In this document: one piece after another, positions 1 through 64,000 of the stretch | Numbering within the stretch: the stretch's first letter is position 1 | Layout: each line of letters begins with the position of its first letter | Assembly: GCA_964451985.1 (NCBI GenBank) | Contig: CAYVKB010000002.1 | Span: 32,240 to 96,239, forward strand | Origin: an uncultured Fimbriimonadales bacterium | GTDB lineage: Bacteria; Armatimonadota; Fimbriimonadia; Fimbriimonadales; GBS-DC | Length of the DNA: 64,000 bases | Direction: 5' to 3' | Made by a program: the position numbers and the translations under genes | The notes under the pieces: model-generated | Seen by the model: only the letters and a program-made list of their open reading frames with translations | What the model was told of the DNA's origin: nothing | Database searches by the model: none

Positions 1-649
1 CAAGCAGCGAGGTTGCCCCTGCACGGAAGAACTCATTAATAAACCGATACAGCCCGTGCAGCACTAGAAACGCTGCGAACAGCTGCCCCTCGAACTGACG
101 GCGCGACGCCCAATAGGATAGCCCTGCGAAGATGAGTAGGTTCATCAGCGTTGCGTAGAGTTGGGTTGGGTGGACGGCACGTTCATGCCCGGGAAACAGC
201 GCGCCCCACGGTAGGTCGGTGGGCGCGCCATAGCAGCAGCCTGCGCCGAAGCAGCCGATACGGGCAATCGCGTAGCCCAGCGCCAGCGACGGCGCGGCTA
301 AATCGCCCAGCTGCCAAATGGGTATCCGACGCTTGCGAATGAGGTAAATCGCCGTTGCAATCGCCAGCCCAAAGCCGCCAAAGTAGGACATTCCCCCTTC
401 CCACACACGGAAAATGCTCAGCGGGTCGGAGGCGTATTTTGACCAGTAGGTGATGACGAACGCCAGACGCCCGCCCACAATGCCCAGCGCAACGCTCCAG
501 AACGCCACATCCAGCACGTCGTCGGGCTTGACGCCGTAGCGCGGCGCGAGACGCAACGCCCGCCACACGGCAAGCCAGATACCTACCATCCACATGAAGC
601 CGTAGGTATACAGCGTGAACGGTCCGATTTTGATGAGTTCCGGTCTCAT
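1..649 (-). CDS. lgt: prolipoprotein diacylglyceryl transferase (3' end runs off the window)
   Basis: Own translation of the minus strand from ATG at 649: MRPELIKIGPFTLYTYGFMWMVGIWLA...GGRLAFV...WEGGMSYFGGFG...RIGCFGAGCCYG...HPTQLYA. Absent from the ORF track because there is no stop in the window. Its ATG overlaps the lspA stop (ATGA). Confidence 0.9.
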   Translation of the reverse strand, partial: MRPELIKIGPFTLYTYGFMWMVGIWLAVWRALRLAPRYGVKPDDVLDVAFWSVALGIVGGRLAFVITYWSKYASDPLSIFRVWEGGMSYFGGFGLAIATAIYLIRKRRIPIWQLGDLAAPSLALGYAIARIGCFGAGCCYGAPTDLPWGALFPGHERAVHPTQLYATLMNLLIFAGLSYWASRRQFEGQLFAAFLVLHGLYRFINEFFRAGATSLL

Positions 650-1113
650 CGCGGCGGTTCCTCAGTCGCGCTAACGGGTTCTGCCTCGCGCGCACCCCAA
701 AACTGCAACACCATTAGCCCAAGCAGCGAGCAGGTAATCGCCATGTCCGCCACATTAAACACGGGCCACACCACGAAATCGAACATATCCACCACGTACC
801 CCAATCGCACGCGGTCGATGAAGTTGCCCAGCGCGCCGCCCAGTAGTAGCCCCGTCAGTAATTGCACTGCTCGGGTAGGCTTGTGCTGATGGTGATACCA
901 AATCAGCCCGCCCGCTACCGCCAGCGTGAGCGGAATGGTCAGCCAGCCGCGCCCCTCCAGCATGCCGAACGCAATCCCCGTATTGTGCGTCAACGTGAGG
1001 TAGAAATAGGGAGGTAGCACAGGCAAAGACTGATCTACATTCAGGCTTGCCGCCGCCCAGAGCTTGGTGAGCTGGTCTATGATGAACACCGTAATCGCCA
1101 CGCGCCAGAACAT
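646..1113 (-). CDS. lspA: lipoprotein signal peptidase II
   Basis: 155-aa ORF: FIIDQLTKLW...HNTGIAFG...GGALGNFIDR...FNVADMAI, typical LspA motifs. Translationally coupled to lgt. Confidence 0.9.
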   Translation of the reverse strand: MFWRVAITVFIIDQLTKLWAAASLNVDQSLPVLPPYFYLTLTHNTGIAFGMLEGRGWLTIPLTLAVAGGLIWYHHQHKPTRAVQLLTGLLLGGALGNFIDRVRLGYVVDMFDFVVWPVFNVADMAITCSLLGLMVLQFWGAREAEPVSATEEPPR

Positions 1114-1174
1114 CTCGCTATAAGGATACCTGAGGAGGCAGGAATCGGGGCGTTGGGGGCATACTGTAGTTCAT

Positions 1175-3370
1175 GTGGCAGTGTCGGAGGTACGGGCGGA
1201 GGCGTCTGCGTCGCGCGGGTGGTTTGACGGGCTGATGTTTTGGGGGGTGATGTACCGTCGTGCGCCCGTGACCAAGCTACTGCTGGGCAGCTGGCTGTTC
1301 GCACTGGGCGCGGGTGTACTGGGCGTGCTGCTGATGCCGCTTTTGATCAACTACAAAGGAGGCGCGGGGCTGCACGCACTACTGGGCTGGCTTGCACTGA
1401 TACACTTGCTGGCGCGCGGCTGGGTGGAACGACGTCTGCCCGACCCATCGTTTGCCCACGACCTGCGCACGGGCAACTTCGAGCAGCTACGCCTGACGCC
1501 TCACACGGCGCACACGCTACTTATACAAAGAGGCTTGCCCGATTTGCTGTTCCGCGCCCTGATGATGATCCTATGGCTGCCCCTGTACACCCTTGTTGCC
1601 CGCGTGTTGGGGCTGACCCTCGGGGATGCGCTCACGCTGTGGACGCTGTTCAGCTTCGCGAACTACTTCGTGTTGGGATTGGTCTCACTGGCGTTGCTGG
1701 TGTCGGCGTGGGAGGGTGTTGTACTTGTGCTGGGGGTGGGGCTGCTCGGATATGCGTTTTTGCTGGACGGTGGGCGCACGCGCACAGCGATCTCTAATAG
1801 CGGACTATTCGGCGTGATGATTGCCCTGCCAATTCTGGGGCGCGTACTGATGCCGCAGCATCTGATTGCGGTGTTGCCCGACTTACGGGGCTTCGCACTG
1901 CTGTGGCTGCTGATAGAGGCATTGCGATTTGAACGCACCGCGCGCTGGGTGAACGCGTCGTCGGGCGCGTGGCGTGGGTTTTTCCTGCTGCCGAGCCTTG
2001 CACTGGCTGCACTGGGGGGGCTGATGGCGTTACGTGCAGGCGAGGCGCAGGGCTACTTCGGCGGGGCACTCACGCAGTATGGCGCAATCGGCGTGATGGC
2101 GTCGGTGAGCTTTGTGAGCATCCTGCTGCTCACGCTGCGCCGTCAGGCAGAGGCAGTAGTGCAGCCGTTGCGTGTGCATCTGATGGAGATGGGGCTGCTG
2201 CGCCTGTTAGGGCTGTTGATTCTCGGCGTTGCGATTGCTGGGTGGGGCTTGCCGACGGGTACTATGGCGTTTTGGGGCGTGTTGATGTGGATAAGCGCGG
2301 TGGAGTGGTTGGGCGGTGCGCTGTTTCGGCGGTTGATGCAGCGGGCGCACAGCCGCGCTCCTGCGTGGGCGTATGGCGGGCTGCTGTTGGGAATTGTGCC
2401 TGCACTGGTTTTCTACATCGCGCCGCAGTGGGCTACGCTGGGCGCACTGAGTCCGATCTTCGCGCTCACGATGGCGTCCGATGCGTGGAGTGCGACGCGG
2501 GTGTCGGTTCAGCCCCCGCTGTGGCTGTGTGCGGCGATGCCTGTCGTGCGGTATGGGGTGGTGTTGGGCGTGCTGGCGTTGGGGGCGACGGTAGGGCGTG
2601 CTGCGTTGCCTCGTCGTGCGCCTGTCACCCTGCGCTGGCTGGCGTTGCCGCTGCTCTATCCGATACTGGACTGGTTGGTGCAGCAACGCATGCAGAATCC
2701 TGTCGCACGCCTAACGACTTTTGAGCGTCAGCCGCCCTTCGCGCCAATCTTGGGCGTCGCTGCCTTCGCTCTCTTCGCGCTGGATAGTGCGGGCAGCGAC
2801 TGGCAGCTGTTTCTGCTGATACCAATGGGTATTTTCTTGTGGCTATGGGGGTACCATTCCACGGGCAAGCGTGTGCGCCGCTGGCTCGATTCGGGTGAAC
2901 TCAGCAGCGCATTTCTGGCGGGTCTGGCACCACAGCAGCTGTTCTGGGGCTGGGTGTATGGCGCGTGGCATCAGCAGGGGCGAGCGCTGCTGGCGGCGTT
3001 CAGTGGCGCGATGCTGGGTTGGCTGGTTCGCGCGGCGTTCTCGGCATCGTCGTTCAGTATGGGTATGGGCGTCGCTTGGCTAACCTTCGTGTTTGGCATT
3101 GGCGTTGGGCTTCAGATAGTCTATGTTGTGCTTTGGTCATGCGCGTGGCTGATTGCTGCGCCCGCTGCCATCCGTGACCAGCTAACCGCTCCGCAAGCCA
3201 CCGCGCCCCTGCTTACACCCCGCGCGGTGATTCAGTCGGCGTTCTTCAGCGTAGTCGCGTGCTGCGCGCCGCTTGCGCCATTCCTGCTAATTGGCTTGCC
3301 CATTTACGCCTCGCAAAGCATCATAGCCCTGCACAAACTCGCCCGTGCACCTGGGGAACTTAAACGCTGA
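1175..3370 (+). CDS. large polytopic membrane protein of unknown function (ABC-2-permease-like motif)
   Basis: 731-aa ORF with many hydrophobic segments. LRTGNFEQLRLTPHTAHTLLIQRG resembles the E-x-GT-x-E-x-L-x-TP signature of ABC-2 type permeases. No ATPase partner nearby. Start uncertain (GTG 1175 or ATG 1235). Confidence 0.55.
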   Translation: MAVSEVRAEASASRGWFDGLMFWGVMYRRAPVTKLLLGSWLFALGAGVLGVLLMPLLINYKGGAGLHALLGWLALIHLLARGWVERRLPDPSFAHDLRTGNFEQLRLTPHTAHTLLIQRGLPDLLFRALMMILWLPLYTLVARVLGLTLGDALTLWTLFSFANYFVLGLVSLALLVSAWEGVVLVLGVGLLGYAFLLDGGRTRTAISNSGLFGVMIALPILGRVLMPQHLIAVLPDLRGFALLWLLIEALRFERTARWVNASSGAWRGFFLLPSLALAALGGLMALRAGEAQGYFGGALTQYGAIGVMASVSFVSILLLTLRRQAEAVVQPLRVHLMEMGLLRLLGLLILGVAIAGWGLPTGTMAFWGVLMWISAVEWLGGALFRRLMQRAHSRAPAWAYGGLLLGIVPALVFYIAPQWATLGALSPIFALTMASDAWSATRVSVQPPLWLCAAMPVVRYGVVLGVLALGATVGRAALPRRAPVTLRWLALPLLYPILDWLVQQRMQNPVARLTTFERQPPFAPILGVAAFALFALDSAGSDWQLFLLIPMGIFLWLWGYHSTGKRVRRWLDSGELSSAFLAGLAPQQLFWGWVYGAWHQQGRALLAAFSGAMLGWLVRAAFSASSFSMGMGVAWLTFVFGIGVGLQIVYVVLWSCAWLIAAPAAIRDQLTAPQATAPLLTPRAVIQSAFFSVVACCAPLAPFLLIGLPIYASQSIIALHKLARAPGELKR

Positions 3371-3405
3371 TATGGAATATCTTATTATAAGAGGTGGTTC
3401 AGACG

Positions 3406-3957
3406 ATGCTCAACCGAGACCTATCGTTGCAGCAGCTGTTTGGGGATCTGGTGGAACGCGCATTCGCGCTTTCGTTGCGCTGGGATGACCGGCAGGTGAT
3501 GGGCTACTTGACGAACCTGCTGACCGAGTTCGCGCACATCGACAGCCTGTACCGCCTGCGCGATTTGAGTGGACGACCGCTGCAGGAGGTCGCCGAGATG
3601 CTCTATTACGCCGACATTCGGCTGGGCGCGCAGTCATTCTATCAGGAGCGCGAGGTACATCGACATATTGGGGACTTCACGCTGTTTTGGGCGGGCGTCT
3701 ATCCGGAGGCGCTGCCCAAGCTGCGCGCCTCGCTGCGCAAAGACCATCTGATCGACTATGTGAAGCAGGGCAAGGAGTCGTACCGCCTTGTGTCGCTGTT
3801 TGATATTGGCGAGTGGCGCGAGGAAGCCCCGATGTTCCGCCGCCTTTCGGAACACTTCGAGGTGGCGATGCAGGGGCTGCACGCTGTGCGCCACATGTGG
3901 GAGCAGATGGCACAGGAGAGTTTTCAGCGATTCCGCAAGGGCGTCGAGGGCTGGTAA
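3406..3957 (+). CDS. hypothetical soluble protein
   Basis: ORF track 3394..3957. The ATG at 3406 follows AAGAGGTGG by about 9 nt. No family recognised. Confidence 0.5.
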   Translation: MLNRDLSLQQLFGDLVERAFALSLRWDDRQVMGYLTNLLTEFAHIDSLYRLRDLSGRPLQEVAEMLYYADIRLGAQSFYQEREVHRHIGDFTLFWAGVYPEALPKLRASLRKDHLIDYVKQGKESYRLVSLFDIGEWREEAPMFRRLSEHFEVAMQGLHAVRHMWEQMAQESFQRFRKGVEGW

Positions 3958-4031
3958 GGAACGCCTTACAGAGATAAATCTTTCTCAAAACCCAATACCC
4001 CTGTTGTTTATGCTATAATAGGGGTGGAGAT

Positions 4032-4868
4032 ATGACTATGCGACAGCGCGGAGGATTTACCCTGATCGAACTCTTGGTTGTGATTGCAATCATCGCTATT
4101 CTGGCGGCGATTCTATTCCCTGTCTTTGCCCAGGCGCGTGAGAAGGCGCGCCAAACGACCTGTGTAAGCAATCTCAAACAGATAGGCACTGCATTTATGA
4201 TGTACGTCCAGGATTATGACGAAACTTATGCGCCGTGGACGGGTATGTGCCCCGATCCGAATCTACGATGGCAAGTGCGCTATATGTTTCCCGGACTGGT
4301 CGATCCATACATCAAGAACGGTGCGAATGTACAGACAGGCGAGCTGAAAGATGTGTGGGCATGCCCTTCTGCTAAAGCGGGATTGAGCGCGATTAGCAAC
4401 ACCTATGCCTACAACTTCTGGACGTTCGGCGGCTACAGCACTTGTATGTGTATCCCGACCCAGGCGGCGTGTACGCGCGATCCTGCCGCCTTTGCACAGT
4501 TTGCCAACTCTGCCTACAACACGCCCGCGCCGATTGCTTCGATTCAATACCCTGCAGAGACCATCATGCTTTCTGATGGAGCACAGCTGAGTCGCCCGCC
4601 CCAATTCGCGATTGGCTTCAACGGCGATATTTACTTTGTGGGTGTGTGGGGAGCGCACCAGCGTGGCAACGGCAACGTGAATACTACAGCGACCAGCAAT
4701 GCCTTTATTCGCACGCTGATTACAGGCCGCTTGACAAATGTGGTGTATGCTGATGGACATGTGAAAACCACTCCCACTACGCGATGGTACCACCGGAACT
4801 ACGCATCGACGGACGGTTCGTGGCGTGGCGAGGCGACTGATAATCGCTTCTGGGCGCGTGAGTGGTAA
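4032..4868 (+). CDS. prepilin-type N-terminal cleavage/methylation domain protein (DUF1559-like pseudopilin)
   Basis: N-terminus [37 protein letters not shown]-terminal VVYADGHVK motif. Confidence 0.8.
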
Positions 4869-4898
4869 AGTATCGGAGCCTTGTGCAGTTGCTTGCCT

Positions 4899-4925
4899 AC
4901 CCGCTCGATGCCCCATCGAGCGGGT
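4899..4925 (+). terminator. 11-bp stem hairpin after the pseudopilin gene, abutting a TATAAT box (4925-4930) upstream of murA
   Basis: ACCCGCTCGAT-gcccc-ATCGAGCGGGT read directly. The downstream tract is only moderately T-rich. Confidence 0.35.
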
Positions 4926-4977
4926 ATAATCGTTTGCAGTTGCAGGACGCATCTTTGGGCAAGGAGGACATACGCTG

Positions 4978-6279
4978 TTGGAGAGCTACAAAATCATCGG
5001 CGGAACACCGCTTACAGGCGCAGTGACGATTAGCGGGAGCAAAAATGCAGCGTTGGCACTGATGGCGGGCGCATTACTGATTGAAGGCGAGGTGATTCTG
5101 CACAACACGCCGCAGATTGAAGACGTGTTCACGATGGTCGCCCTGATGCAGGGGCTGGGTGTGCGGGCGGAATGGCGCGGCAATACCCTGTATCTAGATA
5201 CGCGCGAGCTGAGTCACGCGAAGCCGAACCCGCAGCTGGTGAACCGCATGCGCGCCTCGTTTTATATTTTTGGGCCGCTGCTCGCCCGACTGGGCTACGC
5301 GCGGATGCCCCATCCCGGTGGGTGCCAGATTGGCAGCCGACCCGTGAACTTCCACATCAATGGGCTGCGGGCACTGGGCGCACAGATTCATCAGAACGGC
5401 AACTGCTACACGGCGCAAACGCTGGGGCTGACAGGCGCGCGAATTTATCTGGATATGCCCAGCGCGGGTGCAACCCAGCAAATCATGACCGCTGCTGTGT
5501 ACGCTAATGGGCTGACCACCATTGAGAACGCTGCGATGGAACCTGAAGTGGTGAACCTCGCCGATTTCTTGAATGCGGCGGGCGCACGCATCGAGGGTGC
5601 AGGCACCAGCACGATTTATATCCAAGGCGTCTCTAAACTCACACCGCGTGCGGAGTTCTCCGTCATCCCCGACCGTCTGGAGGCAGGTACGTTCGCCTTA
5701 GCCGCCGCCATCACGCTGGGCGAGGTGACTTTGGAGAAAGTGCTGCCTGAACACCTGCACGCGTTGTTGGCGAAACTGCGCGAGGCGGGCGTGAGCATTA
5801 CCGAGCGCGAGACCAGTGTCACGATACGCGCCACAGAACGTCCCAAACCGCTCGACATCCGCACAATGCCCTATCCCGGCTTCCCTACCGATTTACAGCA
5901 GCCCATGTGCGCCCTGCTCGCCCTCGCCGACGGCGCATCGAAAGTGCTGGAGACCATCTACGAGAACCGCACGCAGCATGTGCCCGAATTGCAGAAGATG
6001 GGCGCAGACATCACCGCCGAGGGGCGCACTATCCTGATTCGCGGCGTGGAACGACTGAAAGGCGCGCGTGTGCGGGCGACCGACCTGCGCGGTGGGGCAG
6101 CCCTCGTTGTTGCCGCGCTCGCGGCGCACGGCGAGACCGAAATCGAGGAAATCAGCCATATCGACCGTGGTTACGAACTGTTGGAAGACAAACTGCGCGC
6201 GCTGGGCGCATCGATTCAACGCATCACACCCTACGCGCTTACCGCAACCCTGCACGAAGAGACAACACGCAAAACGTGA
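4978..6279 (+). CDS. murA: UDP-N-acetylglucosamine 1-carboxyvinyltransferase
   Basis: 433-aa ORF (TTG start, AAGGAGG upstream): GGTPLTGAVTISGSKNAAL...GGCQIGSRPV...RGGAALVVAALAA. Confidence 0.95.
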   Translation: MESYKIIGGTPLTGAVTISGSKNAALALMAGALLIEGEVILHNTPQIEDVFTMVALMQGLGVRAEWRGNTLYLDTRELSHAKPNPQLVNRMRASFYIFGPLLARLGYARMPHPGGCQIGSRPVNFHINGLRALGAQIHQNGNCYTAQTLGLTGARIYLDMPSAGATQQIMTAAVYANGLTTIENAAMEPEVVNLADFLNAAGARIEGAGTSTIYIQGVSKLTPRAEFSVIPDRLEAGTFALAAAITLGEVTLEKVLPEHLHALLAKLREAGVSITERETSVTIRATERPKPLDIRTMPYPGFPTDLQQPMCALLALADGASKVLETIYENRTQHVPELQKMGADITAEGRTILIRGVERLKGARVRATDLRGGAALVVAALAAHGETEIEEISHIDRGYELLEDKLRALGASIQRITPYALTATLHEETTRKT

Positions 6280-6281
6280 CT

Positions 6282-7289
6282 ATGTTCCGGCTGAACACTG
6301 AACTGGGCGTGGATTTGGGCACGGCGAACCTGCTGGTATACCAGCGAGGGCGTGGTATCGTGCTGCGTGAGCCGTCCGTGGTCGCCATCTCACAGCCCTC
6401 CGGCAAGGTGCTGGCGGTCGGCGAGGAAGCCCGCCTGATGTTGGGGCGCACGCCCGGTAACATCACCGCCGTCAAGCCTCTCGTGAACGGCGTGATAGCC
6501 GATTACACCATCACGCTGGAGATGTTGCGCTATGTGATTAATAAGATTCTCGGCAAGCGAAGGCTGTTCGCCCCGCGGATGCTGGTGTGCGTGCCTTCCA
6601 GTGCGACGGATGTGGAGCGCCGCGCTGTGCAACAAGCTGCCAAAGAGGCGGGCGCAGGCGAGGTGCATCTGATTGAAGAGCCGATGGCGGCGGCAATCGG
6701 CGCGGGACTGCCCATCAGCCAGCCGGGAGGCAACATGGTGGTGGACATCGGCGGTGGCACGACCGACATCGCTGTCATCTCGCTGGGCGGCATCGTGATT
6801 AGCCGCAGTATCCGCGTCGCGGGCAACAAGCTCGACGAGGCGATTATCCGCCACGTGCGCCACCGCTACAACTTGATGATTGGCGAGCGCACTGCGGAGG
6901 AAATCAAAATCCGCATCGGCTCAGCGTATCCGCTGCCGCAGGAACTCACGATGGAAGTGCGCGGGCGCGACCTGGTAGAAGGCTTACCTCGCACGGTGGT
7001 CATCCATTCGGAAGAGATTCGCGAGTCGCTGACGGAGCCGGTGAACCAGATTGTGGAGAAGGTACGCTCCGTGCTGGAAGAGACACCTCCCGAACTCGCT
7101 TCGGACATTATCGAGCGCGGAGTCGTGCTGACGGGCGGCGGCGCGCTGCTGCGTGGCTTTGATAAACTGCTTCAGCATGCGACGGGCATTCCCGTCTACA
7201 TCGCGGAAGACCCGCTCTCCTGCGTCGCGATTGGCACTGGGCGCGCCTTAGAAGAGATGGACGCGATTGTGAAAGCGGCACAGTATTAA
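6282..7289 (+). CDS. mreB: rod shape-determining protein MreB
   Basis: MFRLNTELGVDLGTANLLVY...DIGGGTTDIAVISLGG. The ORF-track entry 5907..7289 is an upstream extension that overlaps murA. The ATG at 6282 lies 2 nt after the murA stop. Confidence 0.95.
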   Translation: MFRLNTELGVDLGTANLLVYQRGRGIVLREPSVVAISQPSGKVLAVGEEARLMLGRTPGNITAVKPLVNGVIADYTITLEMLRYVINKILGKRRLFAPRMLVCVPSSATDVERRAVQQAAKEAGAGEVHLIEEPMAAAIGAGLPISQPGGNMVVDIGGGTTDIAVISLGGIVISRSIRVAGNKLDEAIIRHVRHRYNLMIGERTAEEIKIRIGSAYPLPQELTMEVRGRDLVEGLPRTVVIHSEEIRESLTEPVNQIVEKVRSVLEETPPELASDIIERGVVLTGGGALLRGFDKLLQHATGIPVYIAEDPLSCVAIGTGRALEEMDAIVKAAQY

Positions 7290-7336
7290 ACGCTTCCTAA
7301 ACCTCTCTGGGGATATGCTCAGGTACACTTAGCGGT

Positions 7337-8689
7337 ATGCGCATCCGAGTTCTCAAGTTTGGCGGCACGAGCGTGGACACTCCGGAACATCGCCATATGG
7401 CGGCGCGGAAGGTAATACAGTGTATCGAGTCGGGCGCGCGCCCTGTGTTGGTAGTCTCGGCGATCGGCAGGCGTGGCGCGCCCTACGCCACCGATACGCT
7501 GGTGGAGCTGCTGACGCAAATAGACCCCACCATCCCGCCTGCACCGCGCGAGCGTGACCTGATGATGGCGTGCGGCGAGATTATCTCCACTGTGATTATG
7601 GCGCAGACGCTGCGCACGCTGGGCTACGCGACCGTCGCCCTGACTGGCAATCAGGCGGGCATCATCACCGATAATGAGTTCGGCAACGCGCGGATTTTGG
7701 AGATTAACCCCGAACCGATTTTGCGCTGTTTGGAGCAGGGCTGGATTCCGATTGTGGCGGGGTTTCAGGGCGTGACTCGCTCCGACGCGATTTTCCAGCG
7801 CGGTTCGATTACCACACTGGGGCGCGGAGGCAGCGACACCACCGCCGCTGCGCTGGGCGCAGCCCTGAGGGCGGAAGCCGTTGAAATCTACACCGATGTG
7901 AATGGCGTCAAAACCGCCGATCCCGATTTCGTGCCCGACGCCATTACCCTGCCTGAAGTGAGCTACGAGGAGGTGGCGGAGATTGCCCACCAAGGCGCGC
8001 GCGTGCTGCACCCCCGCGCCGCCGAAATCGCGATGGACTACGGCATCCCGTTGTGGGTGAAATGTACCTTTACCGACGAAGCGGGTACGCGCGTCGCCGC
8101 CCATGCCAACGGGCAACGGCGCATCACAGGCGTCACCCACACGGGCAAACTGGCGTATTTGAGCTTCTATATCCCCTACCCGGAACACAAAGCACAACTG
8201 GAGCTGGAGATTTATCGTCTGATGGCGCAGGTAGGCGTGAACCTGCAGGGCGTAGGCGTGGACGAGGAGGGGCTGGGCTTCGCTTTTCCCCGCGAACATT
8301 GGCATACCGTGCGCACGGCGTTAGATGGGCTGGTCGTACCCCTGGGCGAGCCGAGCGCGTTCTACCTGTTCCAGTTCGGCGAGGTGCCCAGCCAGCTGTG
8401 CCAGATTCAGCGCGATATGCTGCATAAGGCGGGGCTATCCGAATGTGTGCGCACGATTACAATCGCCATCGCCGAGGGCTGCACGATGGTCTCACTGATT
8501 GCCGACGGCTATAGCCGCCAACCGGGTGTATTCGCCGAGCTGCACCAAACACTGATCGAGGCGGGCATCCCCATCTGGCAAACCGCCGACTCGGAGCTGT
8601 CGTTATCGTGCATCATTCCCGAAAGCGAAGTGAATAAGGCGGTGAAGTTAATCCATGACCGATTCGCACTGGACGCCGTCGCCCGATGA
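7337..8689 (+). CDS. lysC: aspartate kinase
   Basis: MRIRVLKFGGTSV...VVSAIG...TTLGRGGSDTTAAALG, followed by a C-terminal ACT-like region. Confidence 0.9.
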   Translation: MRIRVLKFGGTSVDTPEHRHMAARKVIQCIESGARPVLVVSAIGRRGAPYATDTLVELLTQIDPTIPPAPRERDLMMACGEIISTVIMAQTLRTLGYATVALTGNQAGIITDNEFGNARILEINPEPILRCLEQGWIPIVAGFQGVTRSDAIFQRGSITTLGRGGSDTTAAALGAALRAEAVEIYTDVNGVKTADPDFVPDAITLPEVSYEEVAEIAHQGARVLHPRAAEIAMDYGIPLWVKCTFTDEAGTRVAAHANGQRRITGVTHTGKLAYLSFYIPYPEHKAQLELEIYRLMAQVGVNLQGVGVDEEGLGFAFPREHWHTVRTALDGLVVPLGEPSAFYLFQFGEVPSQLCQIQRDMLHKAGLSECVRTITIAIAEGCTMVSLIADGYSRQPGVFAELHQTLIEAGIPIWQTADSELSLSCIIPESEVNKAVKLIHDRFALDAVAR

Positions 8690-9017
8690 GTCGGAGGAGG
8701 TTCGCCCGCCCGACCTACCCCCGACGCCCCCGCTGCCGGAGCCACCGAAGGTTGAGTTTCAGCGTCCCACTCTACCAGGCAGTCAGCCGTCGCCCACGTT
8801 CCAGCGCAACACCCGCGCGGTAAGCCTTGCGTTCTCCATCGGTTTCGCGCTGGCGGGTCCTGTGATTTTGGGCGCACTGGTCGGCTACTGGCTGGATGGT
8901 CGGTTCGCCACATCCCCCACCTGGACGATGATTCTCACGCTGCTGGGCATGGGCGCGGGGCTGACGCAGCTGATTCGCATCGTAAACAAGCTGAACCAAA
9001 TGGAGGATAAGCCGTGA
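8655..9017 (+). CDS. AtpZ/AtpI-family small membrane protein with a Pro-rich N-terminus
   Basis: C-terminal half FSIGFALAGPVILGALVGYWLDGRF...TLLGMGAGLTQLI resembles the AtpZ (putative F0F1-ATPase subunit) family. Overlaps the lysC 3' end by 35 nt. Confidence 0.6.
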   Translation: MTDSHWTPSPDESEEVRPPDLPPTPPLPEPPKVEFQRPTLPGSQPSPTFQRNTRAVSLAFSIGFALAGPVILGALVGYWLDGRFATSPTWTMILTLLGMGAGLTQLIRIVNKLNQMEDKP

Positions 9018-9394
9018 GCGTGATGGAGAACCCCACGCTGCTGTGGCGTTCGGTAGGCAAGTGGACGGCGATTCTCACAGCAGTTGGCGTGGGGGCGAGC
9101 CTTGCGTTGGGCGCGTGGCGATTGGGCGTGGGCATGCTGCTGGGCGTGGGTGCGTTGGGCTGGGCAATGGGTTTCTTTGTGCTAATCACGCGCTTCTTCG
9201 CCCCGCAGCAAAACCCTCTATTCCCTCGCCTCCTGATGCTCAGCAACCCGCTCAAGTACCCCATGCTGCTTGTGTTCGCCTACCTTGCCGTGCGCGGAGG
9301 CGAGGTGATGACAATAGGCTTTGCAATCGGCGTCGCGCTGCCCTTAGCCGTGATTACAGGGCTTGCCATCCGCGAAGCGTTCACCACGCGATAA
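9014..9394 (+). CDS. ATP synthase protein I-like membrane protein
   Basis: 126 aa, four hydrophobic helices, GTGA start/stop overlap with the preceding AtpZ-like gene. The family call is tentative. Confidence 0.45.
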   Translation: MSVMENPTLLWRSVGKWTAILTAVGVGASLALGAWRLGVGMLLGVGALGWAMGFFVLITRFFAPQQNPLFPRLLMLSNPLKYPMLLVFAYLAVRGGEVMTIGFAIGVALPLAVITGLAIREAFTTR

Positions 9395-9692
9395 AACTAC
9401 TCACTACCGCACCCCCCAACCAAAGCGTGAGGTACGCCGTGAACCCAAACCGCAGCCAACGCTTCACAAACACAGGATTCTGACGCCGGTACCACTCCGC
9501 AAGCCCCACCGCCATCCCCAGCGTGAGGAACTTCACCACGAAAAACGCCCCCCAACTAAGCTGAATGAACCAGTTCATAATTGGATTGAACTCGGTTGCA
9601 TACCCGCGTGTAATCAACCAGTAGGTACTCATTGAATCGGCAAGCACCAGCAGAATCAGTCCCCATGTTTCCTTGTGGCGCATGGTGGGCAT
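9381..9692 (-). CDS. small membrane protein (DUF5658-like)
   Basis: 103 aa: LADSMSTYWLITRGYATEFNPIMNW pattern and 3-4 TM helices. Confidence 0.5.
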   Translation of the reverse strand: MPTMRHKETWGLILLVLADSMSTYWLITRGYATEFNPIMNWFIQLSWGAFFVVKFLTLGMAVGLAEWYRRQNPVFVKRWLRFGFTAYLTLWLGGAVVSSFIAW

Positions 9693-9708
9693 TCCAGCAA
9701 CTTTCGTA

Positions 9709-9726
9709 CCACAAGGTATAATCGCC
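9709..9726 (+). repeat. left copy of exact 18-bp direct repeat CCACAAGGTATAATCGCC (contains TATAAT 9717-9722)
   Basis: Read directly. Identical to 11703-11720. Confidence 0.9.
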
Positions 9727-9736
9727 GCGAGACTGT

Positions 9737-10645
9737 ATGCGGAATAGCAAAGCGGCGAAAACCAGAAAACTCATCGCCTTCGGCTGGTACGGCGGCAAGT
9801 TCAGCCATCTGCAGTGGTTACTGCCGTTGCTTCCGCCCACTTATCACTACTGCGAGCCATTCGGCGGCTCAGCGGCAGTGTTGCTAAATCGCATTCCCGC
9901 CCCTGTGGAGACTTACAACGACCTCGACGGAGAAGTGGCGAACTTTTTCCGTGTGCTACGCGACGCCCCTGACGAGCTCATTCGCCGAATCGCACTAACC
10001 CCCTTCTCGCGTGAGGAGCTGCGCCTTGCGTGTAGCGCGGAAAAGTCTAACGACCCCATAGAGCGAGCGCGACGATTTTATGTACGCGCCCGTCAAACGC
10101 GCACGGGGCTTGCTCAGACGGCGACGCCTGGCAGATGGGCATACTGCGTAGGAACCAGCCGCGCGGGTGTTGCAGGCGCGGTCTCTCGCTGGTTCGGCGG
10201 AGTGGAGGCACTGTTCCATATCGCCGACCGATTGCTCGGCGTGCAGATTGAAAGCCTCGACGCTCTGGAAGTGATACGGAAATATGATAGCCCCGACACA
10301 CTGTTTTATTGCGACCCTCCGTATGTGCATGGGGCGCGTGGCGATGTGCATGCCTACGCTTACGAGATGAGCGACGCCGACCATCGGAGGCTGGCAGAGC
10401 TGCTACACACTGTGCAGGGCAAAGTGGCGTTGTCAGGCTATCGCTGTGAGCTAATGGATAGCCTTTACTTGGACTGGTATCGCACTGACGCGCCGCCGCG
10501 CATCTGCCACTCCGTCAAACAAATCCGACAGGAGGTGTTATGGACGAACTACGACCCACAGGAAGCTCTCCAGCAGAACCAGAAAGCCCAGAAGCTATCC
10601 TCGAACGGTGCTACCGCGACGCTGCCGCTCGAGTTGAGCCACTGA
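9737..10645 (+). CDS. Dam-family (D12 class) N6-adenine DNA methyltransferase
   Basis: FGWYGGKFSHLQWLLPLLP, EPFGGSAAVLL, YNDLDGEVANFFRVLRD, FYCDPPYVH. Confidence 0.9.
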   Translation: MRNSKAAKTRKLIAFGWYGGKFSHLQWLLPLLPPTYHYCEPFGGSAAVLLNRIPAPVETYNDLDGEVANFFRVLRDAPDELIRRIALTPFSREELRLACSAEKSNDPIERARRFYVRARQTRTGLAQTATPGRWAYCVGTSRAGVAGAVSRWFGGVEALFHIADRLLGVQIESLDALEVIRKYDSPDTLFYCDPPYVHGARGDVHAYAYEMSDADHRRLAELLHTVQGKVALSGYRCELMDSLYLDWYRTDAPPRICHSVKQIRQEVLWTNYDPQEALQQNQKAQKLSSNGATATLPLELSH

Positions 10646-11691
10646 TTGAAGATGAGCGGCTCAATCTGATTTGCTGCTACCTCACCAATCGTGCCCCCGC
10701 GCGGTTTCTCCTTGCCTGCCTGCTCGCAAAAGTGCATCAACCAACAGTTGACATCCGCAATCCATTCACTGAAATCGGAACAGACGACTGCTACTCAGGT
10801 CGTACTTACGATGAGCGGTATTTGCAAGTGTTTATTATGGAGCATAGTCTGCCACTCAACCGCACAACCGCATTTCTGACTCCTGCCTTTCGCACTTTCA
10901 ACCAACCTCTGCTTGTAGAGACAAAGCTGTCTGGGAAGCCTACCGTACTGTATGCCAGCCTGATTAGCCTGCTCCAAGATATTCAGAAAGGCGTGCATCC
11001 ACCGGAAGATTACCTGAAGGAAGCCTTGAGATTGCTCATCCAGATCCGTGATACCCAACAGCAAGCGATACAGGAGCGCCTTAGCCGCCTTGAGGGTGTT
11101 CACAAAGAACTTGGCACTCAACAAATTTTGGAAATCATATCGAAGCACCTGAAAATGCCACGTTCCAGTCGTCTACCTGTGTTGGTCATTGCCGCAGCTT
11201 ACGACACAACAAAAGAGTCGCTAAGTAAACACTACATGCGCTTACTGCCTCACACTGCTGCTGATAAACCTACTGATGTACTGGGCGACCTTGAAATAGA
11301 ACTATCAGGGCAAGGAATCCCATATATCGTGTACGAAGTCAAGGACAGAGTGATTACTCAGAGCGATATTCAGAATGCGCTTCTCAAGCTAAGCGAGCGC
11401 ACGGAACTACCTGCACAATATGCCTTCGTTGCTACCAAGCCGATACCATCCGCAGTCTATGAATACATCGAATCGATTAATCGCCAGCGGCTCGGTACAG
11501 AACTTCAAGCGTATGACTGTCTGGAATTCCTGAAGTATTTTTTACATTTATTTCACGAAAAGCGAACGCGGTTTCTTGACAGATATAAAGAGTTAGTACT
11601 CAATGAGCCAGCGAGTGCAGTAGCTCAGTCGTTGAAAGAGAAGCTGCTGGAGTTGATTGAGGAAGAGTTAACAGATGTCTCCTCCACTTAG
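10540..11691 (+). CDS. putative type II restriction endonuclease (uncharacterised, PD-(D/E)xK-like)
   Basis: 383-aa ORF directly coupled to the methylase. GGAGG lies 6 nt before ATG 10540. Candidate catalytic motif GDLEIEL...(14 aa)...YEVKD. Visibly AT-richer than its flanks. Confidence 0.5.
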   Translation: MDELRPTGSSPAEPESPEAILERCYRDAAARVEPLIEDERLNLICCYLTNRAPARFLLACLLAKVHQPTVDIRNPFTEIGTDDCYSGRTYDERYLQVFIMEHSLPLNRTTAFLTPAFRTFNQPLLVETKLSGKPTVLYASLISLLQDIQKGVHPPEDYLKEALRLLIQIRDTQQQAIQERLSRLEGVHKELGTQQILEIISKHLKMPRSSRLPVLVIAAAYDTTKESLSKHYMRLLPHTAADKPTDVLGDLEIELSGQGIPYIVYEVKDRVITQSDIQNALLKLSERTELPAQYAFVATKPIPSAVYEYIESINRQRLGTELQAYDCLEFLKYFLHLFHEKRTRFLDRYKELVLNEPASAVAQSLKEKLLELIEEELTDVSST

Positions 11692-11702
11692 TGATTGCTT
11701 TG

Positions 11703-11720
11703 CCACAAGGTATAATCGCC
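11703..11720 (+). repeat. right copy of exact 18-bp direct repeat CCACAAGGTATAATCGCC (contains TATAAT 11711-11716)
   Basis: Read directly. Identical to 9709-9726. Confidence 0.9.
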
Positions 11721-11726
11721 TCCGCT

Positions 11727-13235
11727 ATGGACGCCCGAACAATCTACCAGCACTTGGAGAACTGGCAGAAAGAGACTGCGTTATTAGGTTCTATTGCAGG
11801 CGTATTGGGCTGGGATCAGCGCGTTATGATGCCCGCCAAAGCCGCGCCCCATCGCGCGAACCAGCTAGCGCTGCTGTCGGGGATGATTCACCAGCGCGCC
11901 ACCGACCCGCGCATCGGCGAGTGGCTGCTCGAGCTGGAACAAAGCGACCTGACCCAGCCAGTGGATAGCGTGACCGCTGTGAACATCCGTCAGTGGCGAC
12001 GCGAATATGACAAACTGACCAAACTGCCCACCGAACTGGTGATAGAGTTCACGCGCGTCACCAGCCTCGCCGAAAAGGTGTGGGAGGAAGCACGCGAGGA
12101 GTCGGACTTCAGTCTATTCCAGCCTCATCTGGAGAAGATTGTGAGCCTTGTGCGCGAGATTGCTGAACGGCTGGGGTATGCAACCGAACCTTACGATGCA
12201 CTGTTGGACGAATATGAGCAGGGCATGACCGCGCAGGAGGTGGAGCGGCTCTTCGAGCCGTTGCGCCGCCACACGCCCGAACTGGTCGCGCAGATTCAGA
12301 GCGCCCCGCGCAAGCCGCATACCAGCATCCTGCGCCAACACTACCCTCGCGCCGCGCAGGAAGCCTTCTGCCGCCTCATCGCCGAGTCCATCGGATTCGA
12401 CTGGCAGCGCGGACGGTTGGACCCCACGGTGCATCCGTTCGCTACACGCCTTGCGCCGGGTGATGTGCGCATCACCACGCGCTACTATGAAGATTTCCTG
12501 AACCCGTCGCTGTTCGGCACGATTCACGAGCTGGGGCATGCACTGTACGAGATGGGGCTGCCCGAAGAGCACTGGGGAACTCCGATGGGTGCGTCGACCT
12601 CGCTGGGGATGCACGAGTCGCAATCGCGCATGTGGGAGAACTTCGTGGGGCGCAGCCGCGCGTTTTGGGAGTATTTCTATCCCATCGCGCAGCAGCACTT
12701 CGACACCCTCAAAGACATCTCGCTGGACGACTTTGTGTTTGCTGTGAACGCAGTGCAGCCCTCCACCATTCGCGTGGAAGCCGACGAGGTGACCTATAAC
12801 CTGCACATCATGCTGCGCTTTGAGCTGGAGCTGGCGTTGCTGCGGGGGGAGCTGCAAGTCGCCGACCTGCCCAGCGCGTGGAACGAGCGGTTCAAAGCCT
12901 ATATGGGCTTCACCCCGCCTAACGACGCTGAGGGCGTGCTACAGGATGTTCACTGGTCGGGCGGGATGATTGGCTACTTCCCGACCTATAGTTTAGGCAA
13001 CATCTACGCGGCGCAGCTGTACGAGGCGGCCGAGCGCGACTTGGGCGACCTACACGCGCAGTTCCGTAAGGGCGAGTTTATGCCGTTGCTGGAGTGGCTG
13101 CGTGAGAAGATCCATCAGCAGGGGCAACGCTACTCGGCAAAGGAATTGATTCAGCGCATCACGGGCAACCCGCCCAGTGCTGAGCCGCTGATTGCCTACT
13201 TCCAGCGAAAATTCATGCCCCTGTACGGGCTGTAA
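11727..13235 (+). CDS. carboxypeptidase Taq-type metallopeptidase (M32)
   Basis: HELGHALYE zinc motif, HESQSR, and typical M32 length. Start set at ATG 11727 (MDARTIYQHLENW). Confidence 0.9.
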   Translation: MDARTIYQHLENWQKETALLGSIAGVLGWDQRVMMPAKAAPHRANQLALLSGMIHQRATDPRIGEWLLELEQSDLTQPVDSVTAVNIRQWRREYDKLTKLPTELVIEFTRVTSLAEKVWEEAREESDFSLFQPHLEKIVSLVREIAERLGYATEPYDALLDEYEQGMTAQEVERLFEPLRRHTPELVAQIQSAPRKPHTSILRQHYPRAAQEAFCRLIAESIGFDWQRGRLDPTVHPFATRLAPGDVRITTRYYEDFLNPSLFGTIHELGHALYEMGLPEEHWGTPMGASTSLGMHESQSRMWENFVGRSRAFWEYFYPIAQQHFDTLKDISLDDFVFAVNAVQPSTIRVEADEVTYNLHIMLRFELELALLRGELQVADLPSAWNERFKAYMGFTPPNDAEGVLQDVHWSGGMIGYFPTYSLGNIYAAQLYEAAERDLGDLHAQFRKGEFMPLLEWLREKIHQQGQRYSAKELIQRITGNPPSAEPLIAYFQRKFMPLYGL

Positions 13236-13268
13236 TTACCAATTCCGCGTATAATCGTGTATAATATG

Positions 13269-13364
13269 GGTTGGCGAGGAGGTCCAGAACAGGCTCCTTT
13301 CCGGGCGACTTTCCTCACCAACCCCACCACACACGGGAGGCGCGGATACCCCGCCCGCGCCTCC
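13269..13364 (+). other. structured intergenic region (two GC-rich hairpins) downstream of tandem TATAAT boxes
   Basis: TATAAT at 13250-13255 and 13260-13265. Hairpin 1: GGTTGG.GAGGA...TCCTC.CCAACC (13269-13323). Hairpin 2: GGAGGCGCGG-9 nt-CCGCGCCTCC (13336-13364). Confidence 0.25.
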
Positions 13365-13455
13365 TGAAAAAACCATCGAGCGAGGCGTTTACCCTTAGGA
13401 CTGCCTTGAGAGTGCACAGGTTCCCACGCAAAACCGCTTCAGGTAAAATTTTCGC

Positions 13456-13809
13456 ATGGCGCACCCTCGCATCGTGGGGATGGATCCGTACATCGAAGCG
13501 CAAATCACGCCTGAGCGGATGACTTCCACAGTGATACCTCGCATCGTGGGGATGGATCCGTACATCGAGGCGCAAGCGTGGCGTGATTGCCACGCAGAGA
13601 TGATTTCAGGGATACGCGCATCGCTGACAACCCGGTTCGCGCCCAAGTACATTGCACGCATCGAGGAACAAATCTACATCGACGAAGGATATCACGACGC
13701 ACAAATGCGCGACCCTGACATCGCCCTCGAGAGGGTACGCCCCGGTACATCCCACACAGGTGGCGAAGTTGCTCTTGCTATTAAGCCGATTGAACCAGCC
13801 GCTGCCTGA
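13456..13809 (+). pseudogene. truncated DUF4058-family gene with an internal in-frame duplication
   Basis: PRIVGMDPYIEAQ...WRDCHAEMISGIR...PKYIARIEEQIYI...PDIAL matches the DUF4058 N-terminal pattern (GMDPYLE..W.D.H). Only 117 aa. A 39-nt segment is repeated at 13465-13503 and 13537-13575. Confidence 0.6.
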
Positions 13810-13821
13810 ACCTTTATCACG

Positions 13822-15045
13822 ATGAGCCGTCATACTCCACCACTGGCGCGTTGCTTAAGAATCGATTTTGACCGCGAGCGCTATGCCGTCGGCTTGATGG
13901 CAGGCACTTCGCTGGATGGGATTGACGCGGCACTGGTGCGCATCAAAGGCTCTGGCGACGCAATACAACTACAGACGCTGAGCACTCATCACAGCCCCTA
14001 CACGCCTGAGGAACGCAACGGGCTACTGCAACTAATCCATTTCGGCACAGTTGGCGACTTGTGCACGTGGGATGCTTATCTGGGGGAGCGGTTCGCGCAG
14101 GCGGCTTCGGAAGTAATCAATCTATATAGACACAACTCTCGTCATTCTGCGCGAAGCGAGGAATTGCTCACAGTTCACTTTATCGGTTCACACGGGCAGA
14201 CGGTGTGGCATGCACCCGACGGTAAATTGTTCAACCTACCCGCCCGCAACACGCTACAGATAGGGCAGCCCGACGTGATTGCCGCACGGCTGGGCGTGCC
14301 GGTGGTCGCCGACTTTCGCACGCGGGATATCGTGCATGGCGGGCAGGGCGCACCGCTCGTGCCTATCGTCGACTGGCTGTTGCTGCGCCATCCCGCAGAA
14401 CACCGCGTTGCACTGAACATCGGGGGAATGGCGAATGTAACTGTGCTGCCCGCTGGCGGCGCATCCGAAACGATTCTGGCCTTCGACACCGGACCCGGCA
14501 ACGCGCTTATCGACCGCGCTGTCCAGATTTACACGCAGGGAAAACAGACCTACGACAGAGACGGTAAGTACGCCGCAGAGGGCGAAGCAAACCCAATCGC
14601 TCTCGAACAGATGTTGAGTCATCCCTACTTCGAGCAATCGCCGCCGAAATCCACAGGGCGTGAGATGTTTGGGGAGGAGTATCTGAAGGCGATTATTGTG
14701 GCGTTCGAGATGGAACTCCGCCCTCTCGTGGCGACCCTGACCGAGTTCACAGCGCGCACCATCGCTGATGGGCTGAAACGGTTCGTGCTGCCCGAATATC
14801 CGATTCAGCGCATCATCGTATCAGGTGGCGGGGTGCATAACCGCACGCTGATGGCGCGCCTGCAAGCCCACCTGCCCAACATCGCCGTTGAGCTCTCGGC
14901 GCAGTACGGTATCGATCCCGATTTCAAAGAAGCGATTGCGTTCGCCGCACTGGCGGATAGGTTCCTGCAGGGCTTGCCTACTACCTATCCCAACACGACG
15001 GGCGTATGCAAGCCGTGCACGGCAGGCAAGTTGGCGTTGCCGTAG
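13822..15045 (+). CDS. anmK: anhydro-N-acetylmuramic acid kinase
   Basis: GLMAGTSLDGIDAALV...GSHGQTVWH...GGQGAPLVP...NIGGMANV...DTGPGN...PKSTGRE. Confidence 0.9.
   Translation: MSRHTPPLARCLRIDFDRERYAVGLMAGTSLDGIDAALVRIKGSGDAIQLQTLSTHHSPYTPEERNGLLQLIHFGTVGDLCTWDAYLGERFAQAASEVINLYRHNSRHSARSEELLTVHFIGSHGQTVWHAPDGKLFNLPARNTLQIGQPDVIAARLGVPVVADFRTRDIVHGGQGAPLVPIVDWLLLRHPAEHRVALNIGGMANVTVLPAGGASETILAFDTGPGNALIDRAVQIYTQGKQTYDRDGKYAAEGEANPIALEQMLSHPYFEQSPPKSTGREMFGEEYLKAIIVAFEMELRPLVATLTEFTARTIADGLKRFVLPEYPIQRIIVSGGGVHNRTLMARLQAHLPNIAVELSAQYGIDPDFKEAIAFAALADRFLQGLPTTYPNTTGVCKPCTAGKLALP
14141..14167 (+). repeat. short dispersed element GTCATTCTGCGCGAAGCGAGGAATTGC, in frame inside anmK
   Basis: Related copies at 29008-29030, 34656-34680, 50638-50656 (inverted) and 50681-50715. 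Confidence 0.45.
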
Positions 15046-15139
15046 GTGAGCGCTTCAGCAACCTTGCCCGAAGGCGCAGTGTTCGCATTCAAACGGCTCG
15101 CCGCGCCACAGCACCGGCTTTATCTCTGATATACAAATA

Positions 15140-15164
15140 GCCCCCAGCCTATGCAGCTGGGGGC
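15140..15164 (-). terminator. intrinsic terminator candidate for the PEP-CTERM gene
   Basis: 9-bp stem GCCCCCAGC/GCTGGGGGC with a 7-nt loop. On the minus strand it is followed by TATTTGTATAT. It lies 32 nt after the stop at 15196. Confidence 0.5.
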
Positions 15165-15195
15165 ATGTTCGACGGGAGGTGAGGATGATGCAATA

Positions 15196-15945
15196 TCAAG
15201 CCTTGCGGCGACGTAGTCCCATCAAGCCCGCCAAGCCCGCGCCCAACGCCAACAGGCTTGCAGGCTCTGGAATGACCTGCATGTTGTCGAAAATGAAGTC
15301 CTGGAAGCCACCTGAGTTGAAGTTATTAAAGCCGAACGCCGAGACCGACACTCCGCTGCCCCAGTTGCCCGTGGCGGTGCCTGTCTCTGTGCCGTCCAGG
15401 TGGTTTACGGTCAGCGTGAAGTTGCCGAGATTATCCCAGCCGAGGAAATACTTCAGTCGCCTGCCACGCAGGTCTAAGCTACCCATACTAATCGAACCAG
15501 TGGTCGATCCATAGGCGAAGTAGACTGCGTTGTTGTTAGAAGGATTCATACCGAAGCGCAGTTTCTCCGCCGAACCGTCGTAGATGGTGACGCCTGTGAA
15601 GCCGGACGCGTTGTTCACGTTATGGCGCGCCAGTACGGTGAACTGTCCTGCGGGCAGTGTGGTCAGCAGTGGGCGTCCGATGGCGTAGTTGCCATTGCCT
15701 GAAAACAGCCCCCACGATCGAGAACCGTCCAGCACTTGGAACGACGCTGTCGCAATAAACCGTCCACCCCCGCCTGTAGAAATGTCGTACCAGTTGCCAA
15801 AGCCCGTGCCGCCGTTATTGGTCAGAGCCCAGCCAAGGTCGTAGGCGGAATCGTCGGCATCGTCATTTGCACTGAACGAAGCCCACACAAAGGTCATACT
15901 CAGCGTAATCGCTGTTGCAACAAAGCCTTTCAGAAAAGTTCTCAT
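15196..15945 (-). CDS. PEP-CTERM sorting-domain secreted protein
   Basis: N-terminal signal peptide. C-terminus VIPEPASLLALGAGLAGLMGLRRRKA (PEP motif, TM helix, basic tail). GGAGG RBS. Confidence 0.85.
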   Translation of the reverse strand: MRTFLKGFVATAITLSMTFVWASFSANDDADDSAYDLGWALTNNGGTGFGNWYDISTGGGGRFIATASFQVLDGSRSWGLFSGNGNYAIGRPLLTTLPAGQFTVLARHNVNNASGFTGVTIYDGSAEKLRFGMNPSNNNAVYFAYGSTTGSISMGSLDLRGRRLKYFLGWDNLGNFTLTVNHLDGTETGTATGNWGSGVSVSAFGFNNFNSGGFQDFIFDNMQVIPEPASLLALGAGLAGLMGLRRRKA

Positions 15946-16091
15946 AGTTAGCCTCCACGATGAGTATTGTAGAGGGCGAGACCACTCGCCCTCGAACGGC
16001 GAGAAATCGTATTCTCGCCTCGCGCCCCCATGTTGGGGGCTGGGTACAACAGGGCAAATGATAGATTCAGCGGCAAATGATCCTCGCCTCT

Positions 16092-16119
16092 ATTATAGCA
16101 CATTTTATGCCAAATGCAA
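16092..16119 (-). promoter_or_regulatory. sigma70-like promoter TTGCAT-16-TATAAT facing the PEP-CTERM gene
   Basis: Minus-strand TTGCAT (16114-16119) and TGcTATAAT (16092-16097). It would give a roughly 140-nt leader containing hairpins AGGGCGAG..CTCGCCCT and GCCCCCA..TGGGGGC. Confidence 0.35.
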
Positions 16120-16210
16120 GGAGGCGTGGATAAAACTGGTAATTTTAGGGGGAATGAACCGCTCGAAAGAGATTCGGCGCAACTTGGTATGATTCGGGAC
16201 GCGACTGACG

Positions 16211-17737
16211 ATGGTTCTGGCACTCGATTTAGGCACAACGGCGATTAAGTCGGCGGTGGTCTCGGCGCGGGGCGAGCTGTTGGTGTGGGCGATGGAGGAA
16301 CAGCCGCTTATTTTCACCCCCGACGGAGGCGTGGAGCAAGACCCGCGCGTCTGGTGGAACACGCTCACCCGCGCCGTGCATCGCCTGTGGAGCGATGCAC
16401 CTGAACTGCGAGACGCGGTTCAGGCTATCTGCTGCACGGCGCAGTGGTCGGGCACGGTGGCGGTGGACGCGAGAGGCGAGCCGCTGGGCAACGCGATTAT
16501 CTGGATGGACACGCGCGGCGCGCCCGATGTGGAGACACTTATAGGCGGCTTCCCCAGCGTGATGGGCTACGACCTGTTCAAGCTGCGCGATTGGCTACGC
16601 CTGACAGGGGGCGCGCCCACCCGCTCGGGCAAGGACTCGCTGGCGCATATTCTATACTTGCGCCGTGCTGACCCCGCTCGCTATCGGGCCGCCCACAAGT
16701 TTTTGGAGCCGAAAGACTACCTGAACCTGCGCCTCACAGGGCGATTCGCCAGCTCGCACGAGACGCTTGCCCTGCATTGGATTACCGATAATCGCGACAT
16801 TCGGCGTATCGACTATCACCCGACGCTGTTGCGGTATGCGGGGCTGCTGCGCGAGCAGTTGCCCGATTTGTACCCCAGTACAACAATCTTAGGCGAGCTG
16901 CTGCCTGCTGTTGTCGACGAATGGGAAGTACCGAAGGGCGTACGGGTCGTCTTAGGCACGCCCGATTTGCATGCCACAGCGATTGGCTCTGGTGGTATCG
17001 TCGATTTTCAGGCGCATATGGCGCTCAGTACCTCCGCATGGATTACCTGCCATGTGCCGTTCAAGCGCACGGATTTACTGCGCAACATCGCGACGCTGCC
17101 CGCAGGTATACCAGGACGCTATTTTATTGCAAACGAACAGGAGACGGCAGGCGCGTGTCTGAACTGGCTCAGCAGACTGTTCTGGGGCGAGTGTCCACCT
17201 GCGGACGCCTACACGCAGTTAGACGCGCTGGCGGCACAGGTCGGCGTGGGCGCGGATGGTGTGCGGTTCACCCCGTGGCTGGCGGGTGAGCGCACACCTA
17301 TTGAGAATCCCCACATCCGCGCAGGTTTCTATGGCTTGAGCTTGCAGCATGGTAGGGCGCATCTGGCGCGCGCCGTGCTGGAAGGCGTCGCGCTAAATGC
17401 CCGCTGGCTGCTAAAAGCTGTCGAGCGGATTGCCGGCAGGCGGCTGAACCCCATACGGCTCATCGGTGGTGGAGCGCGCTCGGAACTCTGGGCGCAAATC
17501 CTTGCGGATGTGTTAAACCGCGATATTTATCAGATGGTGCAGCCCCAGATGGCGACTGTGCGCGGCGCAGGCATGCTCGGCGCAGTCGCGATGGGCTGGA
17601 CAAGCTGGGCAGAACTGGAGCAACACGCCCCTGTACAGGCGCGCTTCGTGCCCGAACCCGACCGCACGCGCCAGTACGACGCCCTGTATCGCGAGTTTCG
17701 CACGCGCTATCAGGTAGAGTCTCGGCGGAAACGATGA
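16211..17737 (+). CDS. FGGY-family carbohydrate kinase (xylulokinase-like)
   Basis: MVLALDLGTTAIKSAVV...GTPDLHATAIGSG...GGGARS. Length 508 aa. Confidence 0.85.
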   Translation: MVLALDLGTTAIKSAVVSARGELLVWAMEEQPLIFTPDGGVEQDPRVWWNTLTRAVHRLWSDAPELRDAVQAICCTAQWSGTVAVDARGEPLGNAIIWMDTRGAPDVETLIGGFPSVMGYDLFKLRDWLRLTGGAPTRSGKDSLAHILYLRRADPARYRAAHKFLEPKDYLNLRLTGRFASSHETLALHWITDNRDIRRIDYHPTLLRYAGLLREQLPDLYPSTTILGELLPAVVDEWEVPKGVRVVLGTPDLHATAIGSGGIVDFQAHMALSTSAWITCHVPFKRTDLLRNIATLPAGIPGRYFIANEQETAGACLNWLSRLFWGECPPADAYTQLDALAAQVGVGADGVRFTPWLAGERTPIENPHIRAGFYGLSLQHGRAHLARAVLEGVALNARWLLKAVERIAGRRLNPIRLIGGGARSELWAQILADVLNRDIYQMVQPQMATVRGAGMLGAVAMGWTSWAELEQHAPVQARFVPEPDRTRQYDALYREFRTRYQVESRRKR

Positions 17738-18801
17738 GAATCGTTATCGCAGGCTACTATGGCTACCGCAATTGGGGCGACGAAGGCTCGCTGGCAACAC
17801 TGCTCAGCGGCTTGGACGTTCCTGTCCGTACACTGATTACTGTCCTCTCAGGCGACCCTGCGTTCACCGAACGAACCTACGGCGTGTGCGCCCTGCCGCG
17901 CATGGATTTAAGAGCCGTTCGGCATGCGATACGCCGCTCGGACGCGCTTATTTTGGGCGGGGGCAGCCTGCTACAAGACGTCACCAGCCTGCGCTCGCTG
18001 CTCTATTACCTTGTGCTGATACGCTGGGGCTTCGGCGCGCACGGTCGAGTGCTATTGGTTGGTCAGGGCGTGGGACCGCTACGACGCTTTATCAGTCGCC
18101 AGTTCGTGCGGGCGACCCTGCGCCAGGTTCCGTTCTTGAGCGTGCGCGATGCGGAGTCGGCGGTGCTGCTTCGCGCGATAGGCGTCTCACACGCTACGGT
18201 AGATGCCGACCTTACCTGGGCGTTAGCGGCGCAGCCCCCGCATGTGGAGCTAGATGCCGACGCCCGGTGGATTGGGCTTGCCCCACGCGCCTGGCGCGAT
18301 GCACCAGTGAAAGAGGCATTCACTGCTTTGTGCCGCCAAATTCAAGCGGACGGTTATCGCCCGTTGCTGATGCCGATGCAGGAGTCGCAAGACCGCGCCC
18401 TGTGCGAAACGATTGCCGCCGCAAGTAATTCGCGTGTGCTGCCGCCCCCTACACACCCTGCGCAACTGCTCGGCGTGATGCCACATCTGCACGGTATGGT
18501 CGCAATGCGCCTGCACGGCGCAATTTTCGCCGCTGCGCAGGGAACGCCCGTGCTGTGCATCTCTTACGACCCCAAAGTGGATGCCCTTGCAAACCAGCTA
18601 CGCGCGCCGCACCTCGAGCTTGCAAAACTGGGAACCGAGCGGTTGCAGGCGTGGCAGGCATTTCACACGCAGCGCGAGGCTCTGCAGGAGCAGCTTCGAG
18701 TCCACGCCGCGCCCCTGCACGAAGCGGCAACAACGCTGCTGAATCGAGTAAGCCACTTTCTGCATGCGTCCTTCCCAACGGACGCCGATTGTAGTACTTG
18801 A
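17734..18801 (+). CDS. csaB: polysaccharide pyruvyl transferase (CsaB-like)
   Basis: MRIVIAGYYGYRNWGDEGSL...GGGSLLQDVTS...GQGVGP...MRLHGAIFA. ATGA overlap with the kinase. Confidence 0.75.
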   Translation: MRIVIAGYYGYRNWGDEGSLATLLSGLDVPVRTLITVLSGDPAFTERTYGVCALPRMDLRAVRHAIRRSDALILGGGSLLQDVTSLRSLLYYLVLIRWGFGAHGRVLLVGQGVGPLRRFISRQFVRATLRQVPFLSVRDAESAVLLRAIGVSHATVDADLTWALAAQPPHVELDADARWIGLAPRAWRDAPVKEAFTALCRQIQADGYRPLLMPMQESQDRALCETIAAASNSRVLPPPTHPAQLLGVMPHLHGMVAMRLHGAIFAAAQGTPVLCISYDPKVDALANQLRAPHLELAKLGTERLQAWQAFHTQREALQEQLRVHAAPLHEAATTLLNRVSHFLHASFPTDADCST

Positions 18802-18882
18802 AACCTCAGCAGGGAAGCGCATCCTGCGAAAACACCGCAGAAATGCAACAAGAATCGCACAGGAATCTCGTTTCTGTAAATC

Positions 18883-20127
18883 TCACGCCCCAAACTTCTC
18901 CTGTACACCCATGAGTTGAGTGAGAATGTTGACCAAATCGCCCCCGCGCAGGCGTCCGAGCGCCCCTTTGGCGCAGGCGTATTCGTGGAAACGCAGTACC
19001 TCGTCGCCGCGCAGGTCAGGTCCGTGCAGCAGCACGGGCACAGGGTCACCCGAATGGTCGCCCACCGAGCAGGGCGTCGAGTGGTCGCCCGTGACCATGA
19101 GATAGAACGGCTCGGTATACTGCTCCAGCAGGCGGGCGATGAGGGCGTCGATTTTCTCGATGACCTGCGTCTTGAGCATGGGGTTGCGGTCGTGCCCGCA
19201 CAGGTCGGGTGCTTTCACATTACACAACACGAAGTCGTACTGGCGCAGAGCGTTAGCAAGTGTGTCGGCGATGCTGTCATAATCGGTATCGATCCCGCCG
19301 GTTGCGCCGGGCGAGTCGAGCGTGTCCATGCCCACGAAGCGCGCGATGCCGCGGATTAGTCCCGTCTCTACGACAGCGACGGCAGTCATACCGTGTTTTT
19401 GAGGGAACGGGTCTAAATGCGGCGCGATACCCGCCCCGCGCGGCAGGATAATGTTCGCAGGGGGCAGACCCCTTGCCCTGCGCTCGCGGTTCACAGGATG
19501 GTCATTCAGCCGCTCGTAGGAGAGTTTCACAAAAGCGTTCACGATTTGCGCAGTGTGGGCAGCGGCTGCGTCGTTAAGATCCAGTGGCTGCGCCGAGTGT
19601 ATCAACTCGCCGTCGGTGTGCGGGTCGACATCGGTGATATGGGGGCTTAGCCCCTCACCGCGCAGCACCAGCGCACCCCGATGCGCCACCGATTCTTTGA
19701 AATAGCACTGTACGCCCTCAATCTCCACACCATTCACCGCCTGCGCCAGCTCCGCCGTGCCCTCCGTGATGCGTCCTGCGCGACGATCCAGCACGCGCAT
19801 CTCTGCATCCACCGTGCTGAAATTGCAGCGAAGCGCGACGTCGCCCCCGCGCACCTCCATCCCAATCCCCAACGCCTCAAACGGACCGCGCCCCTGATAC
19901 ACTTTGTAGGGATCGTAGCCCAGTATGGCCAGATGCGCTGTATCCGATCCGGCGCGGATGCCCGGCGCAATCGGATCCATCAGTCCGCACTCGCCCTCGC
20001 GTGCCAGCCTGTCCAACGTCGGTGTAGAAGCGTACTCCAGCGGGGTCTTGTGTCCCATCGAAGCCACAGGGCGGTCGCCCAAACCGTCGGCAATCAGCAG
20101 TAAACCCTTGTACAACGCACGCGCCAT
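18883..20127 (-). CDS. apgM: 2,3-bisphosphoglycerate-independent phosphoglycerate mutase, archaeal type
   Basis: LLIADGLGDRPV...TPTLDRLAREGECGLMDP...GSDTAHLAILGYDP...TGDHSTP. Start set at ATG 20127. Confidence 0.9.
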   Translation of the reverse strand: MARALYKGLLLIADGLGDRPVASMGHKTPLEYASTPTLDRLAREGECGLMDPIAPGIRAGSDTAHLAILGYDPYKVYQGRGPFEALGIGMEVRGGDVALRCNFSTVDAEMRVLDRRAGRITEGTAELAQAVNGVEIEGVQCYFKESVAHRGALVLRGEGLSPHITDVDPHTDGELIHSAQPLDLNDAAAAHTAQIVNAFVKLSYERLNDHPVNRERRARGLPPANIILPRGAGIAPHLDPFPQKHGMTAVAVVETGLIRGIARFVGMDTLDSPGATGGIDTDYDSIADTLANALRQYDFVLCNVKAPDLCGHDRNPMLKTQVIEKIDALIARLLEQYTEPFYLMVTGDHSTPCSVGDHSGDPVPVLLHGPDLRGDEVLRFHEYACAKGALGRLRGGDLVNILTQLMGVQEKFGA

Positions 20128-20143
20128 AGCAGTTCGAGTATAC

Positions 20144-20800
20144 CTACACGCCCAACAGCAACCGCACAAAGAACTCGCGCAGCGGAATCAAGATATAGCT
20201 TAGCGGGTTCGGAAGCCGAATCAACGGTAAGATGAGAATGGAACCGAACAGGATTATGGGACCATACACCGTTTGAAAGTTCCAGTAGCGCGGGTCGAAC
20301 ACATCCCTTAGAAAGCCTGAAAGCACTTTGGAGCCGTCCAGCGGGTGCAGCGGAATCAAATTAAAAATAGCCAGCCCGATATTTACCAGCACCAGCGCGA
20401 GCAAGAAGTCCACATACACATTATCGGGCAGCGGCTGACCCGACGCCAGTAGAAAGCGCAACGGTATCGCAAATATAATCGCTAAGATGACATTCGACAA
20501 CGGTCCCCAGAATGCGCACATTACCCAGTCGCGTCGCATGTTGCGGAAGTAGCCAGGGTTCACGGGCACGGGCTTGCCCCAGCCAATACCAAAACCAGAA
20601 ATCGCCGTGAAGATAATCAGAATCGTGCCCAGTGGGTCTAAATGGGCGATGGGATTGAGCGTCACGCGCCCTTGACGACGGGGCGTAGGGTCGCCTGCCC
20701 AGTCCGCATACTTTGCGTGCGCGTATTCGTGTACCGTTAGGCTAAGCAGGATGGCAAGAATCCACAATATGGTCTGTATCAGGTTGTCTATGCTCAACAT
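20144..20800 (-). CDS. site-2 protease family (M50) membrane metalloprotease
   Basis: HEYAHAKYA zinc motif, LNPIAHLDPLGT, multiple TM helices. Start set at ATG 20800 (MLSIDNL), preceded by GGTATACT. Confidence 0.85.
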   Translation of the reverse strand: MLSIDNLIQTILWILAILLSLTVHEYAHAKYADWAGDPTPRRQGRVTLNPIAHLDPLGTILIIFTAISGFGIGWGKPVPVNPGYFRNMRRDWVMCAFWGPLSNVILAIIFAIPLRFLLASGQPLPDNVYVDFLLALVLVNIGLAIFNLIPLHPLDGSKVLSGFLRDVFDPRYWNFQTVYGPIILFGSILILPLIRLPNPLSYILIPLREFFVRLLLGV

Positions 20801-20857
20801 CGGGCGAGAGTATACCCGTCGGAACTCACCCAATGGGTCGTCAGGTATCTTATAGGT

Positions 20858-22666
20858 ATGTACCGCATGTGCATAATAGGGTTGCTGGGGATGCTGCTGC
20901 TGAGCGTCGTTTCGGCGCAGCTGCGGCAGATTCAGTTCAAGACGGAGGTAATCCTAGAACGCGTCGCTTACGCGCCCGGCTCGACCATAAACGGCATTGT
21001 GGTGATGCAGGTGGATAAGCCCTATCATGTGAACGCCAATCCCGCTTCGGAGGACTACCTAATACCAACCGAGCTGCGCATCGAGGCAGGTAGGGGCTAT
21101 AAGGTGGGTAAGATTGAGTATCCGAAGCCCAAAGAGAAAGCCTTCGCCTTCTCAGAAGGCAAGCCCCTCAAGATTTACGAAGGGCGCGTGCCCATCAGGT
21201 TTCAGATTGCGCTGGACAAAGCTGCGTCCAAAGGTACGTTGACCCTCAAGGCGACGCTGCGCTATCAGGCGTGCGATGACAACGCTTGCTATCCCCCGCG
21301 TACCGCACCGATTGAAATCAAGATTCCCGTCGCCGACAAAGACGGCGCGGTGAATCCGCAGTATCAGGAGGCAATCAAAGGCAGCGAGTCTGCCTTGAAC
21401 GACACGGTTGGTGTAAGCGGGCTGGTAGAATACAGCAGAGGTTCGGGCGGTTTGGTGGGACGGCTGGAAGAATCGTTCCGCACGGGGCAGTGGGTGTGGT
21501 TCACGCTGATTTTGTTTGTGGGGGGGCTGGCGTTGAACCTGACGCCGTGTGTGTTGCCCCTGATACCCATCACGCTGGGCTTTTTCAGCATGCAGTCGCG
21601 TGGGCAAGCGGGTCAGCGTGTGGGCTTGAGTGCACTGTACGCGCTGAGCATGGCGGCGATGTACGCAGTGCTGGGAACGGCGGCGTCGCTGGCGGGCAAG
21701 GCGTTCGGCTTCCAGTTTCAGAACCCATGGGTGCTGGGCACGCTGATTGCACTGATAGTGCTGTTCGCGCTTGCGCTGTTCGGGGTGTATAAGTTTCAGG
21801 TACCACCTGCGCTGATGCGGTATGTGGGAGCGCGTCAGGGCTGGGTTGGCGCGATTCTGATGGGGGTGTTGGCGGGCGTGGCGGCGGCGCCGTGTATCGG
21901 TCCTGTGATTGCCGCGCTGATTCCGATAGTGGCGGCAGCGGCGAACCCGATGGTAGGGTTTCTATTCTTCCTTGCGTTGGGATTGGGGCTGGGCGCGCCC
22001 TATTTTGTGGCGGGACTGTTTTACGAGCGTGTGCAAAAGCGCATCCCCCGCTCCGGCGAGTGGACAATCCTGGTAGAGCGCATCTTTGGCGTGATGCTAT
22101 TAGCCGTTGCGCTTTTTTTCGCCAGCAGCCTGATGAGTCCCCAAGTGTACGGCTGGGCGTGGATAGGGTTTCTGGGACTGACCGCGCTCTATTTCCTGTT
22201 TGGCGAGCGCAAGGAGATTACGCAGCCCCGCGTGGTGCGCCTCAAGCAGGTGTTGGGCGTCTTGTTCGTCGCGGTGATGGTGAACAACGCCCTCTCGATG
22301 ATGCGCCCGAAGGTAGAAATTGCGTGGCAGCCCTACAGCGTCGCGCTGATAGAGCAAGCCAAAGCAGAAGGCAAGCCTGTGCTAATCGACTTCACCGCCA
22401 CATGGTGTCAGGCATGCGGCGAGCTAAAGCACTACACCTTCACTGACTCTGCCGTCGTGCGCGAGTCGGAGCGGTTCGTGCGCCTCGTGTTGGACGCTAC
22501 CACTGAGAGCGACCCGACGGTGCAAGAGGCACTCAAACGCCACGAGGTGGTGGGGCTGCCGACAGTAATTTTCATCGATTCGCAAGGCAACGAGCGTCGC
22601 GACCTGCGCCTGACGGGGTTCGAACGCGCGAATAAGTTTCTGGAGCGCATGCAGCAGGTACGTTAG
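20858..22666 (+). CDS. dsbD: thiol:disulfide interchange protein DsbD-like
   Basis: Signal peptide, N-terminal domain with YQACDDNACYPP, a CcdA-type TM core (LTPCVLPLIP), and a C-terminal thioredoxin fold with WCQAC. Confidence 0.85.
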   Translation: MYRMCIIGLLGMLLLSVVSAQLRQIQFKTEVILERVAYAPGSTINGIVVMQVDKPYHVNANPASEDYLIPTELRIEAGRGYKVGKIEYPKPKEKAFAFSEGKPLKIYEGRVPIRFQIALDKAASKGTLTLKATLRYQACDDNACYPPRTAPIEIKIPVADKDGAVNPQYQEAIKGSESALNDTVGVSGLVEYSRGSGGLVGRLEESFRTGQWVWFTLILFVGGLALNLTPCVLPLIPITLGFFSMQSRGQAGQRVGLSALYALSMAAMYAVLGTAASLAGKAFGFQFQNPWVLGTLIALIVLFALALFGVYKFQVPPALMRYVGARQGWVGAILMGVLAGVAAAPCIGPVIAALIPIVAAAANPMVGFLFFLALGLGLGAPYFVAGLFYERVQKRIPRSGEWTILVERIFGVMLLAVALFFASSLMSPQVYGWAWIGFLGLTALYFLFGERKEITQPRVVRLKQVLGVLFVAVMVNNALSMMRPKVEIAWQPYSVALIEQAKAEGKPVLIDFTATWCQACGELKHYTFTDSAVVRESERFVRLVLDATTESDPTVQEALKRHEVVGLPTVIFIDSQGNERRDLRLTGFERANKFLERMQQVR

Positions 22667-23277
22667 CGATAGAGTTCAGGGGTGAACGCTTCGGGCGGCG
22701 TCTCGGCTCGGAGGCGTCGCACCGCGCCGTTTAGAGTCAGTACCAGCACCCAGCCCCGCGCGCCCGATACGCGGTCAGTTTGCCATTGCGGGTTGAACTG
22801 CTGCGCCCAGTGCCAGTGGCACTCGGCAAGCGGGGTCAGTTCCTCCCACTTACCTGCGCCGTAGGGCGGTCCGGGCTGCCACCAGCCCAGCTGCCGCGCA
22901 ATCGCCCAGTTCGGCACGTAGGTATAGCTTACGCCGCTGGGCAAGTAGAAATCTCCCTCCAGCCGAAATGCACTGCCCAGCGTATCGCGCACCTGATGTT
23001 TGCCCTCCAGCGGGTCGACAGGACATACAAAGACACGCGGGGCCCTCACATAAGCGCGCGTCGCTGAGAGATAGGGTGGCAGCTCTTGATAGTCCTCGCG
23101 GTACATCCGCACCGCAAGCCCAATCTGGCGCAGGTTCGAGATACATGCCGTGCGCTGCGCTCCACGTCGCGCACTGAGCAAAGCCGGCAGCAGTATCGCC
23201 GTCAACAGCGCAATCAGTGCCATCACGACCAACAACTCGATTAGAGTGAAGCCCCGAAGCCGTCCCCAGCAGTACAT
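22663..23277 (-). CDS. prepilin-type N-terminal cleavage/methylation domain protein
   Basis: [44 protein letters not shown]. Start uncertain (ATG 23277 or TTG 23301). Confidence 0.7.
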   Translation of the reverse strand: MYCWGRLRGFTLIELLVVMALIALLTAILLPALLSARRGAQRTACISNLRQIGLAVRMYREDYQELPPYLSATRAYVRAPRVFVCPVDPLEGKHQVRDTLGSAFRLEGDFYLPSGVSYTYVPNWAIARQLGWWQPGPPYGAGKWEELTPLAECHWHWAQQFNPQWQTDRVSGARGWVLVLTLNGAVRRLRAETPPEAFTPELYR

Positions 23278-23384
23278 ACATACCGTTAGACGCAGGCGCA
23301 AATGCGGGGTTTCAGTGGGGCGTGTCCGTTTTTTGGAGGCGATTGAGTCTTATAGGGTGGAGAGTACCTTCCTTCCTTACAAAA

Positions 23385-23411
23385 ATCCCCCTGCCCGACG
23401 GGCAGGGGGAT
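23385..23411. terminator. bidirectional intrinsic terminator (serves the minus-strand OMP gene)
   Basis: AAAAA-ATCCCCCTGCCC-gac-GGGCAGGGGGAT-TTTTT. 12-bp GC-rich stem flanked by an A run and a T run, 31 nt after the stop at 23442. Confidence 0.75.
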
Positions 23412-23441
23412 TTTTTGCGTAGCGTGTGGAACGAGACAGCC

Positions 23442-23966
23442 TCAGAACTGGAACATCACGCCAACCGTGAAACCGTTGACGTTGTTACGGGAGATACCCG
23501 CGTAGCCTGCCGTGAGGGCAATCGGGGTCTGTCCGCCTGTGCTGAAGTTGTAGCCCAGTTCGATGGAGTAGGAGAACGAGGCGTCGTCGGCGGTGAACAC
23601 GCTCCCTTTCTTGGGGAAGCCGACGCCCGCACCCGCGCGGTAGAAGAACTGCTCGTTCACATAGCCCGTGAAGGTGACATGCAGCGGAATGTAGTAGTTA
23701 TTGCCCGCTCCACGGTAGCCCACCGACGCGCCCAGGTCATAGTAATAGCCTGTATCGGTCGGCTCGCTGGTTTGGAGCTTGTAGCCCAGGTCGATGCTGA
23801 ACCACACGTCCTCCGAAGCACGGCGCACGCCCTTCTGGCTGGGTAGAAACACACCCGCGTTCAGTGTGAACCCCTGCAGTTCCGTCTCTTGCGCAGAGGC
23901 AGGCGCAGTCAGCGCGAGTGTCCCAATCAGCGCCGCCGTCGCTAAGCACAATAGTCCCTTGTGCAT
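23442..23966 (-). CDS. small outer-membrane beta-barrel protein
   Basis: Signal peptide MHKGLLCLATAALIGTLALTAPASAQE, alternating beta-strand pattern, C-terminal aromatic residue (..MFQF). AAGGAGGG RBS before ATG 23966. Confidence 0.7.
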   Translation of the reverse strand: MHKGLLCLATAALIGTLALTAPASAQETELQGFTLNAGVFLPSQKGVRRASEDVWFSIDLGYKLQTSEPTDTGYYYDLGASVGYRGAGNNYYIPLHVTFTGYVNEQFFYRAGAGVGFPKKGSVFTADDASFSYSIELGYNFSTGGQTPIALTAGYAGISRNNVNGFTVGVMFQF

Positions 23967-24065
23967 GATACATAACCCTCCTTGTAATGTAGTGTACGTT
24001 GCCCAAGACCACTTGGGCAACGCACCTAAATTATACCTAATCGATTTTCTATGGGTTCAAAATCG

Positions 24066-24968
24066 TTACCAGCAGATGGGGGTCGTGGTGGAGCCGCAGG
24101 TGCGCTCACACACGTTCACCACCGGCGTATCGGGAATGCCGAAGTAGTCGCCGAAGCACTGCCCGTGTGGATTGACAGTGTTGAACTCGCCTTCATTCTT
24201 AGGCGTGCGACCGTTCCACCCCGGCGGGTAGTTGAAGAAGTAGTAGGTGTTCGTATTGCGTTGAGCGCAGACACCCGAGAAGGTCTGTCGCCATGCAGGC
24301 GGAATCTCACCGCCGCGCGGCACGCCCAAGTGGTGCGACCACTTCACATGTCCATCCAGATAGGCGATGTTGCTTCCCAAATGATGGCGCGGCCAGATAT
24401 CATACTTGAACCAATACTCAAACCAGTACGTTCCTGCGTTGTAATACCAGTAGCCGTCTACAAGAGCGATGGTTTCGGCAGGTCGCGGTACAAACGCTTC
24501 GCTGACCACTTTACCTTCGTTGCGGTAGCCGATGGTAGAAATCCGACAGGTGAACAGGCTGAACACGCCGTAGTTTGGCACGACAGCGAAGTAGCGGAAC
24601 GTACCCACGCTGCGGTTGGAGCTGTTGCGGAATCGCAGGCGCGCGGGCCAATCCATCCCACCATTCTCATTCGGATAGGAAGGACAGGTCAATATCTCCG
24701 CGCTTTTGCGGTAGGGATGCAAAAGATCGAACAGATACACAATCAGCGTGCCCTCGCCGCTGATACCACGCGGGTACAGTGCGTCGTAATCGTTCGTGTA
24801 CATTAAAACCGACTGAATATTTTGTCTTAGATTAGACAAGCACTGCGTCTGACGCGCCTTTTCTCTCGCCTGCGCAAACACAGGGAACAGAATCGCCGCC
24901 AAAATCGCAATAATGGCTATGACAACCAGTAGCTCGATAAGGGTAAACCCTTGGAATCGCGTTCGCAT
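24066..24968 (-). CDS. prepilin-type N-terminal domain / DUF1559 (H-X9-DG) protein
   Basis: [44 protein letters not shown] and [16 protein letters not shown]. Confidence 0.85.
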
Positions 24969-24985
24969 GACGTACCTCCTGCGGT

Positions 24986-25014
24986 ATTATACACTATTCC
25001 TACCTTTTTTGCAA
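24986..25014 (-). promoter_or_regulatory. sigma70-like promoter TTGCAA-17-TATAAT for the DUF1559 gene
   Basis: Minus-strand TTGCAA (25009-25014), 17-nt spacer, TATAAT (24986-24991). GGAGG and ATG 24968 lie downstream. Confidence 0.45.
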
Positions 25015-25073
25015 GCCCCGTGAATCGTTTCTTGCTCTACTCGCCTCTAACCCCTGTGGAGGTATCCGTAGGG

Positions 25074-25628
25074 ATGATTACAGAGCGTGTAGAGGTACGG
25101 TCTCAGGCGGCGAGTGAGGCGGACGCACCGTCGCGTGCGGCGTTGCCGCCCTGGCTGATTTGGGGCGGGATGATTGGCTTGGTACAGATTTTCGCCATCG
25201 CGACGGTGCAGCCGCTGGGCGTCTCCACCGCCTATCCACAACTGGTTGGTTGGTTCGTCGATAAGATTGTGCCAGGCTTTGCTGAGTCGCAGCCGTATTT
25301 GCAAAAAATCGGCGCGAAAATCGGCTGGGAAGTGATGCTGATTACCGGTTTGGTGCTGGGGGCGTTCCTCTCCAGCATTCTGCCGGGTGGTCGCAGCACG
25401 GCGGCGTGCGATTTGCCCAATGTGTTCCGCTCCTCTTGGGGGCGTGGGCTGGCGGCGTTCGTCGGCGGGTTTTTGATTCTGTTTGGCGCACGTCTGGCGG
25501 GTGGCTGCACTTCGGGGCACATGCTCAGCGGGATTGCGCAGCTGGCGCTGAGTGGGTTCCTGTTCGGCGCGGCGGCGTTTGCTACAGGCGTGCTGACAGC
25601 GACTTTGCTCTTGAAGCGAGCGAGGTAA
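25074..25628 (+). CDS. YeeE/YedE family sulfur-compound transporter subunit
   Basis: GARLAGGCTSGHMLSG motif, four TM helices. Start set at ATG 25074. Confidence 0.8.
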   Translation: MITERVEVRSQAASEADAPSRAALPPWLIWGGMIGLVQIFAIATVQPLGVSTAYPQLVGWFVDKIVPGFAESQPYLQKIGAKIGWEVMLITGLVLGAFLSSILPGGRSTAACDLPNVFRSSWGRGLAAFVGGFLILFGARLAGGCTSGHMLSGIAQLALSGFLFGAAAFATGVLTATLLLKRAR

Positions 25629-25638
25629 GGAGGCAAAT

Positions 25639-26190
25639 ATGGAAACTGTTCAGATTTTGGGGCTGATTACAGGGCTGATGTTTGGCTTCGCGTTGCACCG
25701 TGCCGGGTTCAGCCGTTGCGGGCTGGTGATGCGTGGGCTGGCGTTCCGCGACTTCACGATGCTGAAGGTGATGCTCACAGCAATTGCGGTGGGCATGGTG
25801 GGCGCGGCGGCGCTGGCGACCTTCGCGCCCGAGTATGCGCACCTGAAGGTGAAGTCGCTCTATGTGTGGGGCGTTCTCGTGGGCGGGTTAATCTTCGGTG
25901 TTGGGATGGCGATTGCAGGCTACTGTCCGGGCACCGCGCTGATTGGCTTGGGCGGCGGCGTGCGCGATGGCTTGCTCGCCGTGATGGGTGGGCTGCTGGG
26001 CGCGTTTGCCTTTATCCTCGCTTATCCCGCACTGGAGCCGGTGCTGATGAAGCCACTGGATTTGGGCAAGCTCACCCTGCACGAGGCGCTGCACCTGCCC
26101 TACTTGCCCACCGCGCTGGTCGTGGCTGCGATGTTGGGCGGTATCGTGTTCTGGCTGAACAAGCTGGAAGCAAAGGCGCAGGCGCGTTAG
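25639..26190 (+). CDS. YeeE/YedE family membrane protein (second half-transporter)
   Basis: LITGLMFGFALHRAGFSRCG...GMAIAGYCPGT. Adjacent to its paralogue. Confidence 0.8.
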   Translation: METVQILGLITGLMFGFALHRAGFSRCGLVMRGLAFRDFTMLKVMLTAIAVGMVGAAALATFAPEYAHLKVKSLYVWGVLVGGLIFGVGMAIAGYCPGTALIGLGGGVRDGLLAVMGGLLGAFAFILAYPALEPVLMKPLDLGKLTLHEALHLPYLPTALVVAAMLGGIVFWLNKLEAKAQAR

Positions 26191-26253
26191 AGTAAGAGAC
26201 TATTGAGGATACAGGGCATAGGGTTCCTCAAGAGATAGCGCCCGAATATGCCT

Positions 26254-26350
26254 CTGGGGGGCGAGGTGCCCGCTGAGCCTCCAGCCTATACCTTCGCGAA
26301 GTATCTACCATAGTCGGAAGCGGTTCGGCAGGCGTCTCGCCCTCCAGGAG
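26254..26350. repeat. inverted pair of the GC-rich core GG(C/T)TCGGCAGGCG(C/T)CTCGCCCTCCAG
   Basis: CTGGGGGGCGAGGTGCCCGCTGAGCC (26254-26279, inverted) and GGTTCGGCAGGCGTCTCGCCCTCCAG (26322-26347). Same core as the array at 44596-44940. Confidence 0.5.
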
Positions 26351-26425
26351 GTGCGTTTCAGTGGCAAACCCTCATCAGCGATGCTCACGCCTGCAATTGT
26401 AAAATAGCACCTTTAGTGTCTTTCC

Positions 26426-28945
26426 TCAGCAGCCGGTACCAAAGTTAAACAATACCACCAACAAGTCTGCATCGTCGACCACGCCATCGCGGTTCACATC
26501 GGCTTGAGGATTGTTTGAGCCGAAGGCGAACAGCACCAGCAGCAAGTCAGCATCGTCGATTACACCATCCTGATTCAGGTCGCCCGCGTTCATTGTGAAG
26601 TTCAGGGTGGTAATGTTGTTGAGCATGGTGTTGGTCTGAGTGCAGAGCCATACGCCACTGGGGGTGGTAAGACGCACATTGGCTGCGCCTGAAAGTTGCG
26701 TATCGAAGGCGAAGCTGCCGTTCGCACCAAGCGTTGTATTTATCGTCTCCTGCTGACTGCCTGCTTGCAGCACGAAGCGCACAGCCGTTCCTTGCGGGTT
26801 GGAGACGCCCTGGAGCGTGACCTGCCCCTGCACACGCACGGGCTGCACAGTGAGCGTGTTCGTGGAGAACGAGGCGGCGTAGGTACTGTCGCCTTCGAAC
26901 TCGGCGCGTACAGTCTGGTTGCCCAGCGGCATGTTTAGAGGGAGGGTGTAGTTCAGCGTCGCGACACCTGACATGTTGGTAACGGCATTACCCACAACGG
27001 CGTCGTTCACCTTAAAGGTTATCGTGCGTCCGCTAAGTGGGGCGTTGTCTAAGCTCTGGCGTAGGGTGGCTTGGAGCGCAACGGTCTGCCCCCGCCTGCC
27101 GCTGACTGCTGGTACGCTAACTGAAGTTGCGAGGCGCACCTGCATCACCCCCGCGAATATGCGGTCGTCTACCTGAAAGTCGCCCGTGTTGATCGTATTG
27201 CTGTTATTGCGGTCGAACCAGAGTGCGGTCAGCACATCGTAGGTTCCTGCAGCGGCGTCATTCGGAATAAGGAAGAAGCGCGAGCGACTGTTCGTTCCCT
27301 CCACAAGGCTCACTTTCAAGTCGCGCGATGGGTCGGAAATCCAGTTGCCCGTACCAAGCCGAATGGACGCGCCCAAAATCACCTGAAAGTCGTGCGTGGC
27401 GTTGATAGTGAAGCCTAGCGTCGCTTGCATGCCTGTGCGTACAGGGTTGGGGCTGACCGAAAGGTTCTGAATTGTGGCGACGCCACCTTGCACCAGCTGA
27501 TAGCCCCCCGGCGCGTAGTAGTGGCTCAGAATCTGTTGCCAGTTTTTGGTGCCGTAGCCGTGCAAAGGCGCGCTGCTGGTACAAGCCTGACTACTGGAAA
27601 GTCGCCTGCCCGTCGCCCAGCGCGCAGAGCCCCACTGACATAGTCCACGCCCATGCCCGTTTAGTGCAAAACCTGTGCAGACGGGGTCAGAAATGCAGGG
27701 CCAACTGCTACCCGTGCCTGAAAAGCCATCGCCACAGCCCGCGTTGTTGTTCTCCGCTGAGTATTCCGAACGCGCGAGGTTGCCTGAGCTGGTGAGTAGC
27801 ACATAGCGCGTGGTGGCGTCCACCGCCGCGTTCCCGTTGCTGCTCTGGTTGCCCGTGAACACTTGACACGAGGTGGAGTCGCAGATGTCGTAGCTACTGT
27901 TGATGGGCGTGTATACAAAAGACACGCCATAGCTGCGCACAGCGACTGCACCCGCCCTGAGCGACTCCATGCCCGCGGGCGGGTTCTCGCTACCGAAGCG
28001 CACGTTGCCCCAGCAGGCGTACCACTCGCTGGTTATTACGCCCTTGCAGTAGGTATCGATTGTATACACTTCCACGCCGCCGGGGCAGTTGGTACGCGAA
28101 GTGCAGTTGCGACCCACCTTAATGTACTTGGGCAGCACAATCGGTGCAGGCGCAGCGGGGAAGAAGTCGCCTTCGTCCGAGTGAGTTTGCCTCGTAGTGT
28201 CAGGCGGCGCGACTTCAATTTGTTTTTCGCAATCCGTGCAGGGTAGTGCAGGTTCCTCTTCGCGGTGGCGGGGCGAGCGCATATCGCGCGTCTCAACACC
28301 TGTCCCTGCTTGCATCGTAAGCCGATAAATCCAGTCGCCCTCGCTCCACAGGCGCACCTTCTCCAGCAGCAGGGTGCGGTAGCCAGGCAACTCCAGCGCG
28401 AGCGTCGCGTAGGGCTGCAGCTTGTCCTGCAAGTCGCGAATCGGGAACTGTAGGTAAAACAGCCCGCGCGAGTCGGTATACGCTTCACCTGCGTGGTTCA
28501 GCGGGCGCACGCGCACCTTCTCCAGGGGCTGCCCTGTCTGCTCGTCCATAACAAAACCCACCACAATCATCTGGTTCAGCTTGCGCTGCGCCCACAGATA
28601 CCGCCAGTCGGTCTCCTGCGGCGGCTCAAGCGGATCCAGGTAAAACCGATGTGGCGGCGTGTTGGGATCGACTCTCAGAGTGATTGCCATAGGTTGGTAG
28701 CCATCTACCGAGGCGTGCAACACATAGTCGCCCTCAGGCAGTTGCGCGGCGAGCTGTCCATCCGGTAGAGAACGGAAAGCGTAGGATTGTCCAGTGTTTT
28801 GCTCAGTCAATGAGACTTCTGCGCTTAGCGCGCGCCCCGAAACCGAGTCGTGGAACCGCAAATCCAGCCACTGCTGCGCTGATACGCTCTGTACTGCCAG
28901 CAACAGTAAACCCAACCATGCCCAGCCTTCCGTCCAAAGTCGCAT
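26426..28945 (-). CDS. secreted multidomain protein: SpoIID/LytB-like domain, Ig-like repeats, C-terminal dockerin-like pair
   Basis: Signal peptide MRLWTEGWAWLGLLLLAVQSVSAQQ. LRAGAVAVRSYG...YDICDSTSCQVFTG resembles SpoIID/LytB. C-terminus DLNQDGVIDDADLLLVLFAFG...DVNRDGVVDDADLLVVLFNFGTGC. Start set at ATG 28945. Confidence 0.75.
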   Translation of the reverse strand: MRLWTEGWAWLGLLLLAVQSVSAQQWLDLRFHDSVSGRALSAEVSLTEQNTGQSYAFRSLPDGQLAAQLPEGDYVLHASVDGYQPMAITLRVDPNTPPHRFYLDPLEPPQETDWRYLWAQRKLNQMIVVGFVMDEQTGQPLEKVRVRPLNHAGEAYTDSRGLFYLQFPIRDLQDKLQPYATLALELPGYRTLLLEKVRLWSEGDWIYRLTMQAGTGVETRDMRSPRHREEEPALPCTDCEKQIEVAPPDTTRQTHSDEGDFFPAAPAPIVLPKYIKVGRNCTSRTNCPGGVEVYTIDTYCKGVITSEWYACWGNVRFGSENPPAGMESLRAGAVAVRSYGVSFVYTPINSSYDICDSTSCQVFTGNQSSNGNAAVDATTRYVLLTSSGNLARSEYSAENNNAGCGDGFSGTGSSWPCISDPVCTGFALNGHGRGLCQWGSARWATGRRLSSSQACTSSAPLHGYGTKNWQQILSHYYAPGGYQLVQGGVATIQNLSVSPNPVRTGMQATLGFTINATHDFQVILGASIRLGTGNWISDPSRDLKVSLVEGTNSRSRFFLIPNDAAAGTYDVLTALWFDRNNSNTINTGDFQVDDRIFAGVMQVRLATSVSVPAVSGRRGQTVALQATLRQSLDNAPLSGRTITFKVNDAVVGNAVTNMSGVATLNYTLPLNMPLGNQTVRAEFEGDSTYAASFSTNTLTVQPVRVQGQVTLQGVSNPQGTAVRFVLQAGSQQETINTTLGANGSFAFDTQLSGAANVRLTTPSGVWLCTQTNTMLNNITTLNFTMNAGDLNQDGVIDDADLLLVLFAFGSNNPQADVNRDGVVDDADLLVVLFNFGTGC

Positions 28946-28951
28946 ACCTCC

Positions 28952-28978
28952 ATTATAGCCTATTTCAGGGAGTGTCAA
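28952..28978 (-). promoter_or_regulatory. near-consensus promoter TTGACA-15-TATAAT, with the -10 box only 6 nt from the ATG
   Basis: Minus-strand TTGACA (28973-28978), TATAAT (28952-28957), then GGAGGT and ATG 28945. Confidence 0.5.
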
Positions 28979-29007
28979 GGTGTACTTAAGGCAGGGGATA
29001 GTACGGT

Positions 29008-29030
29008 ATCATTCTGAGCAAAGCGTTAAC
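29008..29030 (+). repeat. copy of the short CATTCTGAGCAAAGCG element; supplies the last codons and stop of the formimidoyltransferase ORF
   Basis: ATCATTCTGAGCAAAGCGTTAAC. On the minus strand it reads ..LTLCSE-stop. Confidence 0.4.
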
Positions 29031-29914
29031 ACAATCTGTCGCGCTTCAATCTGTTGGAGCTTCAAAGCCGATTGCAACGCTCGTGCCGCGTCGTCCGCCG
29101 ATAGCACGCCAACCAGCTCGGTCTCGACGACCTCCGCGCCCAACGCATGCGCCCTGTGTTTCACGGCTTCCGTGACGCGAAATAGGTCGGTTTGCTGGGT
29201 TCGTGTGATATTCAGTGACACTTGGGCGACGCCGCGGGTGGGCAGCCACAGCCCCAGCGCACGCACGCCCTGAAGCACAGGGTTCTGCTCACGCTCCTGA
29301 CGAATCCAGCGCACGATTTGCTGGGCGAGGGCGACGTCAGGCGGATGGATATTCAGATTGAACGCAATCAGCGGGTCGCGCACGCCCATAATCGTTGCAC
29401 CAGCAGTGGGGTGAAGCCGTTTGGGACCGAAGTCAGGCTCGCGTTCACCCGTGAGCCGCTTGCCGAGCCAGCCTTCGAAACCGCCCTTGCGCAGAGTGGG
29501 CAAATCGCGGATGCGTCCCGCGCTGGCGGAATGCTCGTACAGATACACCGGCACCCGCAGTCGCCGCGCGAAACTTTTCGCCACGCGATACGAGAACGCC
29601 ACTGCCTGCTCGCGCGTCAGCCCTGACAGCGGCACGAACGGAACCACATCCACTGCCCCGATGCGCGGATGCGCCCCCTGATGGCACGTGAGATCGATTC
29701 GCTCGATGGCTACCCCGGCTGCTCGCAACACCGCCCGCTGCACCTGCCGAGGTGTCCCTGAAAACCCCAGCACCATCCGATGGTGGTCGTAGTCCCACGA
29801 GAGGTGGTGCATTTGCACGCCTGCGCTTGCCGCCGCGTCCGCAATTGCGTGAATCGTCGCCTCGTCGCGCCCCTCCGAGAAGTTGGGGATACATAACACT
29901 CGCGCTCTGTCCAT
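29009..29914 (-). CDS. glutamate formimidoyltransferase
   Basis: LCIPNFSEGRD...HHRMV...HPRIGAVDVVPFVPL. Confidence 0.85.
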   Translation of the reverse strand: MDRARVLCIPNFSEGRDEATIHAIADAAASAGVQMHHLSWDYDHHRMVLGFSGTPRQVQRAVLRAAGVAIERIDLTCHQGAHPRIGAVDVVPFVPLSGLTREQAVAFSYRVAKSFARRLRVPVYLYEHSASAGRIRDLPTLRKGGFEGWLGKRLTGEREPDFGPKRLHPTAGATIMGVRDPLIAFNLNIHPPDVALAQQIVRWIRQEREQNPVLQGVRALGLWLPTRGVAQVSLNITRTQQTDLFRVTEAVKHRAHALGAEVVETELVGVLSADDAARALQSALKLQQIEARQIVLTLCSE

Positions 29915-29922
29915 ATCCCCGA

Positions 29923-29948
29923 ATTATACTGAGCACAGCAGGTATACT
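29923..29948. promoter_or_regulatory. back-to-back divergent -10 boxes in a 41-nt intergenic gap
   Basis: Minus-strand TATAAT (29923-29928) lies 8 nt from ATG 29914. Plus-strand TATACT (29943-29948) lies 7 nt from ATG 29956. Neither has an SD sequence. Confidence 0.45.
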
Positions 29949-29955
29949 CGCCCGC

Positions 29956-31341
29956 ATGAGCATCACGCTCACATTTTTGGGAGCAGCAGGTGTCGTCACG
30001 GGCAGCAAGTACCTACTCACTATCGAAGATAAACATTATCTGGTCGATTGCGGGCTGTTTCAAGGCGCGCGCGAATGGAAAGCCCTCAACTGGGAAACGC
30101 TCCCGATTCAACCAAGTGACATTCGCGCAGTGTTGTTGACCCACGCGCATATCGATCATTCGGGCTACCTGCCGCGCTTAACGGCTCAGGGATTTCGCGG
30201 TGCGGTCTACGCGACGCCCGCCACCTGCGCCCTGCTGGAGATTATGCTGCTGGATTCGGCGAAGCTGCAAGAGCAAGACGCCGAGTACGCCAATCGCGAG
30301 GGCTACAGTCGCCACCAGCCCGCTCTGCCGCTCTACGCCACCGAAGACGCCGAAGCCAGTTTAGAACACCTGCGCGCCACGCCGTTCCACACAATGCTGA
30401 CCCTCGACTCGTTGCAGGTGTTCTTCTATCCGATGGGGCATATCTTAGGCTCCGCCGCGATTGAAATCCAGCTGCCCAACAACCGACGCTTGCTCTTTTC
30501 TGGCGACATCGGACGCTACGAAGACCCGATTATGCGCCCGCCGACGGAGTTTCCCGGTGGCGCAGACTATATCGTGATGGAGTCCACCTACGGCGACCGC
30601 CTCCACAAACCAGACACTGTGGAGACCCTGTTGATTGAGGCGATTGAGCATATCCACAGCACGCAGGGGGTTCTGTTAGTACCTGCGTTTGCGGTGGGGC
30701 GAGCGCAGTTGCTGTTGTATCATATCCGTCGGTTGCAGGAAGCGGGTCGCATTCCGCCGATGCGCGTCTATGTAGATAGTCCGATGGCGCAAAACGCCAC
30801 GCGCCTCTACTGCCATTTCAGCGACGACTTGAATCTGGAGACCAGCCCCGGCGGCGAGTGCGAGGGGCAACTACCGCTGTATTGCTATCACACACAGTTT
30901 GTGCAAACCGTTTCGCAATCGAAGTCCCTGAACGTGCAGTCGGGTCCGATGCTGATTATCTCCGCCAGCGGGATGTGTACGGGGGGGCGGATTCTGCATC
31001 ATCTGAAGGCGCGCCTGCCCGACCCACGCAACGCAGTGCTGTTCGTGGGTTATCAGGCAGAGGGGACGCGTGGGCGCATGCTGCTGGACGGCGCATCCGA
31101 AATCACCATTCATGGCGAACCTGTACAGGTACGGGCGCGTATTTTTCAAACCTCCGCGCTGTCAGCGCACGCGGACCGGGCGGAACTACTCCGCTGGGTG
31201 AACGCGATACAGGTTGTACCGCAGCAGTTGCTGCTCACACACGGCGAGCCGCACGCACGCGAGACTCTCCGCACGCTGGTTGTAGACCAGCGTGGCTGGA
31301 ATGTGCACTTGCCCCAGCATGGCGAGACAATTTCGTTATAG
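29956..31341 (+). CDS. MBL-fold beta-CASP family RNA-metabolising hydrolase
   Basis: MSITLTFLGAAGVVTGSKYLL...DCGLFQG...LTHAHIDHSGYLP...ESTYGDR...HADRAELL. The track ORF 29752.. is an upstream extension. Confidence 0.85.
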   Translation: MSITLTFLGAAGVVTGSKYLLTIEDKHYLVDCGLFQGAREWKALNWETLPIQPSDIRAVLLTHAHIDHSGYLPRLTAQGFRGAVYATPATCALLEIMLLDSAKLQEQDAEYANREGYSRHQPALPLYATEDAEASLEHLRATPFHTMLTLDSLQVFFYPMGHILGSAAIEIQLPNNRRLLFSGDIGRYEDPIMRPPTEFPGGADYIVMESTYGDRLHKPDTVETLLIEAIEHIHSTQGVLLVPAFAVGRAQLLLYHIRRLQEAGRIPPMRVYVDSPMAQNATRLYCHFSDDLNLETSPGGECEGQLPLYCYHTQFVQTVSQSKSLNVQSGPMLIISASGMCTGGRILHHLKARLPDPRNAVLFVGYQAEGTRGRMLLDGASEITIHGEPVQVRARIFQTSALSAHADRAELLRWVNAIQVVPQQLLLTHGEPHARETLRTLVVDQRGWNVHLPQHGETISL

Positions 31342-31397
31342 CGTAGAACTGGTGTATAATAAAGGCAGGCAAATCTGCCGAAAGGAGGCTTACGACG

Positions 31398-32744
31398 ATG
31401 CGCAAACGCATGCTATGGTCAATTGTGACGACGAGCGCGTTGCTGACGCTGGCAAACGCTCAGATGAACCATCAGGAACAGGGCGACGCAGGCGACCTGC
31501 CCGAAACCGCCCAGGCGACTGGAACCGATACGAGTACGCAATTAGCAGCAATTCGCGGCACGCTGGGCGCAAGCGATGTGGATATGTATGTGATTTACAT
31601 CGCTGATCCTGCAAACTTTGTTGCGACAACTGTGAACAACAATACTAACTTCGACACGCAGCTCTGGCTGTTCGACTCCGAGGGCAAGGGTGTGGCGTTC
31701 AACGACGATGTTGGGGGCGATACGCCAGGACGCTCGAGAATTGACAACTCTTCGGAGCTATTGACGAATCGCAGTGCGGGGATTTATTATGTGGCGATTT
31801 CGCGCTACGATAGGGACGCGATTGGCTGTGGTGATCGTCTGATGTGGCTGAACACACCGTTCACAGGTGTGCGCGCGCCGAACGGTCCGGATGCGGCGAC
31901 CCGCGTGGCGGGCTGGTTGAACACAACAAGTGCAGCAGGCAACTACGAAATCACGTTCACGAATGCGTTCACGGCACCGGCGCAAGCCAATATTCCGCCC
32001 TGTCCACCGTTCGACGGCTGGGATGAGACAGGTAACGGCGGCGGTGATGCGGGCGACCTCCCTGGCAGTGCGCAGCTGATTCAAAGCCCCGAGGCACAGG
32101 CTTGCCAGACCCCTGTGCAGCGTGTGCGCGGGCGCATGGGCGCGGACGATGTGGATATGTATGTCATCTGCATTACGAACCCTGCCCAATTCTCTGCCAG
32201 CACAGTGGGCACCACCACATGGGATACACAGCTGTGGCTGTTCAAATGTGACGGCTTAGGCGTGGTGTTCAACGATGATAACCCAGACGCTACAACCGGT
32301 TTACAATCGCGTATTGACAATCGCACAAACTGCATATCGCAAGCGGGCGTGTACCTGTTAGCGATTAGTCGCTACAACCGCGACGCCGTGGCGCAAGATG
32401 GGCAGCCCATCTGGAATCCCACAGGTGCAGGACGCGGCGTGCGCTGCCCTGATGGCATTCGCGCGGATCAGCCTGTAGCAGGTTGGGCAGGCGCGACAAT
32501 GGCGGAGCTGCAGCGCTACGTTATTCAGCTCACGGGCGCATTCTTCGTGAGCGCGGGCGGCTGTTGCATCACGGCGGGCGGCGATGTGAACCTCGACGGC
32601 TGCATCGACGACGCCGACCTGCTGGCAATTCTGTTCGCCTTCGGACAGACCGGGCAGTTCCTGCCCGAGGACGTCACCTGCGATGGCGTAGTGGACGATG
32701 CCGACCTACTGACGGTGCTGTTCGGTTTCGGACAGGGGTGTTAA
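31398..32744 (+). CDS. secreted protein with two PPC-like (DVDMYVI) modules and a C-terminal dockerin-like pair
   Basis: Signal peptide. Internal duplication GDAGDLP..AQ...DVDMYVI...DTQLWLF...FNDD...SRIDN...AISRY.RDA occurs twice. C-terminus DVNLDGCIDDADLLAILFAFG...DVTCDGVVDDADLLTVLFGFGQGC. Confidence 0.7.
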   Translation: MRKRMLWSIVTTSALLTLANAQMNHQEQGDAGDLPETAQATGTDTSTQLAAIRGTLGASDVDMYVIYIADPANFVATTVNNNTNFDTQLWLFDSEGKGVAFNDDVGGDTPGRSRIDNSSELLTNRSAGIYYVAISRYDRDAIGCGDRLMWLNTPFTGVRAPNGPDAATRVAGWLNTTSAAGNYEITFTNAFTAPAQANIPPCPPFDGWDETGNGGGDAGDLPGSAQLIQSPEAQACQTPVQRVRGRMGADDVDMYVICITNPAQFSASTVGTTTWDTQLWLFKCDGLGVVFNDDNPDATTGLQSRIDNRTNCISQAGVYLLAISRYNRDAVAQDGQPIWNPTGAGRGVRCPDGIRADQPVAGWAGATMAELQRYVIQLTGAFFVSAGGCCITAGGDVNLDGCIDDADLLAILFAFGQTGQFLPEDVTCDGVVDDADLLTVLFGFGQGC

Positions 32745-32856
32745 TAGGCAGACACGGAGCAGGTGGAGCGTGAATGCAAGGGCGCGGAGGTCTTTTCCGC
32801 GCCCTCTGCGTTATTTGGAGTTGTGAGATGTTTTACTCCGCTCGGTACGAGAAAGT

Positions 32857-34542
32857 CTACAGCCTTAGCTCCACGCGCACAACACCCGCGCGATCGTGTT
32901 TAGCGGTGAGGCGCACAGTTCCGCCTAGCGGAGCGTGTATGACCCATTCCACTTTGGCGCGGTCGTCGGTCGGATCAGTATTCCACACGCTGGCGGCGCT
33001 GGGCTTGTAGGCGCGTCCTTCCAGCTGCCCTAACTCTTCGCGTGGCTTGCCCGAACGCAAGGTTGCTCCCTCAGGTAGTTCGATCTCAGCAATCACGCCG
33101 CGCACCACCTTTTTCTCCAACGCCTTTTTGGTGATGTAGGTGGGTAGCCAGCCTGTGTTCTGCACGACAAGGCGCACTTTGTAGATGCCCTCGCCAAGCG
33201 AATCTGCCTGCGCCTCGTAAATCTCCAGCTTCGGCGAAATCAGTAGATGCCACACCAGCCAGTCGGGGAACAGCGCGACCTCTTTTTCTAGAAACTCGGG
33301 TGGTGGGTTGCGCCACGCATAGAGCGCGTTCCAGCCCCCTAACTCCACCTTGCCCAGCTGCGGATGCTCAAACTCGTGCCAGTCCACATAGCCTTTGCCG
33401 CCCAGAACCTCGTCGCTCCACTTGAGCAGTTTCAGGTCATCTTCTACAGGATGCTCACGGTACCAGTCGATAAACTTATACTCGGTGATGCCCGCCTGAC
33501 GCTGTGGACTCCAAATCTCCACTGTCCACGCGAACACACCCATGTGGTCGTACATCCAGTCGTCGAACACGCCCGAAATGTACTCCTTGGGGTGATATTT
33601 GAAGTCATGGTACACCGAGATATTCGGGTAGCCCGTGATTGCGGTGCCTTTCGCGCCGATTTTCTGATAAGTCCAGAGGTCTTCGGCAGGGAAGCTGTCG
33701 TCGGGCTGGTGGCTGTAGGGGCGCAGCAGCACGCCGCTCCAAGTATGAAATGTGATCCCGCCCGTGATGTTAGGGTGCTTGGCGATGAAGTCCACAATCG
33801 CGCGCACTTCAGGTTCGGAGGTGGGGTACGGACCTGCGCCGTGTTGTTCATATTCCTGCCGCCAGTTGCTGGGGAAGTTGCGATTGAGGTCCAAGCCCTC
33901 TTTTTTCGGCTGGATGGTCAGAATTGCAGGGTCGAACGGCTCATCGAACCTGCCTTCGGGCAAGATGCGGTAGTATTCGCCGCCCACCTCGTCGGGTTCC
34001 CGACGAATCATCAGGCGTGGCTCGTCGGGATGTTTCTTCCAGTTCCCGTTCGGGTCGGGAATGCGCATCATGAGCATCCGTCCGTCACCATCGATGTCCT
34101 CGGTCACCAGTCCGCCGATGGGTTCTTCGTCGTAGGGGTAGGGGCGTGTGCTAGAACGGACGATTTTGGGCTTGTCGGCAAGCGCCCACTCCGCGCCGTC
34201 GGGATTCACACGCGGGCAGATGTAAAATGTGCGCGTATCCAGACAGCGTGTGATTTTGTCATCCTTGCCATACTCGCCTGTGAGTCGGTGCAAGAGATAC
34301 AGGCACGCGCTGGAGGGAGATACCTCGCTGGCGTGAATGTTGCCGTCCACCCACAGCGCGGGCTTCTCTTCGGCGGAACCTGTGGCGAAATTGGTCACGG
34401 TCAGCAGCCAAATGTCGCGCCCCTCATAACTCTTGCCGATGCCCTGAATGCGCACGAGGTTAGGAAACTCTTCAGCGTAAGCGTGTAAAATCTGTGTCAG
34501 CTCGTCGTAGCGATAGTAGGTATCGAAACGCACCTGCGGCAT
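32857..34542 (-). CDS. M14-family zinc carboxypeptidase
   Basis: YYRYDELTQILHAYAEEFPNLVRIQGIGKSYEGRDIWLLTVTN...GNIHASE. Start set at ATG 34542 with a GGAGGA RBS. Confidence 0.85.
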   Translation of the reverse strand: MPQVRFDTYYRYDELTQILHAYAEEFPNLVRIQGIGKSYEGRDIWLLTVTNFATGSAEEKPALWVDGNIHASEVSPSSACLYLLHRLTGEYGKDDKITRCLDTRTFYICPRVNPDGAEWALADKPKIVRSSTRPYPYDEEPIGGLVTEDIDGDGRMLMMRIPDPNGNWKKHPDEPRLMIRREPDEVGGEYYRILPEGRFDEPFDPAILTIQPKKEGLDLNRNFPSNWRQEYEQHGAGPYPTSEPEVRAIVDFIAKHPNITGGITFHTWSGVLLRPYSHQPDDSFPAEDLWTYQKIGAKGTAITGYPNISVYHDFKYHPKEYISGVFDDWMYDHMGVFAWTVEIWSPQRQAGITEYKFIDWYREHPVEDDLKLLKWSDEVLGGKGYVDWHEFEHPQLGKVELGGWNALYAWRNPPPEFLEKEVALFPDWLVWHLLISPKLEIYEAQADSLGEGIYKVRLVVQNTGWLPTYITKKALEKKVVRGVIAEIELPEGATLRSGKPREELGQLEGRAYKPSAASVWNTDPTDDRAKVEWVIHAPLGGTVRLTAKHDRAGVVRVELRL

Positions 34543-34620
34543 AGGTATCCTCCGAAGGGCACATTCGTCGAATTGAGTGGTTTCCCTGCTGATTTTGAGC
34601 ATGCCAGAAGCCTCGTTCCA

Positions 34621-34680
34621 TTCGGAGTGACAAACGGTCTTTGTCCAAAATCTTTGTTATTCCGAGCAAAGCGACGCATC
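34621..34680. repeat. short inverted-repeat element (TTCGGAGTGAC ... GTTATTCCGAGCAAAGCGACGCATC)
   Basis: The arms flank an inner hairpin GACAAA-cggtc-TTTGTC. Related to the element at 50638-50715. Confidence 0.4.
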
Positions 34681-34735
34681 GCCCTCTGCGCTGGTTCGGA
34701 TAGAAGGAGCCTCCTTCGAGTACAATCTACCCGCG

Positions 34736-35482
34736 ATGAGTCTGGCGCAAACCTATTTCGAGCGCGTCCGTGCGCAGATAACTGAACTGGAGCGACGGTC
34801 GCTAACTGCCATCGAGCAAGCTGCTGACCAGTGCTCTGAATGCCTGCTGCAGGGTGGCGTGATTCATGTGTACGACACAGGGCACTTAGTCTCGCGCGAA
34901 CTGATTAACCGCGCGGGTGGCTTGGCGGCGTTCAGCTCGCTAAGTTTCGATTTGCAAGTGACCAACACGAACCCCTACCGCGAGGCGCATGGCGTCGGTG
35001 CGCAAACCACGCCCGAAACCGTGCGCTGCATCGTCCACGCCGCTTTAGACCGAAGCCGAGTCGCCCCTAACGATGTGCTCATTATCGGCAGCGTGTCAGG
35101 CAAGACGCCTTTCCCTGTGGAACTGGCAATTCAGGCAAAGGCACGTGGCGTGTTCACGATTGGACTTACGGCGATTGACTACTCGTCCGAGCTCCAATCC
35201 GAACACGAATCGGGCAAGCGGCTGTTCGAGGTGGTGGATTTAGTGATTGACAACGCTGCACCCTATGGCGACGCGATGCTGAGTTTAGAGGGTGTGGAGA
35301 CGGCGTTCTGCCCCGCATCGGGCGTCGGCGCGGCAGTCGCGCTGTGGGCGTTGGTCGCGGGCATCGTGGAGCGCATGGCGGCGCAGGGCAAGCCCCCCAC
35401 TCTCTTAGCCAGTATCAACCGTCCCAACGGTATGGAGCATTACAAGCAAACCATCGAGCAGTATAAGCAGCGGGGCTACTGA
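34736..35482 (+). CDS. SIS-domain protein (UPF0309-like)
   Basis: 248 aa: GGVIHVYDTGH...IIGSVSGKT, a sugar-isomerase-domain pattern. Confidence 0.7.
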   Translation: MSLAQTYFERVRAQITELERRSLTAIEQAADQCSECLLQGGVIHVYDTGHLVSRELINRAGGLAAFSSLSFDLQVTNTNPYREAHGVGAQTTPETVRCIVHAALDRSRVAPNDVLIIGSVSGKTPFPVELAIQAKARGVFTIGLTAIDYSSELQSEHESGKRLFEVVDLVIDNAAPYGDAMLSLEGVETAFCPASGVGAAVALWALVAGIVERMAAQGKPPTLLASINRPNGMEHYKQTIEQYKQRGY

Positions 35483-35483
35483 A

Positions 35484-35903
35484 ATGGCGACGGAACCGAA
35501 GTTGGTGCTTTTTGTGTGCGTGGGCAACTCGTGTCGCAGCCAGATGGCGGAGGGCTTCGGCAACCATTACGGTCAGGGCAAAGTGGTAGCTTTTAGCGCG
35601 GGTATCGCCCCGTCGGGCAGAGTCCACCCACTTGCCACTGAAGCCATGCGCGAGGTCGGCATCGACATCACGCGCCAGACCTCCAAAAGCGTGGATGAGT
35701 TCGATATCACCCAGTTCGACGCCGTCGTGAGCCTGTGCGATGTCCCCACCGATGAACTCTGCCCCGCGACCTATACGGGCATCCAGGAACACTGGAACAT
35801 CCCTGACCCCATCGGGCTGCCAATAGACGAGTTCCGTCGTGTGCGCGCAATGATTGAAGAACGCGTGAAAGAGTTAGTGCAACGCCTTGCCGACGATGCG
35901 TGA
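35484..35903 (+). CDS. arsC: arsenate reductase, thioredoxin-coupled LMW-PTPase family
   Basis: LFVCVGNSCRSQMAEG (CX5R loop) plus a downstream Cys pair in SLCDVPTDELCPA. Confidence 0.85.
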   Translation: MATEPKLVLFVCVGNSCRSQMAEGFGNHYGQGKVVAFSAGIAPSGRVHPLATEAMREVGIDITRQTSKSVDEFDITQFDAVVSLCDVPTDELCPATYTGIQEHWNIPDPIGLPIDEFRRVRAMIEERVKELVQRLADDA

Positions 35904-35907
35904 ACCT

Positions 35908-36534
35908 ATGATTATCGTGATTGCAAGCCACAACCGTTCCAAGTCGCGCGAGATCGAGCAACTCCTGCGGGCGGGGCTAAACGACTTGCCTGTGGAAGTG
36001 CGTCTGCTGGCGGACTACCCCAACGCCCCCGAGCCGCCCGATGAGAATGCCGACACCTATGTGGGCAACGCTGTAATCAAGGCGCGCGCTTGTGCTGCGT
36101 TCACGGGCACTATCAGCTTTGCCGACGATGCCGGGCTGGAAATCGACGCGCTGGGAGGCAAGCCCGGTCTCTACTCCCGCCGATTTGCAGGCGAGGAGAC
36201 CCCCTTCAGCGAGAAGATGGGCATCATTCTGGAAATGCTCAAAGACACGCCCTCCGAACGGCGTACCGCGCGGTTCCGCTGCGCCGTCGCCATCGCCCTA
36301 CCCAGCGGCGAAGTCTACACCTTCGAAGACACGCTGGAGGGGCGCATCGCTGATGCTCCACGCGGTCAGGCAGGCTTCGGCTACGACCCAATTTTCTATG
36401 TGCCCAGTCTCGGCTGCACCCTCGCCGAATTGCCCAGCGAATTCAAAAACCGCATCAGCCACCGCGCCCGAGTAATGCGCCAAGCGATCCCGAAGTTAAG
36501 GGAACTTTTGTGTCAAGTCGAACTCCACTCCTGA
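35908..36534 (+). CDS. rdgB: dITP/XTP pyrophosphatase (RdgB/HAM1)
   Basis: MIIVIASHNRSKSREI...FADDAGLEIDALGGKPGLYSRRF...GFGYDPIF...NRISHRA. Confidence 0.9.
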   Translation: MIIVIASHNRSKSREIEQLLRAGLNDLPVEVRLLADYPNAPEPPDENADTYVGNAVIKARACAAFTGTISFADDAGLEIDALGGKPGLYSRRFAGEETPFSEKMGIILEMLKDTPSERRTARFRCAVAIALPSGEVYTFEDTLEGRIADAPRGQAGFGYDPIFYVPSLGCTLAELPSEFKNRISHRARVMRQAIPKLRELLCQVELHS

Positions 36535-36560
36535 CAGGGCAGTAGGTATACTTTTCGCCA

Positions 36561-37808
36561 ATGAACCTGCATCAGACCACCTTGAGCAACGGCGTTCGCG
36601 TTGTGGCGGAGGCAATCCCCACCGTGCAGTCGCTGACCGTGAGCATCTGGATTCGCGCGGGATCGCGCGACGAGCTACCCCACCAGCACGGCATCGCCCA
36701 CTTTTTGGAGCATATGCTGTTCAAGGGCACGTACACTCGTACCGCCGCCCAGATTGCCCAAGAAATTGAAGGACGCGGCGGCGTGCTGAATGCCTCCACA
36801 GGCAAAGAACTCACTTTCTACTATGCCCGCATGCTTGCCGAGCATATGCCCGTCGCCGTCGAAGTGCTGAGCGACCTTTTTCTGAACGCCCGCTTAGCCC
36901 CCGACGATATCGAGCTCGAAAAAGGCGTAATCTTGGAAGAGATGCGCATGATTGAAGACACGCCCGACGAGATTCTGCACGATCGCGTGTCAGAGGTACA
37001 TTGGGGCGACCACCCGCTGGCGCGACGCATCATCGGCACGCCCGATACCGTGAGCGCGTTCACTCGTGAGATGCTACTGGAGTTCACCCGCACCCACTAT
37101 CGCCCCGAGCGTGTGGTGGTGGCGGCAGCAGGCAACTTAGACCCTGACGCGCTGTTTGCGGAAGTGGATCGTTGGCTGGGACGCTGGAACCCTGAACCGC
37201 CCGCTGCCGACGCGCCCGCACAGCCTATCCCGTCGCGCTACCCGAACGCCCCGCCACACCATATCGAAACCCGCGATGTGGAGCAGACTCACTTCGCCCT
37301 CGTGATGGACGGCGTGTCGTTTTTCGACGAGCGGCGCTACGCCCAGGCGGTGCTGAACACCCTGCTGGGCGGTAGCATGTTCAGCCGACTATGGCAGGAG
37401 GTGCGTGAGAAACGCGGACTTGCCTACGAAATCGGCAGCTACGCGATGCCGATGTCCGACGGCGGGCTATTCGTAATTTACAGCGGCGTTGCGCCCAGCG
37501 CGTTTGAGCAAGCCGTGCAGGTCATCGATACCGAACTGGGCAAGCTACTTACCGAGCCGCCCAGTGATGACGAGGTGGCGAGTGCACGGAACCTGCTTAA
37601 GGGCAACCGCGTGCTGGCGCTGGAGTCGACGCAGGCGCGCACGGAACTCATCGGCAGCGAGACCCTGATGCGTGGCTACGTGACCCCGATGGAGGAGATT
37701 ATCGCCCACATCGACGCCGTCACGCCCCAGAGCATCCACGCGCTCACCCAGCAACTGCTGACCCCCGAACGGCGTACCCTCGTTGCAATCACGCCAGAAG
37801 AGGTATAA
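36561..37808 (+). CDS. M16-family (pitrilysin/insulinase-like) zinc peptidase
   Basis: GIAHFLEHMLFKGT inverted zinc motif (HxxEH). 415 aa. Confidence 0.9.
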   Translation: MNLHQTTLSNGVRVVAEAIPTVQSLTVSIWIRAGSRDELPHQHGIAHFLEHMLFKGTYTRTAAQIAQEIEGRGGVLNASTGKELTFYYARMLAEHMPVAVEVLSDLFLNARLAPDDIELEKGVILEEMRMIEDTPDEILHDRVSEVHWGDHPLARRIIGTPDTVSAFTREMLLEFTRTHYRPERVVVAAAGNLDPDALFAEVDRWLGRWNPEPPAADAPAQPIPSRYPNAPPHHIETRDVEQTHFALVMDGVSFFDERRYAQAVLNTLLGGSMFSRLWQEVREKRGLAYEIGSYAMPMSDGGLFVIYSGVAPSAFEQAVQVIDTELGKLLTEPPSDDEVASARNLLKGNRVLALESTQARTELIGSETLMRGYVTPMEEIIAHIDAVTPQSIHALTQQLLTPERRTLVAITPEEV

Positions 37809-37847
37809 TGAGTGCACGCGGGGCAATCCCCGCGGAGGCGAAAACTT

Positions 37848-38078
37848 ATGTTCGGGAGCATCGGCTTTAGCGAAATCATGGTCTTGTTCGTGATTGCGCT
37901 GCTGATTTTCGGTCCGCGCAAGCTGCCCGAAATCGCGCGCTCCGTCGGACAAGCCATGCGCGAATTCAAAAAAGCAGGCGAGGAAGTCACACGCTCGCTC
38001 GAAGAGCCTGTGGACGACCTACGCGACCGCATTCAGCAGACAATCGAGTTTGAAGAGGAGCGACGATGGAGATCCTGA
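37848..38078 (+). CDS. tatA: twin-arginine translocase subunit TatA/E
   Basis: MFGSIGFSEIMVLFVIALLIFGPRKLPEIARSVGQAMREFKKA. Confidence 0.9.
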   Translation: MFGSIGFSEIMVLFVIALLIFGPRKLPEIARSVGQAMREFKKAGEEVTRSLEEPVDDLRDRIQQTIEFEEERRWRS

Positions 38079-38296
38079 AAATCATTCTGACCTGGGTAGA
38101 CATGATTATCATGGTGCTGTTCATCGGGCTGGTGGCTATCCAGACCTCGCGTTCGGAGGGGATTTTCAGTCCTGGCGCGGCGGACAGTATGTTCGGCAAA
38201 GCCAAGCCCGGCTTCGATGACAACCTGTCGCGCCTCACGCTGATTCTGGCGGTCGCGATGTTCGCCCTCACCGCGATTGTGACCTACATGCCCTGA
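38066..38296 (+). CDS. secG: preprotein translocase subunit SecG
   Basis: 76 aa, two TM helices. ...LFIGLVAIQTSRSEGIFS...FGKAKPGFDDNLSRLT pattern. Confidence 0.75.
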   Translation: MEILKIILTWVDMIIMVLFIGLVAIQTSRSEGIFSPGAADSMFGKAKPGFDDNLSRLTLILAVAMFALTAIVTYMP

Positions 38297-38937
38297 TGGT
38301 ACACATCGAGAAACTGCCGCTGGGCGTGCTACAGGCGAACTGCTATATCGTACAGTGCCCTGCCACGCGCGCAACTGCGATTATCGACCCCGGACTGGAG
38401 CCTGAGCGAATAATTGAACGCCTGCGCGCCCTGGGCGACCCGCCTGTCGTTGCGTTATTAGCTACGCACGGACACTTTGACCATGTGGTGGGCGTGCGCA
38501 CCCTCAAACAATACACGAACGCCCCCTTCTGGATTTCTCAGGAAGAGTGGGAACTCTGGGCACAGTACGCGCACGAGCATCCTGTCTATCTGAACTTACC
38601 CCCAACAGAACCCGTGCCCCAGCCCGACCGATACCTGCGCGAGGGCGAGCAATTTGCGATAGGCGCGCTGCACTTTGAAGTGCTGGCGCTGCGCGGGCAC
38701 GCGCCCGACCACATCGGATTCCTGCTGAAAAACACGCAGCCCATGCGCCTGTTCTGTGGGGACGCCATCTTTGCCGGCAGCGTCGGACGCACGGACATCC
38801 CACACGCCGACTTCGAGACCTTGCATCATCACCTGCATACCCGCGTCCTGAACCTGCCCGACGACACCATCCTGCATCCGGGACACGGACCCGACACCAC
38901 CGTCGGCATAGAGAGGGCGACTAACCCGTATCTGTAA
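38296..38937 (+). CDS. MBL-fold metallo-hydrolase (glyoxalase II-like)
   Basis: LLATHGHFDHVVG...GDAIFAGSVGRTD...HPGHGPDTT. Confidence 0.85.
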   Translation: MVHIEKLPLGVLQANCYIVQCPATRATAIIDPGLEPERIIERLRALGDPPVVALLATHGHFDHVVGVRTLKQYTNAPFWISQEEWELWAQYAHEHPVYLNLPPTEPVPQPDRYLREGEQFAIGALHFEVLALRGHAPDHIGFLLKNTQPMRLFCGDAIFAGSVGRTDIPHADFETLHHHLHTRVLNLPDDTILHPGHGPDTTVGIERATNPYL

Positions 38938-38962
38938 AGCACTCGGAGGTATACTCTCCTAG

Positions 38963-39326
38963 ATGATCGGCGTGCGAAGCACACTCCCGCCGCCCGATAT
39001 CGAGTATCCCGACACGGACGGAGAACCGATGGCGAACAACACGATACAGGCGCAAATGATGATGACCTTCCAAGAGAACCTGGAGGCGATGTTCCGCCAC
39101 TACGACGAAGTGTTTATCGCCATCGATCTGTTTTGGTATCCCGTCAATGGTAACAACATGGAGCGTACCCCCCCGATATGATGGTGGTCTTCGACGCCCG
39201 AAGGACACCGACGCTCCTACAAGCAGTGGGAAGAAGGTCAGGAAGAACACGAACGTGCCCAACAAATGGCGCAACGCCTCCCAAGCACCGGAAGCTGAAC
39301 TCAAAGGGCTGAAAGGCGAGGCATAA
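38963..39326 (+). pseudogene. Uma2-family (DUF820) endonuclease remnant
   Basis: IEYPDTDGEPMANNTIQ...DLFWYPVNG, then a stop. The continuation PDMMVVF..R(S)YKQWEE is seen only after frame changes. The nuclease core is missing. Confidence 0.6.
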
Positions 39327-39358
39327 AAAACAAACCCTTGTGCCCACAGGAGAAAACC

Positions 39359-40114
39359 ATGCCAAACATCGGACTGCAACTGTATACGCTGCGCGACGAC
39401 CTGAAAACGGACTTCGCGGGCACTATCCGCGCCGTCGCGCAAATGGGCTACGATTACATCGAGACCACAGGCTTTATGGGCGAACACAGCCCTGTGATGC
39501 AGCAACTGCTCGACGAGACGGGGCTGAAAATCGCAGGGCTGGGCTTCGACCTGCACGCGCTGGAGACTGAACCCCAAGCAGCTATAGACGCCTGCAAGCA
39601 GTGGAATGCCCACTACGCTGTGACCTTCTGGATACATGACGCCGAACGGCAAAGCGCAGACGACTGGCGGCGCATCGCGGAACGGTTCAATCGCATCGGC
39701 GAATCGCTGGCGCAGGGGAATGTACCTTTTCTATACCACATTCACGGCTACGAGTTCACTGAATACGACGGCAAACGCGCCATCGACCTCCTGATGGAGA
39801 ACACCGACCCGCACTACTTCAGCTTAGAAGTGGATACTTACTGGGCGGAGTTCGGCGGCGTGAACGCGTTGGAGTTCTGCGCCCAGTACGCCGACCGAAT
39901 CTGCGCCCTGCACCTGAAAGACTACATCAGCAAGCCCGAAATGCACGATATCGAAGTCGGCGAGGGCGCGATTGACATGCACGGCGTGCTGAAACTGGCA
40001 GTCCAACACGGCTGGGAGTGGCTGATTATCGAGCAGGAACGCTATATTCGCACGCCCCTCGAAAGTGCGGCGCGATGCCTGCATAATGTGGAACGGATGC
40101 TGAGAACCCTGTAG
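39359..40114 (+). CDS. sugar phosphate isomerase/epimerase (xylose isomerase-like TIM barrel)
   Basis: MPNIGLQLYTLRDDL...GYDYIETTG...HLKD...EQE. AGGAGA RBS. Confidence 0.85.
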   Translation: MPNIGLQLYTLRDDLKTDFAGTIRAVAQMGYDYIETTGFMGEHSPVMQQLLDETGLKIAGLGFDLHALETEPQAAIDACKQWNAHYAVTFWIHDAERQSADDWRRIAERFNRIGESLAQGNVPFLYHIHGYEFTEYDGKRAIDLLMENTDPHYFSLEVDTYWAEFGGVNALEFCAQYADRICALHLKDYISKPEMHDIEVGEGAIDMHGVLKLAVQHGWEWLIIEQERYIRTPLESAARCLHNVERMLRTL

Positions 40115-40174
40115 CAGGAAATCAAACCGCGAGAGCGAATCTGCCGTATGGAATAATCAAGAGGGATGATTTCT

Positions 40175-40525
40175 ATGTTTGCGCTGAACTTCTATACGGA
40201 TTTGTACGAGGATATGCTGCGTACCCTGCGCAAGACGGCGACGATTCGGCTCGGCGATAAGTCGCGTAAATACAGTGCAGGGCAGATTGTGTGGATCACT
40301 GTGGGACCGCGCTTCGGCAAACGCAAGCGACTGTTCACAGCGATCCTGGATCGCGTGGAGGTCAAGCCGATTGCCGACCTCAGCCCGCGCGACATCGAAC
40401 GCGAGAACCCTGAGTTTCGCACGGTGGAGGATGTTATCGCGCTGCTGGAGCGCATCTACGACCGCCCGGTGTCGATGGACGATTTAGTGACGGTCATCTA
40501 CTTCTCGCCTGTCGACGAGGGTTAA
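40175..40525 (+). CDS. ASCH (PUA-like) domain protein
   Basis: GRKTATIRLGDKS-type pattern (LRKTATIRLGDKSRKYSAGQIV). Start at ATG 40175 or 40166. Confidence 0.65.
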   Translation: MFALNFYTDLYEDMLRTLRKTATIRLGDKSRKYSAGQIVWITVGPRFGKRKRLFTAILDRVEVKPIADLSPRDIERENPEFRTVEDVIALLERIYDRPVSMDDLVTVIYFSPVDEG

Positions 40526-40566
40526 TCCCCTCCGCGCCGCGCCTGTAGCAGGTACACTTGAAGTGT

Positions 40567-41460
40567 ATGATTAAGTTCTCCAACGGCGAGCAGGTGGAGT
40601 TTTTCACGGGCAGTGGCGCGTTGGGCTTCGACGGGCGCGGGTGGTGGTGGGAGTACCCCCTGCGTTGGATGGGTGTTTTGAATCCCCACGATTTCGCGAT
40701 TGTGGTGAAGACTCTCACGCTGCGCCCGCGTCGGGGCAACCTGCGCTGGTACGCCCCGTGGCGCTGCGTGCGCCTGATACGCGGCGGCACGGTGAACGCT
40801 GTTGGCTTGACCAACCCCGGGATCGATTGGTGGCTGCGCGCCTGCTACCCCCGGATGCGCCGCATGGGGCTGCAGATTGTGGTCTCGGTGTACCCCGAAA
40901 GCCTTGAGGAGGCGCAGGCGTTCGCCGAGAAGCTGCGTCCGCTGCAAATCACAGCGATCGAGCTGAACGCCTCCTGCCCGAATGTGGAACACTGCGAGGT
41001 GGACGCCGTGAACCATGTGCGCACAATCGCCCAAACCTTAGCCGACACGGGGCATCCCCTGATTGTCAAGGTGGGCTATGACCAGCCCTATGTAGCAATT
41101 GCACAGGCGTTGGAGGGCGTCGCGGAGGCAATCCATGCGATTAACGCCGTGCCATGGCGCATGGTGTACCCGAATCAGCCGTCACCCCTGGCGAAACTGG
41201 GCGGGGGCGGCGTGTCAGGCGAGCCGATACGACCGTATGTGCGCGAGGCAATCCAGCGTCTCACGCAAGCCACCATACTACCTATTATCGCAGGGGGCGG
41301 AATCTACACGCTATCGGACATGCAGGAACTTTGGGAGTTAGGTGCGCGGGCGTTCAGCATCGGCACGCTGTTCCTGCGCGCTCCGTGGATGCCGAACCGT
41401 CTTGTCCGCGCGTGGCGCGAGGCGCAAGCCTATGCCTACCACCTACGCGAATCTCACTGA
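40567..41460 (+). CDS. dihydroorotate dehydrogenase-family protein (class 1-like)
   Basis: NAVGLTNPGIDWW...IELNASCPNV...GGGVSGEPIRP...IIAGGGI. Leaderless-type ATG at 40567. Confidence 0.7.
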   Translation: MIKFSNGEQVEFFTGSGALGFDGRGWWWEYPLRWMGVLNPHDFAIVVKTLTLRPRRGNLRWYAPWRCVRLIRGGTVNAVGLTNPGIDWWLRACYPRMRRMGLQIVVSVYPESLEEAQAFAEKLRPLQITAIELNASCPNVEHCEVDAVNHVRTIAQTLADTGHPLIVKVGYDQPYVAIAQALEGVAEAIHAINAVPWRMVYPNQPSPLAKLGGGGVSGEPIRPYVREAIQRLTQATILPIIAGGGIYTLSDMQELWELGARAFSIGTLFLRAPWMPNRLVRAWREAQAYAYHLRESH

Positions 41461-42616
41461 GATTATCCACGCCTTCGGCGCGCGTCCTGCAACGACCGAA
41501 GCCGAGTCGCGCCTGCGGGCGTACCTGATGCGCCGCCTACAGGAGCATGGGCTAAAGGTGTTCGAGCAGCCGTTTCAGAGTGTGCCCTCGCTTGCACCGA
41601 TGTGGCTGGTGGTCTCCACGCTGTTTGTACTGTCGGCTGCACTGGCATGGGGGAACACAAGTGGGGCATGGCTGTTCAGTGCGATTGCCAGCGTTGTGGC
41701 GATGCTGATGTTTTGGGGCTTGGTCAGCGGGCGCTGGGATGTCTCGCGCTTCTTTCCGCAACGCCCCAGTGCAAACCTGATTGCCGTCGCGCCCGCCCAG
41801 CATGCGCCGCGCCGCACAGTTGTGCTGATGGCGCATATCGACACTCAGCGTGCCACACTAATGTGGCATCCCAAGCATGTGCGGGCGTTTGGGCGCAACT
41901 TCCAGCTGCAGGCAGGCTTGCTGATTCTGCACTCGCTGCTGGCGATTGCGCTTGCGCTGTCGCCGTTGTGGGGGCAGGCGTGGCTGGTGGGAGTGGCGCG
42001 AGGTGTGATGACGCTGGGCGGTCTGGTCGCACTGTATGGGATGGGTGTGCTGCTGCATCGTGAAATTGCCCTACCTTATGTGCAAGGTGCAAACGACAAC
42101 GGTTCTGGAACCGCTGCCCTACTGACAATTCTGGAGCGCCTCGCCGAGAACCCACTGCCTGATACGGAAGTGTGGGGCGTGTTCACAGCCTGTGAGGAGG
42201 TGGGCAGACCAAGCGGCGCATTCGCGTTTGAGCGCGAATACGGCTACCAACTGCACGACGCCGAATTTCTGATTATCGATCACATCGGCTTGGGCGAGCC
42301 GCGCTATCTAACGGTGGAGGCGATGCTGCCCCGCGCCCGCGCTCACTCCGAAATGGTTCAGCAGATGGAGCAGCTCGCCGCCGCACACCCGGAGTTCCAC
42401 CTCAAGCCCAGTGCCGTACCTCACGGCGCCTACACCGATGCGCTGCCGTTCTACTTGGGAGGCTACAAAGCCATCGCCTTGTGGTGCGAGCTGGAGCCTA
42501 ACCTGCCCCCCAACTGGCACTGGATAACTGATACGCTGGAAAACATAAACGAAGCCGACCTAGAGCGGGCTGTTGCGGTAGTGGAGGGGTTTCTTGAGTT
42601 AGGTGGATGTCGCTGA
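41432..42616 (+). CDS. M28-family aminopeptidase with an internal TM segment region
   Basis: MAHIDTQ...GANDNGSGTAALLTI...ACEEVG. Start set at ATG 41432, overlapping the upstream gene by 29 nt. Confidence 0.7.
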   Translation: MPTTYANLTEIIHAFGARPATTEAESRLRAYLMRRLQEHGLKVFEQPFQSVPSLAPMWLVVSTLFVLSAALAWGNTSGAWLFSAIASVVAMLMFWGLVSGRWDVSRFFPQRPSANLIAVAPAQHAPRRTVVLMAHIDTQRATLMWHPKHVRAFGRNFQLQAGLLILHSLLAIALALSPLWGQAWLVGVARGVMTLGGLVALYGMGVLLHREIALPYVQGANDNGSGTAALLTILERLAENPLPDTEVWGVFTACEEVGRPSGAFAFEREYGYQLHDAEFLIIDHIGLGEPRYLTVEAMLPRARAHSEMVQQMEQLAAAHPEFHLKPSAVPHGAYTDALPFYLGGYKAIALWCELEPNLPPNWHWITDTLENINEADLERAVAVVEGFLELGGCR

Positions 42617-42653
42617 AAGGGTATACGCCTCTGCTTCAATCTCAGAGACTGTA

Positions 42654-43553
42654 CTACACATCCAGCGAGGCAGAGGCAGGCACAATCTTCCCATGCTCGC
42701 GCGTAAGAAAATGCACTTCGCGGATGCCGTTGCGCAGTAGGTGTTCACGCGCCTCGTCCAAGCCGAAACCGACTTGAGTTGGGCGGTGGCTGTCGTCGCC
42801 GATGCAGAACATCACGCCCATTCGCGCACCCAGTCGCACTATCCAGTCGGCGGGGTAGGGCTGGTCTAAGCCTTTGCGCAAGGCGGAGGTGTTCACCTCC
42901 ACGCGCGCGCCTACGCTGCGAATCGCCTCCAACGCATATTCGGCGGCGCGGCGCACGCGCTCCGTTGATATCTGCTCCAGCATGCCCAAGCGCGCGGCTT
43001 TCAGGCGCACCAAATCCAGATGCCCAATCACCTCCGGGCGCACTGCTTGTGCCATCTCCGCCACCTTGTGATAATACCGTACAGCAACCTCCTCCATCCC
43101 ACCCACCTGTGCCATCATGTCGAGAAAGTTCTTATCAGAGTAGCCATCGATAGAGGCATCATGCAGGTAATGCACCGAACCGACCATATAGTCAAATTGA
43201 TACTTCTGGCGGTAGTGTTGCACCAGCTCCGCATAGCGGTCTTGCGGCACTACTTCGATTTCGAAACCGCGCAGAACGGTCAGTCGGTCGGCGAATTCGT
43301 CGGCGAGTTGACTAATCGTGTGCGCGTAGCGGTCGAAGATTTCATCTAAGGTCTGTGGCGTCCAGCCCCACTCAATCTCTTTAGGGTAGAGGAACTTGGC
43401 TTCTACACGGGGCATATGCTCCGCCACACCGAACACATGATAACCTGCCTGATGTGCCGCTTCCAGAATCTCGCGCAGGCTGCCCTCAGCGTGCTCACAG
43501 AACTCGCCGCTGTGCCCGCCATGCAGCGAGATCTTCCACTCCGCCTTTTGCAT
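42654..43553 (-). CDS. histidinol-phosphatase, PHP family (HisJ/HisK type)
   Basis: ISLHGGHSGEFCEHA...GVAEHMPR...GSVHYL...IGHLDL...DDSH. Confidence 0.85.
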   Translation of the reverse strand: MQKAEWKISLHGGHSGEFCEHAEGSLREILEAAHQAGYHVFGVAEHMPRVEAKFLYPKEIEWGWTPQTLDEIFDRYAHTISQLADEFADRLTVLRGFEIEVVPQDRYAELVQHYRQKYQFDYMVGSVHYLHDASIDGYSDKNFLDMMAQVGGMEEVAVRYYHKVAEMAQAVRPEVIGHLDLVRLKAARLGMLEQISTERVRRAAEYALEAIRSVGARVEVNTSALRKGLDQPYPADWIVRLGARMGVMFCIGDDSHRPTQVGFGLDEAREHLLRNGIREVHFLTREHGKIVPASASLDV

Positions 43554-43771
43554 AGCAGCGAAGAGTATACCCCGCCACCACTTCGAGCCAATTCCGCCAA
43601 ATTCCCGAATTCCCTGTCCGGTTTTGGACGAGTTTTGAGTCTATATGGGGTGGAATGCCTTGCGAAGGCGTTCCACAGGGCGAATTAGATAGAAATCAGC
43701 GGCGCTGGGCTTTGATCCTCCTTTCGACAGCGTCGCTTATTTTTCGAGTGGCTGGTGTATACTTATTCCTG

Positions 43772-44497
43772 ATGGACACAACAAAGCCTCTCATCGGCAT
43801 TACGGCGAACTGGAAGTTGGTGGACGAGATTAGCGGCAAAGTGAGTATGAACGATGGTTATGCGCGTTCGGTGGCTCGTGCGGGGGGCGTGGCGGTGCTG
43901 ATACCGCCCGGTGCGGATGCAGAGGCGTTGGCGGAACATCTGGACGGATTGCTAATTCCCGGCGGTGCGGATATTGACCCCAAATATTACGGTGAGGAGC
44001 AGCACCCAGAGGCGAAAATTGTGAACGCTCCGCGCTTTGAGGAGGAGTGGGCGTTGCTGCAGGCGTTCGAGGCGCGGCGTAAGCCGATTTTGGGCATCTG
44101 CTACGGCTGCCAGTTGCTGAATGTGTGGCGGGGCGGCGCGCTGTATCAGCACCTGCCCGATTTGCCTACTGTGACCCTCAAACACCAGCGCACCAGCTCC
44201 GACGAGCCGTTCCCGCGCCACTTTGTGGAGGTCGCCACCGATTCGAAGTTGGCGCAGATTGAGGGGCAAACGCGCTTCGAGACCGTGAGCGCGCACCATC
44301 AGGCAATACGCACGCTGGGCAAGGACTTAGTGATTACCGCCTACTCGCCCGACGGCGTGATAGAGGCGATTGAAGACCCTACACACCCGTTCTTTATCGG
44401 CGTGCAGTGGCATCCGGAACGCGACCCTGACGCTCCCGCCACGCGTCGCTTGTTCGAGGCTTTCGTTCAGGCGTGTGGGACACATCGGAGCGGCTAA
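43772..44497 (+). CDS. class I glutamine amidotransferase / peptidase C26 (gamma-glutamyl-GABA hydrolase-like)
   Basis: PLIGITAN...IPGGADIDPKYYGEE...GICYGCQLLNV...SAHHQAI...GVQWHPE. Confidence 0.85.
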   Translation: MDTTKPLIGITANWKLVDEISGKVSMNDGYARSVARAGGVAVLIPPGADAEALAEHLDGLLIPGGADIDPKYYGEEQHPEAKIVNAPRFEEEWALLQAFEARRKPILGICYGCQLLNVWRGGALYQHLPDLPTVTLKHQRTSSDEPFPRHFVEVATDSKLAQIEGQTRFETVSAHHQAIRTLGKDLVITAYSPDGVIEAIEDPTHPFFIGVQWHPERDPDAPATRRLFEAFVQACGTHRSG

Positions 44498-44595
44498 CGG
44501 CTGGGCTGTGCTGCCGTCGACTTGAGGTGCCGCACTCGCAGGGGTGACACGAGGAAAAGTGTCGGGGAACGAGTTTGGCAGCATTTGCTACATCG

Positions 44596-44940
44596 CTACT
44601 GGAGGGCGAGGCTCCCGTCGAGCCAACCCGTTCTTCGGTCTCACCGCGCGGCTTTCGGCACAACAGATGGCTCGGCAGGCGCCTCGCCCTCCAGCAGTGG
44701 TAAGGTTGCGCGATACGAGACAATAGGTTGGCTCGGCGGGAGCCTCTCCCTCCAGCAGTAGTAAGTTCGCGCGATAAGAGAAAATAGGTTGGCTCGGCAG
44801 GCGCCTCGCCCTCCAGCAGTAGTAAGGTCGCGCGATGTGAGAAAATAGGTTGGCTCGGCAGGCGCCTCGCCCTCCAGCAGTGGTAAGGTCGCGCGATGTG
44901 AGGAAATAGGTTGGCTTGGCGGGAGCCTTGCCCTCCATGG
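44596..44940. repeat. 61-nt tandem array (about 4.5 units) preceded by one inverted copy of its GC-rich core
   Basis: GGCTCGG starts at 44669, 44730, 44791, 44852 and 44913, an exact 61-nt period. Unit: GGTTGGCTCGGCAGGCGCCTCGCCCTCCAGCAGTAGTAAGGTCGCGCGATGTGAGAAAATA. Inverted core at 44596-44628. Confidence 0.9.
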
Positions 44941-45050
44941 GCTGTTGTGTGCTTTGAGGTGATTCTGGGGGAAACCTGTATTTTCGCTGTGAGGCGTGCG
45001 CAGACCTCTGCCGAAATATCCTTTACAACCCACAAGGGGAGGTGGTACAC

Positions 45051-45140
45051 ATGTTCTCGGCGATTGCCATCGCGCTTGCCGTCGCCTGCATAGTGGGAGC
45101 TTATAGCCTACTGCGCGATGCGCTTGATGAAGTATGGTAA
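45051..45140 (+). CDS. candidate 29-aa hydrophobic peptide
   Basis: MFSAIAIALAVACIVGAYSLLRDALDEVW, preceded by AAGGGGAGGTGG about 6 nt upstream. Below the ORF-track size cutoff. Confidence 0.25.
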   Translation: MFSAIAIALAVACIVGAYSLLRDALDEVW

Positions 45141-45178
45141 AGTGGCACGGGCAATCTTGTCTGTGCGTGATTGCTACG

Positions 45179-45457
45179 CTAAAGCGGTTCAACAAAAATC
45201 AGCCCTGCCAGCTGCGCGTCGAGGGCGACGGTAGACATGCCAATTCGCACGGCATACGCGGGGAAGCGTTGCTGCACGTAGACTGTTGCTCCGGGCATGA
45301 TGCCCAGCACACTCAGCTTGCGCCAGTGCCCATCGTGGTCATGGACGACCCGTACGATGCGTGCCTGTGCGCCCTTTGGTAGCTGCGTCAGCGGGACGGC
45401 TTGTGCGCCGTCTCCTGACGCTTGCGCCGTGCCCAGTTCACAAGGCTTTGTATCCAT
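45179..45457 (-). CDS. feoA: FeoA-family protein
   Basis: VPLTQLPKGAQARIVRV...LGIMPGATVYVQQRFP...VRIGMSTVALD, an SH3-like FeoA pattern. Confidence 0.8.
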   Translation of the reverse strand: MDTKPCELGTAQASGDGAQAVPLTQLPKGAQARIVRVVHDHDGHWRKLSVLGIMPGATVYVQQRFPAYAVRIGMSTVALDAQLAGLIFVEPL

Positions 45458-45594
45458 TTCGGCTCCTGCGGTTGCTCATAGCCACAGCGCGGGCACTTCA
45501 CGAGTCGGCAGCCCCCAAACGCGGCGCAACCGCGACAGGCTTTCTGGATGCCCTCCTCAGTCAGTTCGTGCCCGCAGAAACTGCAACGTATCAC
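45388..45594 (-). CDS. Cys-rich zinc-ribbon protein in the feo operon
   Basis: Own reading: GTG at 45594 overlaps the feoB stop (GTGA). (M)IRCSFCGHELTEEGIQKACRGCAAFGGCRLVKCPRCGYEQP, i.e. three CxxC pairs plus one extra Cys. Overlaps feoA by 70 nt out of frame. Confidence 0.5.
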   Translation of the reverse strand: MIRCSFCGHELTEEGIQKACRGCAAFGGCRLVKCPRCGYEQPQEPKWIQSLVNWARRKRQETAHKPSR

Positions 45595-47048
45595 AACTGT
45601 ACCCCCCACGCGCTCAGCAGTCGGCTTAGTGCGAAGCCCACCCCAAACGCCGTTGTCATCGCAATCACGAACATCGCCAACGCCGTCTTCCAGCCTCGCT
45701 CCTTGATTGTCACCAGAAACTGTGCCACGCACGGCACAAACAGCGTTAGCACCACCGCAACCACCAGAATATCGTTGCCCGTTAGTAAGCCCTTCTCCTG
45801 CAGGTCGTACAGCCCCGCAGCACCGTAGTCGCGTCGGAAGAAGCCGAATAGGAACGCCACGCTTGCCTCGCTTGGCAGCCCCAGTAGCTGGGTTAGTGGC
45901 GCAAGCGCACGCAACGCCCAATCGAACAGCCCCACGAGCTGCCCTATCCAGATTAGCACGCTGGCAATAAGGAACAGCGGCAGCACCTCCATAAAGTACC
46001 ACTGCAATCGTGCCAGCGTTTTGATAAGCACGTTGCTTAGGCTAGGCAAGCGCATCGGTGGGATTTCCATGTAGAAGGGCATGGCGCGTCCGGGCAGCAC
46101 CTGTGCCGCCAGCCAACCCGACACCAAAAATACACCCGCAATCACGCCCGCCCAGATGCCCAGCCCCAGCGGATACTGCGCCAACAACGCCAGTACCACG
46201 CCCAACTGCGCCGAGCAGGGGATAGTCAGCGTCAGCAGAAAAGTGGTGATAATGCGCTCGCGGCGGGTTTCTAAAACGCGCGTGACCACTGTCGCCATCG
46301 TGTCGCAGCCGAACCCCAGCACAATCGGAATCACCGCCCGCCCGTTCAGCCCCATCGCCTTAAACACGCGGTCTATCAGCATCGCGAGGCGCGGTAGGTA
46401 CCCTGTATCCTCCAGAATCGCGAACACCAGAAAGAAGAAGGTCACAATCGGCAGAATCAGCGCAATCGCGTAGGTCACACCCAGCGTCCACACACCGTAC
46501 TCGCCCACCAGCAGCTCCTGAATCGACTGCCACGGGACGATACGGCGCACGAGGCTCTCCACGAACGGGTTGATGGTCTCGCCGAACAGGTTCTCTTCAA
46601 TCAGCCCGACCACTGTGCCCGCGCCGAACACGCCCACGAACTGATACAGCCCGAAATACAGCACCAGCGCAAGGATGGGGAAGCCCGTCCACGGGTTCAT
46701 GCTCAGCCAGCCTGCCCACTCCGCGAGGGTCTGCGGGCGTGGAGACTTGGTGGTATGGGTTACCTGCGCGGCGATTTGCTGACTCCAGAGTTGTCGCTGC
46801 TGCTCGATTTGCCATGCCAGTGGGGTCTCGCCGGCGCGTTCGAGTTGCTCTTTGATGTGGCGGATTTGCTCCAGCGTATACGCGCTTTCTTGCGCCTGCA
46901 CTTCGTCCCAGATTTCGGCATCGTCTTGCAGCAGCAGCAGGGCGATGGTGCGGGGGCTGAGGGCATAGTCGCCGCGCAGTCGCTCGCCGATTTGCTCAAG
47001 GGCTTGCTCAATCGCGATGGGGTAGGTCGGTGTCGGCGAGGCGGTCAT
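45591..47048 (-). CDS. feoB: ferrous iron transporter FeoB, helical plus membrane part
   Basis: 485 aa: YPIAIEQALEQI...LEDTGYLPRLA...GFGCDTMA...FVPCVAQF. Lacks a G domain. Confidence 0.9.
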   Translation of the reverse strand: MTASPTPTYPIAIEQALEQIGERLRGDYALSPRTIALLLLQDDAEIWDEVQAQESAYTLEQIRHIKEQLERAGETPLAWQIEQQRQLWSQQIAAQVTHTTKSPRPQTLAEWAGWLSMNPWTGFPILALVLYFGLYQFVGVFGAGTVVGLIEENLFGETINPFVESLVRRIVPWQSIQELLVGEYGVWTLGVTYAIALILPIVTFFFLVFAILEDTGYLPRLAMLIDRVFKAMGLNGRAVIPIVLGFGCDTMATVVTRVLETRRERIITTFLLTLTIPCSAQLGVVLALLAQYPLGLGIWAGVIAGVFLVSGWLAAQVLPGRAMPFYMEIPPMRLPSLSNVLIKTLARLQWYFMEVLPLFLIASVLIWIGQLVGLFDWALRALAPLTQLLGLPSEASVAFLFGFFRRDYGAAGLYDLQEKGLLTGNDILVVAVVLTLFVPCVAQFLVTIKERGWKTALAMFVIAMTTAFGVGFALSRLLSAWGVQL

Positions 47049-47577
47049 AAATCAGCTCCTTCAGGGCATCGATTCCTTGTCCCGACAGCCCTATCGTCGG
47101 CAGCACGGGCGCGCCCAACTGCTGCTGCAGCGCATCAATCTGGATATTCAGCCCTGCACGCTCCAGCTCGTCCATCATGTTCAGCACCAGCACAACAGGC
47201 GCACCCGTCTCCATCAGCTGCGCGGTAAGAGGCAACATCCGCGCGAGGTTCTTGGCGTCAATTACATGCAACACCAAATTGGGACGGTCGCGCAACAGGA
47301 TGCGCCGCGCCACGCGCTCCTCGTCGGTAATCGGCGAAAGCGAATACATGCCCGGCGAGTCGATAATCACAAACTCGCGCCCGCGATAGCGCATCAGCCC
47401 GCGTGAAACCTCGACCGTCGTACCCGGATAGTTGGAGACCGTGACATAGCGTCCTGTGAGTTTATGGAACAGCACGCTTTTGCCCACGTTCGGGCTGCCC
47501 ACAATCAGCACGGTCGGTTTCGCGTCGGCGCGCGCCTGCCTGCGCATGGATTCCTCAGCAGTGGCAACAGTTGGCAT
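47008..47577 (-). CDS. feoB: FeoB N-terminal GTPase domain as a separate ORF
   Basis: GSPNVGKS (G1), NYPGTTVE (G2), DSPGMYS (G3), LNMMD (G4). Ends 41 nt after the start of the membrane ORF, in a different frame. Confidence 0.9.
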   Translation of the reverse strand: MPTVATAEESMRRQARADAKPTVLIVGSPNVGKSVLFHKLTGRYVTVSNYPGTTVEVSRGLMRYRGREFVIIDSPGMYSLSPITDEERVARRILLRDRPNLVLHVIDAKNLARMLPLTAQLMETGAPVVLVLNMMDELERAGLNIQIDALQQQLGAPVLPTIGLSGQGIDALKELIYDRLADTDLPHRD

Positions 47578-47585
47578 TTTCCATA

Positions 47586-47615
47586 AATATACCCTTTAGC
47601 GTGGCTAAATATCAA
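47586..47615 (-). promoter_or_regulatory. feo promoter candidate TTGATA-18-TATATT, with the -10 box 8 nt from the ATG
   Basis: Minus-strand TTGATA (47610-47615) and TATATT (47586-47591). ATG at 47577. No SD sequence. Confidence 0.45.
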
Positions 47616-47644
47616 GGGGGGGGGTTGACACCCCACACCTTGAT
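47611..47644. promoter_or_regulatory. imperfect 34-bp palindrome with a G9 tract, overlapping both divergent -35 boxes
   Basis: ATCAAGG-ggg-GGGG-TTGACA-CCCC-aca-CCTTGAT. The G run spans 47616-47624. Confidence 0.4.
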
Positions 47645-47655
47645 TGGAGTATAAT
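47625..47655 (+). promoter_or_regulatory. fur-family gene promoter candidate TTGACA-19-TATAAT
   Basis: TTGACA 47625-47630, TATAAT 47650-47655, AGGAG RBS before ATG 47692. The spacer is long. Confidence 0.4.
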
Positions 47656-47691
47656 TCGCTTTAGAGATTTATTTTCCATAGGAGCGAGACG

Positions 47692-48126
47692 ATGAACCGA
47701 CTGACCATCGGACTGAAACAAGCAGGGCTGCGCCTCACCCCGCAGCGCGTGGCAATTTGCAAGATACTGGCGGAAAGCAAAGACCACCCAACCGCGATGA
47801 TGATTTATCACCAACTACTACCTCAGTTTCCCACGCTGAGCTTAGCGACGGTGTATAAGACGCTGAATGTGTTGAAATCGATGGGGCTGGTGCATACACT
47901 GGGCGACGCGGGCGACGGCGCGGAACATTTCGACGCCGACCTAACACCGCACATTAACCTGGTATGCACCAAGTGCCACAGCGTTATGGATTTTGATGAG
48001 CACCTGATTTATTCGGTGCAGCAGGCGGTGGCGGAGCGGTCGGGCTACGAGATTCAAGGCGCGCGGATTGTGTACTACGGCTTGTGTCCGCAATGCCGCG
48101 CCTTGAGCGCGAAGGAGAGCGCGTGA
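47692..48126 (+). CDS. Fur-family metalloregulator
   Basis: LRLTPQRVAICKILAESKDHPTA...ATVYKTLN...HINLVCTKCHSV...GLCPQC (two CxxC pairs). Confidence 0.85.
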   Translation: MNRLTIGLKQAGLRLTPQRVAICKILAESKDHPTAMMIYHQLLPQFPTLSLATVYKTLNVLKSMGLVHTLGDAGDGAEHFDADLTPHINLVCTKCHSVMDFDEHLIYSVQQAVAERSGYEIQGARIVYYGLCPQCRALSAKESA

Positions 48127-50423
48127 TGGGTGTGATGCGCTACTTGCGGAAACGCAGGGCGGAAGCCGACTCGTGCGCGGACGAGATGGCGAAAGTCGCA
48201 ATCGCCACACGCGGGCTACAGCGCGTGCGCTACCGCTACAAGGAAGACTCCGTGGAGTTGGAGTATGATCCCCACACGCTGAGTGCGGAGGACGCCCAGC
48301 GCGCTGCCGAGCCGCTGCTGCGCGAGTTGGGAGTGCGTATCCCCACGTGTGGACTGCGCAACCCCGAATCGGGCGTGTGCGAGGCGTGCCCCAGCGTGGC
48401 GCAGCACGGCAAACGCTGGCACATAAACGGCGTTGCCTACCGCGCGAGTTTCGACGGCGAAACACTGACGATTGAACAGGAAGGCGCGCCTCCAGAGCCG
48501 ACTGACCGCATCCTGCGCCGCGTGAAAGCGATCGAGCGTCCTGCGCCGTTGTGGCAGAGCCGCGCGTTTTGGGAACCGATACTCGCGGCGCTGACCCTGC
48601 TGATGATAATAGTGGGCGGGCTGTTGCGCTGGCAAGGTCTCACAGGCGCGGCGAACGGGGCGTATGCGATTGCCTACTTGGCAGGGGGTTACTTCGGCGT
48701 AGTCGACGGCTATCAGACCCTGCGCGAGCGACGGCTGGATGTGAACTTCCTAATGATTGCTGCTGCGATTGGCGCAGCAATTGTCGGCGAAGCCCCCGAA
48801 GGCGCGACGCTGCTGTTCCTGTTCTCGCTGTCCAACACGCTGCAAAACTACGCCCTTGCCCGCAGCCGTCGCGCTGTGCGTGCGCTAATGGCGTTGCAGC
48901 CTGAAGTCGCCACGCGCCTCACGCCCGCTGGCACGGAGACTGTGCCTGTAGAGGAACTGCAAGTAGGCGACTGCGTGCTGACCCGCCCCGGCGAACGTAT
49001 CCCCACCGACGGCGTCGTGCTGCAAGGCGATTCGCACGTCGACCAGTCGCCGATTACAGGTGAAAGCGCACCTGTGCACAAAACCGTCGGCGACTCTGTG
49101 TTCGCGGGCACAGTAAACGGCAACGGCGTGCTGGAGATTGAAGTGCGCGCGCCCGCCTCTGAGACGCTGCTGCAGCGGATTATGCAACTGGTAGAGCAAG
49201 CGCAGGAGCAGAAAGCGCGCACGCAACGCTGGCTGGAGCGGTTCGAGCAGCGGTATGCACTTGCAGTGATTGGCGGCGCGGCGGCGGTCGCGCTGGGGCT
49301 GCCCCTCGTCGGCTGGAGCTTCCCCGACGCTTTCTATCGTGCTATGACGCTGCTGGTGGTCGCCTCGCCCTGCGCGCTGGTGATTAGCACGCCCGCTACC
49401 CTGCTGAGCGCAATCGCCAACGCCGCCCGACGCGGCGTGCTGTTCAAAGGTGGCGAGCCGATGGAGCGACTGGCGACCATTCAATCTGTCGCCATCGACA
49501 AAACAGGCACGCTGACCGAAGGCAAGCTGGAGTTCACGGATATGGTATCACTGCCCGACGCTTCGGAATCGGAGGCGTGGCAGATGATTATCGATGTGGA
49601 GTCGCGTTCAGAGCATCCGCTGGCGCAGGCGTTGGTGCAGGCGGCGCAAGCGCGTGGCTACGAAGCCCGCCCCGTCGAGCGCGTGGAAGCTGTGCCAGGC
49701 AAAGGCGTGATTGCGACCCTGCCTGACGGCGTAGAAGCGCGCATCGGCAACCTTCGCCTATTTGAGGATGTGGGCGTGCCTGAATCGGTGCAGCAGACCG
49801 TGCAGGCGTTGCGCGAGGCGGGCAAGACGGCGATGATTGTGTGGGCAGGTGGGCGGTATCTGGCGGTTGCCGCCGCCGCCGACAAGTTGCGCCCTGAAGC
49901 CCCGCGTGCAGTAGCGCAACTGCACGCGCTGGGCATTCCCTGCGTGGCGATGCTTACAGGTGATGCGGAGCCTATTGCTCGCGCCGTCGCCCAGCAAACG
50001 GGTGTTGACCGTGTATACGCTGACCTGTTGCCCCACGAGAAGCTGGAGGTGCTGGGCAAACTGAGTGCAGAATGCGGCGTCACGGCGATGGTAGGCGACG
50101 GTGTGAACGATGCCCCCGCCCTCGCCGCCGCCGAAGTCGGAATCGCGATGGGTGCAGGTACCGACGTTGCCTTAGAAACCGCCGACGTCGCCCTCGTGGG
50201 CAACGACCTCACGAACCTGCCCTATGCGATTGCCCTCAGCCGCCACGCGATGCACGTACTCAAGCAGAACCTCATCTTCGCAACAGGCGTGATTGTGGTG
50301 CTGGTCATCCTCACCTTCGTAGCGAACCTGCGCCTGCCGCTGGGTGTCGTGGGGCACGAGGGCAGCACACTGATTGTCGTGATGAACGGACTGCGCCTGC
50401 TGTGGTATCGCCCGCGCGAGTAG
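48126..50423 (+). CDS. P1B-4-type heavy-metal (Co/Fe/Zn-class) transporting ATPase
   Basis: SPC in TM6 (VVASPCALVISTP), HEGSTLIVVMNGLRLL in the last TM, DKTGTLT, GDGVNDAPAL. ATG 48126 overlaps the fur-family stop (TGATG). Confidence 0.9.
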   Translation: MGVMRYLRKRRAEADSCADEMAKVAIATRGLQRVRYRYKEDSVELEYDPHTLSAEDAQRAAEPLLRELGVRIPTCGLRNPESGVCEACPSVAQHGKRWHINGVAYRASFDGETLTIEQEGAPPEPTDRILRRVKAIERPAPLWQSRAFWEPILAALTLLMIIVGGLLRWQGLTGAANGAYAIAYLAGGYFGVVDGYQTLRERRLDVNFLMIAAAIGAAIVGEAPEGATLLFLFSLSNTLQNYALARSRRAVRALMALQPEVATRLTPAGTETVPVEELQVGDCVLTRPGERIPTDGVVLQGDSHVDQSPITGESAPVHKTVGDSVFAGTVNGNGVLEIEVRAPASETLLQRIMQLVEQAQEQKARTQRWLERFEQRYALAVIGGAAAVALGLPLVGWSFPDAFYRAMTLLVVASPCALVISTPATLLSAIANAARRGVLFKGGEPMERLATIQSVAIDKTGTLTEGKLEFTDMVSLPDASESEAWQMIIDVESRSEHPLAQALVQAAQARGYEARPVERVEAVPGKGVIATLPDGVEARIGNLRLFEDVGVPESVQQTVQALREAGKTAMIVWAGGRYLAVAAAADKLRPEAPRAVAQLHALGIPCVAMLTGDAEPIARAVAQQTGVDRVYADLLPHEKLEVLGKLSAECGVTAMVGDGVNDAPALAAAEVGIAMGAGTDVALETADVALVGNDLTNLPYAIALSRHAMHVLKQNLIFATGVIVVLVILTFVANLRLPLGVVGHEGSTLIVVMNGLRLLWYRPRE

Positions 50424-50441
50424 GCGGTAGAATCAGGGTAT

Positions 50442-50623
50442 ATGGTTCAACATCGGATTGTGAGGATGGATCCGCACACTGAGGCGCAAGCGTGGCGCGA
50501 TTTCCACGCCAGCTTTTGATACCCGTGCCTCTGCTGCGCGGCGACCCCGATGTGCCCATCAACCTGCAAGCGGTGTACAGAGCGTCTACGCTCGCGTCCG
50601 CTGCCGTTCGTTCCCACGAATAG
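50442..50623 (+). pseudogene. heavily deleted DUF4058-family remnant
   Basis: MVQHRIVRMDPHTEAQAWRDFHASF, then a stop. A C-terminal-like segment IPVPLLRGDPDVPINLQAVY lies in another frame. Nucleotide-level similarity to 13537-13600. Confidence 0.5.
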
Positions 50624-50637
50624 CGCTTGAGGTTACT

Positions 50638-50715
50638 CGCCTCGGCTCGGAATGACAGGCACTCTTCGTGTAAGAGCCATATCATTCCGAACAAAGCGAA
50701 AAATAAGGACGCATC
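50638..50715. repeat. short inverted-repeat element (CGCCTCGGCTCGGAATGAC ... ATCATTCCGAACAAAGCGAAAAATAAGGACGCATC)
   Basis: Arms TCGGAATGA/TCATTCCGA are separated by about 25 nt. Same family as 14141, 29008 and 34656. The right end reaches the GH5 stop codon. Confidence 0.45.
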
Positions 50716-51724
50716 ACATCTCCCGCAGCAGCTCCAACATCGCCCTGTCCAGCTTGTACCCACGCCAATTTTCGTAGGGCACATCGGCGCGGTCGCTCTC
50801 GAGGACGCCGAACGATCCGCGGAAGTTCCACAGCGCCCAGCCCCAGCCCGCCTGCTTCCAGAGTTCGAGCAGGTCGCGCATCCATGCCAGCACAACGGCG
50901 TGGGGCGTATGCTTGTATGCGCCGAACTCGCCCACCATCACGCCCACGCCTTTTTGCTCGAGCGCTTTCCAGCGGGCGTAATAGGCGTCCCACAGGCGTT
51001 GCTTGTCCCAGACTACATCGCCCTCGCGCAGGGGATACTCTGTAGGCGGCTGCCAGCGGTCTGCACCTTGCACCCACTCGGCGCGATAGTGCGTTAATCG
51101 GAATGGCTGATACCCGCGCGTCGCTTGCGCCACATTCAGAGGGAGCAGCTCCTCGCTGGGGGTGCCGCCCCAATCGCGCCCGTCGCACACAATCAGCCGC
51201 TTCGAGTCCTCTTTGCGAATCGCCTCCACCACACGCTCCACGACCTTGCGATGCGACTCGGCGTCCACATTCGCCGGCTCGTTGAAGAGGTTGAAACTCA
51301 GTTGGCGGTTCGAGATGCCCTTATAACGCTTGGTGAACTGTGTCCAGTGGTGAACGCAGATTTTCTGCGCTTCCTCGTCCTTCCACAGGTTCAGCCGTTC
51401 AGGGGGCGACGCCACCGTGTAGCCAGGCGCGCGATGGAAGTTGAGTTGAACGTGCAGTTTGTATTGCTCCCCGAAGCGCACGGCGCGGTCAATTTCGCGC
51501 AGTTCCTCCTCGCGCAGGCGGTAGGGATTGTCGGTGTCCGTCCAGATGCGGTAGTCCATCGGTAGGCGCACGAAGTTGAATCCCAGCTCAGCAATCCACT
51601 CGAAGTCCCGCTCGTCGAATCGCGTGTTGCTCCACTCCAGCCCGAATTTATTGAGCAGGTTGAATCCGCGCCAGCGGGGCAGCTTGCGTGGCGTCGGCTC
51701 TGGCAAACTCGCGCGTTGTGGCAT
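50714..51724 (-). CDS. glycoside hydrolase family 5
   Basis: NFVRLPMDY...LNFHRAPGY...FNLFNEPA (catalytic NEP)...GEFG. Confidence 0.85.
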   Translation of the reverse strand: MPQRASLPEPTPRKLPRWRGFNLLNKFGLEWSNTRFDERDFEWIAELGFNFVRLPMDYRIWTDTDNPYRLREEELREIDRAVRFGEQYKLHVQLNFHRAPGYTVASPPERLNLWKDEEAQKICVHHWTQFTKRYKGISNRQLSFNLFNEPANVDAESHRKVVERVVEAIRKEDSKRLIVCDGRDWGGTPSEELLPLNVAQATRGYQPFRLTHYRAEWVQGADRWQPPTEYPLREGDVVWDKQRLWDAYYARWKALEQKGVGVMVGEFGAYKHTPHAVVLAWMRDLLELWKQAGWGWALWNFRGSFGVLESDRADVPYENWRGYKLDRAMLELLREM

Positions 51725-51765
51725 AGTGGAGAGATTCTACCCCCATCAGGTATCCTTTCCGCTCG

Positions 51766-53424
51766 ATGCGTCGGTTCTGGTGTTGGTTCGTTCTGGCGGG
51801 TCTGCTTGCAGGCGCGTTTCCGCAGTCGTTGCCGCCGTCGGTTGCGCTCACGCGCCGCATGGGGCTGGAAGGGCGCGTAATGTGGGTCGACGCCACCGCA
51901 AACCTCAGCTGGCTGATTGACCGCGCCCAGATACGTGATTTCGTGCGCAAGTGCCGCGAGGTGGGCATCAACTGCATCGTGCTGGACGTGAAGCCCATCA
52001 GCGGACATGTGCTCTACAACAGCCAGATTGCCCCCAAACTCACCGAGTGGCGCGGCGTGCAGGTTCCACCTGACTTGGACGTGCTGCAAGTGTTTCTGGA
52101 AGAGGCACACGCGATTGGGCTGGAGGTGCATGCGAATATTAATGTACTTTCCGAGGGGCACAAGATGTTCAGCGCGGGTCCCGCCTACGAGAATGTGGAC
52201 TGGCAGATGGTGGCGTACTCGCGCCGACGCACGCTGGTGTTGCCCGACGGCTCGCGCTATGACCTGAATCGGTTCGACACCACGCCCCCGCCTGATGGAA
52301 TCTCTGCCTATCGGCGCAACCCTGCGCCCATGCCGCCCGCCGGACGCAGTTGGGCGTATGCGGTTCTGACCGACGATTTGCGCGTGCAGGCAGTGATTGA
52401 CGGAATGTTTGTCACTCGCCCGCTCACGCCTCCTGAAAACGGCTGGATTCTGGTGGCGGACGGTCAGGCGGCGCAGAACTTAGAACGGCTCAGCACACTC
52501 GGAACCCCGCTGACCCTGCAAACACAGCCTATTCTGCAGCCAATCGCCGAGTCGGACACGGAGGGCATCGCCGTGTTCGTAAACCCGATGCACCCCGTAG
52601 TGCGCGAGCGACTGCTGAGTATTATCCGCGAGATTTGCCAGAACTACCCGATTGACGGCTTCGTGTTAGACCGCATGCGCTGGGCGAATGTGTATACCGA
52701 TTTTTCTGAGCGCACGCGGGCGGCGTTCGAGGCGCAGTTCGGACATGTGAGCAATTGGCCCGACGACATCGTGCGCCCTCCCACACTGCCCCGCGAGGGC
52801 TACGAGCGTGGTCCACGCTTTGCGCAGTGGGCGGAGTTCCGCGCAGGTGTGATTCGCAACCTGCTGCGCGACATCCGCCGCACTATCGAGTCCGTACGAC
52901 CGATGCCCATCGGCGCGTATGTGGGTAGCTGGTACCCCATCTACTTTGAACTCGGCGTGAACTGGGGCAGCGACGCCTTAGCCCGACCCTACGGCTTTGT
53001 CAGCCCCGAATATCGGCTCACCTCCTATCTGTACGATATGGACTACCTGATGCCGGGCGTCTATTACCCCGTGCCGTTTATGAACGAAGCTCCTCTGTAC
53101 GACGCCGATGAGATCCGTACGGTGGAAGGCATGACACGCCGTGTGATGGAGTGGACGAACGGCGATTTGTTCGTCTACTCAGGTATCTACGCGCTGGACT
53201 ATCGAGGCGACCCGTCGGGCTTCGAGCGGGCGATACGCGCCGCACGACTAAACTCGCACGGCGTGATGATTTTCGACGCCTCGCATATCGTGCAGTGGGA
53301 CTGGTGGGAGGCGATTCGGCGCGGCTTAGGCACGCCCGATGGCTTGGCAACTGACTCCGTACCCCTTGCGCCCCATCAGCTGCCCTCGCTGCTGCCCAGC
53401 TTGCGGAACGGCGGCGGGGGATAG
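51766..53424 (+). CDS. glycosyl hydrolase-like 10 (GHL10/YngK-like) family protein
   Basis: Signal peptide. RVMWVDATANL...GINCIVLDVKPISGHVLYNS...GLEVHANINV. The family call is from motif memory. Confidence 0.6.
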   Translation: MRRFWCWFVLAGLLAGAFPQSLPPSVALTRRMGLEGRVMWVDATANLSWLIDRAQIRDFVRKCREVGINCIVLDVKPISGHVLYNSQIAPKLTEWRGVQVPPDLDVLQVFLEEAHAIGLEVHANINVLSEGHKMFSAGPAYENVDWQMVAYSRRRTLVLPDGSRYDLNRFDTTPPPDGISAYRRNPAPMPPAGRSWAYAVLTDDLRVQAVIDGMFVTRPLTPPENGWILVADGQAAQNLERLSTLGTPLTLQTQPILQPIAESDTEGIAVFVNPMHPVVRERLLSIIREICQNYPIDGFVLDRMRWANVYTDFSERTRAAFEAQFGHVSNWPDDIVRPPTLPREGYERGPRFAQWAEFRAGVIRNLLRDIRRTIESVRPMPIGAYVGSWYPIYFELGVNWGSDALARPYGFVSPEYRLTSYLYDMDYLMPGVYYPVPFMNEAPLYDADEIRTVEGMTRRVMEWTNGDLFVYSGIYALDYRGDPSGFERAIRAARLNSHGVMIFDASHIVQWDWWEAIRRGLGTPDGLATDSVPLAPHQLPSLLPSLRNGGGG

Positions 53425-53496
53425 AAGGAGAGAGCCTCCCTTCCTCGTCAATTTTCACTCGTACATGGCAGGAATCGGCAGGAGAAAGGTGTAACT

Positions 53497-53562
53497 AAAA
53501 AAGGGGACGATAGGCAAAGGAGAGCAAAACCTATCGCCCCCAAGAGAGGTGTGTAGTTGCTT
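53497..53562 (-). ncRNA. candidate small RNA ending in an intrinsic terminator
   Basis: On the minus strand: TATACT (53569-53574), then about 25 nt, then the hairpin GGGGCGATAGG-15 nt-CCTATCG(T)CCCC, then TTTTTT (53497-53502). No minus-strand CDS lies nearby. Confidence 0.2.
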
Positions 53563-53602
53563 GCTATTAGTATAGACGCAATTTCGCGCCGGAAAGTTCC
53601 CG

Positions 53603-54610
53603 ATGTCGGGTACAATTCGGCGCGAAATGCGTTCGCGAGACACTTTCCGACGCGCCGCCGCGCTAATTGCGAAGGCGGAGTCGTTCCTGATTGTCCCACA
53701 CCTGCATCCCGACGGGGACGCGCTGGGCAGCGCGCTGGGACTGTATCACGCGCTGAAGCAGATGGGCAAGCCTGTTGTGACCGTTGTAAGCCACGATAGC
53801 GTGCCCGAAATCTATCGGTTTCTACCCGACTGGGAGCAGATTCTGCTGGAGCATCCGCACCATACCACCTACGACCTTGCGATTGTGGTCGATCAGAGCC
53901 AACTAAACCGTGCTGGCAAACACGAAAAACTTGCCCGTGCGGCACGGAAGCTCTTGCAGATTGACCACCATGTGCCGCTGGAGCAGTTCGCCGATGTACG
54001 GATTGTGGACACTGACGCGGCGGCGACGGCGGAGCTGGTGTATCGCCTGCTGCACTCAATGCGCCTGCCCCTCACGCCCGAAATCGCGACATGCCTGTTG
54101 ACGGGCATCGTCACCGACACCTTTTCATTCAAGTTCCCGAACACCACCCCGCGCACGCTGCGCATCGCTGCTGCGTTGCAACAGGCAGGGGCAAACCTGA
54201 GCTCCATCAGCGAGCAGGTTTTTGAGACGCGCTCGTTCTCGGCGGTGAAACTGCTGGGGCTTGCGCTCTCCACCCTGCAGCGCACCAGCGATGGTGCAAT
54301 CGCATGGGTCACTGTGCCCCGCTGTGCCTTCGAGGAGGCGCACGCTCACGAGGAAGAGACTGAAGGCATCGTGAACTTCGTGCGTTCCATTCGCGGCGTG
54401 GAGGTGGCGATGATGATTCGCGAATCGCCCAACGGCAAGATTCGGGCAAGCCTGCGCAGCCGCGGCAAGGTGAATGTGGCGAAACTCGCGCAGCAGTTCG
54501 GTGGTGGCGGACACGAAAACGCCGCCGGCTGTACCTTAGAGACTAGCCTCGCGGAAGCGGAGATGATTTTAGTGCGAGAGGCGCAACGATGGATGGAGTC
54601 CTCAACGTAA
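53603..54610 (+). CDS. nrnA: DHH-family oligoribonuclease / pAp phosphatase NrnA
   Basis: LIVPHLHPDGDALGSALG...IDHH...GGGHENAAG. Confidence 0.85.
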   Translation: MSGTIRREMRSRDTFRRAAALIAKAESFLIVPHLHPDGDALGSALGLYHALKQMGKPVVTVVSHDSVPEIYRFLPDWEQILLEHPHHTTYDLAIVVDQSQLNRAGKHEKLARAARKLLQIDHHVPLEQFADVRIVDTDAAATAELVYRLLHSMRLPLTPEIATCLLTGIVTDTFSFKFPNTTPRTLRIAAALQQAGANLSSISEQVFETRSFSAVKLLGLALSTLQRTSDGAIAWVTVPRCAFEEAHAHEEETEGIVNFVRSIRGVEVAMMIRESPNGKIRASLRSRGKVNVAKLAQQFGGGGHENAAGCTLETSLAEAEMILVREAQRWMESST

Positions 54611-55470
54611 ACAAGCCGGGCGAGTTGACCTCCCACGATGTGGTGGATGCCCTGCGCCGCGCGACAGGGCAGAAGGAGGTCGGACACGCGGGCACGCTCG
54701 ACCCACAGGCGACGGGCGTGCTGCTATGCTTGCTCGGACGCGCTACGCGCCTCACGCCCTACCTACAAGACTTGCCCAAAGCCTATCGCGGTGTGATTCA
54801 GTTCGGAATCCGCACGAACACTCAAGACGCTGAAGGTGAGGTGTTTTACCAGAAGTCCGCGCCGCACCTAACAATTGAGCAAGTGCGCGCCGTCGCCGAG
54901 CGATTCAAAGGGCGCATCATGCAAATCCCGCCGATGTTCTCCGCGCTGAAACTGGAGGGCAAAAAGCTCCACGAGCTGGCGCGCAAGGGGCAGGAGGTAC
55001 TGCGCGAACCCCGCCCGGTGGACATCTACCGACTGGAGATTCTGAGTTTTGAGCCGAGCGAATACCCCACCGCTACATTCGAGGTGGAATGTTCCAAAGG
55101 CACCTATGTCCGTACGCTGGCTTCCGATATTGGCGACGCACTGGGTGTAGGGGCGCACCTCAAGCAACTCACGCGCACAGCGGTTGGGCACTTTCGGCTG
55201 GAGGACGCCTGTGAACTGTCGGCGTTGAGAGATGCGGAGAGTGTGCTGGCGCGTATGATTCCGATTGCCGACGCGCTGAGGCACTTGCCACGCTGGTCGC
55301 CCACGCCCGCCGTTCTGGAACGGCTCAAGCACGGTAACTATGTGCAGGCGGAGCATCCGCTGTGGACGCCGGGTGGGCATGTGGTGGTGCTGAATGCAGA
55401 GGGCAACGTTGCGCTGATTGCACGGTGGCTGCCACCGCTGCTACGCCCCGTGCGCGTGATTCAAGGATGA
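54589..55470 (+). CDS. truB: tRNA pseudouridine(55) synthase
   Basis: MDGVLNVNKPGELTSHDVV...GHAGTLDPQATGVL. Confidence 0.95.
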   Translation: MDGVLNVNKPGELTSHDVVDALRRATGQKEVGHAGTLDPQATGVLLCLLGRATRLTPYLQDLPKAYRGVIQFGIRTNTQDAEGEVFYQKSAPHLTIEQVRAVAERFKGRIMQIPPMFSALKLEGKKLHELARKGQEVLREPRPVDIYRLEILSFEPSEYPTATFEVECSKGTYVRTLASDIGDALGVGAHLKQLTRTAVGHFRLEDACELSALRDAESVLARMIPIADALRHLPRWSPTPAVLERLKHGNYVQAEHPLWTPGGHVVVLNAEGNVALIARWLPPLLRPVRVIQG

Positions 55471-56450
55471 ACTGGACTATCGGTGTTGAGGGACTGGTGA
55501 GGGCGTTCCCCGACGGCTGCGCAGTCACGCTGGGCGTGTTTGATGGTGTCCATCGCGGGCACCGTGCGCTGCTGCAAACGACAGCGGATTGGGCAAAAGC
55601 GCATGGCGTGCCTGCCGTCGCGCTGAGTTTCCATCCGCACCCCGCTGCCGTACTTGCGCCCGACCGCACGCCCCCAATGATTTGCACCCTCGCGCACCGC
55701 GTAGAACGCCTGCACGCGCTTGGGACTGACTGCGTGGTGATTCAGCCCTTCACACGCGAGTTCGCCCAACTCAGCGCAGAGGCGTTTATCGAGCAAATAC
55801 TCCTCAAAGGTTTGAACGCCCGCGCGGTGATTGTGGGTGATGATTTTCGGTTCGGACGCGAGCGTACGGGCGATGTGGGCGTTTTACAACGCACAGGCGC
55901 GTTCGAGGTGATTACCGTCGGCGGAGTGCTGGACGAATCGGGCGCACGCATCTCGTCCACGCGCATTCGGGATCTGGTGGTGTCGGGCGATTTGGAGCAG
56001 GCGAACGCACTGCTGGGCGAGCCGTTGCACTGGGCTGGTGTGGCGACGCGCGGCGACGGGCGCGGACGCGCCTTCGGCTACCCCACGGCTAACTTAGTCC
56101 CGCTGGAGCCACTGATTACCCCGCTGGAAGGCGTGTATGCGTGCGTTGCTTACCTCATCTCCCCGTCACCCCTCTCCCTGAACAAAGAGGCGGTTGACGT
56201 TCGTGCAGTCTATCCCGCCGCCGTTAGCGTTGGCAAGCCGCCGATGTTCGAAAACGCCCGCGGGCGCATCGAAGCCTACCTGATCGATTTCCCCGACCAA
56301 GACCTGTACGGATGCGTCCTCACACTCCAGTTTCTGAAGCGCCTACGCCCACAGCAGAAATTCGAGAGTGTGGATGCTTTGCTGAAGCAAATGGCGCAGG
56401 ATGTTCAGGAGGCGCGTCACGTGGCGCAGGAGGTAGAATCGCCCCGATGA
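55467..56450 (+). CDS. ribF: bifunctional riboflavin kinase / FMN adenylyltransferase
   Basis: [16 protein letters not shown]...GDDFRFG...ISSTRIR...GYPTANL. ATGA overlap with truB. Confidence 0.9.
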
Positions 56451-57166
56451 CGATACGCGCTGAGAACCTAAAACGCGCTTACCGCAAACGGCTGGTGGTG
56501 CGCGATGTGTCGTTCGAGGTGGGGCAGGGCGAGGTTGTCGGGTTGCTGGGACCCAATGGCGCAGGTAAAACCACTACCTTCTACATGGTGGTGGGGCTAA
56601 TCCGCCCGCATGGGGGGCGCGTGTTCTTGGGTGAGCAGGAGATTACCCGCAAGCCGATGTACCAGCGCGCCCGACTGGGACTGGGCTACCTGCCCCAGGA
56701 AGCCTCTGTGTTCCGCCAACTGACGGTGGAGCAGAATCTCCTGTTGGTGATGGAAATGCGCGGCATCCCTGCCCAAGAGCGGCGCGAACGCGCCGAGCGA
56801 CTGATGGAGGAGTTCCACATCGACCACCTGCGCCATAGTAAAGGTTATGCGCTATCGGGCGGCGAGCGTAGGCGCGTGGAAATCGCCCGCGCACTTGCCC
56901 TGCAACCCGCTTTCCTGCTGCTCGACGAGCCGTTCACAGGAATCGACCCGAAAACCATCGAGGAATTACAGGAAATTATTCTCGGTTTGCGCAAGCGCAA
57001 CATCGGCGTGCTGATTACCGACCATAATGTGAGCGCAACCTTGCGCATCACTGACCGCAGCTACATTCTGGCAGACGGCGTGATTGTGGCGCAAGGTGCG
57101 CCCGAAGAGGTGATAACTGACCCCTTAGCACGGAAATATTATTTCGGCGAGAGTTTCGAGTTATAA
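56447..57166 (+). CDS. lptB: LPS export ABC transporter ATP-binding protein
   Basis: [16 protein letters not shown]...[17 protein letters not shown]...[15 protein letters not shown]...LLLDEPF. ATGA overlap with ribF. Confidence 0.85.
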
Positions 57167-57193
57167 TTAGGATCGAATCGAAAGGATCGATTT

Positions 57194-60100
57194 ATGGCAC
57201 ACGAACCGATATGGTATCTGCAGTTCTTTGGGGGGTTCGAGGCGCGTTGCGGCGCGTTTCGGATTAATCGCCTGCGCACGGCGAAGACGACCGCGCTGCT
57301 GGCGTATTTGGCGGCTCATCCACCGCATTGGTTCTCACGCGATGTGTTGGCGGATCTGTTCTGGGGCGACATGGAGATTGAGCGGTCTCGGAACAACCTC
57401 AGCGTCGCGCTGAACGCCTTGCGCTATACCTTCCACAGTGGTCACGCACCTCCCCTGCTTCAGTCCGACGCATCCTCGATAGGGCTGATTCCAGAGCGGT
57501 TCATGGCGGATGTGCTGGAGTTCGAACATGTGCTGGAGGTGGCGCGGCGGGCGTCTGACTCCGCGCTGCGCTATGAACAACTGAGCCGCGCGGCGCACCT
57601 GTATCAGGGCGACTTTTTGCCGGGCATTTACGACGAGTGGGTGATTCAGAAAGCCTCTGTGTTTCAGGGGGAATGCCTGGCGGTGTTGGAGCAACTGACG
57701 GCGATTGATCTTGAGCGTGGAGATACCCTTCAGGCGCAGCAGTGGCTACACAAGATGCTTGCAATTAACCCTGACGACGGAGATGCCCTGTATCGCTTGG
57801 CAGGGCTGTACTTAGAGGCGCGTCAGTACCAGGCGGTGGTGCAGGTCTGCCATACCTGGCTGGCGCAACACGCGGAACAGGGCGACGCGATGCTTACGAA
57901 GCGCATCACCACGCTACTGGAGGAGGCACAGCGGGGCGCACGGTACATGGCGCGTCGGACGCAACCCCCACCCGATACGCGCCCTGACAAACCCACGCTT
58001 ACGGTCACCCCAATGCTGCCCTTAGTTGCCGCAACCGAACGTGCCACGCTACCCACACCACGCACTCAGTTTTTTGGACGCGAGACGGAAATCTCCCAGC
58101 TAATGATGCTGTTGCAAGACCCTGCCAACGCCTGCATCACGCTTACGGGGCTGGGTGGCATCGGAAAAACACGCCTTGCTCTCGAACTCGCCCGACGACT
58201 CCAGTCCGGAGGTGAGATGGAGGTGTTCTGGATTGGGCTGCAGTCGATATTGGATCCTGAGCAGGTTCTGGCCACGATTGTGGAAGCGTTGGGACTGCCT
58301 GTCACCGCCGAGCCGCTTCATTCCTTCAAAGCGTTCTGCGAAGCGCGTGAGACAGTTGTGCTGTTTCTGGACAACTTCGAGCAGCTGCTGCCTGAGGGGG
58401 CGCCCCTGGTAGCAACCATGCTGGAGCAAGTGTCGAACCTGCGCTGTGTGATTACTACGCGCTTGCCGGTGCGGATAGGCGCGGAGCTGGTCTATCCGCT
58501 TGCGCCGCTGAGCTGCTTGCCTGCGCCCGAATGTCCCGCGTTGCAGCTGTTTGTGGATCGGGCACATCGGCTGGTCCACGATTTTCGGCTCACCGAGCAG
58601 AATCGCCCGCTGCTGCACGCGCTCTGTGAACAGTTAGAGGGCGTACCACTGGCGCTGGAGCTTGCGGCGGCGCGCCTAAACACACTCTCGCCTAAGCGGA
58701 TGCTGGAGCGTATCGAGGCGAAGCTGGAGTGGCTGCGCGCTCGCCGAGCCGACTTGCCTGAACGCCACCGCTCGCTGCAAGGCGTGTTGGATGCCACTGT
58801 CGAACTGTTGCCCAAGCCTGCCCGCGATGCCTTCGCACGGCTCAGCCTAGTCCAAGGCGACTGGAGCTTTGAGCAAGCCCTCGCGATTGCGTTCCCCCAT
58901 ACGCCCCCTGAAGCGGCGCATGCGCTGATGGAGAGCCTTATCGAGGCACAACTGATTCTGCACACCCCCGCCGAACGGTACCGGATGCTGGAGGTAGTGC
59001 GTGAGTACGCCCAAACCCTGCTCACGCCCACACAGCGACGCACCACACAGGAGCGACTGTGCGCATGGACGCTACACGAGGCGACCGCGCGCGCTCCACA
59101 AGCACACACCGCCGAGCTGCCTCACTGGCTCGCGTTCTGGGACAGCGTGCGCCCCGTGCTACTGCAAACGCTCACCCTGCTGGAAGCGCAGGGGGCGCAC
59201 CATCAGTGCCTGCGCTTGATGCACGACACCTTGCGATACTGGCTCTTGCGCCCGATGCACGCTGACGCACTGCAACGGCTCGCACGCCTGGTGGAGTCGG
59301 GCAAACTCTCCGCTCGCGCTCGGGTTCAGGCGCAGTTGATACGCGTGCGCCTGCTGTGTAAAATCGAAATGTTTCAGACCGCGCTCCCGCTCGCACTGGA
59401 GCTGAGTACATTAGACCGCCGTCATTCGCAACGCGGCAGCGCGCTTTACTGGATTGTGCAAACCGCCTTCACCATTCGCGATATGTCGCTGGTGGACCGC
59501 TACTGGAATGCGCTACAAGCCTACTACCCGTGCGAACATGACCCGGAACTGCACCACGCCATCCATTATCTGAAGGGCTACCTCTCGTCGGTGGGCGATT
59601 TCCTGGAGTGGCGCGAGGCGGAGTATCAGTTTGCGCGTTCCACAGGCGACCCTGTGCTGCAAATCAACGCGCTAAACTCGCTCACGGAAGCTTTGGCATT
59701 CTACGGCGATTACGCGAGGCTGATGCGCCTGCTGAGCGAGTTGCGCGGTCTCTGTGAGCAGCTGGGCGACTACATCCAGTTGCTCTCCACGATGCACGGA
59801 CAGGCATATGGCTATCTCCAGCAGGGGCTACTGGACGAGGCGCAAATGGAGATCGATGCAATCGCGGTGCTTGAACGCGAGCGGGGTCTGACGTCTAGCT
59901 ATACCTACTGGCTGCAGGCGTTGGTTTATCGCTGGCGGGGCGAGCCAGAGCGCGGGTTGCAGCTCCTTCTGCCGCAGGTTGCCCCGATGGAGCTGCAGTC
60001 CAACTGGCATGCAGCTGCCACCATGCTCGATGGCGCTGCCCTTTGCAGCTATGAAATGGGGAATTTAGCCGACGCCCTGCGCTACAGCGAGGACGCGCTG

Positions 60101-60430
60101 CGCCTGCGCCGCCGCGAAATCGACGCTGTGCGCTTGCACTACACCCGCACCCACCACGCCTTTTACCGCGCTATGCAGGGCGCACCCAACACGCTGGAGG
60201 AGCTGGAAGAGTGCCTCCAATACTGGCGAAAGCTCCGTTGGCGTCCCTGGCAAGCGAACACCCTCTACTATCTGGGTGAGGTGTACGCCCATCAGGGCGA
60301 CTTCGAGCGCGCCCGCACCTGCCTCCAAGAAGCGATGACCCTCAACCAGCAGATGGGGCGTTCGCTCTCACTTCAGCGTTGTCAGGCGGTGCTCCACCGA
60401 CTCCCCTCTTGCAATTTCCGTAGTCCATAA
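57194..60430 (+). CDS. SARP/BTAD - NB-ARC (STAND ATPase) - TPR regulator
   Basis: N-terminal winged-helix plus BTAD (LLAYLAAHP...RDVLADLFW...YQGDFLPG), Walker A GLGGIGKTRLALELA, Walker B VVLFLDNFEQ, long TPR-like C-terminus. 1078 aa. Confidence 0.8.
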   Translation: MAHEPIWYLQFFGGFEARCGAFRINRLRTAKTTALLAYLAAHPPHWFSRDVLADLFWGDMEIERSRNNLSVALNALRYTFHSGHAPPLLQSDASSIGLIPERFMADVLEFEHVLEVARRASDSALRYEQLSRAAHLYQGDFLPGIYDEWVIQKASVFQGECLAVLEQLTAIDLERGDTLQAQQWLHKMLAINPDDGDALYRLAGLYLEARQYQAVVQVCHTWLAQHAEQGDAMLTKRITTLLEEAQRGARYMARRTQPPPDTRPDKPTLTVTPMLPLVAATERATLPTPRTQFFGRETEISQLMMLLQDPANACITLTGLGGIGKTRLALELARRLQSGGEMEVFWIGLQSILDPEQVLATIVEALGLPVTAEPLHSFKAFCEARETVVLFLDNFEQLLPEGAPLVATMLEQVSNLRCVITTRLPVRIGAELVYPLAPLSCLPAPECPALQLFVDRAHRLVHDFRLTEQNRPLLHALCEQLEGVPLALELAAARLNTLSPKRMLERIEAKLEWLRARRADLPERHRSLQGVLDATVELLPKPARDAFARLSLVQGDWSFEQALAIAFPHTPPEAAHALMESLIEAQLILHTPAERYRMLEVVREYAQTLLTPTQRRTTQERLCAWTLHEATARAPQAHTAELPHWLAFWDSVRPVLLQTLTLLEAQGAHHQCLRLMHDTLRYWLLRPMHADALQRLARLVESGKLSARARVQAQLIRVRLLCKIEMFQTALPLALELSTLDRRHSQRGSALYWIVQTAFTIRDMSLVDRYWNALQAYYPCEHDPELHHAIHYLKGYLSSVGDFLEWREAEYQFARSTGDPVLQINALNSLTEALAFYGDYARLMRLLSELRGLCEQLGDYIQLLSTMHGQAYGYLQQGLLDEAQMEIDAIAVLERERGLTSSYTYWLQALVYRWRGEPERGLQLLLPQVAPMELQSNWHAAATMLDGAALCSYEMGNLADALRYSEDALRLRRREIDAVRLHYTRTHHAFYRAMQGAPNTLEELEECLQYWRKLRWRPWQANTLYYLGEVYAHQGDFERARTCLQEAMTLNQQMGRSLSLQRCQAVLHRLPSCNFRSP

Positions 60431-60449
60431 GGTAAAATAGAATCGTTGC

Positions 60450-60525
60450 GCGTCCGTAGCTCAGAGGATAGAGCGCAAGGTTGCGGACCTTGAGGTCGGG
60501 GGTTCGACTCCCTCCGGACGCGCCA
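60450..60525 (+). tRNA. tRNA-Arg (anticodon GCG), CCA encoded
   Basis: Hand-folded cloverleaf: acceptor GCGTCCG/CGGACGC, anticodon stem CAAGG/CCTTG, loop TTGCGGA, T-loop TTCGACT, 3' GCCA. Confidence 0.85.
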
Positions 60526-60538
60526 TTCTTTCTTCCCC

Positions 60539-60614
60539 GCCCTCGTAGCTCAGTGGATAGAGCGCCTCCGTCCTAAGGAGGGCGTCGGGGGTTCGAATCC
60601 CTCCGAGGGCGCCA
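60539..60614 (+). tRNA. tRNA-Arg (anticodon CCT), CCA encoded
   Basis: Acceptor GCCCTCG/CGAGGGC, anticodon stem CCTCC/GGAGG, loop GTCCTAA, T-loop TTCGAAT. Confidence 0.85.
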
Positions 60615-60621
60615 TCAACGC

Positions 60622-60716
<95 letters not shown>

Positions 60717-60724
60717 GAGAGACT

Positions 60725-61489
60725 ATGCGCTGGACCGACACACACTGCCACCTGAACCACCCCGATTTATACGCCGAATGGCAAGCCGTTTTGTATCGTG
60801 CGCAGCAATCGGGCGTGCAACGGCTGATACTGATTGGCTACGACTTGGAGAGCAGCCGCCGCGCTGTAGAACTCTCTGAGCAGTCCCACATGCTGTACGC
60901 TGCTGTGGGCATTCATCCGCATGACGCGGCCCAGTACAACTCGGAATCGCTCCCAACTCTGTGTGAATTAGCAGCCCATCCGCGTGTGGTTGCGATTGGC
61001 GAGATTGGGCTGGATTTCTATCGGAACCTGTCGCCACGCGAGGCGCAGTACGAAGCGTTCCACGCGCAGATGCAGCTTGCACTGTCGCTGAATCTGCCTG
61101 TTGTGATTCATTGCCGTGAAGCGTATGAAGAAGTGCTGAGTGTACTATCGCGGTATCCCGATGTGCGGGGCGTGCTACACTGCTTTTCGGGCACAGCAGA
61201 GCAGGCGCAGCGCGGACTGGAGTTGGGCTACTACTTGGGAATTGGCGGTGTGGTGTCGTTCAAAAGCGCGGACTTACTGCGGGCGATTGTGCAGGGTATG
61301 CCGCGCGACCGTCTGCTGCTGGAGACTGACGCCCCCTACCTCGCACCGCATCCATATCGGGGCAAGCGCAACGAGCCTGCTTATCTGCCTCTGATTGCCC
61401 AACAGGTCGCCGCGTTGTGGAATGCGCCATTGGAGCAGCTCTCCGAAATCACGGAAGCCAACGCGCAGCGGCTATTTCAACGCCTCTAA
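60725..61489 (+). CDS. tatD: TatD-family metal-dependent hydrolase
   Basis: WTDTHCHLN...AVGIHPH...GEIGLDFY...VIHCREA...HCFSG...ETDAPYL. Confidence 0.9.
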   Translation: MRWTDTHCHLNHPDLYAEWQAVLYRAQQSGVQRLILIGYDLESSRRAVELSEQSHMLYAAVGIHPHDAAQYNSESLPTLCELAAHPRVVAIGEIGLDFYRNLSPREAQYEAFHAQMQLALSLNLPVVIHCREAYEEVLSVLSRYPDVRGVLHCFSGTAEQAQRGLELGYYLGIGGVVSFKSADLLRAIVQGMPRDRLLLETDAPYLAPHPYRGKRNEPAYLPLIAQQVAALWNAPLEQLSEITEANAQRLFQRL

Positions 61490-62374
61490 CGCCGCCTCCA
61501 CGAACGGGCGAATCACATTCGCCCAATCGGCAGGGGCGCGCCCTACCACCGTAATCGCCTTCTCTTGCAGTGTGGGTGCGGAGAACACATACGCATCGGG
61601 CTGCTCAGCGGCGCGAATAGTCAGGAACGGCATCTCTATCTCACGGGCGAAGTCGCACATCAAGCGGTCGCGCTCGCTCGTCTGCTCATTCGATACATGC
61701 GCGTTATGCAGGTTCAGGTTAATCGGTAGCAGCACCACGCCGTCCGCGTTGACGCTGGAGCTGACCAGCAGCACCACATCGACGGCGGAGCGAGCAATCT
61801 GCGGAGGCATCTGCGCGCGATAGCCCGTCACGAAGCCAAACGGCATCTGGTGGTGGCACTCGATGGGATACTGCGACACCAGAATGTCCAGCGCCTCGCG
61901 CAGCAGGCGTTCGTGGAAGCTTTGGATAAGGCGCCCCTGCGGAATGTATTGCCTGTCCACGCGCTCCTGCACGAATGATAGAGGCGCACGCAACGCCGCA
62001 CCCAGCTGCGTAATCGAGCATGTCAGTTCCATCCGAATGCCTGCGTTCTCGCTGTAAAGGTGAATGCCCGCAGGACCCTCGAAAATCTCCAACCACAGGA
62101 TCTCGCACTCGCGATACGATTGGCGCAACGCCTCGCTGAGTTGCGAGTCGGTCTCAATCACCAGTAAGGGGCGTTTCTCGCGGTCGTCGCGCAAGCACAG
62201 CACTCCGAAACAGGGCTTGTTGAACTCCGGCACATACGCGCTGGGACGATACAAGTTATGGAACAGGAATCGCCGCGCCGGGCGCAGCAGCAGCTCGTAA
62301 GATTCCCAGTTTTTTATCAACTCTACTATATATTTATTCACTGGATTGGTAAGTAGCCGATTTGGCTGATACAT
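61472..62374 (-). CDS. hypothetical protein (possible tandem degenerate nuclease-fold domains)
   Basis: 300 aa, GAGGAGG RBS 7 nt before the ATG, AT-rich 5' end. Segments GVLCLRDD..PLLVIETD and VDVVLLV..VVLLPINLN..RDRLMCDFAREIEMPFLTI loosely recall DUF2726-type endonuclease-like folds. Confidence 0.45.
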   Translation of the reverse strand: MYQPNRLLTNPVNKYIVELIKNWESYELLLRPARRFLFHNLYRPSAYVPEFNKPCFGVLCLRDDREKRPLLVIETDSQLSEALRQSYRECEILWLEIFEGPAGIHLYSENAGIRMELTCSITQLGAALRAPLSFVQERVDRQYIPQGRLIQSFHERLLREALDILVSQYPIECHHQMPFGFVTGYRAQMPPQIARSAVDVVLLVSSSVNADGVVLLPINLNLHNAHVSNEQTSERDRLMCDFAREIEMPFLTIRAAEQPDAYVFSAPTLQEKAITVVGRAPADWANVIRPFVEAALEALK

Positions 62375-62488
62375 TATACGACCTCCTCTATAAACAAGGC
62401 GTTCGCGCGGACATGGGTCATCCTAGCGTATTCCAAGCCGTCTTTATAAATACGCTCTTCACGCCGATAATTCCTGCAGGAGTGTACC

Positions 62489-64000
62489 ATGTACGGTGTT
62501 AAACGATTGGGCGAATGGCTATTGCAGCAGGGCAAGATTACGCCGCAGCAGTTGGAGGAGGCGTTGGCGACTCAGCGGATTACGGGCAAGCGGCTGGGCG
62601 AGACGCTGATTGAGTTGGGGTTTATCACGCCTGATGACTACCATGAGGCGCAGGCGGCGCAGTGGGAGTGCCCCTACGAGCCGCTGAACGAGGCAACGCT
62701 GACGCGCGCCGCCGCCTTACGCCACTGGGTTAGCCTGCAAGACGCCACGCGGTTCATGGTCGTGCCCCTGCGCGAGGAAGCCAACGCGTTGTGGGTTGCC
62801 ACACCCGACCCGAACAACGTGGAGATGCTCGACTTCCTACGCCAGAGCACGGGACGGTTCATTAAAGTCGCCTACAGCCCACCAGAGCACGTGCTGCAGG
62901 CAATTGCCCGCCTGTACGGCGTCCACGAGGCACACGCCACCTCCTCTGAAGAGAACCTTGAAATCGAAGAGTCACCGATTGAGCAGCTCGAGGATGTAGG
63001 TCAGCTGGAGCAGACCGTGAACCAAGCCCCTGTGATACGGATGGTGAACGGGATTCTGCTGGAGGCGGTGGAGCGTGGGGCGAGCGACATCCACTTCGAG
63101 CCGATGGAGAACCGTCTGCAGGTGCGCCTGCGCATCGACGGAGTGCTGTACCCCGTGCGCAACATTCCGCGTTGTTTGCAGGGGGCGGTGCTGGCGCGTG
63201 TGAAACTGATGGGCGAGATGGACATCGCCGACCGACGCCGCCCTCAAGACGGACGATTCACGTTCAAATCGGGCGAGCGCAAAATCGATGCCCGCGTGTC
63301 ATCGCTACCCACCGTGTTCGGTGAGCGCGTGGTGGTACGCCTGCTGAACCGTGAAGACGCTTTGAAGCCGCTCAACCAACTGGGCATGCCCCCGCAGGTG
63401 GAGCAGAGCTTAGTCGAACTCGCGAGCCGACCGTGGGGCATGATATTAGTCACAGGTCCCACTGGTTCAGGGAAGAGCACAACCCTGTATGCACTGTTGC
63501 AGCAAGTGAAGTCCGACCGTCGCAACATTCTCACCTGTGAAGACCCAGTGGAGTTCACGATTGAGGGGATCGGACAGTCCCAGGTGAATGAGCGAGCAGG
63601 ACTGACGTTCGCCAGCCAACTACGGGCGATTTTGCGTCAAGACCCGGATGTGGTGTTGGTAGGTGAGGTGCGCGACGCAGAGACCGCCGAAATCGCCTGT
63701 CGCGCGGCGATGACGGGGCACTTGGTACTGGCAACCTTGCACACGAACGATGCAACCAGCGCGCCCGCTCGCATGGTTGACATGGGTATTCCGCCGTTTC
63801 TGATTAACTCCGCGCTGGTTGGCGTACTGGCGCAACGGCTGGTGCGTCGCCTATGCGACCGATGTAAACAGCTCACGACCATAACCGACCCCACGATTAC
63901 CAATCTCTGTGCGGGTGAGCCAATCTCAGCATATGAACCTGTGGGCTGCAGCGCATGCAACGACATCGGCTACAAGGGGCGCGTAGGGCTGTATGAGCTG
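62489..64000 (+). CDS. type II secretion / type IV pilus assembly ATPase (GspE/PilB family), 3' end off the window
   Basis: Own translation from ATG 62489 (AGGAG RBS): T2SSE N-domain, ...GASDIHFEP...GPTGSGKSTTLY...LRQDPDV..VGEVRD...GHLVLATLHTND...C..C..C..C. Not in the ORF track because there is no stop. Confidence 0.9.
   Translation, partial: MYGVKRLGEWLLQQGKITPQQLEEALATQRITGKRLGETLIELGFITPDDYHEAQAAQWECPYEPLNEATLTRAAALRHWVSLQDATRFMVVPLREEANALWVATPDPNNVEMLDFLRQSTGRFIKVAYSPPEHVLQAIARLYGVHEAHATSSEENLEIEESPIEQLEDVGQLEQTVNQAPVIRMVNGILLEAVERGASDIHFEPMENRLQVRLRIDGVLYPVRNIPRCLQGAVLARVKLMGEMDIADRRRPQDGRFTFKSGERKIDARVSSLPTVFGERVVVRLLNREDALKPLNQLGMPPQVEQSLVELASRPWGMILVTGPTGSGKSTTLYALLQQVKSDRRNILTCEDPVEFTIEGIGQSQVNERAGLTFASQLRAILRQDPDVVLVGEVRDAETAEIACRAAMTGHLVLATLHTNDATSAPARMVDMGIPPFLINSALVGVLAQRLVRRLCDRCKQLTTITDPTITNLCAGEPISAYEPVGCSACNDIGYKGRVGLYEL

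Follow-up and report, generated by a model that had tools for sequence, protein, structure and literature searches.

In a 64,000-nt segment of a hot-spring Armatimonadota (Fimbriimonadales) genome, called the window below, a GGTAnnnT box stands 6-10 nt before the start codons of many genes. Is this box a promoter -10 element, and would the mRNAs of these genes then begin at or next to the AUG, with no Shine-Dalgarno (SD) site between? We examined the box and its position, the start codons behind it, its behaviour elsewhere in the window and its occurrence in related genomes.

The box and its position

A sequence-only reading of this DNA had listed 19 genes with such a hexamer before the start codon. 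All 19 hexamers and start codons were found where it had placed them, with hexamer-to-start gaps of 6-10 nt (Table 1). TAnnnT followed by ATG, the form described for the series, applies to 18 of them and fails for the big membrane protein (CATACT, GTG). This is the weakest of the 19 entries: it departs from TAnnnT, an independent gene call on an identical contig begins at ATG 1235, 60 nt downstream of GTG 1175, and no recorded gene has the product of the 1175 start. The count of about 19 proved too low, as the genes at 13456, 53627 and 56447 fit too and the remnant at 50442 is also box-led. Overall, the box stands 6-10 nt before an ATG at about 21 of the roughly 60 window genes (about one third), and about half of the transcription units in the window are box-led.

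The 19 sites and the extra candidates at 13456, 53627 and 56447 were aligned. The hexamer columns are T-12 (21/22), A-11 (22/22) and T-7 (22/22), and the middle positions are loose. The GG prefix is usual, as had been claimed (G at 19/22 and 21/22 of the two positions before the hexamer), and the position before GG is a purine in 21/22. No conserved -35 column (canonically TTGACA, 16-18 nt upstream) was observed in the 22 sites; -35-like TTGCAA or TTGACA sequences occur at a few single promoters (the tRNA cluster and the SpoIID-like gene). The extended -10 of other bacteria is TGn, in contrast to GG in the Fimbriimonadales; the canonical TGn is not present in the 22-site alignment, where the extension is R-G-G abutting the hexamer. 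A repeat or mobile-element origin of the boxes was rejected, since the sites share a stretch of just 8-9 nt and have unrelated flanks.

At a usable distance from the start, no SD is present in any of the 19 spacers, in agreement with the sequence-only reading. The sole GGAGG among them, in the SpoIID-like gene, lies 1 nt from the ATG and is too close to function as an SD. Clear AGGAGG-type sites were found at murA, fur, pilB, the 300-aa gene and others, and box-led and SD-led genes are both present, side by side, as had been proposed.

Table 1 Boxes before start codons and further promoters of the same type in the window
Feature	Coordinates	Strand	Box	Spacer or distance	Start	Remarks
lspA	1111..1130	-	GGTATCCT (TATCCT)	9 nt	ATG 1113	
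Big membrane protein	1158..1177	+	GGCATACT	9 nt	GTG 1175	Weak, doubtful
lysC	7322..7339	+	GGTACACT	7 nt	ATG 7337	
M32 carboxypeptidase	11709..11729	+	GGTATAAT	10 nt	ATG 11727	
DUF4058 fragment gene	13442..13458	+	GGTAAAAT	6 nt	ATG 13456	Extra site
apgM	20125..20144	-	GGTATACT	9 nt	ATG 20127	Box overlaps M50 stop codon TAG
M50 protease	20798..20816	-	GGTATACT	8 nt	ATG 20800	
dsbD-like	20844..20860	+	GGTATCTT	6 nt	ATG 20858	
SpoIID-like	28943..28959	-	GCTATAAT	6 nt (GGAGGT)	ATG 28945	TTGACA farther upstream of box
Formiminotransferase (ftcd)	29912..29930	-	AGTATAAT	8 nt	ATG 29914	
beta-CASP	29941..29958	+	GGTATACT	7 nt	ATG 29956	
SIS-domain gene	34719..34738	+	AGTACAAT	9 nt	ATG 34736	
M16 peptidase	36545..36563	+	GGTATACT	8 nt	ATG 36561	
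Uma2-type remnant	38948..38965	+	GGTATACT	7 nt	ATG 38963	72 codons
DHOD-like	40551..40569	+	GGTACACT	8 nt	ATG 40567	
PHP/hisJ-type	43551..43571	-	GGTATACT	10 nt	ATG 43553	
C26 peptidase	43756..43774	+	TGTATACT	8 nt	ATG 43772	
FeoB G-domain gene	47575..47593	-	GGTATATT	8 nt	ATG 47577	
DUF4058-like remnant	50426..50444	+	GGTAGAAT	8 nt	ATG 50442	Extra site; 25 codons
GH5	51722..51741	-	GGTAGAAT	9 nt	ATG 51724	
GHL10	51749..51768	+	GGTATCCT	9 nt	ATG 51766	
DHH/NrnA-like	53609..53629	+	GGTACAAT	10 nt	ATG 53627	Extra site
ABC ATPase, LptB-like	56432..56449	+	GGTAGAAT	7 nt	ATG 56447	Extra site; box within 3' end of upstream ORF
Ordinary promoter, murA	4923..4930	+	GGTATAAT	47 nt before start	TTG 4978	AAGGAGG SD between
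Ordinary promoter	24030..24037	-	GGTATAAT	Leader of about 63 nt	ATG 23966	Hairpin, AAGGAGGG SD
Ordinary promoter, tatA-like	37802..37809	+	GGTATAAT	38 nt before start	ATG 37848	Leader hairpin, GGAGG
tRNA promoter	60431..60438	+	GGTAAAAT	11 nt before mature tRNA-Arg 5' end		TTGCAA 18 nt upstream; tRNA-Arg is first of three tRNAs

Box counts were compared with expectation. GGTANNNT occurs 96 times in the window against 53.7 expected, and GGTATANT 13 times against 2.05. The combination GGTANNNT-N{6,10}-ATG was found 25 times with 4.31 expected (sd 1.7), and none of 100 shuffles reached 25. A test free of gene calls was also applied, in which a box was counted if it had, at gap 6-10, an ATG that begins an ORF of 100 codons or more. 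By this test 16 of the 96 GGTAnnnT boxes in the window were counted, against about 0.3 per gap elsewhere. A sharp peak was also seen in close relatives (32 of 138 boxes) and in the next-closest ones (33 of 178), and control hexamers were flat in the same test, with no peak at gap 6-10. Across about 383 kb of the clade, 96 of 477 GGTAnnnT boxes had a long-ORF ATG at gap 6-10 where about 12 were expected; these sites represent 65 independent gene families (two further loci were added to the set). The commonest gap in the clade is 8-9 nt. ATG starts form the peak (96 vs a background of about 12), GTG gives a small peak at gap 7, and TTG is flat across gaps in the same 383 kb. The motif, its position and its enrichment are direct observations. 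With starts from outside pipelines at five related loci, a hand tally of the gene listing placed a box at gap 6-11 in about 23 of 93 genes and an SD in about 40 of 93.

Conservation of the box was likewise observed directly. In six genes (lysC, beta-CASP, M50, apgM, M16 and C26) the box was kept in relatives and the spacer and upstream DNA had diverged. For lysC, 12 relatives (at least 88 % identity) have caGGTACACT 7-10 nt before the start, and the remaining upstream region diverges; in relatives with 78-83 % identity, lysC is SD-led behind an upstream gene. Beyond near-identical strains, no conserved synteny was found around lysC in 80 genome loci. Because gene order is not conserved, the lysC loci are statistically more independent, and for the same reason they are of no use for lspA, M32, murA and the other window sites. 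For beta-CASP, L083 and L084, relatives at 68 % identity, have aaGGTATACT 9 nt before the start; a metagenome scan, informative for beta-CASP alone, gave no relatives above 68 %. When M50 and apgM were compared with relatives L118-L120, the apgM box was invariant and its spacer variable. M16 has GGTACTCT or GGTAGGCT at gap 9 in 62 %-identity relatives, and C26 retains the box in L121 (gap 7) and in L122 (gap 8, GTG start).

Alternative explanations

The start codons were checked against outside gene calls, homologues and Pfam profiles. Outside pipelines begin lspA (155 aa), lysC, M32 (502 aa), M50, apgM (414 aa), the SpoIID-like gene (839 aa), ftcd (301 aa) and the DHOD-like gene (297 aa) at the tabulated ATGs. 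The starts shorter than in the ORF track, chosen earlier for M50, apgM, the SpoIID-like and the DHOD-like genes, match outside calls or homologue lengths; most of the closest listed M50 homologues are 218 aa, and most C26 homologues are 235-241 aa. The outside call for the DUF4058 fragment gene (L002 position 6215) begins at the same ATG, and homologue N-termini fix the beta-CASP start. Profile position 1 aligns at residue 5 in lspA (Peptidase_A8) and at residue 6 in the SIS-domain gene (SIS_2) and C26, and FTCD_N position 2 aligns at residue 6 of ftcd. Pfam N-termini also back the starts of M32, M16, DHOD-like, PHP/hisJ-type, FeoB G-domain, GH5, GHL10 and, among the extra sites, 13456, 53627 and 56447.

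Could the pattern have arisen by chance or composition, from a loose TAnnnT pattern of which favourable instances were chosen? Plain TAnnnT does occur 805 times in the window and its peak is just about 2-fold (30 vs about 13). With the GG prefix, however, the count exceeds shuffles about 6-fold and neighbouring gaps about 8-10-fold, control hexamers are flat and the boxes are kept across relatives. The gap peak and the shuffle counts already refute this explanation, which keeps practically no probability. It could also be argued that the promoters are true and the ATGs wrong, so that translation begins at a downstream in-frame start behind a normal leader and the pattern reflects motif-guided choice of starts. 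Such guidance was admitted for four starts, and the outside call for the big membrane protein favours a downstream ATG. We consider this explanation very improbable. In 11 of the 19 genes (e.g. dsbD-like) the ORF offers no start codon before the chosen one. Pfam profiles begin (position 1-2) at residues 5-22 of the chosen products, so that downstream starts would truncate domains. The outside calls and homologue lengths agree with the chosen ATGs, which also align with the conserved N-termini of relatives, and no SD was seen before the listed downstream candidate starts of box-led genes. With the doubtful big membrane protein set apart, the chosen start codons are shown to be correct.

The third explanation takes the motif as a non-SD ribosome-binding signal in ordinary 5' UTRs, in the style of GeneMarkS-2 'group B', with promoters farther upstream and AGGT pairing with an extended anti-SD (UCACCUCCU). 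The motif-to-start distance is indeed roughly fixed, and AGGT of the frequent aGGTA gives four bases of AGGAGGUGA, an SD type reported for Fimbriimonadia (PMC10783764). However, conservation falls on the T, A and T of the hexamer and on the GG before it, and these do not form a stretch that could pair with the anti-SD. In addition, 11-15 nt would separate the end of AGGT from the ATG, too long a distance. Divergent pairs leave no room for other promoters (ftcd/beta-CASP, 41 nt; GH5/GHL10, 41 nt; M50/dsbD, 57 nt). Unlike the group B (Bacteroidetes-like) pattern, the motif is missing before operon-internal genes, which are AGGAGG-led or overlap their neighbour, and it is present far from starts, 38-63 nt before genes with their own AGGAGG, and before the tRNA cluster. 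A ribosome signal is therefore very improbable, slightly more so than wrongly chosen ATGs. The RGG-TAnnnT box 30-50 nt upstream of SD-led genes (38-63 nt at the three promoters of Table 1) is the same box, and its presence there and before the tRNA cluster identifies it, on sequence grounds, as a sigma-70-type -10 element rather than a ribosome site; its behaviour is promoter-like. An Rfam search matched the three tRNAs alone and no known leader RNAs. Literature matches to GGTATAAT were unrelated synthetic promoters alone.

Predicted leaderless initiation

Transcription generally starts 7-8 nt downstream of a -10 box. According to the mechanism that we propose, R-G-G-T-A-n-n-n-T would be the -10 of the housekeeping sigma-70-type promoter in the source Fimbriimonadales organism and would act as an extended -10 for which a conserved -35 is not needed. 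RNA polymerase would start 7-8 nt past the box, and the mRNA would begin with the AUG itself or with 1-3 nt of leader. Since a leader of 0-3 nt is too short for an SD, initiation would require direct recognition of the 5'-terminal AUG by the ribosome, for which the bacteria that have been studied employ either 70S ribosomes or 30S subunits together with initiator tRNA and IF2. An AGGAGG-type SD behind the same kind of promoter would serve the operon-internal genes as well as a second set of first genes.

We infer both the transcription start site (TSS) and the mode of ribosome recruitment, and consider it likely that leaderless or near-leaderless mRNAs (0-3 nt UTR), made from extended -10 promoters, exist alongside SD-led genes, as the sequence-only reading had suggested. 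Under the strict criterion, a leaderless gene has its TSS, by experiment, at the start codon or less than 6 nt upstream, and its 5'-terminal AUG is translated independently of an SD through the 70S or IF2-dependent pathway. The commonest gap of 8-9 nt exceeds the prediction for a TSS on the A by 1-3 nt, and many transcripts may therefore carry a leader of 1-3 nt. Spacer composition hints at the same 0-3 nt UTRs. At gap 6, none of 9 spacers has a purine at position 6; at gap 9, 16 of 17 have a pyrimidine there and 12 of 17 a purine at position 7. None of these is significant after correction for the positions tested, and a purine/pyrimidine pattern at gap 10 vanishes once orthologues are removed. 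Over 30 or 45 nt, no difference in 5'-end folding energy was seen between box-led genes and SD-led or internal genes; over 60 nt the box-led genes form the more stable folds, contrary to the accessibility prediction. Box-led genes that follow a same-strand neighbour (apgM/M50 and SpoIID-like/ftcd) may also be read from longer transcripts.

Known leaderless systems and distribution in the phylum

Boxes close to starts, read as leaderless, are described as frequent in Actinobacteria and Deinococcus-Thermus in PMC6028130 and PMC3160421. The GeneMarkS-2 'group C' (Lomsadze et al. 2018, PMC6028130) and 'TA-led' genes (Zheng et al. 2011, PMC3160421) share with our case a Pribnow-type box about 10 nt from first-gene starts, the use of SD sites by internal genes and by first genes with a leader, and an interpretation as leaderless transcription. 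Their features found here are the box near starts, the SD-free spacer, a second class that uses SD, and ATG (plus GTG) rather than TTG starts. The modal gap differs (8-9 nt here vs 6-8 nt given for M. tuberculosis in PMC6028130). Armatimonadetes are not named in the main text of either paper.

Deinococcus deserti (de Groot et al. 2014, PMC4007540) likewise lacks a widely conserved -35, carries SD motifs on its leadered genes within one genome, and has mostly ATG starts with some GTG and essentially no TTG (83 %, 17 % and about 0 % of leaderless genes), and its transcripts with 1-5 nt UTRs are also counted as leaderless. It belongs to the phylum Deinococcota, not Armatimonadota, and its TSSs come from dRNA-seq mapping and proteomics confirmed its proteins, whereas the Fimbriimonadales case is built from sequence alone. 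The R-G-G directly upstream of the Fimbriimonadales box may be a further difference. Mycobacteria (Cortes 2013 and Shell 2015, as cited in PMC6028130) also have a TANNNT -10 without a strong -35, and at least a quarter of their transcripts are leaderless, with SD-led and leaderless genes mixed. The Fimbriimonadales signal is nearly ATG alone. This is unlike mycobacteria, where GTG leaderless starts are common.

Within the phylum, Fimbriimonadia make little use of SD sites (25 %), in contrast to the high usage of Chthonomonadetes (70 %) (PMC10783764). The Chthonomonadales loci gave no box peak before starts and the clade of the window a strong one, a contrast that matches the published SD usage. 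Our search found no published link between leaderless genes and Armatimonadetes or Armatimonadota; the SD-usage table of PMC10783764 was the one relevant item. The Fimbriimonadales probably have this arrangement in a phylum other than those of Deinococcus and the actinobacteria. With moderate confidence, we go further and suggest that thermophilic Fimbriimonadales are an unreported leaderless-rich lineage, in a fourth phylum, in which about half of the transcription units would start 0-3 nt from the AUG, at -35-independent promoters whose R-G-G-TAnnnT extended -10 would be specific to the lineage. The trait would be absent in Chthonomonadales, weak in Fimbriimonas-like genomes and evolutionarily labile, as lysC is box-led at one level of identity and SD-led at the next.

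The current picture of translation initiation would be unchanged. For annotation, gene finders that assume SD sites will mis-place starts in such MAG-only lineages: the M50 annotation of one related genome has 11 residues too many (P0015, 229 aa), and the ORF track over-extends M50, apgM, SpoIID-like, C26 and beta-CASP in the window. Together, the R-G-G extension and the missing -35 define a promoter type that can be tested in a group without cultured members. The finding would add Armatimonadota to the leaderless-rich bacterial phyla and would offer, for the study of shifts between SD-led and leaderless genes, both a within-phylum contrast (Fimbriimonadales vs Chthonomonadales) and, in lysC, a within-clade switch.

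Boxes at the listed starts and their enrichment

Extraction of 50 nt of upstream sequence for the 19 starts listed in the sequence-only reading showed all 19 hexamers and start codons at the positions claimed, with gaps between hexamer and start codon of 6-10 nt. The arrangement of TAnnnT followed by ATG held for 18 of them. The remaining entry, the 'big membrane protein' (CATACT, GTG 1175), is doubtful: the product from this GTG matches no gene on record, and on an identical contig elsewhere the gene call begins at ATG 1235. The start of this 711/731-aa protein is ambiguous; both candidates lack a Shine-Dalgarno (SD) sequence and a proper TAnnnT box, and the protein matched nothing in Pfam or NCBIfam.

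A hexamer-anchored alignment of 22 sites (the 19 listed and the candidates at 13456, 53627 and 56447) gave the consensus R-G-G-T-A-t-A-c-T. The first T of the hexamer was conserved in 21/22 sites, and the A and the final T in all 22. The claimed GG before the hexamer was borne out, the two preceding positions being G in 19/22 and 21/22. No conserved -35 column was observed upstream of the box in this alignment.

In the enrichment analysis (window G+C about 60 %), GGTATANT occurred 13 times (2.05 expected), GGTANNNT 96 times (53.7 expected) and GGTANNNT-N{6,10}-ATG 25 times (4.31 expected), a number reached in no shuffle. Because motif-guided start choice risks circular reasoning, a gene-call-free test was also applied, in which ATGs opening an ORF of at least 100 codons were counted at gaps 0-40 from each motif match on both strands. 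Plain TAnnnT showed a bump of about 2-fold at gaps 6-10 and control hexamers showed none there. The GG-prefixed box had 16 matches at these gaps in the window versus about 0.3 per gap elsewhere; the counts were 32/138 boxes in close relatives and 33/178 in the next-closest. When 383 kb of the clade were pooled, ATG matches at gaps 6, 7, 8, 9 and 10 numbered 13, 15, 23, 25 and 20, respectively (96 versus about 12 expected), with a small GTG peak at gap 7 and no peak for TTG, CTG or ATC. With two more loci added to the pool and orthologues collapsed, 65 independent gene families had the box-ATG arrangement. Gene order is not conserved among the related loci compared, and therefore they sample largely different genes.

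Promoter or ribosome-binding site

The box was also considered as a non-SD ribosome-binding site. Three genes that have an AGGAGG-type SD of their own are also preceded by it, at distances of 47 nt (murA, TTG start), about 63 nt (ATG 23966) and 38 nt (tatA-like, ATG 37848). Another box precedes a cluster of three tRNAs, 11 nt from the mature 5' end of the leading one, tRNA-Arg, and none was found upstream of operon-internal genes in the window or related loci. The conserved box positions are those read by sigma-70 region 2 and do not form a run complementary to the anti-SD. In the divergent pairs ftcd/beta-CASP and GH5/GHL10 the ATGs are 41 nt apart and two back-to-back boxes fill the space. 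On this placement, these conserved positions and the divergent spacing, the ribosome-binding-site reading was rejected.

RNA polymerase in bacteria generally starts 7-8 nt after the -10 box. With gaps of 6-10 nt, such a start would give 5' UTRs of 0-3 nt, shorter than the 6-nt limit that defines leaderless mRNAs in D. deserti (PMC4007540). Position 6 is a purine in 0/9 gap-6 spacers; among 17 gap-9 spacers, 16 have a pyrimidine there and 12 have a purine at position 7. This composition is only a hint of a transcription start at position 7, and is not significant after correction for positions tested. Taken with enrichment, start-codon support and conservation, the promoter-like placement supports the earlier interpretation of the box-led starts as leaderless-type.

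Several other arrangements were observed (see table). Perfect GC-rich hairpins lie directly downstream of GGTATAAT boxes and precede the SDs of the leadered genes 23966 and tatA-like 37848; they match no Rfam family. A third gene class has the -10 box 12-20 nt before the start and fits its SD into the roughly 5-13 nt of leader, so that this SD would occupy the extreme mRNA 5' end. Antisense to apgM, within its coding sequence, is a perfect GGTATACT that is not followed by an ATG at gaps 6-10; it may represent either an antisense promoter or a spurious one.

Features of the window and, for proposed proteins, support for their starts
Feature	Position (strand)	Pfam start residue	Outside gene call, same product (aa)
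lspA		5	155
lysC			450
M32		10	502
apgM		7	414
SpoIID-like			839
ftcd (FTCD_N)		6	301
DHOD-like			297
SIS_2		6	
M16		13	
C26		6	
FeoB_N		22	
DHH		20	
ABC_tran		19	
Membrane protein, candidate starts	1175, 1235 (+)		
Third gene class, starts	24968 (-); 15945 (-); 4038 (+); 3406 (+)		
Hairpin before 23966 gene	23997-24023 (-)		
Hairpin before tatA-like gene	~37817-37834 (+)		
Antisense GGTATACT in apgM	19114-19121 (+)		
Insertion	9709-11720		
CCACAAGGTATAATCGCC repeat copies	9709-9726; 11703-11720		
Dam-family D12 adenine methyltransferase	9737-10645		
383-aa protein, low GC3	10540-11691		
DUF4058-type fragments	13456-13809; 50442-50519		
Uma2 remnant	38963		

Start codons and conservation in relatives

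The listed start is the first possible ORF start in 11/19 genes. In the proposed proteins the first or second position of the Pfam profile is matched at residues 5-22, and downstream starts would therefore truncate domains. The closest M50 homologues among the matches listed are mostly 218 aa long, and C26 homologues mostly 235-241 aa. From homologue lengths and outside gene calls, the four starts that had been set shorter than the ORF predictions (M50, apgM, SpoIID-like and DHOD-like) are independently supported. In a related genome (L119 10001-10690), M50 is annotated as 229 aa, 11 residues too long, from a start upstream of the conserved GGTATACT box; this is an example of a start-annotation error caused by the box promoter architecture.

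Contigs near-identical to the window are present in GCA_900096875.1 and Logan assemblies, and proteins of 92-96 % identity to its lysC product in Fimbriimonadales/Armatimonadota MAGs, many from hot springs, among them the complete genome AP024673.1 ('KatS3mg018'). In 12 relatives (at least 88 % protein identity) lysC keeps caGGTACACT at gap 7-10, while the spacer and all upstream sequence diverge. In relatives of 78-83 % identity (L014-L021; window counterpart 7322-7339) the box is missing, another gene precedes and a GAGGT(G) SD lies 6-9 nt upstream; thus, one gene switches initiation mode within the order. Beta-CASP has a gap-9 aaGGTATACT at 68 % identity, and M16 a gap-9 GGTACTCT or GGTAGGCT at 62 %. 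For M50 and apgM, GGTATACT is invariant and spacers vary (three genomes, 77-80 % identity). C26 keeps GGTATACT in relatives of 80 % and 71 % identity (gap 7 or 8), one with a GTG start. When the tally was restricted to gene starts from outside pipelines (five related loci, 93 genes), about 23 genes had a GG/TAnnnT box at gap 6-11 and about 40 had an SD.

The window carries an insertion of about 2 kb relative to a 99.9 %-identical strain contig (L002), encoding a methyltransferase and a protein of 383 aa that matched no family. It is flanked by the exact 18-bp direct repeat CCACAAGGTATAATCGCC, which is the M32 promoter box; the insertion therefore duplicated the promoter, and one copy now lies 14 nt ahead of the methyltransferase, the other 10 nt ahead of M32. 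Both DUF4058-type fragments are preceded by a box; the first contains an internally duplicated peptide, IVGMDPYIEAQ, and of the second a remnant of 25 codons is left (MVQHRIVRMDPHTEAQAWRDFHASF). Along with the Uma2 remnant of 72 codons, they show decayed genes keeping intact leaderless-type putative promoters.

Distribution in the phylum and known leaderless systems

The peak was strong in the window's clade, weak in Fimbriimonas-like and other Armatimonadota loci and not observed in Chthonomonadales loci (86 versus about 85 expected). Published SD usage runs parallel to this, at 25 % for Fimbriimonadia and 70 % for Chthonomonadetes (PMC10783764).

The signature is that of the TA-led genes of Zheng et al. 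2011 (PMC3160421) and of GeneMarkS-2 group C (PMC6028130); the modal gap here, 8-9 nt, exceeds the 6-8 nt reported for M. tuberculosis (PMC6028130). Experimental verification of the signature comes from D. deserti, where leaderless TSSs make up 60 % of gene TSSs, a conserved -35 is lacking, leadered genes have an SD and start codons are 83 % ATG and 17 % GTG (PMC4007540). Our literature search found no report of leaderless genes in Armatimonadetes/Armatimonadota, though unindexed tables may differ. The main value of the finding lies in start-codon annotation of these MAG-only lineages and in the contrast that the phylum provides for studying how initiation modes evolve.

Follow-up and report, generated by a model that had tools for sequence, protein, structure and literature searches.

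A restriction-modification cassette flanked by a duplicated -10 box at the M32 carboxypeptidase promoter of Fimbriimonadales

Introduction

Restriction-modification (R-M) systems are among the most mobile prokaryotic genes; most of them carry no mobility gene, and their mode of movement is largely unexplained. Insertion of an R-M system with duplication of its target and without a mobility gene is already in the literature, as 'R-M insertion with long target duplication' (Nobusato et al. 2000, Gene 259:99; Furuta, Abe & Kobayashi 2010, NAR 38:2428, PMC2853133). An R-M life cycle of insertion, use of the repeats and then release has been hypothesised (PMC2853133), to which the cassette described here can be likened; Kobayashi and colleagues stated that there was no evidence for the release/reinfection step of this proposed cycle.

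The locus analysed here resembles that class in being an R plus M unit inserted in the genome without a mobility gene, in its flanking direct duplication, of which a close relative has one copy only at the empty locus, and in a duplication length that varies between events. Taken by the definition of the class, the insert holds homologues of both R and M (M with PF02086; R SacI/EcoT38I-like), it measures 1,994 bp with two genes and no mobility gene or mobile element where up to 20 kb is allowed, and both repeats align to a single-copy empty locus (contig L001, 99.9% identical flanks, 20 bp). It departs from the class in its duplication of 18 bp exact, or 20 bp with one mismatch, and of 14–15 bp in other lineages, the operational cut-off being >30 bp. 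Further differences are that the duplication here is a -10 element, the word 'promoter' being absent from PMC2853133, that several clades carry a cassette at this one site, that a circularly permuted copy exists elsewhere, and that the phylum, Armatimonadota, is absent among the Furuta cases.

Two other kinds of event bear comparison. Like prophages and genomic islands integrated in the Campbell manner at att sites, the cassette is flanked by direct core repeats, and excision between these would restore the empty site and yield a circle, a circular intermediate with which the permuted copy is consistent; unlike them, it has no integrase and no fixed core, and it targets a promoter instead of a conserved att site such as a tRNA gene. 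In naturally transformable bacteria, de Vries & Wackernagel in 2002 and Huelter & Wackernagel in 2008 reportedly observed that foreign DNA integrates illegitimately. SPDIR (bioRxiv 10.1101/2023.11.22.568220) is grouped with homology-facilitated and double illegitimate integration. With such events the cassette shares joints at 3–10-nt microhomologies, filler nucleotides and the absence of a dedicated recombinase, but those cases are laboratory selections, usually with long anchors or micro-indels, whereas here we find a natural gain of 2 kb with a target duplication.

Results

A two-gene cassette between two copies of a -10 box

The window, by which we mean the whole 64-kb stretch of DNA analysed, contains the 18-mer CCACAAGGTATAATCGCC exactly at 9709–9726 and at 11703–11720, as the initial annotation had noted, and no third copy even with up to 3 mismatches allowed. 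The arrangement around the two copies is as follows.

9381..9683, minus strand: DUF5658 gene (PF18902, 7.4e-15), the left neighbour, divergent from the promoter region
9691 and 9708, plus strand: two SNPs left of the repeat, A and A in the occupied haplotype, G and G in the empty haplotype
9696..9703, plus strand: conserved element AGCAACTT, 13 nt upstream of the -10 box, at the left copy only
9709..9726, plus strand: left repeat copy CCACAAGGTATAATCGCC, with the TATAAT -10 hexamer at 9717–9722, presumed driver of M-R
9727..9736, plus strand: 5' leader of M (gcgagactgt), cassette-native, its GCGAG shared with the related cassette L006 at another locus
9737..10645, plus strand: M, D12-class N6-adenine DNA methyltransferase of 302 aa (PF02086, 4.8e-20, 72.8 bits), with a DPPY motif
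10530..10542, plus strand: start of R, an AGGAGG Shine-Dalgarno sequence and ATG within the 3' end of M, the two genes overlapping by 106 nt
10540..11691, plus strand: R, SacI/EcoT38I-like candidate Type II restriction endonuclease of the PD-(D/E)XK fold, 383 aa, assigned from homologues, triad and fold
11692..11702, plus strand: 3' tail (tgattgctttg), cassette-native, its GCTTTG and the CCAC that follows matching the L006 cassette tail in 10/10 positions
11703..11720, plus strand: right repeat copy, with the -10 hexamer at 11711–11716, 10 nt 5' of the M32 ATG
11727..13235, plus strand: M32 (Taq-type) carboxypeptidase (PF02074, 6.5e-186), the displaced host gene

The 1,976 bp between the copies hold, as had been proposed, only the D12-class methylase and the 383-aa nuclease candidate, with no other open reading frame of note beside 9737–10645 and 10540–11691. 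The left copy ends 10 nt before the methylase ATG at 9737 and the right copy 6 nt before the M32 ATG at 11727, both as first described; the distance from the nuclease stop (TAG, 11689–11691) to the right copy, given there as 12 nt, is in fact 11 nt.

The label 'Dam-type' is apt for M insofar as it is a D12 adenine methylase (PF02086), but does not extend to orthology: its score of 65.6 bits against the TIGR00571 dam model is below the cut-off of 114.85, and M is therefore no Dam orthologue. Its homologues number 7,922 candidates at E <= 1e-60, and PF02086 was found in 120/120 among the matches listed.

R of the window itself has no Pfam or NCBIfam match above threshold, and an exact look-up of the full 383-aa protein returned no match. 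Gene callers start R at a later GTG (319 aa), and this shorter form, P0001, led to a second contig, L002. The CAGGAGGT..TATGGACGAA stretch at the R start is invariant in 6/6 aligned cassette sequences. The probable identity of R as a SacI/EcoT38I-like nuclease rests on its homologues, which carry PF09566, on a triad (D250, E266, K268) invariant across 21 sequences, and on the predicted fold, an AF2 model (pLDDT 87) that matches EcoT38I (7edb) with E 1e-10 and TM 0.66/0.72. R thus resembles SacI and EcoT38I (GRGCY^C), Type IIP endonucleases paired with D12 methylases, in fold, in PF09566 homologues and in the retained PD-(D/E)XK triad, and the same gene pairing occurs on plasmids, where homologues of R are annotated as SacI family and adjoin a DNA adenine methylase; it differs from EcoT38I in sequence, with only ~15% identity, and in falling below the Pfam and NCBIfam thresholds.

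A DPPY methyltransferase beside a PD-(D/E)XK endonuclease, on the same strand and in overlapping genes, is the composition of a Type II system. Its genes mark the insert as a Type II R-M cassette that is self-contained and for which cleavage and protective methylation are predicted, with GAGCTC or GRGCYC as the expected m6A motif. GAGCTC is mildly under-represented (5 observed, 12.6 expected). We also considered a SacI-type cleavage or recognition site as the sequence defining the junctions and rejected it, there being no GAGCTC near either junction and the nearest lying inside M at 9974.

The nuclease half is AT-richer than its surroundings, as had been remarked (GC 0.44–0.50 against ~0.60 in the flanks). 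Codon usage follows the same division, with a GC3 of 0.49 in R, 0.67 in M and 0.67–0.77 in the neighbouring genes (the MreB value, read from an out-of-frame start, being disregarded), so that the compositional deviation expected of the insert holds for its R half but not for its methylase half. No terminator-like site was found between R and M32, and an Rfam scan of 8500–14000 gave no matches.

The repeat is specific to the M32 promoter

An 18-mer pair had been held to exceed chance in 64 kb, and indeed 0/100 dinucleotide-preserving shuffles of the window contained two matches. The pair is also listed as repeat family D16. Comparison with the empty site extends the duplication to 20 bp (tgCCACAAGGTATAATCGCC) and reveals a single mismatch, A at window position 9708 where the right copy and the empty site have G. 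The CCAC that opens the right copy may have come with the cassette, as microhomology, and the target duplication in the strict sense may then be only 14 bp. Duplication is confined to the 18–20 bp proximal to the -10 box; the upstream element AGCAACTT, kept in 13/13 orthologous intergenic regions compared and occurring twice in the window, is single at this locus.

Neither repeat copy has a canonical -35, and a consensus promoter scan calls neither because both are without a -35 match; we infer promoter activity for both. As to whether the repeat is a generic promoter string, the 18-mer has just its two copies in the 64 kb, and in ~458 kb of related DNA AAGGTATAAT was found at the M32 promoter, in the related cassette L006 and in one other place only. 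The window has 5 -10 boxes of the GGTATAAT type, and 175 kb of related loci have 29, which could favour a chance or generic promoter similarity uninformative on insertion. That reading has virtually no probability left and is already refuted by the shuffles, by the exact match of the empty site, whose overlap is restricted to the repeat, and by the near-uniqueness of AAGGTATAAT.

Empty and occupied alleles of one locus

Contig L001 carries the empty site: its flanks are 99.9% identical to the window, its M32 protein is identical, and the DUF5658–M32 gap is 49 bp with a single repeat copy. Positions 1–4479 of L001 correspond to window 5248–9726 and positions 4460–6435 to window 11701–13676, the overlap being exactly the 20-bp repeat. 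Window 9727–11720 is a 1,994-bp insertion/deletion polymorphism located between the -10 box and the M32 start codon. The same metagenome assembly yielded an occupied allele 100% identical to the window (L002), and another sample yielded a further one with both flanks on one contig (L051, 99.98% identity). The junction strings are cgtgCCACAAGGTATAATCGCCtccgct for the empty site, ...CGCCgcgagactgtATG for the left and ...tgattgctttgCCAC... for the right; a circle or tandem would read ...tgattgctttgCCACAAGGTATAATCGCCgcgagactgt.

The window and the empty allele differ by 6 SNPs in 6.4 kb, 2 of them within 36 nt of the junction. At 9691 and 9708, L002 and L051 have A/A and L001 has G/G, while L052 has G at 9691 and ends at 9707. 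An empty path through the shared 20-mer could in principle arise from very-small-k assembly of two cassette alleles; this is disfavoured because L001 and L052 carry distinct SNPs and because eight other species have empty sites. Instead of being ancestral, L001 could have arisen by precise deletion between the repeats. The polymorphism is a real, recombinase-free gene insertion or loss, for which earlier descriptions exist among restriction systems.

These alleles support an insertion between the M32 gene and its promoter, as first suggested, but the promoter is duplicated only over 18–20 bp. The insert holds no transposase or integrase, and no inverted repeat pairs its two ends, in keeping with the transposase-free character ascribed to it.

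Related cassettes at the same site in three clades

Related cassettes occupy the same M32 promoter in three Fimbriimonadales clades, where they are intact, internally deleted or reduced to a bare 3' stub. Intact occupied sites are those of the window, L003, L004 and L005. Among the remnants, L011 and L042 share an 839-bp deletion that fuses M to R, L013 has 512 bp left, and L014 retains ~45 nt of the R 3' end and the right copy only. The predicted empty site with a single repeat copy was found in L001 and in eight other species (L008, L009, L010, L012, L015, L016, L017 and L024), with DUF5658 adjoining M32 in all empty-site relatives. Conversely, relatives that carry the cassette also carry the duplication, as had been anticipated (L003, L004, L005, L011 and L013). 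A metagenome scan with R returned L002 again and one deleted allele, L042, and nothing further; no cassette relatives were found in phage and IMG/VR collections.

The repeat copies are identical (18/18) in the window and in L003, where the flank read comprises only 12 + 2 nt, identical to the window species. In L004 and L011 the copies read CCAGAAGGTATAATCCCC and CAACAAGGTATAATCCCC, and in L005 the repeat is CCAAAGGGGTATAAT (15 nt), followed by tctta at one copy and cgcgc at the other. Between the window and clades C and D, M is 80.5% and 72.9% identical, and M32 84% and 81%. In the sister clades the M32 site has long harboured the cassette.

L005, from clade D, stands apart. Its left junction lies directly after TATAAT, that of the window 4 nt further on, and it has a leader like the one in L007. 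L005, L006 and L007 form deep unresolved branches of the cassette tree, and monophyly of the M32-site cassettes has a support of 11–29%. Because its left junction differs and it has its own 15-bp repeat, the L005 cassette suggests a second, independent integration at the M32 promoter. The right copy in L005 has 7 lineage-specific nt (CCAAAGG) in common with the target. Its repeat is hard to explain, being predicted neither by a plain Campbell crossover nor by microhomology, and needs a staggered-break duplication or gene conversion. As the clade-D empty site to set beside the L005 copies, the candidate reading is CCAAAGGGGTATAATCGCG.

A related R-M pair, at an aminotransferase/PS_pyruv_trans locus (L043–L049), was considered as a second case of promoter duplication and set aside; its M is SD-led, and the short junction stretches read contain no repeat.

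A circularly permuted copy at another locus

The cassette of L006, at a different locus, comprises exactly one period of the unit, circularly permuted and opened in the repeat between CCAC and AAGG. Its right end, ...GCTTTGCCAC, joined to its left end, CAAGGTATAAT..., gives a contiguous 20-mer of the window (11697–11716), and its outer flanks match at chance level only (3/20 and 5/20). The integration at L006 used no more than 4 nt of identity, with 7 nt of filler at the left joint. Without the unit, the Eco57I-like methylase gene downstream in L006 regains an in-frame ORF (MFHLLPLAQ...). The same junctions recur in a second sample (L053, reached by a contig look-up via P0133, at the same L006-type locus). 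A search for an empty allele of this site via the Eco57I-like methylase found no close relative. Among distant Eco57I-like homologues, the N-termini vary too much for the reconstructed MFHLLPLAQ start to be confirmed.

This one robust case (L006/L053) would fit excision of the cassette as a circle, followed by reinsertion via a 4-nt microhomology. The position of the break is explained by selection, because the unit would survive opening only within the ~15 nt that separate the R stop from the -10 box.

Discussion

Taken together, the best explanation of the locus, and one that we regard as probable, is that an R-M cassette indel arose in the M32 promoter through short-homology illegitimate recombination, with duplication of the -10 box and repeat-mediated loss. 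Integration would have been guided by short homology and would not have been transposition. The right junction would fall within a 5–6-nt microhomology between the cassette tail (...GCTTTGCCAC) and the target (...cgTGCCAC), and the left junction in or just beyond the -10 region; with the two joints thus staggered on the target, 14–18 bp including GGTATAAT would be duplicated. A crossover in the promoter homology of the L006 type (TATAATtGCGAG) would not be expected to yield the left junction, CGCC meeting GCGAG, which speaks against a simple crossover as judged from these strings. Since the duplication coincides with the -10 element, the methylase and the displaced gene each keep one: the left copy would supply the -10 box for M, with R expressed through translational coupling, and the right copy would leave M32 its own. 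M32 can also receive read-through, because there is no terminator after R. Recombination between the copies would delete the cassette precisely and restore the empty site, and should at the same time set free a circle with one repeat; L006 may be such a circle, reinserted elsewhere via the 4-nt microhomology with its captured -10 box carried along.

How often the site was entered is a separate matter. A single ancient insertion in the common ancestor of the clades, inherited vertically, would turn every empty site, L001 included, into a precise repeat-mediated deletion, with identity of the copies within a lineage due to gene conversion or to selection for two promoters. We hold this to be quite possible, at somewhat less than even chances. 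Direct repeats are well known to undergo precise deletion, the cassette tree, in which L005 branches outside ((window, L003), L004), can be reconciled with that of the hosts, the cassettes diverge in proportion to their hosts, the left junction, C(G/C)CC meeting GCGA, is common to the window, L003, L004 and L013, and remnants in two clades indicate long residence. The same history would, however, need at least 5–6 independent precise losses, and it sits poorly with L005, whose left junction lies elsewhere and whose leader is like that of L007, whose cassette is no closer to that of the window than other-locus cassettes are, and whose two copies have at least 3–4 lineage-specific changes in common (CCAAAGGGG); the 18/18 identity of the copies in the window and L003, despite a cassette difference of ~15%, also counts against it. 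One ancient insertion with several precise losses nevertheless fits nearly as well as repeated gains, because host and cassette may have co-diverged. More tentatively, and in our estimate rather unlikely, the cassette with one repeat copy may be a minimal recombinase-free mobile unit with a captured host -10 box. Recombination between the repeats would release it as a circle, the captured -10 box would be both methylase promoter and sole attachment sequence, and its 14–18 bp would direct the circle to the M32 promoter of a new Fimbriimonadales host, with microhomology joining elsewhere, as in L006.

Enzymatic integration is less attractive. Were the repeat an att-like core used by a tyrosine or serine recombinase that the host or a helper encodes elsewhere, the use of the same site in three clades, the repeat length of 14–20 bp, which is within the att-core range, and the circular permutation of L006, broken inside the repeat, would all follow. 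Yet no integrase lies in or beside the cassette at any locus examined, including the window, L004, L005 and L051, and the target, unlike that of an integrase island or prophage, is a 49-bp intergenic promoter; the length and end points of the repeat vary by lineage (18, 14 and 15 bp), the L006 integration, with only 4 nt of identity and 7 nt of filler, is typical of illegitimate joining, and its break is accounted for by selection. We judge site-specific recombination improbable. A non-autonomous transposon mobilised in trans, the repeat being a target-site duplication made by the transposase, is more improbable still. It would account for an insertion flanked by duplicated target sequence, and IS1630 of Mycoplasma makes duplications of 19–26 bp (cited in PMC2853133), but the insert has no terminal inverted repeats (left end GCGAGACTGT, right end GATTGCTTTG) and no transposase ORF, the duplication differs in length between lineages (14–20 bp), the same site is reused, and there is one cassette copy per locus with none extra in the 64 kb. 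Nor is the insert an integron gene cassette: the 11 nt between the R stop and the repeat contain no hairpin-forming element, and a -10 box precedes M.

The locus presents at one site a natural series running from empty, through intact with a perfect repeat and older with diverged repeats, to deleted remnants, with a permuted copy elsewhere and with occupied and empty alleles together in one sample. It also indicates that a promoter core can serve as the duplicated target. A cassette landing in this way would be expressed from the outset while the displaced gene stays active, and two obvious barriers to establishment would fall away. If the cassette is in addition a mobile unit, this would explain why three clades have one site occupied again and again, each with repeats that match its own lineage, and would represent the release/reinfection step of the virus-like R-M life cycle proposed by Kobayashi and colleagues. 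Should the circular intermediate exist, release as a step of that cycle would become directly testable.

A two-gene cassette lies between two copies of a predicted promoter core

The 18-mer CCACAAGGTATAATCGCC occurs at 9709-9726 and 11703-11720, with no further copy in the 64-kb window when up to three mismatches are allowed, and none of 100 shuffles of the window contained two copies, in keeping with the initial annotation, which had called an exact 18-mer repeat unexpected by chance in 64 kb. As also proposed there, only two ORFs lie between the copies, and the spacings to both downstream start codons hold; the gap after the nuclease stop, given as 12 nt, measures 11 nt.

Features of the cassette and its repeats
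9709-9726, left repeat copy, ending 10 nt upstream of the methylase ATG
9737-10645, M, D12-class N6-adenine methyltransferase (PF02086, 4.8e-20)
10540-11691, R, 383-aa ORF, assigned by homologues, triad and fold
11703-11720, right repeat copy, starting 11 nt past the R stop and ending 6 nt ahead of the ATG (11727) of the M32 carboxypeptidase gene

Neither terminal inverted repeats nor a recombinase gene were found in the insert, as expected of the transposase-free cassette envisaged at the outset. M scores 65.6 bits against the NCBIfam Dam model (cut-off 114.85); judged by these profiles it is a D12-class enzyme and no Dam orthologue. Window R has no direct Pfam or NCBIfam match. Of its homologues, which number more than 1,300 and mostly measure about 374 aa, nearly all carry PF09566 (SacI family), and those on plasmids are annotated "restriction endonuclease, SacI family", with a DNA adenine methylase adjoining. 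Residues G249-D250 ... Y265-E266-x-K268 are invariant across 21 sequences of 40-64% identity and are, from this alignment, the predicted PD-(D/E)XK triad. The AlphaFold model of R (pLDDT 87) resembles the EcoT38I restriction endonuclease 7edb (E 1e-10, TM 0.66/0.72). Together, these lines of evidence identify the former nuclease candidate as a predicted nuclease. The R start codon lies 106 nt within M, behind an AGGAGG at 10530-10535; six diverged cassettes keep this stretch unchanged, which shows the overlap to be real, and translation of R is probably coupled to that of M, as had been suggested.

The R half is AT-richer than its surroundings, as first noted (GC 0.44-0.50 and GC3 0.49, versus about 0.60 and 0.67-0.77 in neighbouring genes), whereas M does not deviate (GC 0.59, GC3 0.67). 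Since R is lower in GC than M and the flanks in all related cassettes examined, clearly long-resident ones included, its low GC is a property of the gene and no sign of recent arrival. Across the 64-kb window, several 6-bp palindromes fall far below Markov expectation (GGCGCC 8 versus 57.7, ATGCAT 0 versus 7.6, CCGCGG 8 versus 31.4, AGCGCT 7 versus 24.4), which suggests that the lineage has hosted several other R-M specificities in the past; GAGCTC is only mildly low (5 versus 12.6).

Both repeat copies contain GGTATAAT and lack a recognisable -35 element, and no terminator was found between R and M32. From this arrangement, M-R transcription would start from the left copy, giving an SD-less leader of about 7 nt, and the right copy would keep the native near-leaderless M32 layout, 10 nt from -10 box to ATG; read-through from M-R could also reach M32. 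The structure thus supports the original proposal that insertion between M32 and its promoter duplicated that promoter, but only for the -10 part, as the conserved upstream element AGCAACTT was left unduplicated.

Other elements were observed around M32. A GTG that overlaps the R stop (taGTGa; 11691-11726) begins a 12-codon extension of the M32 frame, MIALPQGIIASA; this frame is open in the intact locus L004, starts with ATGA over the stop in the remnant L013, and is out of frame in the cassette-only contig L003. By way of this extension M32 could be translationally coupled to R, unless the arrangement is a coincidence. Just past the M32 stop, two TATAAT boxes 10 nt apart in overlapping phase (13250-13265; gcgTATAATcgtgTATAATatggg) may be a promoter for the downstream region. 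The M32-AnmK intergenic region, also in the empty-site contig L001, holds two 97% identical copies of a 39-nt direct repeat (13465-13503 and 13537-13575; starts 72 nt apart, gap 33 nt), whose geometry resembles a two-repeat CRISPR-like mini-array but which lies within a 117-aa ORF with the repeated peptide PRIVGMDPYIEAQ; it has no Rfam match.

Empty and occupied alleles coexist in one sample

Exact-protein look-up of M32 yielded L001 (contig FMJZ01000786.1, metagenome assembly GCA_900096875.1), in which 49 bp separate M32 from its left neighbour DUF5658 and no cassette is present. By BLAST, L001 1-4479 matches window 5248-9726 and L001 4460-6435 matches window 11701-13676 at 99.9% identity, and the two alignments overlap by exactly tgCCACAAGGTATAATCGCC, the single repeat copy predicted for an empty site. 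As the same assembly contains L002 (2,073 bp), identical to window 9668-11740 at 100%, occupied and empty alleles occur side by side in one sample. The cassette together with both its flanks is also found, at 99.98% identity to the window, on a third, independent contig, L051 (SRR7473445). Six SNPs over 6.4 kb distinguish the haplotypes; those at 9691 and 9708, within 36 nt left of the repeat, are G in the empty and A in the occupied allele. The presence or absence of this recombinase-free R-M cassette, flanked by a duplication of the predicted promoter core, is a real polymorphism at the population level.

L003 is a Logan contig with a cassette ~15% diverged from that of the window (ends 1-30 and 2006-2025). 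Its start lies exactly 30 nt (k-1) ahead of the cassette, as expected if the SRR27730018 assembly graph forks at this point towards an empty allele; that sample, too, may be polymorphic at the site.

The M32 promoter is occupied in three clades

An M32 scan with one genome per species gave 18 Armatimonadota/Fimbriimonadales loci, for which five neighbour proteins were mapped and the junctions printed.

State of the M32 site in relatives
L008, L009, L010, L012, L015, L016, L017, L024: empty, one promoter copy
L004, L005: occupied, intact
L003: occupied, cassette-only contig with the window's 18-mer at each end
L042: remnant, M codon 61 fused to R codon 75 by an 839-bp deletion
L011: remnant, same 839-bp deletion as L042 plus a second lesion, in R
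L013: remnant, 512 bp left between repeat copies
L014: remnant, right copy and about 45 nt from the 3' end of R

The empty sites, with the single promoter copy anticipated for relatives, follow the consensus AGCAACTTyCGnGCCAGAAGGTATAATCGCCTCGCT-ATG with 1-3 differences per species. In the M32 tree, occupied lineages fall into three clades with empty lineages between, and every lineage with a cassette at this site has the duplication. In 458 kb of related sequence, AAGGTATAAT occurs at this promoter, in L006 (a cassette at another locus) and once in L023, and nowhere else; the 18-mer is thus no generic promoter string, a concern raised with the original proposal.

Within one species, L004, L042 and L011 form a stepwise decay series from intact through the 839-bp deletion to the extra R lesion. 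By that deletion M loses its 3' part and R its 5' part at once, and loss of both genes in one deletion is the expected route round post-segregational killing. In L014 (4840-4990; clade D species KatS3mg016), the DUF5658 side has given way to AT-rich DNA and an unrelated 316-aa ORF on the minus strand, for which Pfam gave no match. The neighbourhood of the occupied site in L005 contains a second restriction-related gene some 3 kb downstream (10259-11932; 557 aa), which combines the domains N6_N4_Mtase, Mrr_cat and NA-iREase1. Other Fimbriimonadales have a more distantly related M-R pair of this family (L043 2174-4158 and L044-L049; R about 48-52% identical, M SD-led) at another fixed locus, between aminotransferase and PS_pyruv_trans genes, seen in at least seven samples; no promoter duplication or flanking repeat is visible in the ~110-nt stretches at each junction.

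Junctions suggest at least two integrations

Junctions of cassettes at the M32 site
Window, L003: left CCACAAGGTATAATCGCC, right CCACAAGGTATAATCGCC, exact repeat 18 bp
L004/L011: left CCAGAAGGTATAATCCCC, right CAACAAGGTATAATCCCC, exact repeat 14 bp
L005: left CCAAAGGGGTATAAT + tctta, right CCAAAGGGGTATAAT + cgcgc, exact repeat 15 bp

The left joint of C(G/C)CC to GCGA is common to the window, L003, L004 and L013, which therefore have one origin, and protein trees group the window with L003, and these with L004, at 100% support each. In L005 the left joint lies directly 3' of TATAAT, and the leader is similar to the one in L007, whose cassette has unrelated surroundings; L005, L006 and L007 are deep branches of unresolved order, and monophyly of the M32-site cassettes receives support of only 11-29%. 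One ancient insertion at this promoter followed by many precise losses would fit the rough scaling of host and cassette divergences with each other. Given the different L005 joint and the low monophyly support, we read these junctions and trees as indicating that cassettes entered the same promoter at least twice.

Comparison of the window with L006 shows that GCTTTGCCAC is carried along with the cassette, so that at the M32 site the right junction falls where cassette and target (cgTGCCAC) share a TGCCA(C) microhomology. Strict duplication of the target may extend over no more than AAGGTATAATC(G/C)CC, exactly the exact-match part of the repeat of clade C (L004/L011).

A permuted copy at another locus

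In L006, and in L053 from another sample, a related cassette lies between two other methylase genes. Its left boundary falls between ccttCCACtgtaag and CAAGGTATAATtGCGAG, its right one between TAGaatgGCTTTGCCAC and tcgctcag. Set head to tail, the ends give GCTTTGCCACAAGGTATAAT, a contiguous 20-mer of the window's right junction (11697-11716), and outside the unit the match to the window is at chance level (3/20 and 5/20); homology therefore wraps exactly one repeat period, broken inside the repeat between CCAC and AAGG. With the unit removed, ATGTTTCATCTCCTTCCAC meets TCGCTCAG and the downstream Eco57I-like methylase regains an in-frame start, MFHLLPLAQSTP. On the simplest reading, recombination between the repeats at an M32 site would release a circle in which a single repeat copy brings along the M32 -10 box; this circle would reinsert via a 4-nt microhomology, CCAC, and 7 nt of filler would be added. 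For a break at this position no special enzyme would be needed, since only the ~15 nt from R stop to -10 box can open without destroying the unit. A search for an empty allele of the L006 site found none, so we infer, rather than observe, circle formation and reinsertion.

In L007, AGCAACTT is also present (13-20): the left flank, otherwise unrelated, has it ~100 nt ahead of the -10 box of the methylase. The unit starts with GAGGTATAAT and ends near CCAG, which resembles a clade-A M32 promoter (CCAGAGGTATAAT) split where L006 is split; as the contig stops 3 nt later, this evidence is weak.

Relation to known systems

What comes closest in the literature is the "insertion of R-M genes with long target duplication" (Nobusato 2000; Furuta et al. 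2010, PMC2853133). Three of the four operational criteria of Furuta et al. 2010 hold for the cassette: the insert contains R and M, is small and without a mobility gene, and its repeats align to a single copy at the empty locus; the fourth asks for a duplication longer than 30 bp, and the one here is shorter. PMC2853133 does not mention promoters, and its authors state that they had no evidence for the release and reinfection step of their proposed R-M life cycle. Transposon, integrase-island and integron models each fail on a defining feature, the first for want of terminal inverted repeats and a transposase, the second for want of an integrase in or next to the cassette, the third for want of a hairpin-forming element between the R stop and the repeat. 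The joints resemble those of microhomology-mediated illegitimate recombination, which has been studied in naturally transformable bacteria (SPDIR). The kind of event is already known; the variant features are a short repeat coincident with a -10 box, one promoter used repeatedly or long-term across a bacterial order with all decay stages visible, and a circularly permuted copy at another locus.

Follow-up and report, generated by a model that had tools for sequence, protein, structure and literature searches.

The open reading frame (ORF) at positions 10540 to 11691 (+ strand) of the window, the 64,000-nucleotide stretch of DNA analyzed here, very likely encodes a type II restriction endonuclease (REase) of the SacI/EcoT38I family (Pfam PF09566) that is cognate to the adenine methyltransferase (MTase) encoded beside it; this assessment applies to the identity of the enzyme and excludes its target site. 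The ORF was intact, with an ATG start codon and a predicted product of 383 aa. A Shine-Dalgarno sequence (AGGAGG, positions 10530 to 10535, + strand) was located 4 nt ahead of the ATG, within the 3' end of the MTase gene, and the predicted N terminus, MDELR, was common to the closest relatives. The REase ORF overlapped the upstream, codirectional 302-aa MTase ORF by 106 nt. More than 1,357 homologues of the 383-aa protein were found, and the ORF was therefore considered to be a genuine, conserved gene instead of one arising by chance. No homologue was found in phage records, and an Rfam scan of 9 to 14 kb of the window returned no match. GC content was ~0.50 over positions 10500 to 12000, compared to ~0.61 in the flanks, in agreement with the atypical composition noted in the original prediction for this region.

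An AlphaFold model of the protein (pLDDT, 88.4; pTM, 0.83) contained an alpha-beta-beta-beta-alpha-beta core. Based on the secondary structure of the model, this predicted PD-(D/E)xK nuclease core extended over residues ~212 to 298 (positions 11173 to 11433, + strand) and comprised a helix (residues 212 to 228), three strands (230 to 232, 251 to 255, and 261 to 268), a second helix (274 to 285), and a final strand (293 to 298). The putative catalytic motif (positions 11287 to 11343, + strand) consisted of D250 (11287 to 11289), E266 (11335 to 11337), and K268 (11341 to 11343). These residues were located on predicted strands and, together with 58 other residues, were invariant among 35 homologues (40 to 61% identity); all 61 were retained in the window protein. 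They were exactly the D/E/K residues proposed in the original prediction, in which the quoted peptide, GDLEIELSGQGIPYIVYEVKD, corresponds to positions 11284 to 11346. The same residues aligned with the D...EVK of EcoT38I and with that of a SacI-family enzyme from Halorussus, in a GD...EVKD block. By its modeled core fold and its D/(D/E)-x-K pattern, with the acidic residue opening strand 2 and (D/E)-x-K on strand 3, the protein is predicted to be a member of the PD-(D/E)xK superfamily, as had been suggested for a protein of restriction endonuclease type. A helical N-terminal region had also been anticipated, and model helices, invariant columns, and the full-length alignment with EcoT38I delimited such a domain ahead of the core, at residues ~17 to 228 (positions 10588 to 11223, + strand). 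Strictly conserved blocks within this domain included R55-K64, D71/R73/P75/T77, SGRxYDE (residues 86 to 92), TTAFLTP (109 to 115), and SRLPVL (210 to 215), and the domain is presumed to be the DNA-recognition and dimerization module.

The structure search that had been called for to check the protein returned a restriction endonuclease along its full length. In Foldseek comparisons, EcoT38I in complex with DNA (PDB 7EDB, chain 7EDB_A) was the top PDB fold match of the REase model and the sole strong one (379 columns; E, 1.2e-10; TM, 0.67/0.72), followed by other PD-(D/E)xK nucleases (Nt.BspD6I, Cap4, and MspJI). The match extended over both domains of EcoT38I (PDB 7EDB/7E8R) with the D...E-x-K block aligned, at only 15% sequence identity. 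EcoT38I was also the top PDB sequence-profile match, with the catalytic block aligned, at a marginal E value of 0.044. Direct scans of the 383-aa protein against Pfam, NCBIfam, PADLOC, PHROGs, and PDB sequences produced nothing significant, and it did not match the local PF09566.16 model. Because of this missing PF09566.16 match and the marginal PDB profile match, the family placement rests on fold and transitive homology; the family was reached through homologues, fold, and profiles and not through direct scans of the 383-aa protein.

Several intermediates connected the window protein to PF09566 (RE_SacI/RE_SacI_N), the family of SacI (GAGCT^C), and both EcoT38I and the window REase fall in or next to this family. 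A fragment of EcoT38I scored 72.9 bits on PF09566, and orthologues of the window REase scored 13.5 to 23.7 bits against a cutoff of 19.3. Two orthologues (P0026 and P0074) and a bridging relative (P0162, 35.4 bits) were above the cutoff, and the bridging relative was matched by the REase-family profile at an E value of 3.7e-62. A protein that was 100% identical to the window REase over its 319 aa (P0001) carried a precomputed PF09566.18 tag, as did nearly all listed homologues. BLASTP aligned the window REase, motifs included, with an Agrobacterium enzyme (E, 1e-11) that scored 24.7 bits on PF09566 and with the Halorussus enzyme (E, 5e-6), which scored 176.8 bits. Orthologues were already labeled "restriction endonuclease, SacI family" by RefSeq/PGAP. 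The original prediction had treated the protein as unassignable to a named family and as a candidate new enzyme; neither part held, since fold, profile, and bridging homologues place it in the SacI/EcoT38I family and its orthologues carry the SacI-family label. Very probably, the protein is an ordinary member of that already-named type II restriction endonuclease family. The value of this result is mainly corrective, in that a protein flagged as unassignable and possibly new is moved to a named family with a solved structure and identified catalytic residues. Limited literature searches returned nothing relevant on the "SacI family," no structure paper for EcoT38I, and no cleavage or methylation data for any member of the REase family.

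The linkage of the REase and MTase genes was obligate. Genes for MTase orthologues (57 to 77% identity) immediately preceded that of the REase at 78 of 80 loci from many phyla, and the two loci without an upstream MTase were contig-edge truncations. Gene spacing in the other loci ranged from -93 to +119 nt, always on the same strand, with overlap or close spacing conserved. A third recurring gene (C-protein or recombinase) was sought at the REase loci, and none was found. Separate, adjacent R and M genes with linkage conserved across hosts correspond to the pattern of type II (IIP) restriction-modification (R-M) systems, and the coupling to an adenine MTase proposed in the original prediction was upheld. 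This adenine-MTase-linked branch was present in at least 525 species, and the cassette was also carried on mobilizable and conjugative plasmids. The branch represents a very large cross-phylum SacI-family clade tied to an adenine and not a cytosine methylase, with methylase type being swapped within the family.

Many REase orthologues were misnamed as methyltransferases in public records, including "DNA methyltransferase," "DNA adenine methylase" (JGI), and "D12 class N6 adenine-specific DNA methyltransferase (x2)" (Calothrix NIES-4101). Were these names taken literally, the 383-aa protein would itself be a DNA methyltransferase, which is extremely improbable given that Pfam, NCBIfam, and PADLOC detected no MTase domain in it or its orthologues, that its modeled fold matches a restriction endonuclease, and that a separate bona fide MTase always adjoins it. 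The methyltransferase names are most likely spillover from the neighboring gene.

The upstream gene (positions 9737 to 10645, + strand) encodes the cognate M protein, a D12-class (alpha) N6-adenine DNA MTase of 302 aa that matched Pfam PF02086 (E, 4.8e-20) and PADLOC MTase_II (E, 7e-53). Motif I, CEPFGGSAA, was located at positions 9851 to 9877 (EPFGGSAA, 9854 to 9877) and motif IV, DPPY, at positions 10313 to 10324. The SAM-binding EPFGGSAA and the catalytic DPPY were intact in the window MTase and invariant among its orthologues. The D12-class fold, the motif order, and the FGG and DPPY motifs are common to the GATC MTases Dam, DpnM, and T4 Dam, whereas relatedness to solved Dam-family structures reached just E values of 6e-9 to 6.5e-5. 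Scores on Dam models were 65.6 bits for TIGR00571 (cutoff, 114.85) and 30.7 bits for PRK10904 (cutoff, 441). The Dam GATC-contact hairpin signature was absent from the window MTase, which has GLAQTATPGRWAYC in comparison to GLxRxNxxxxFNVPxG in Dam and DpnM. With scores below both cutoffs and a different hairpin, the sequence of the partner MTase appears to place it outside the Dam (GATC) family, and the earlier caution that a Dam-class methylase need not mean GATC was well founded.

A perfect 18-bp direct repeat, CCACAAGGTATAATCGCC, flanked the cassette on both sides. The left copy was at positions 9709 to 9726 (+ strand), and the right copy was at positions 11703 to 11720 (+ strand), 11 nt past the REase stop codon and just ahead of the probable ATG (11727) of an M32 carboxypeptidase gene. 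The repeat occurred twice in the 64 kb, with 0 copies expected from shuffled sequences. The left copy contained a -10-like hexamer, TATAAT (positions 9716 to 9721), 15 nt ahead of the MTase ATG; in a scan for sigma-70 promoters and terminators, this hexamer was not called because a -35 match was missing, and no terminator was detected. Flanking direct repeats of 26, 29, 35, and 89 bp were found in four other hosts, and ~64 of 70 loci were without a long flanking repeat. Between two loci of one Scytonematopsis genome, homology was limited to the 2.2-kb cassette, and three near-identical REase proteins were encoded in that genome. Insertion of R-M systems with long target duplication is a published pattern, for which a criterion of 30 bp was applied (PMC2853133). 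A bare R and M unit without a recombinase, host-specific direct repeats, and deviant GC content were features of that pattern also present here, while the 18-bp repeat of the window is below the 30-bp criterion. The 18-bp repeat on either side of the 2-kb cassette fits insertion with target duplication as the presumed mechanism.

These features also bear on whether the REase serves mainly in cassette mobility or postsegregational killing, as part of a selfish addiction module, and not in phage defense. Host-specific direct repeats of 18 to 89 bp flanking the bare M-R unit in five loci without a recombinase, the sharing of the cassette alone between the Scytonematopsis loci and the three near-identical REase proteins of that genome, carriage on mobilizable and conjugative plasmids, and the match to the published insertion pattern (PMC2853133) are consistent with such a role. 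It was nevertheless judged unlikely, as mobility or addiction would be compatible with normal restriction function and not exclusive of it, any link of the REase to insertion is putative, and most loci (~64 of 70) were missing a long flanking repeat. The cassette loci add several clear cases of apparent R-M insertion accompanied by duplication of the target, and they could be used as a test system for a poorly understood mobility mechanism.

From the arrangement of the genes, the family and fold of the REase with its conserved catalytic residues, the linkage of M to R, and the repeats at both ends, bases 9737 to 11691 very probably constitute a two-gene type IIP R-M cassette that was probably acquired horizontally as a self-contained 2-kb unit and inserted upstream of the carboxypeptidase gene with duplication of an 18-bp target. 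The M and R genes are expected to be cotranscribed, with M first, because R starts inside the end of M behind its own strong ribosome-binding site. The D12 MTase would methylate adenine N6 within a short site, probably a palindrome, and thereby protect host DNA. The REase would most likely act as a homodimer, like EcoT38I, with D250, E266, and K268 coordinating Mg2+ to cut both strands of unmethylated sites. The target is predicted not to be GATC; the leading, tentative candidate is GAGCTC, with G(m6A)GCTC as its protected form.

In a syntenic sister genome (L009), a deletion of ~1.07 kb had eliminated the bulk of M along with ~74 codons at the start of R; activity in the window host is therefore not guaranteed. 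R-M systems frequently lose their activity once acquired, and together with the sister deletion, which spans M and the start of R, this would be in keeping with an inactive or decaying REase remnant and an MTase that acts as a solitary methylase. That state was considered improbable for the window copy, in which neither ORF was truncated, the 61 family-invariant residues (D250, E266, and K268 among them) were all present, and the REase Shine-Dalgarno sequence and start codon and the MTase catalytic motifs were intact.

Recognition of GAGCTC or GRGCYC, with cleavage to 4-nt 3' overhangs, would be expected of a SacI/EcoT38I-family enzyme, and the hints of this for the window REase were indirect. 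EcoT38I cuts at GRGCY^C, and the N6-adenine MTase of the window could not protect GGGCCC-type GRGCYC sites. Canonical SacI-type systems have a C5-cytosine MTase (M.SacI is of this type), whereas the window clade has a D12 N6-adenine MTase, found in 78 of the 80 loci, and a fixed, overlapping M-then-R order. C5 partners occurred in other branches, in a Haladaptatus locus and in a Staphylococcus epidermidis fusion. The GAGCTC-specific M.Sgr13350I is likewise a C5-cytosine MTase (PMC11275837), and a literature search for GAGCTC methylomes returned m5C examples only.

Orthologues of the window MTase (56 to 64% identity) with a conserved recognition hairpin were also partners of the Agrobacterium and Halorussus SacI-family REases. 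The Halorussus caseinilyticus plasmid pair (WP_276282656/WP_276282685) had the gene order of the window and an MTase that was 56.5% identical to that of the window, with the same recognition hairpin. Its REase, a canonical PF09566 member (176.8 bits), was just 24% identical to the window REase and was 45.7% identical to the Haladaptatus enzyme, whose partner is a C5 MTase, the arrangement of canonical SacI systems. An adjacent REase was sought for a Salinibaculum MTase (47.6% identical), and none was found. GAGCTC was taken as the best guess because orthologous MTases also occur alongside a canonical SacI-family enzyme from a haloarchaeon; this assignment is unproven and tentative, with a likelihood somewhat short of even. 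For 81 pooled host sequences, two of the three background models ranked GAGCTC first for depletion among hexamer palindromes that contain adenine, and under order-1, -3, and -4 models it ranked high alongside GGGCCC, GGCGCC, and CTCGAG. In a pooled maximal-order Markov analysis, all palindromes were below expectation. Palindrome avoidance was nonspecific and inconsistent between phyla and replicons, with plasmids being equivocal. Five GAGCTC sites were present in the window, one of them inside the M gene, and GAGCTC depletion was not seen in the Latescibacterota loci or the Agrobacterium plasmid.

That the adenine-MTase clade has the SacI/EcoT38I fold and reads a site other than GAGCTC or GRGCYC was given close to an even chance, an alternative that opposes the proposed site and not the identity of the REase. 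The window REase shares 15% identity with EcoT38I and 24% with the Agrobacterium and Halorussus enzymes, and a shared site is not implied between REases of 24% identity. A distinct set of N-terminal residues is invariant in the clade, its partner MTase lies outside the C5 class found in known GAGCTC systems, and GAGCTC was undepleted in the Latescibacterota loci and on the Agrobacterium plasmid. ATGCAT (an NsiI/AvaIII-like site) was tried as a candidate, as it was absent from the 64-kb window, where 8 to 10 sites were expected; it was rejected, with observed/expected ratios across hosts (0.57 to 0.60) showing no special depletion. Against a different site, each of the three REase branches, the canonical SacI-family enzyme among them, is served by orthologous MTases in which the recognition hairpin is conserved, and GAGCTC was among the most depleted palindromes overall. 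A broader proposal, that the adenine-MTase branch either reads a site undescribed for the fold or represents the first example of a GAGCTC system with m6A protection and that the bare 2-kb M-R cassette may in addition move itself, driven by its nuclease, with target duplications of 18 to 89 bp and no recombinase, is speculative and rather doubtful as a whole. A different site, if true, would be a specificity new for the SacI/EcoT38I family on a known scaffold; GAGCTC, if true, would yield m6A-protected SacI isoschizomers, some of them from thermophile-related lineages.

The restriction endonuclease (REase) ORF extended from position 10540 to 11691 on the forward strand (ATG start, 383 amino acids), exactly as originally predicted, and shared 106 nt with the 3′ end of an ORF encoding a 302-amino-acid D12-class N6-adenine methyltransferase (MTase; 9737 to 10645, forward strand). 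The MTase ORF matched Pfam PF02086 (4.8e-20) and PADLOC MTase_II (7.1e-53), and its EPFGGSAA and DPPY motifs were both intact. The REase start codon at 10540 is credible because a Shine-Dalgarno sequence (AGGAGG, 10530 to 10535, forward strand) lies 4 nt 5′ of the ATG and the N terminus MDELR is common to the protein and its closest relatives. The gene overlap and internal Shine-Dalgarno sequence would favor cotranscription, with the MTase made first. The atypical composition that had been proposed was also found, with a GC content of ~0.50 across the REase gene versus ~0.61 in its flanks.

Alignment of 35 homologues (40 to 61% identity to the window protein) contained 61 invariant columns, including H238, D242, G249-D250, E266, and K268, as well as N-terminal blocks R55...K64, D71/R73/P75/T77, SGRxYDE, TTAFLTP, and SRLPVL. 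An AlphaFold2 model built on this alignment was confident (mean pLDDT, 88.4; pTM, 0.83) and comprised a helical domain (residues ~17 to 228), a canonical alpha-beta-beta-beta-alpha-beta nuclease core (helix 212 to 228; strands 230 to 232, 251 to 255, and 261 to 268; helix 274 to 285; strand 293 to 298), and C-terminal helices. The helical N-terminal region and the PD-(D/E)xK residues suggested earlier were both borne out: D250 lies where the second strand begins, and the third strand carries E266 and K268. The nuclease reading of the protein, including its exact catalytic motif, is supported.

The protein had been described as a candidate new enzyme that could not be assigned to a named family. 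That difficulty was genuine, since no significant match came from direct scans against Pfam, NCBIfam, PADLOC, PHROGs, and PDB sequences, and the sequence alone did not reach the cutoff of PF09566.16 (RE_SacI), an older version of the Pfam model. A homologue search nevertheless returned >1,357 proteins, nearly all carrying a precomputed PF09566 tag and a few named “restriction endonuclease, SacI family,” a label already given to orthologues by RefSeq/PGAP. Orthologues scored 13.5 to 23.7 bits on the local PF09566.16 model (cutoff, 19.3 bits), always in the C-terminal half of the profile; the link is real yet marginal at such distance. Foldseek comparison of the model with the PDB produced a single outstanding match, itself a restriction endonuclease, EcoT38I bound to DNA (7EDB_A; E = 1.2e-10; TM, 0.67/0.72; 379 aligned columns; 15% identity); all other matches had E values of 0.01 or worse. 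EcoT38I also ranked first when the family profile was compared with PDB sequences (E = 0.044), in an alignment pairing GD...YEMK of the window family with LDIDV...IEVK of EcoT38I. The matched EcoT38I fragment scored 72.9 bits on PF09566 (E = 5.5e-20), and the structure therefore itself belongs to the SacI family. When the profile search was made exhaustive, it yielded 857 clusters at 50% identity, among them a divergent full-length relative (P0162) that matched the family profile (E = 3.7e-62) and passed the PF09566 cutoff (35.4 bits, profile positions 13 to 263). BLASTP aligned the window REase with two enzymes of the SacI family, one from Agrobacterium (E = 1e-11; 24% identity; 24.7 bits on PF09566) and one from Halorussus (E = 5e-6; 176.8 bits on PF09566). 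Membership in the SacI/EcoT38I family is established by the EcoT38I fold match and these bridging homologues; the protein represents no novel enzyme type but belongs to a large clade that is already automatically annotated.

The REase family was found in at least 525 species-representative genomes from Armatimonadota, Chloroflexota, Cyanobacteriota, Latescibacterota, Acidobacteriota, Planctomycetota, Proteobacteria, and other phyla, on mobilizable and conjugative plasmids, and on a haloarchaeal plasmid; no homologue was detected in the phage records searched. In line with the proposed coupling to an adenine methylase, an MTase orthologue (57 to 77% identity) lay directly upstream on the same strand in 78 of 80 fetched loci, at distances from a 93-nt overlap to a 119-nt spacing, and the two remaining loci were truncated at a contig end. 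No other gene recurred beside the pair in the fetched loci. This obligate linkage, MTase first, and the better conservation of the MTase than of the nuclease give the pair the look of a type II restriction-modification (R-M) system. Many public records name REase orthologues “DNA adenine methylase,” “DNA methyltransferase,” or “D12 class N6 adenine-specific DNA methyltransferase” (for example, Calothrix sp. NIES-4101 plasmid AP018278.1, 43985 to 45052); no MTase domain was detectable in these proteins, and the names are probably annotation spillover from the adjacent gene.

The clade is distinguished by its adenine, not cytosine, methylase partner: canonical GAGCTC/SacI-type systems have a C5-cytosine MTase, whereas the window clade has a D12 N6-adenine MTase. 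M.SacI is reportedly a C5 MTase. The C5 arrangement is known for GAGCTC systems from M.Sgr13350I (PMC11275837). A clear case of MTase class swap within one REase family was provided by two haloarchaeal nucleases sharing 45.7% identity, that of Haladaptatus being paired with a convergent C5-cytosine MTase (L088, 2504 to 5090) and that of Halorussus with a codirectional D12 adenine MTase (L086, 4025 to 6102). Orthologous adenine MTases partner three diverged REase branches (window, Agrobacterium, and canonical Halorussus types).

The original caution that a Dam-class methylase need not imply GATC was well placed. The MTase is not an orthodox Dam: it scored 65.6 bits on TIGR00571 (cutoff, 114.85) and was only weakly related to DpnM and EcoDam (E = 6e-9 to 6.5e-5). 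In place of the GATC-reading Dam/DpnM hairpin GLxRxN...FNVPxG it carries GLAQTATPGRWAYC, which is strictly conserved in bacterial and archaeal orthologues, and all orthologues probably share one non-GATC site. Adenine methylation is able to shield GAGCTC, though not every GRGCYC site. Because MTase orthologues serve the canonical Halorussus REase, kin of the C5-paired Haladaptatus enzyme, GAGCTC, methylated as G(m6A)GCTC, is our best guess for the site, a tentative one with somewhat less than an even chance of being correct. GAGCTC was the most depleted adenine-containing hexamer palindrome in 81 pooled host sequences under both order-1 and order-3 models (observed/expected, 0.20 and 0.34) and was missing from 54 loci versus 24 expected; however, other GC-rich palindromes were similarly depleted, phyla disagreed, and plasmids were equivocal. 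ATGCAT, also considered as the site, was absent from the 64-kb window (8 to 10 expected) and gained no support across hosts. GGCGCC (8 versus 58 to 101 expected) and GATC (76 versus ~232 expected from base composition) were also strongly underrepresented in the window, and this palindrome shortage suggests past or present exposure of the host to other R-M systems. Most likely, by analogy with known family members, the MTase would methylate adenine within the recognition site, and the nuclease, which probably acts as a homodimer in the manner of EcoT38I, would cut unmethylated sites through a D250/E266/K268 metal site.

The cassette formed by the two genes is bracketed by an 18-bp perfect direct repeat, CCACAAGGTATAATCGCC (9709 to 9726 and 11703 to 11720; 0 expected by chance), 10 nt before the MTase start and 11 nt after the REase stop. 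The repeat includes TATAAT, and its duplication would supply a −10 element to both the cassette and the downstream M32 carboxypeptidase gene. The carboxypeptidase ORF as listed begins with GTG at 11691, where the REase stop codon lies, and runs across the right-hand repeat; the ATG at 11727, 11 nt past the TATAAT, is the likelier start. Perfect host-specific repeats (89, 35, 29, and 26 bp) flanked the cassette in four other hosts (L060, 4008/6279; L042, 3970/6210; L003, 3910/6139; L057, 4041/6175), and repeats in displaced control windows never exceeded 15 bp. Repeats of 18 to 89 bp are consistent with insertion of an R-M unit that duplicates a long target stretch of variable length (PMC2853133). 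Two loci in one Scytonematopsis contorta genome (L005, 3940 to 6165; L007, 3931 to 6166) had in common only 2,238 bp (93% identity) corresponding to the two genes, with unrelated flanks, which argues that the spreading unit is the bare two-gene cassette. Cassette-only homology was also noted for L041/L050 and L008/L010. From the S. contorta genome come P0040, P0055, and P0056, REase proteins that are nearly identical to one another.

In a sister Fimbriimonadales MAG (L009, CAYYCA010000022.1), the locus is syntenic with the window, with identities of 90% for M32 carboxypeptidase and 71% for AnmK and a shared membrane ORF upstream. The cassette there (3826 to 4903) had a ~1.07-kb deletion across the gene junction, so that REase codon ~74 directly follows MTase codon ~61, which reflects either decay of the R-M system or an artifact of MAG assembly. 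Between the carboxypeptidase and anmK genes of the window lies an intergenic 39-nt direct repeat (13465 to 13503 and 13537 to 13575; 97% identical; 33-nt spacer), without a further copy in the window, a copy in L009, or an Rfam match; its geometry is CRISPR-like, though with two copies only.

Among plasmids, a 706-amino-acid “DNA cytosine methyltransferase” of Staphylococcus epidermidis NZ_CP093209.1 (L082, 2840 to 4960) carries a C5 MTase domain in residues 1 to 324 and a C-terminal half that distantly resembles the REase of the window (21.5% identity, E = 9e-7), and may be a single-chain fusion of MTase and REase of the SacI lineage. The SacI-family enzyme of Agrobacterium pAtCFBP6626a (L085, 4805 to 5908), whose cassette adjoins three transposase genes, reads E-V-T-E-R in the motif aligned to E266-x-K268, with Thr replacing the catalytic Lys; either the motif varies here or the enzyme is inactive. 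On the 21.9-kb mobilizable plasmid pKAM339_3 of Aeromonas caviae (L081, 866 to 6731), the cassette adjoins a class 1 integron with blaGES-24 and aac(6′)-Ib and is directly followed by a DNA-3-methyladenine glycosylase 2 family gene; a Comamonas plasmid bears an identically scoring copy of this cassette.
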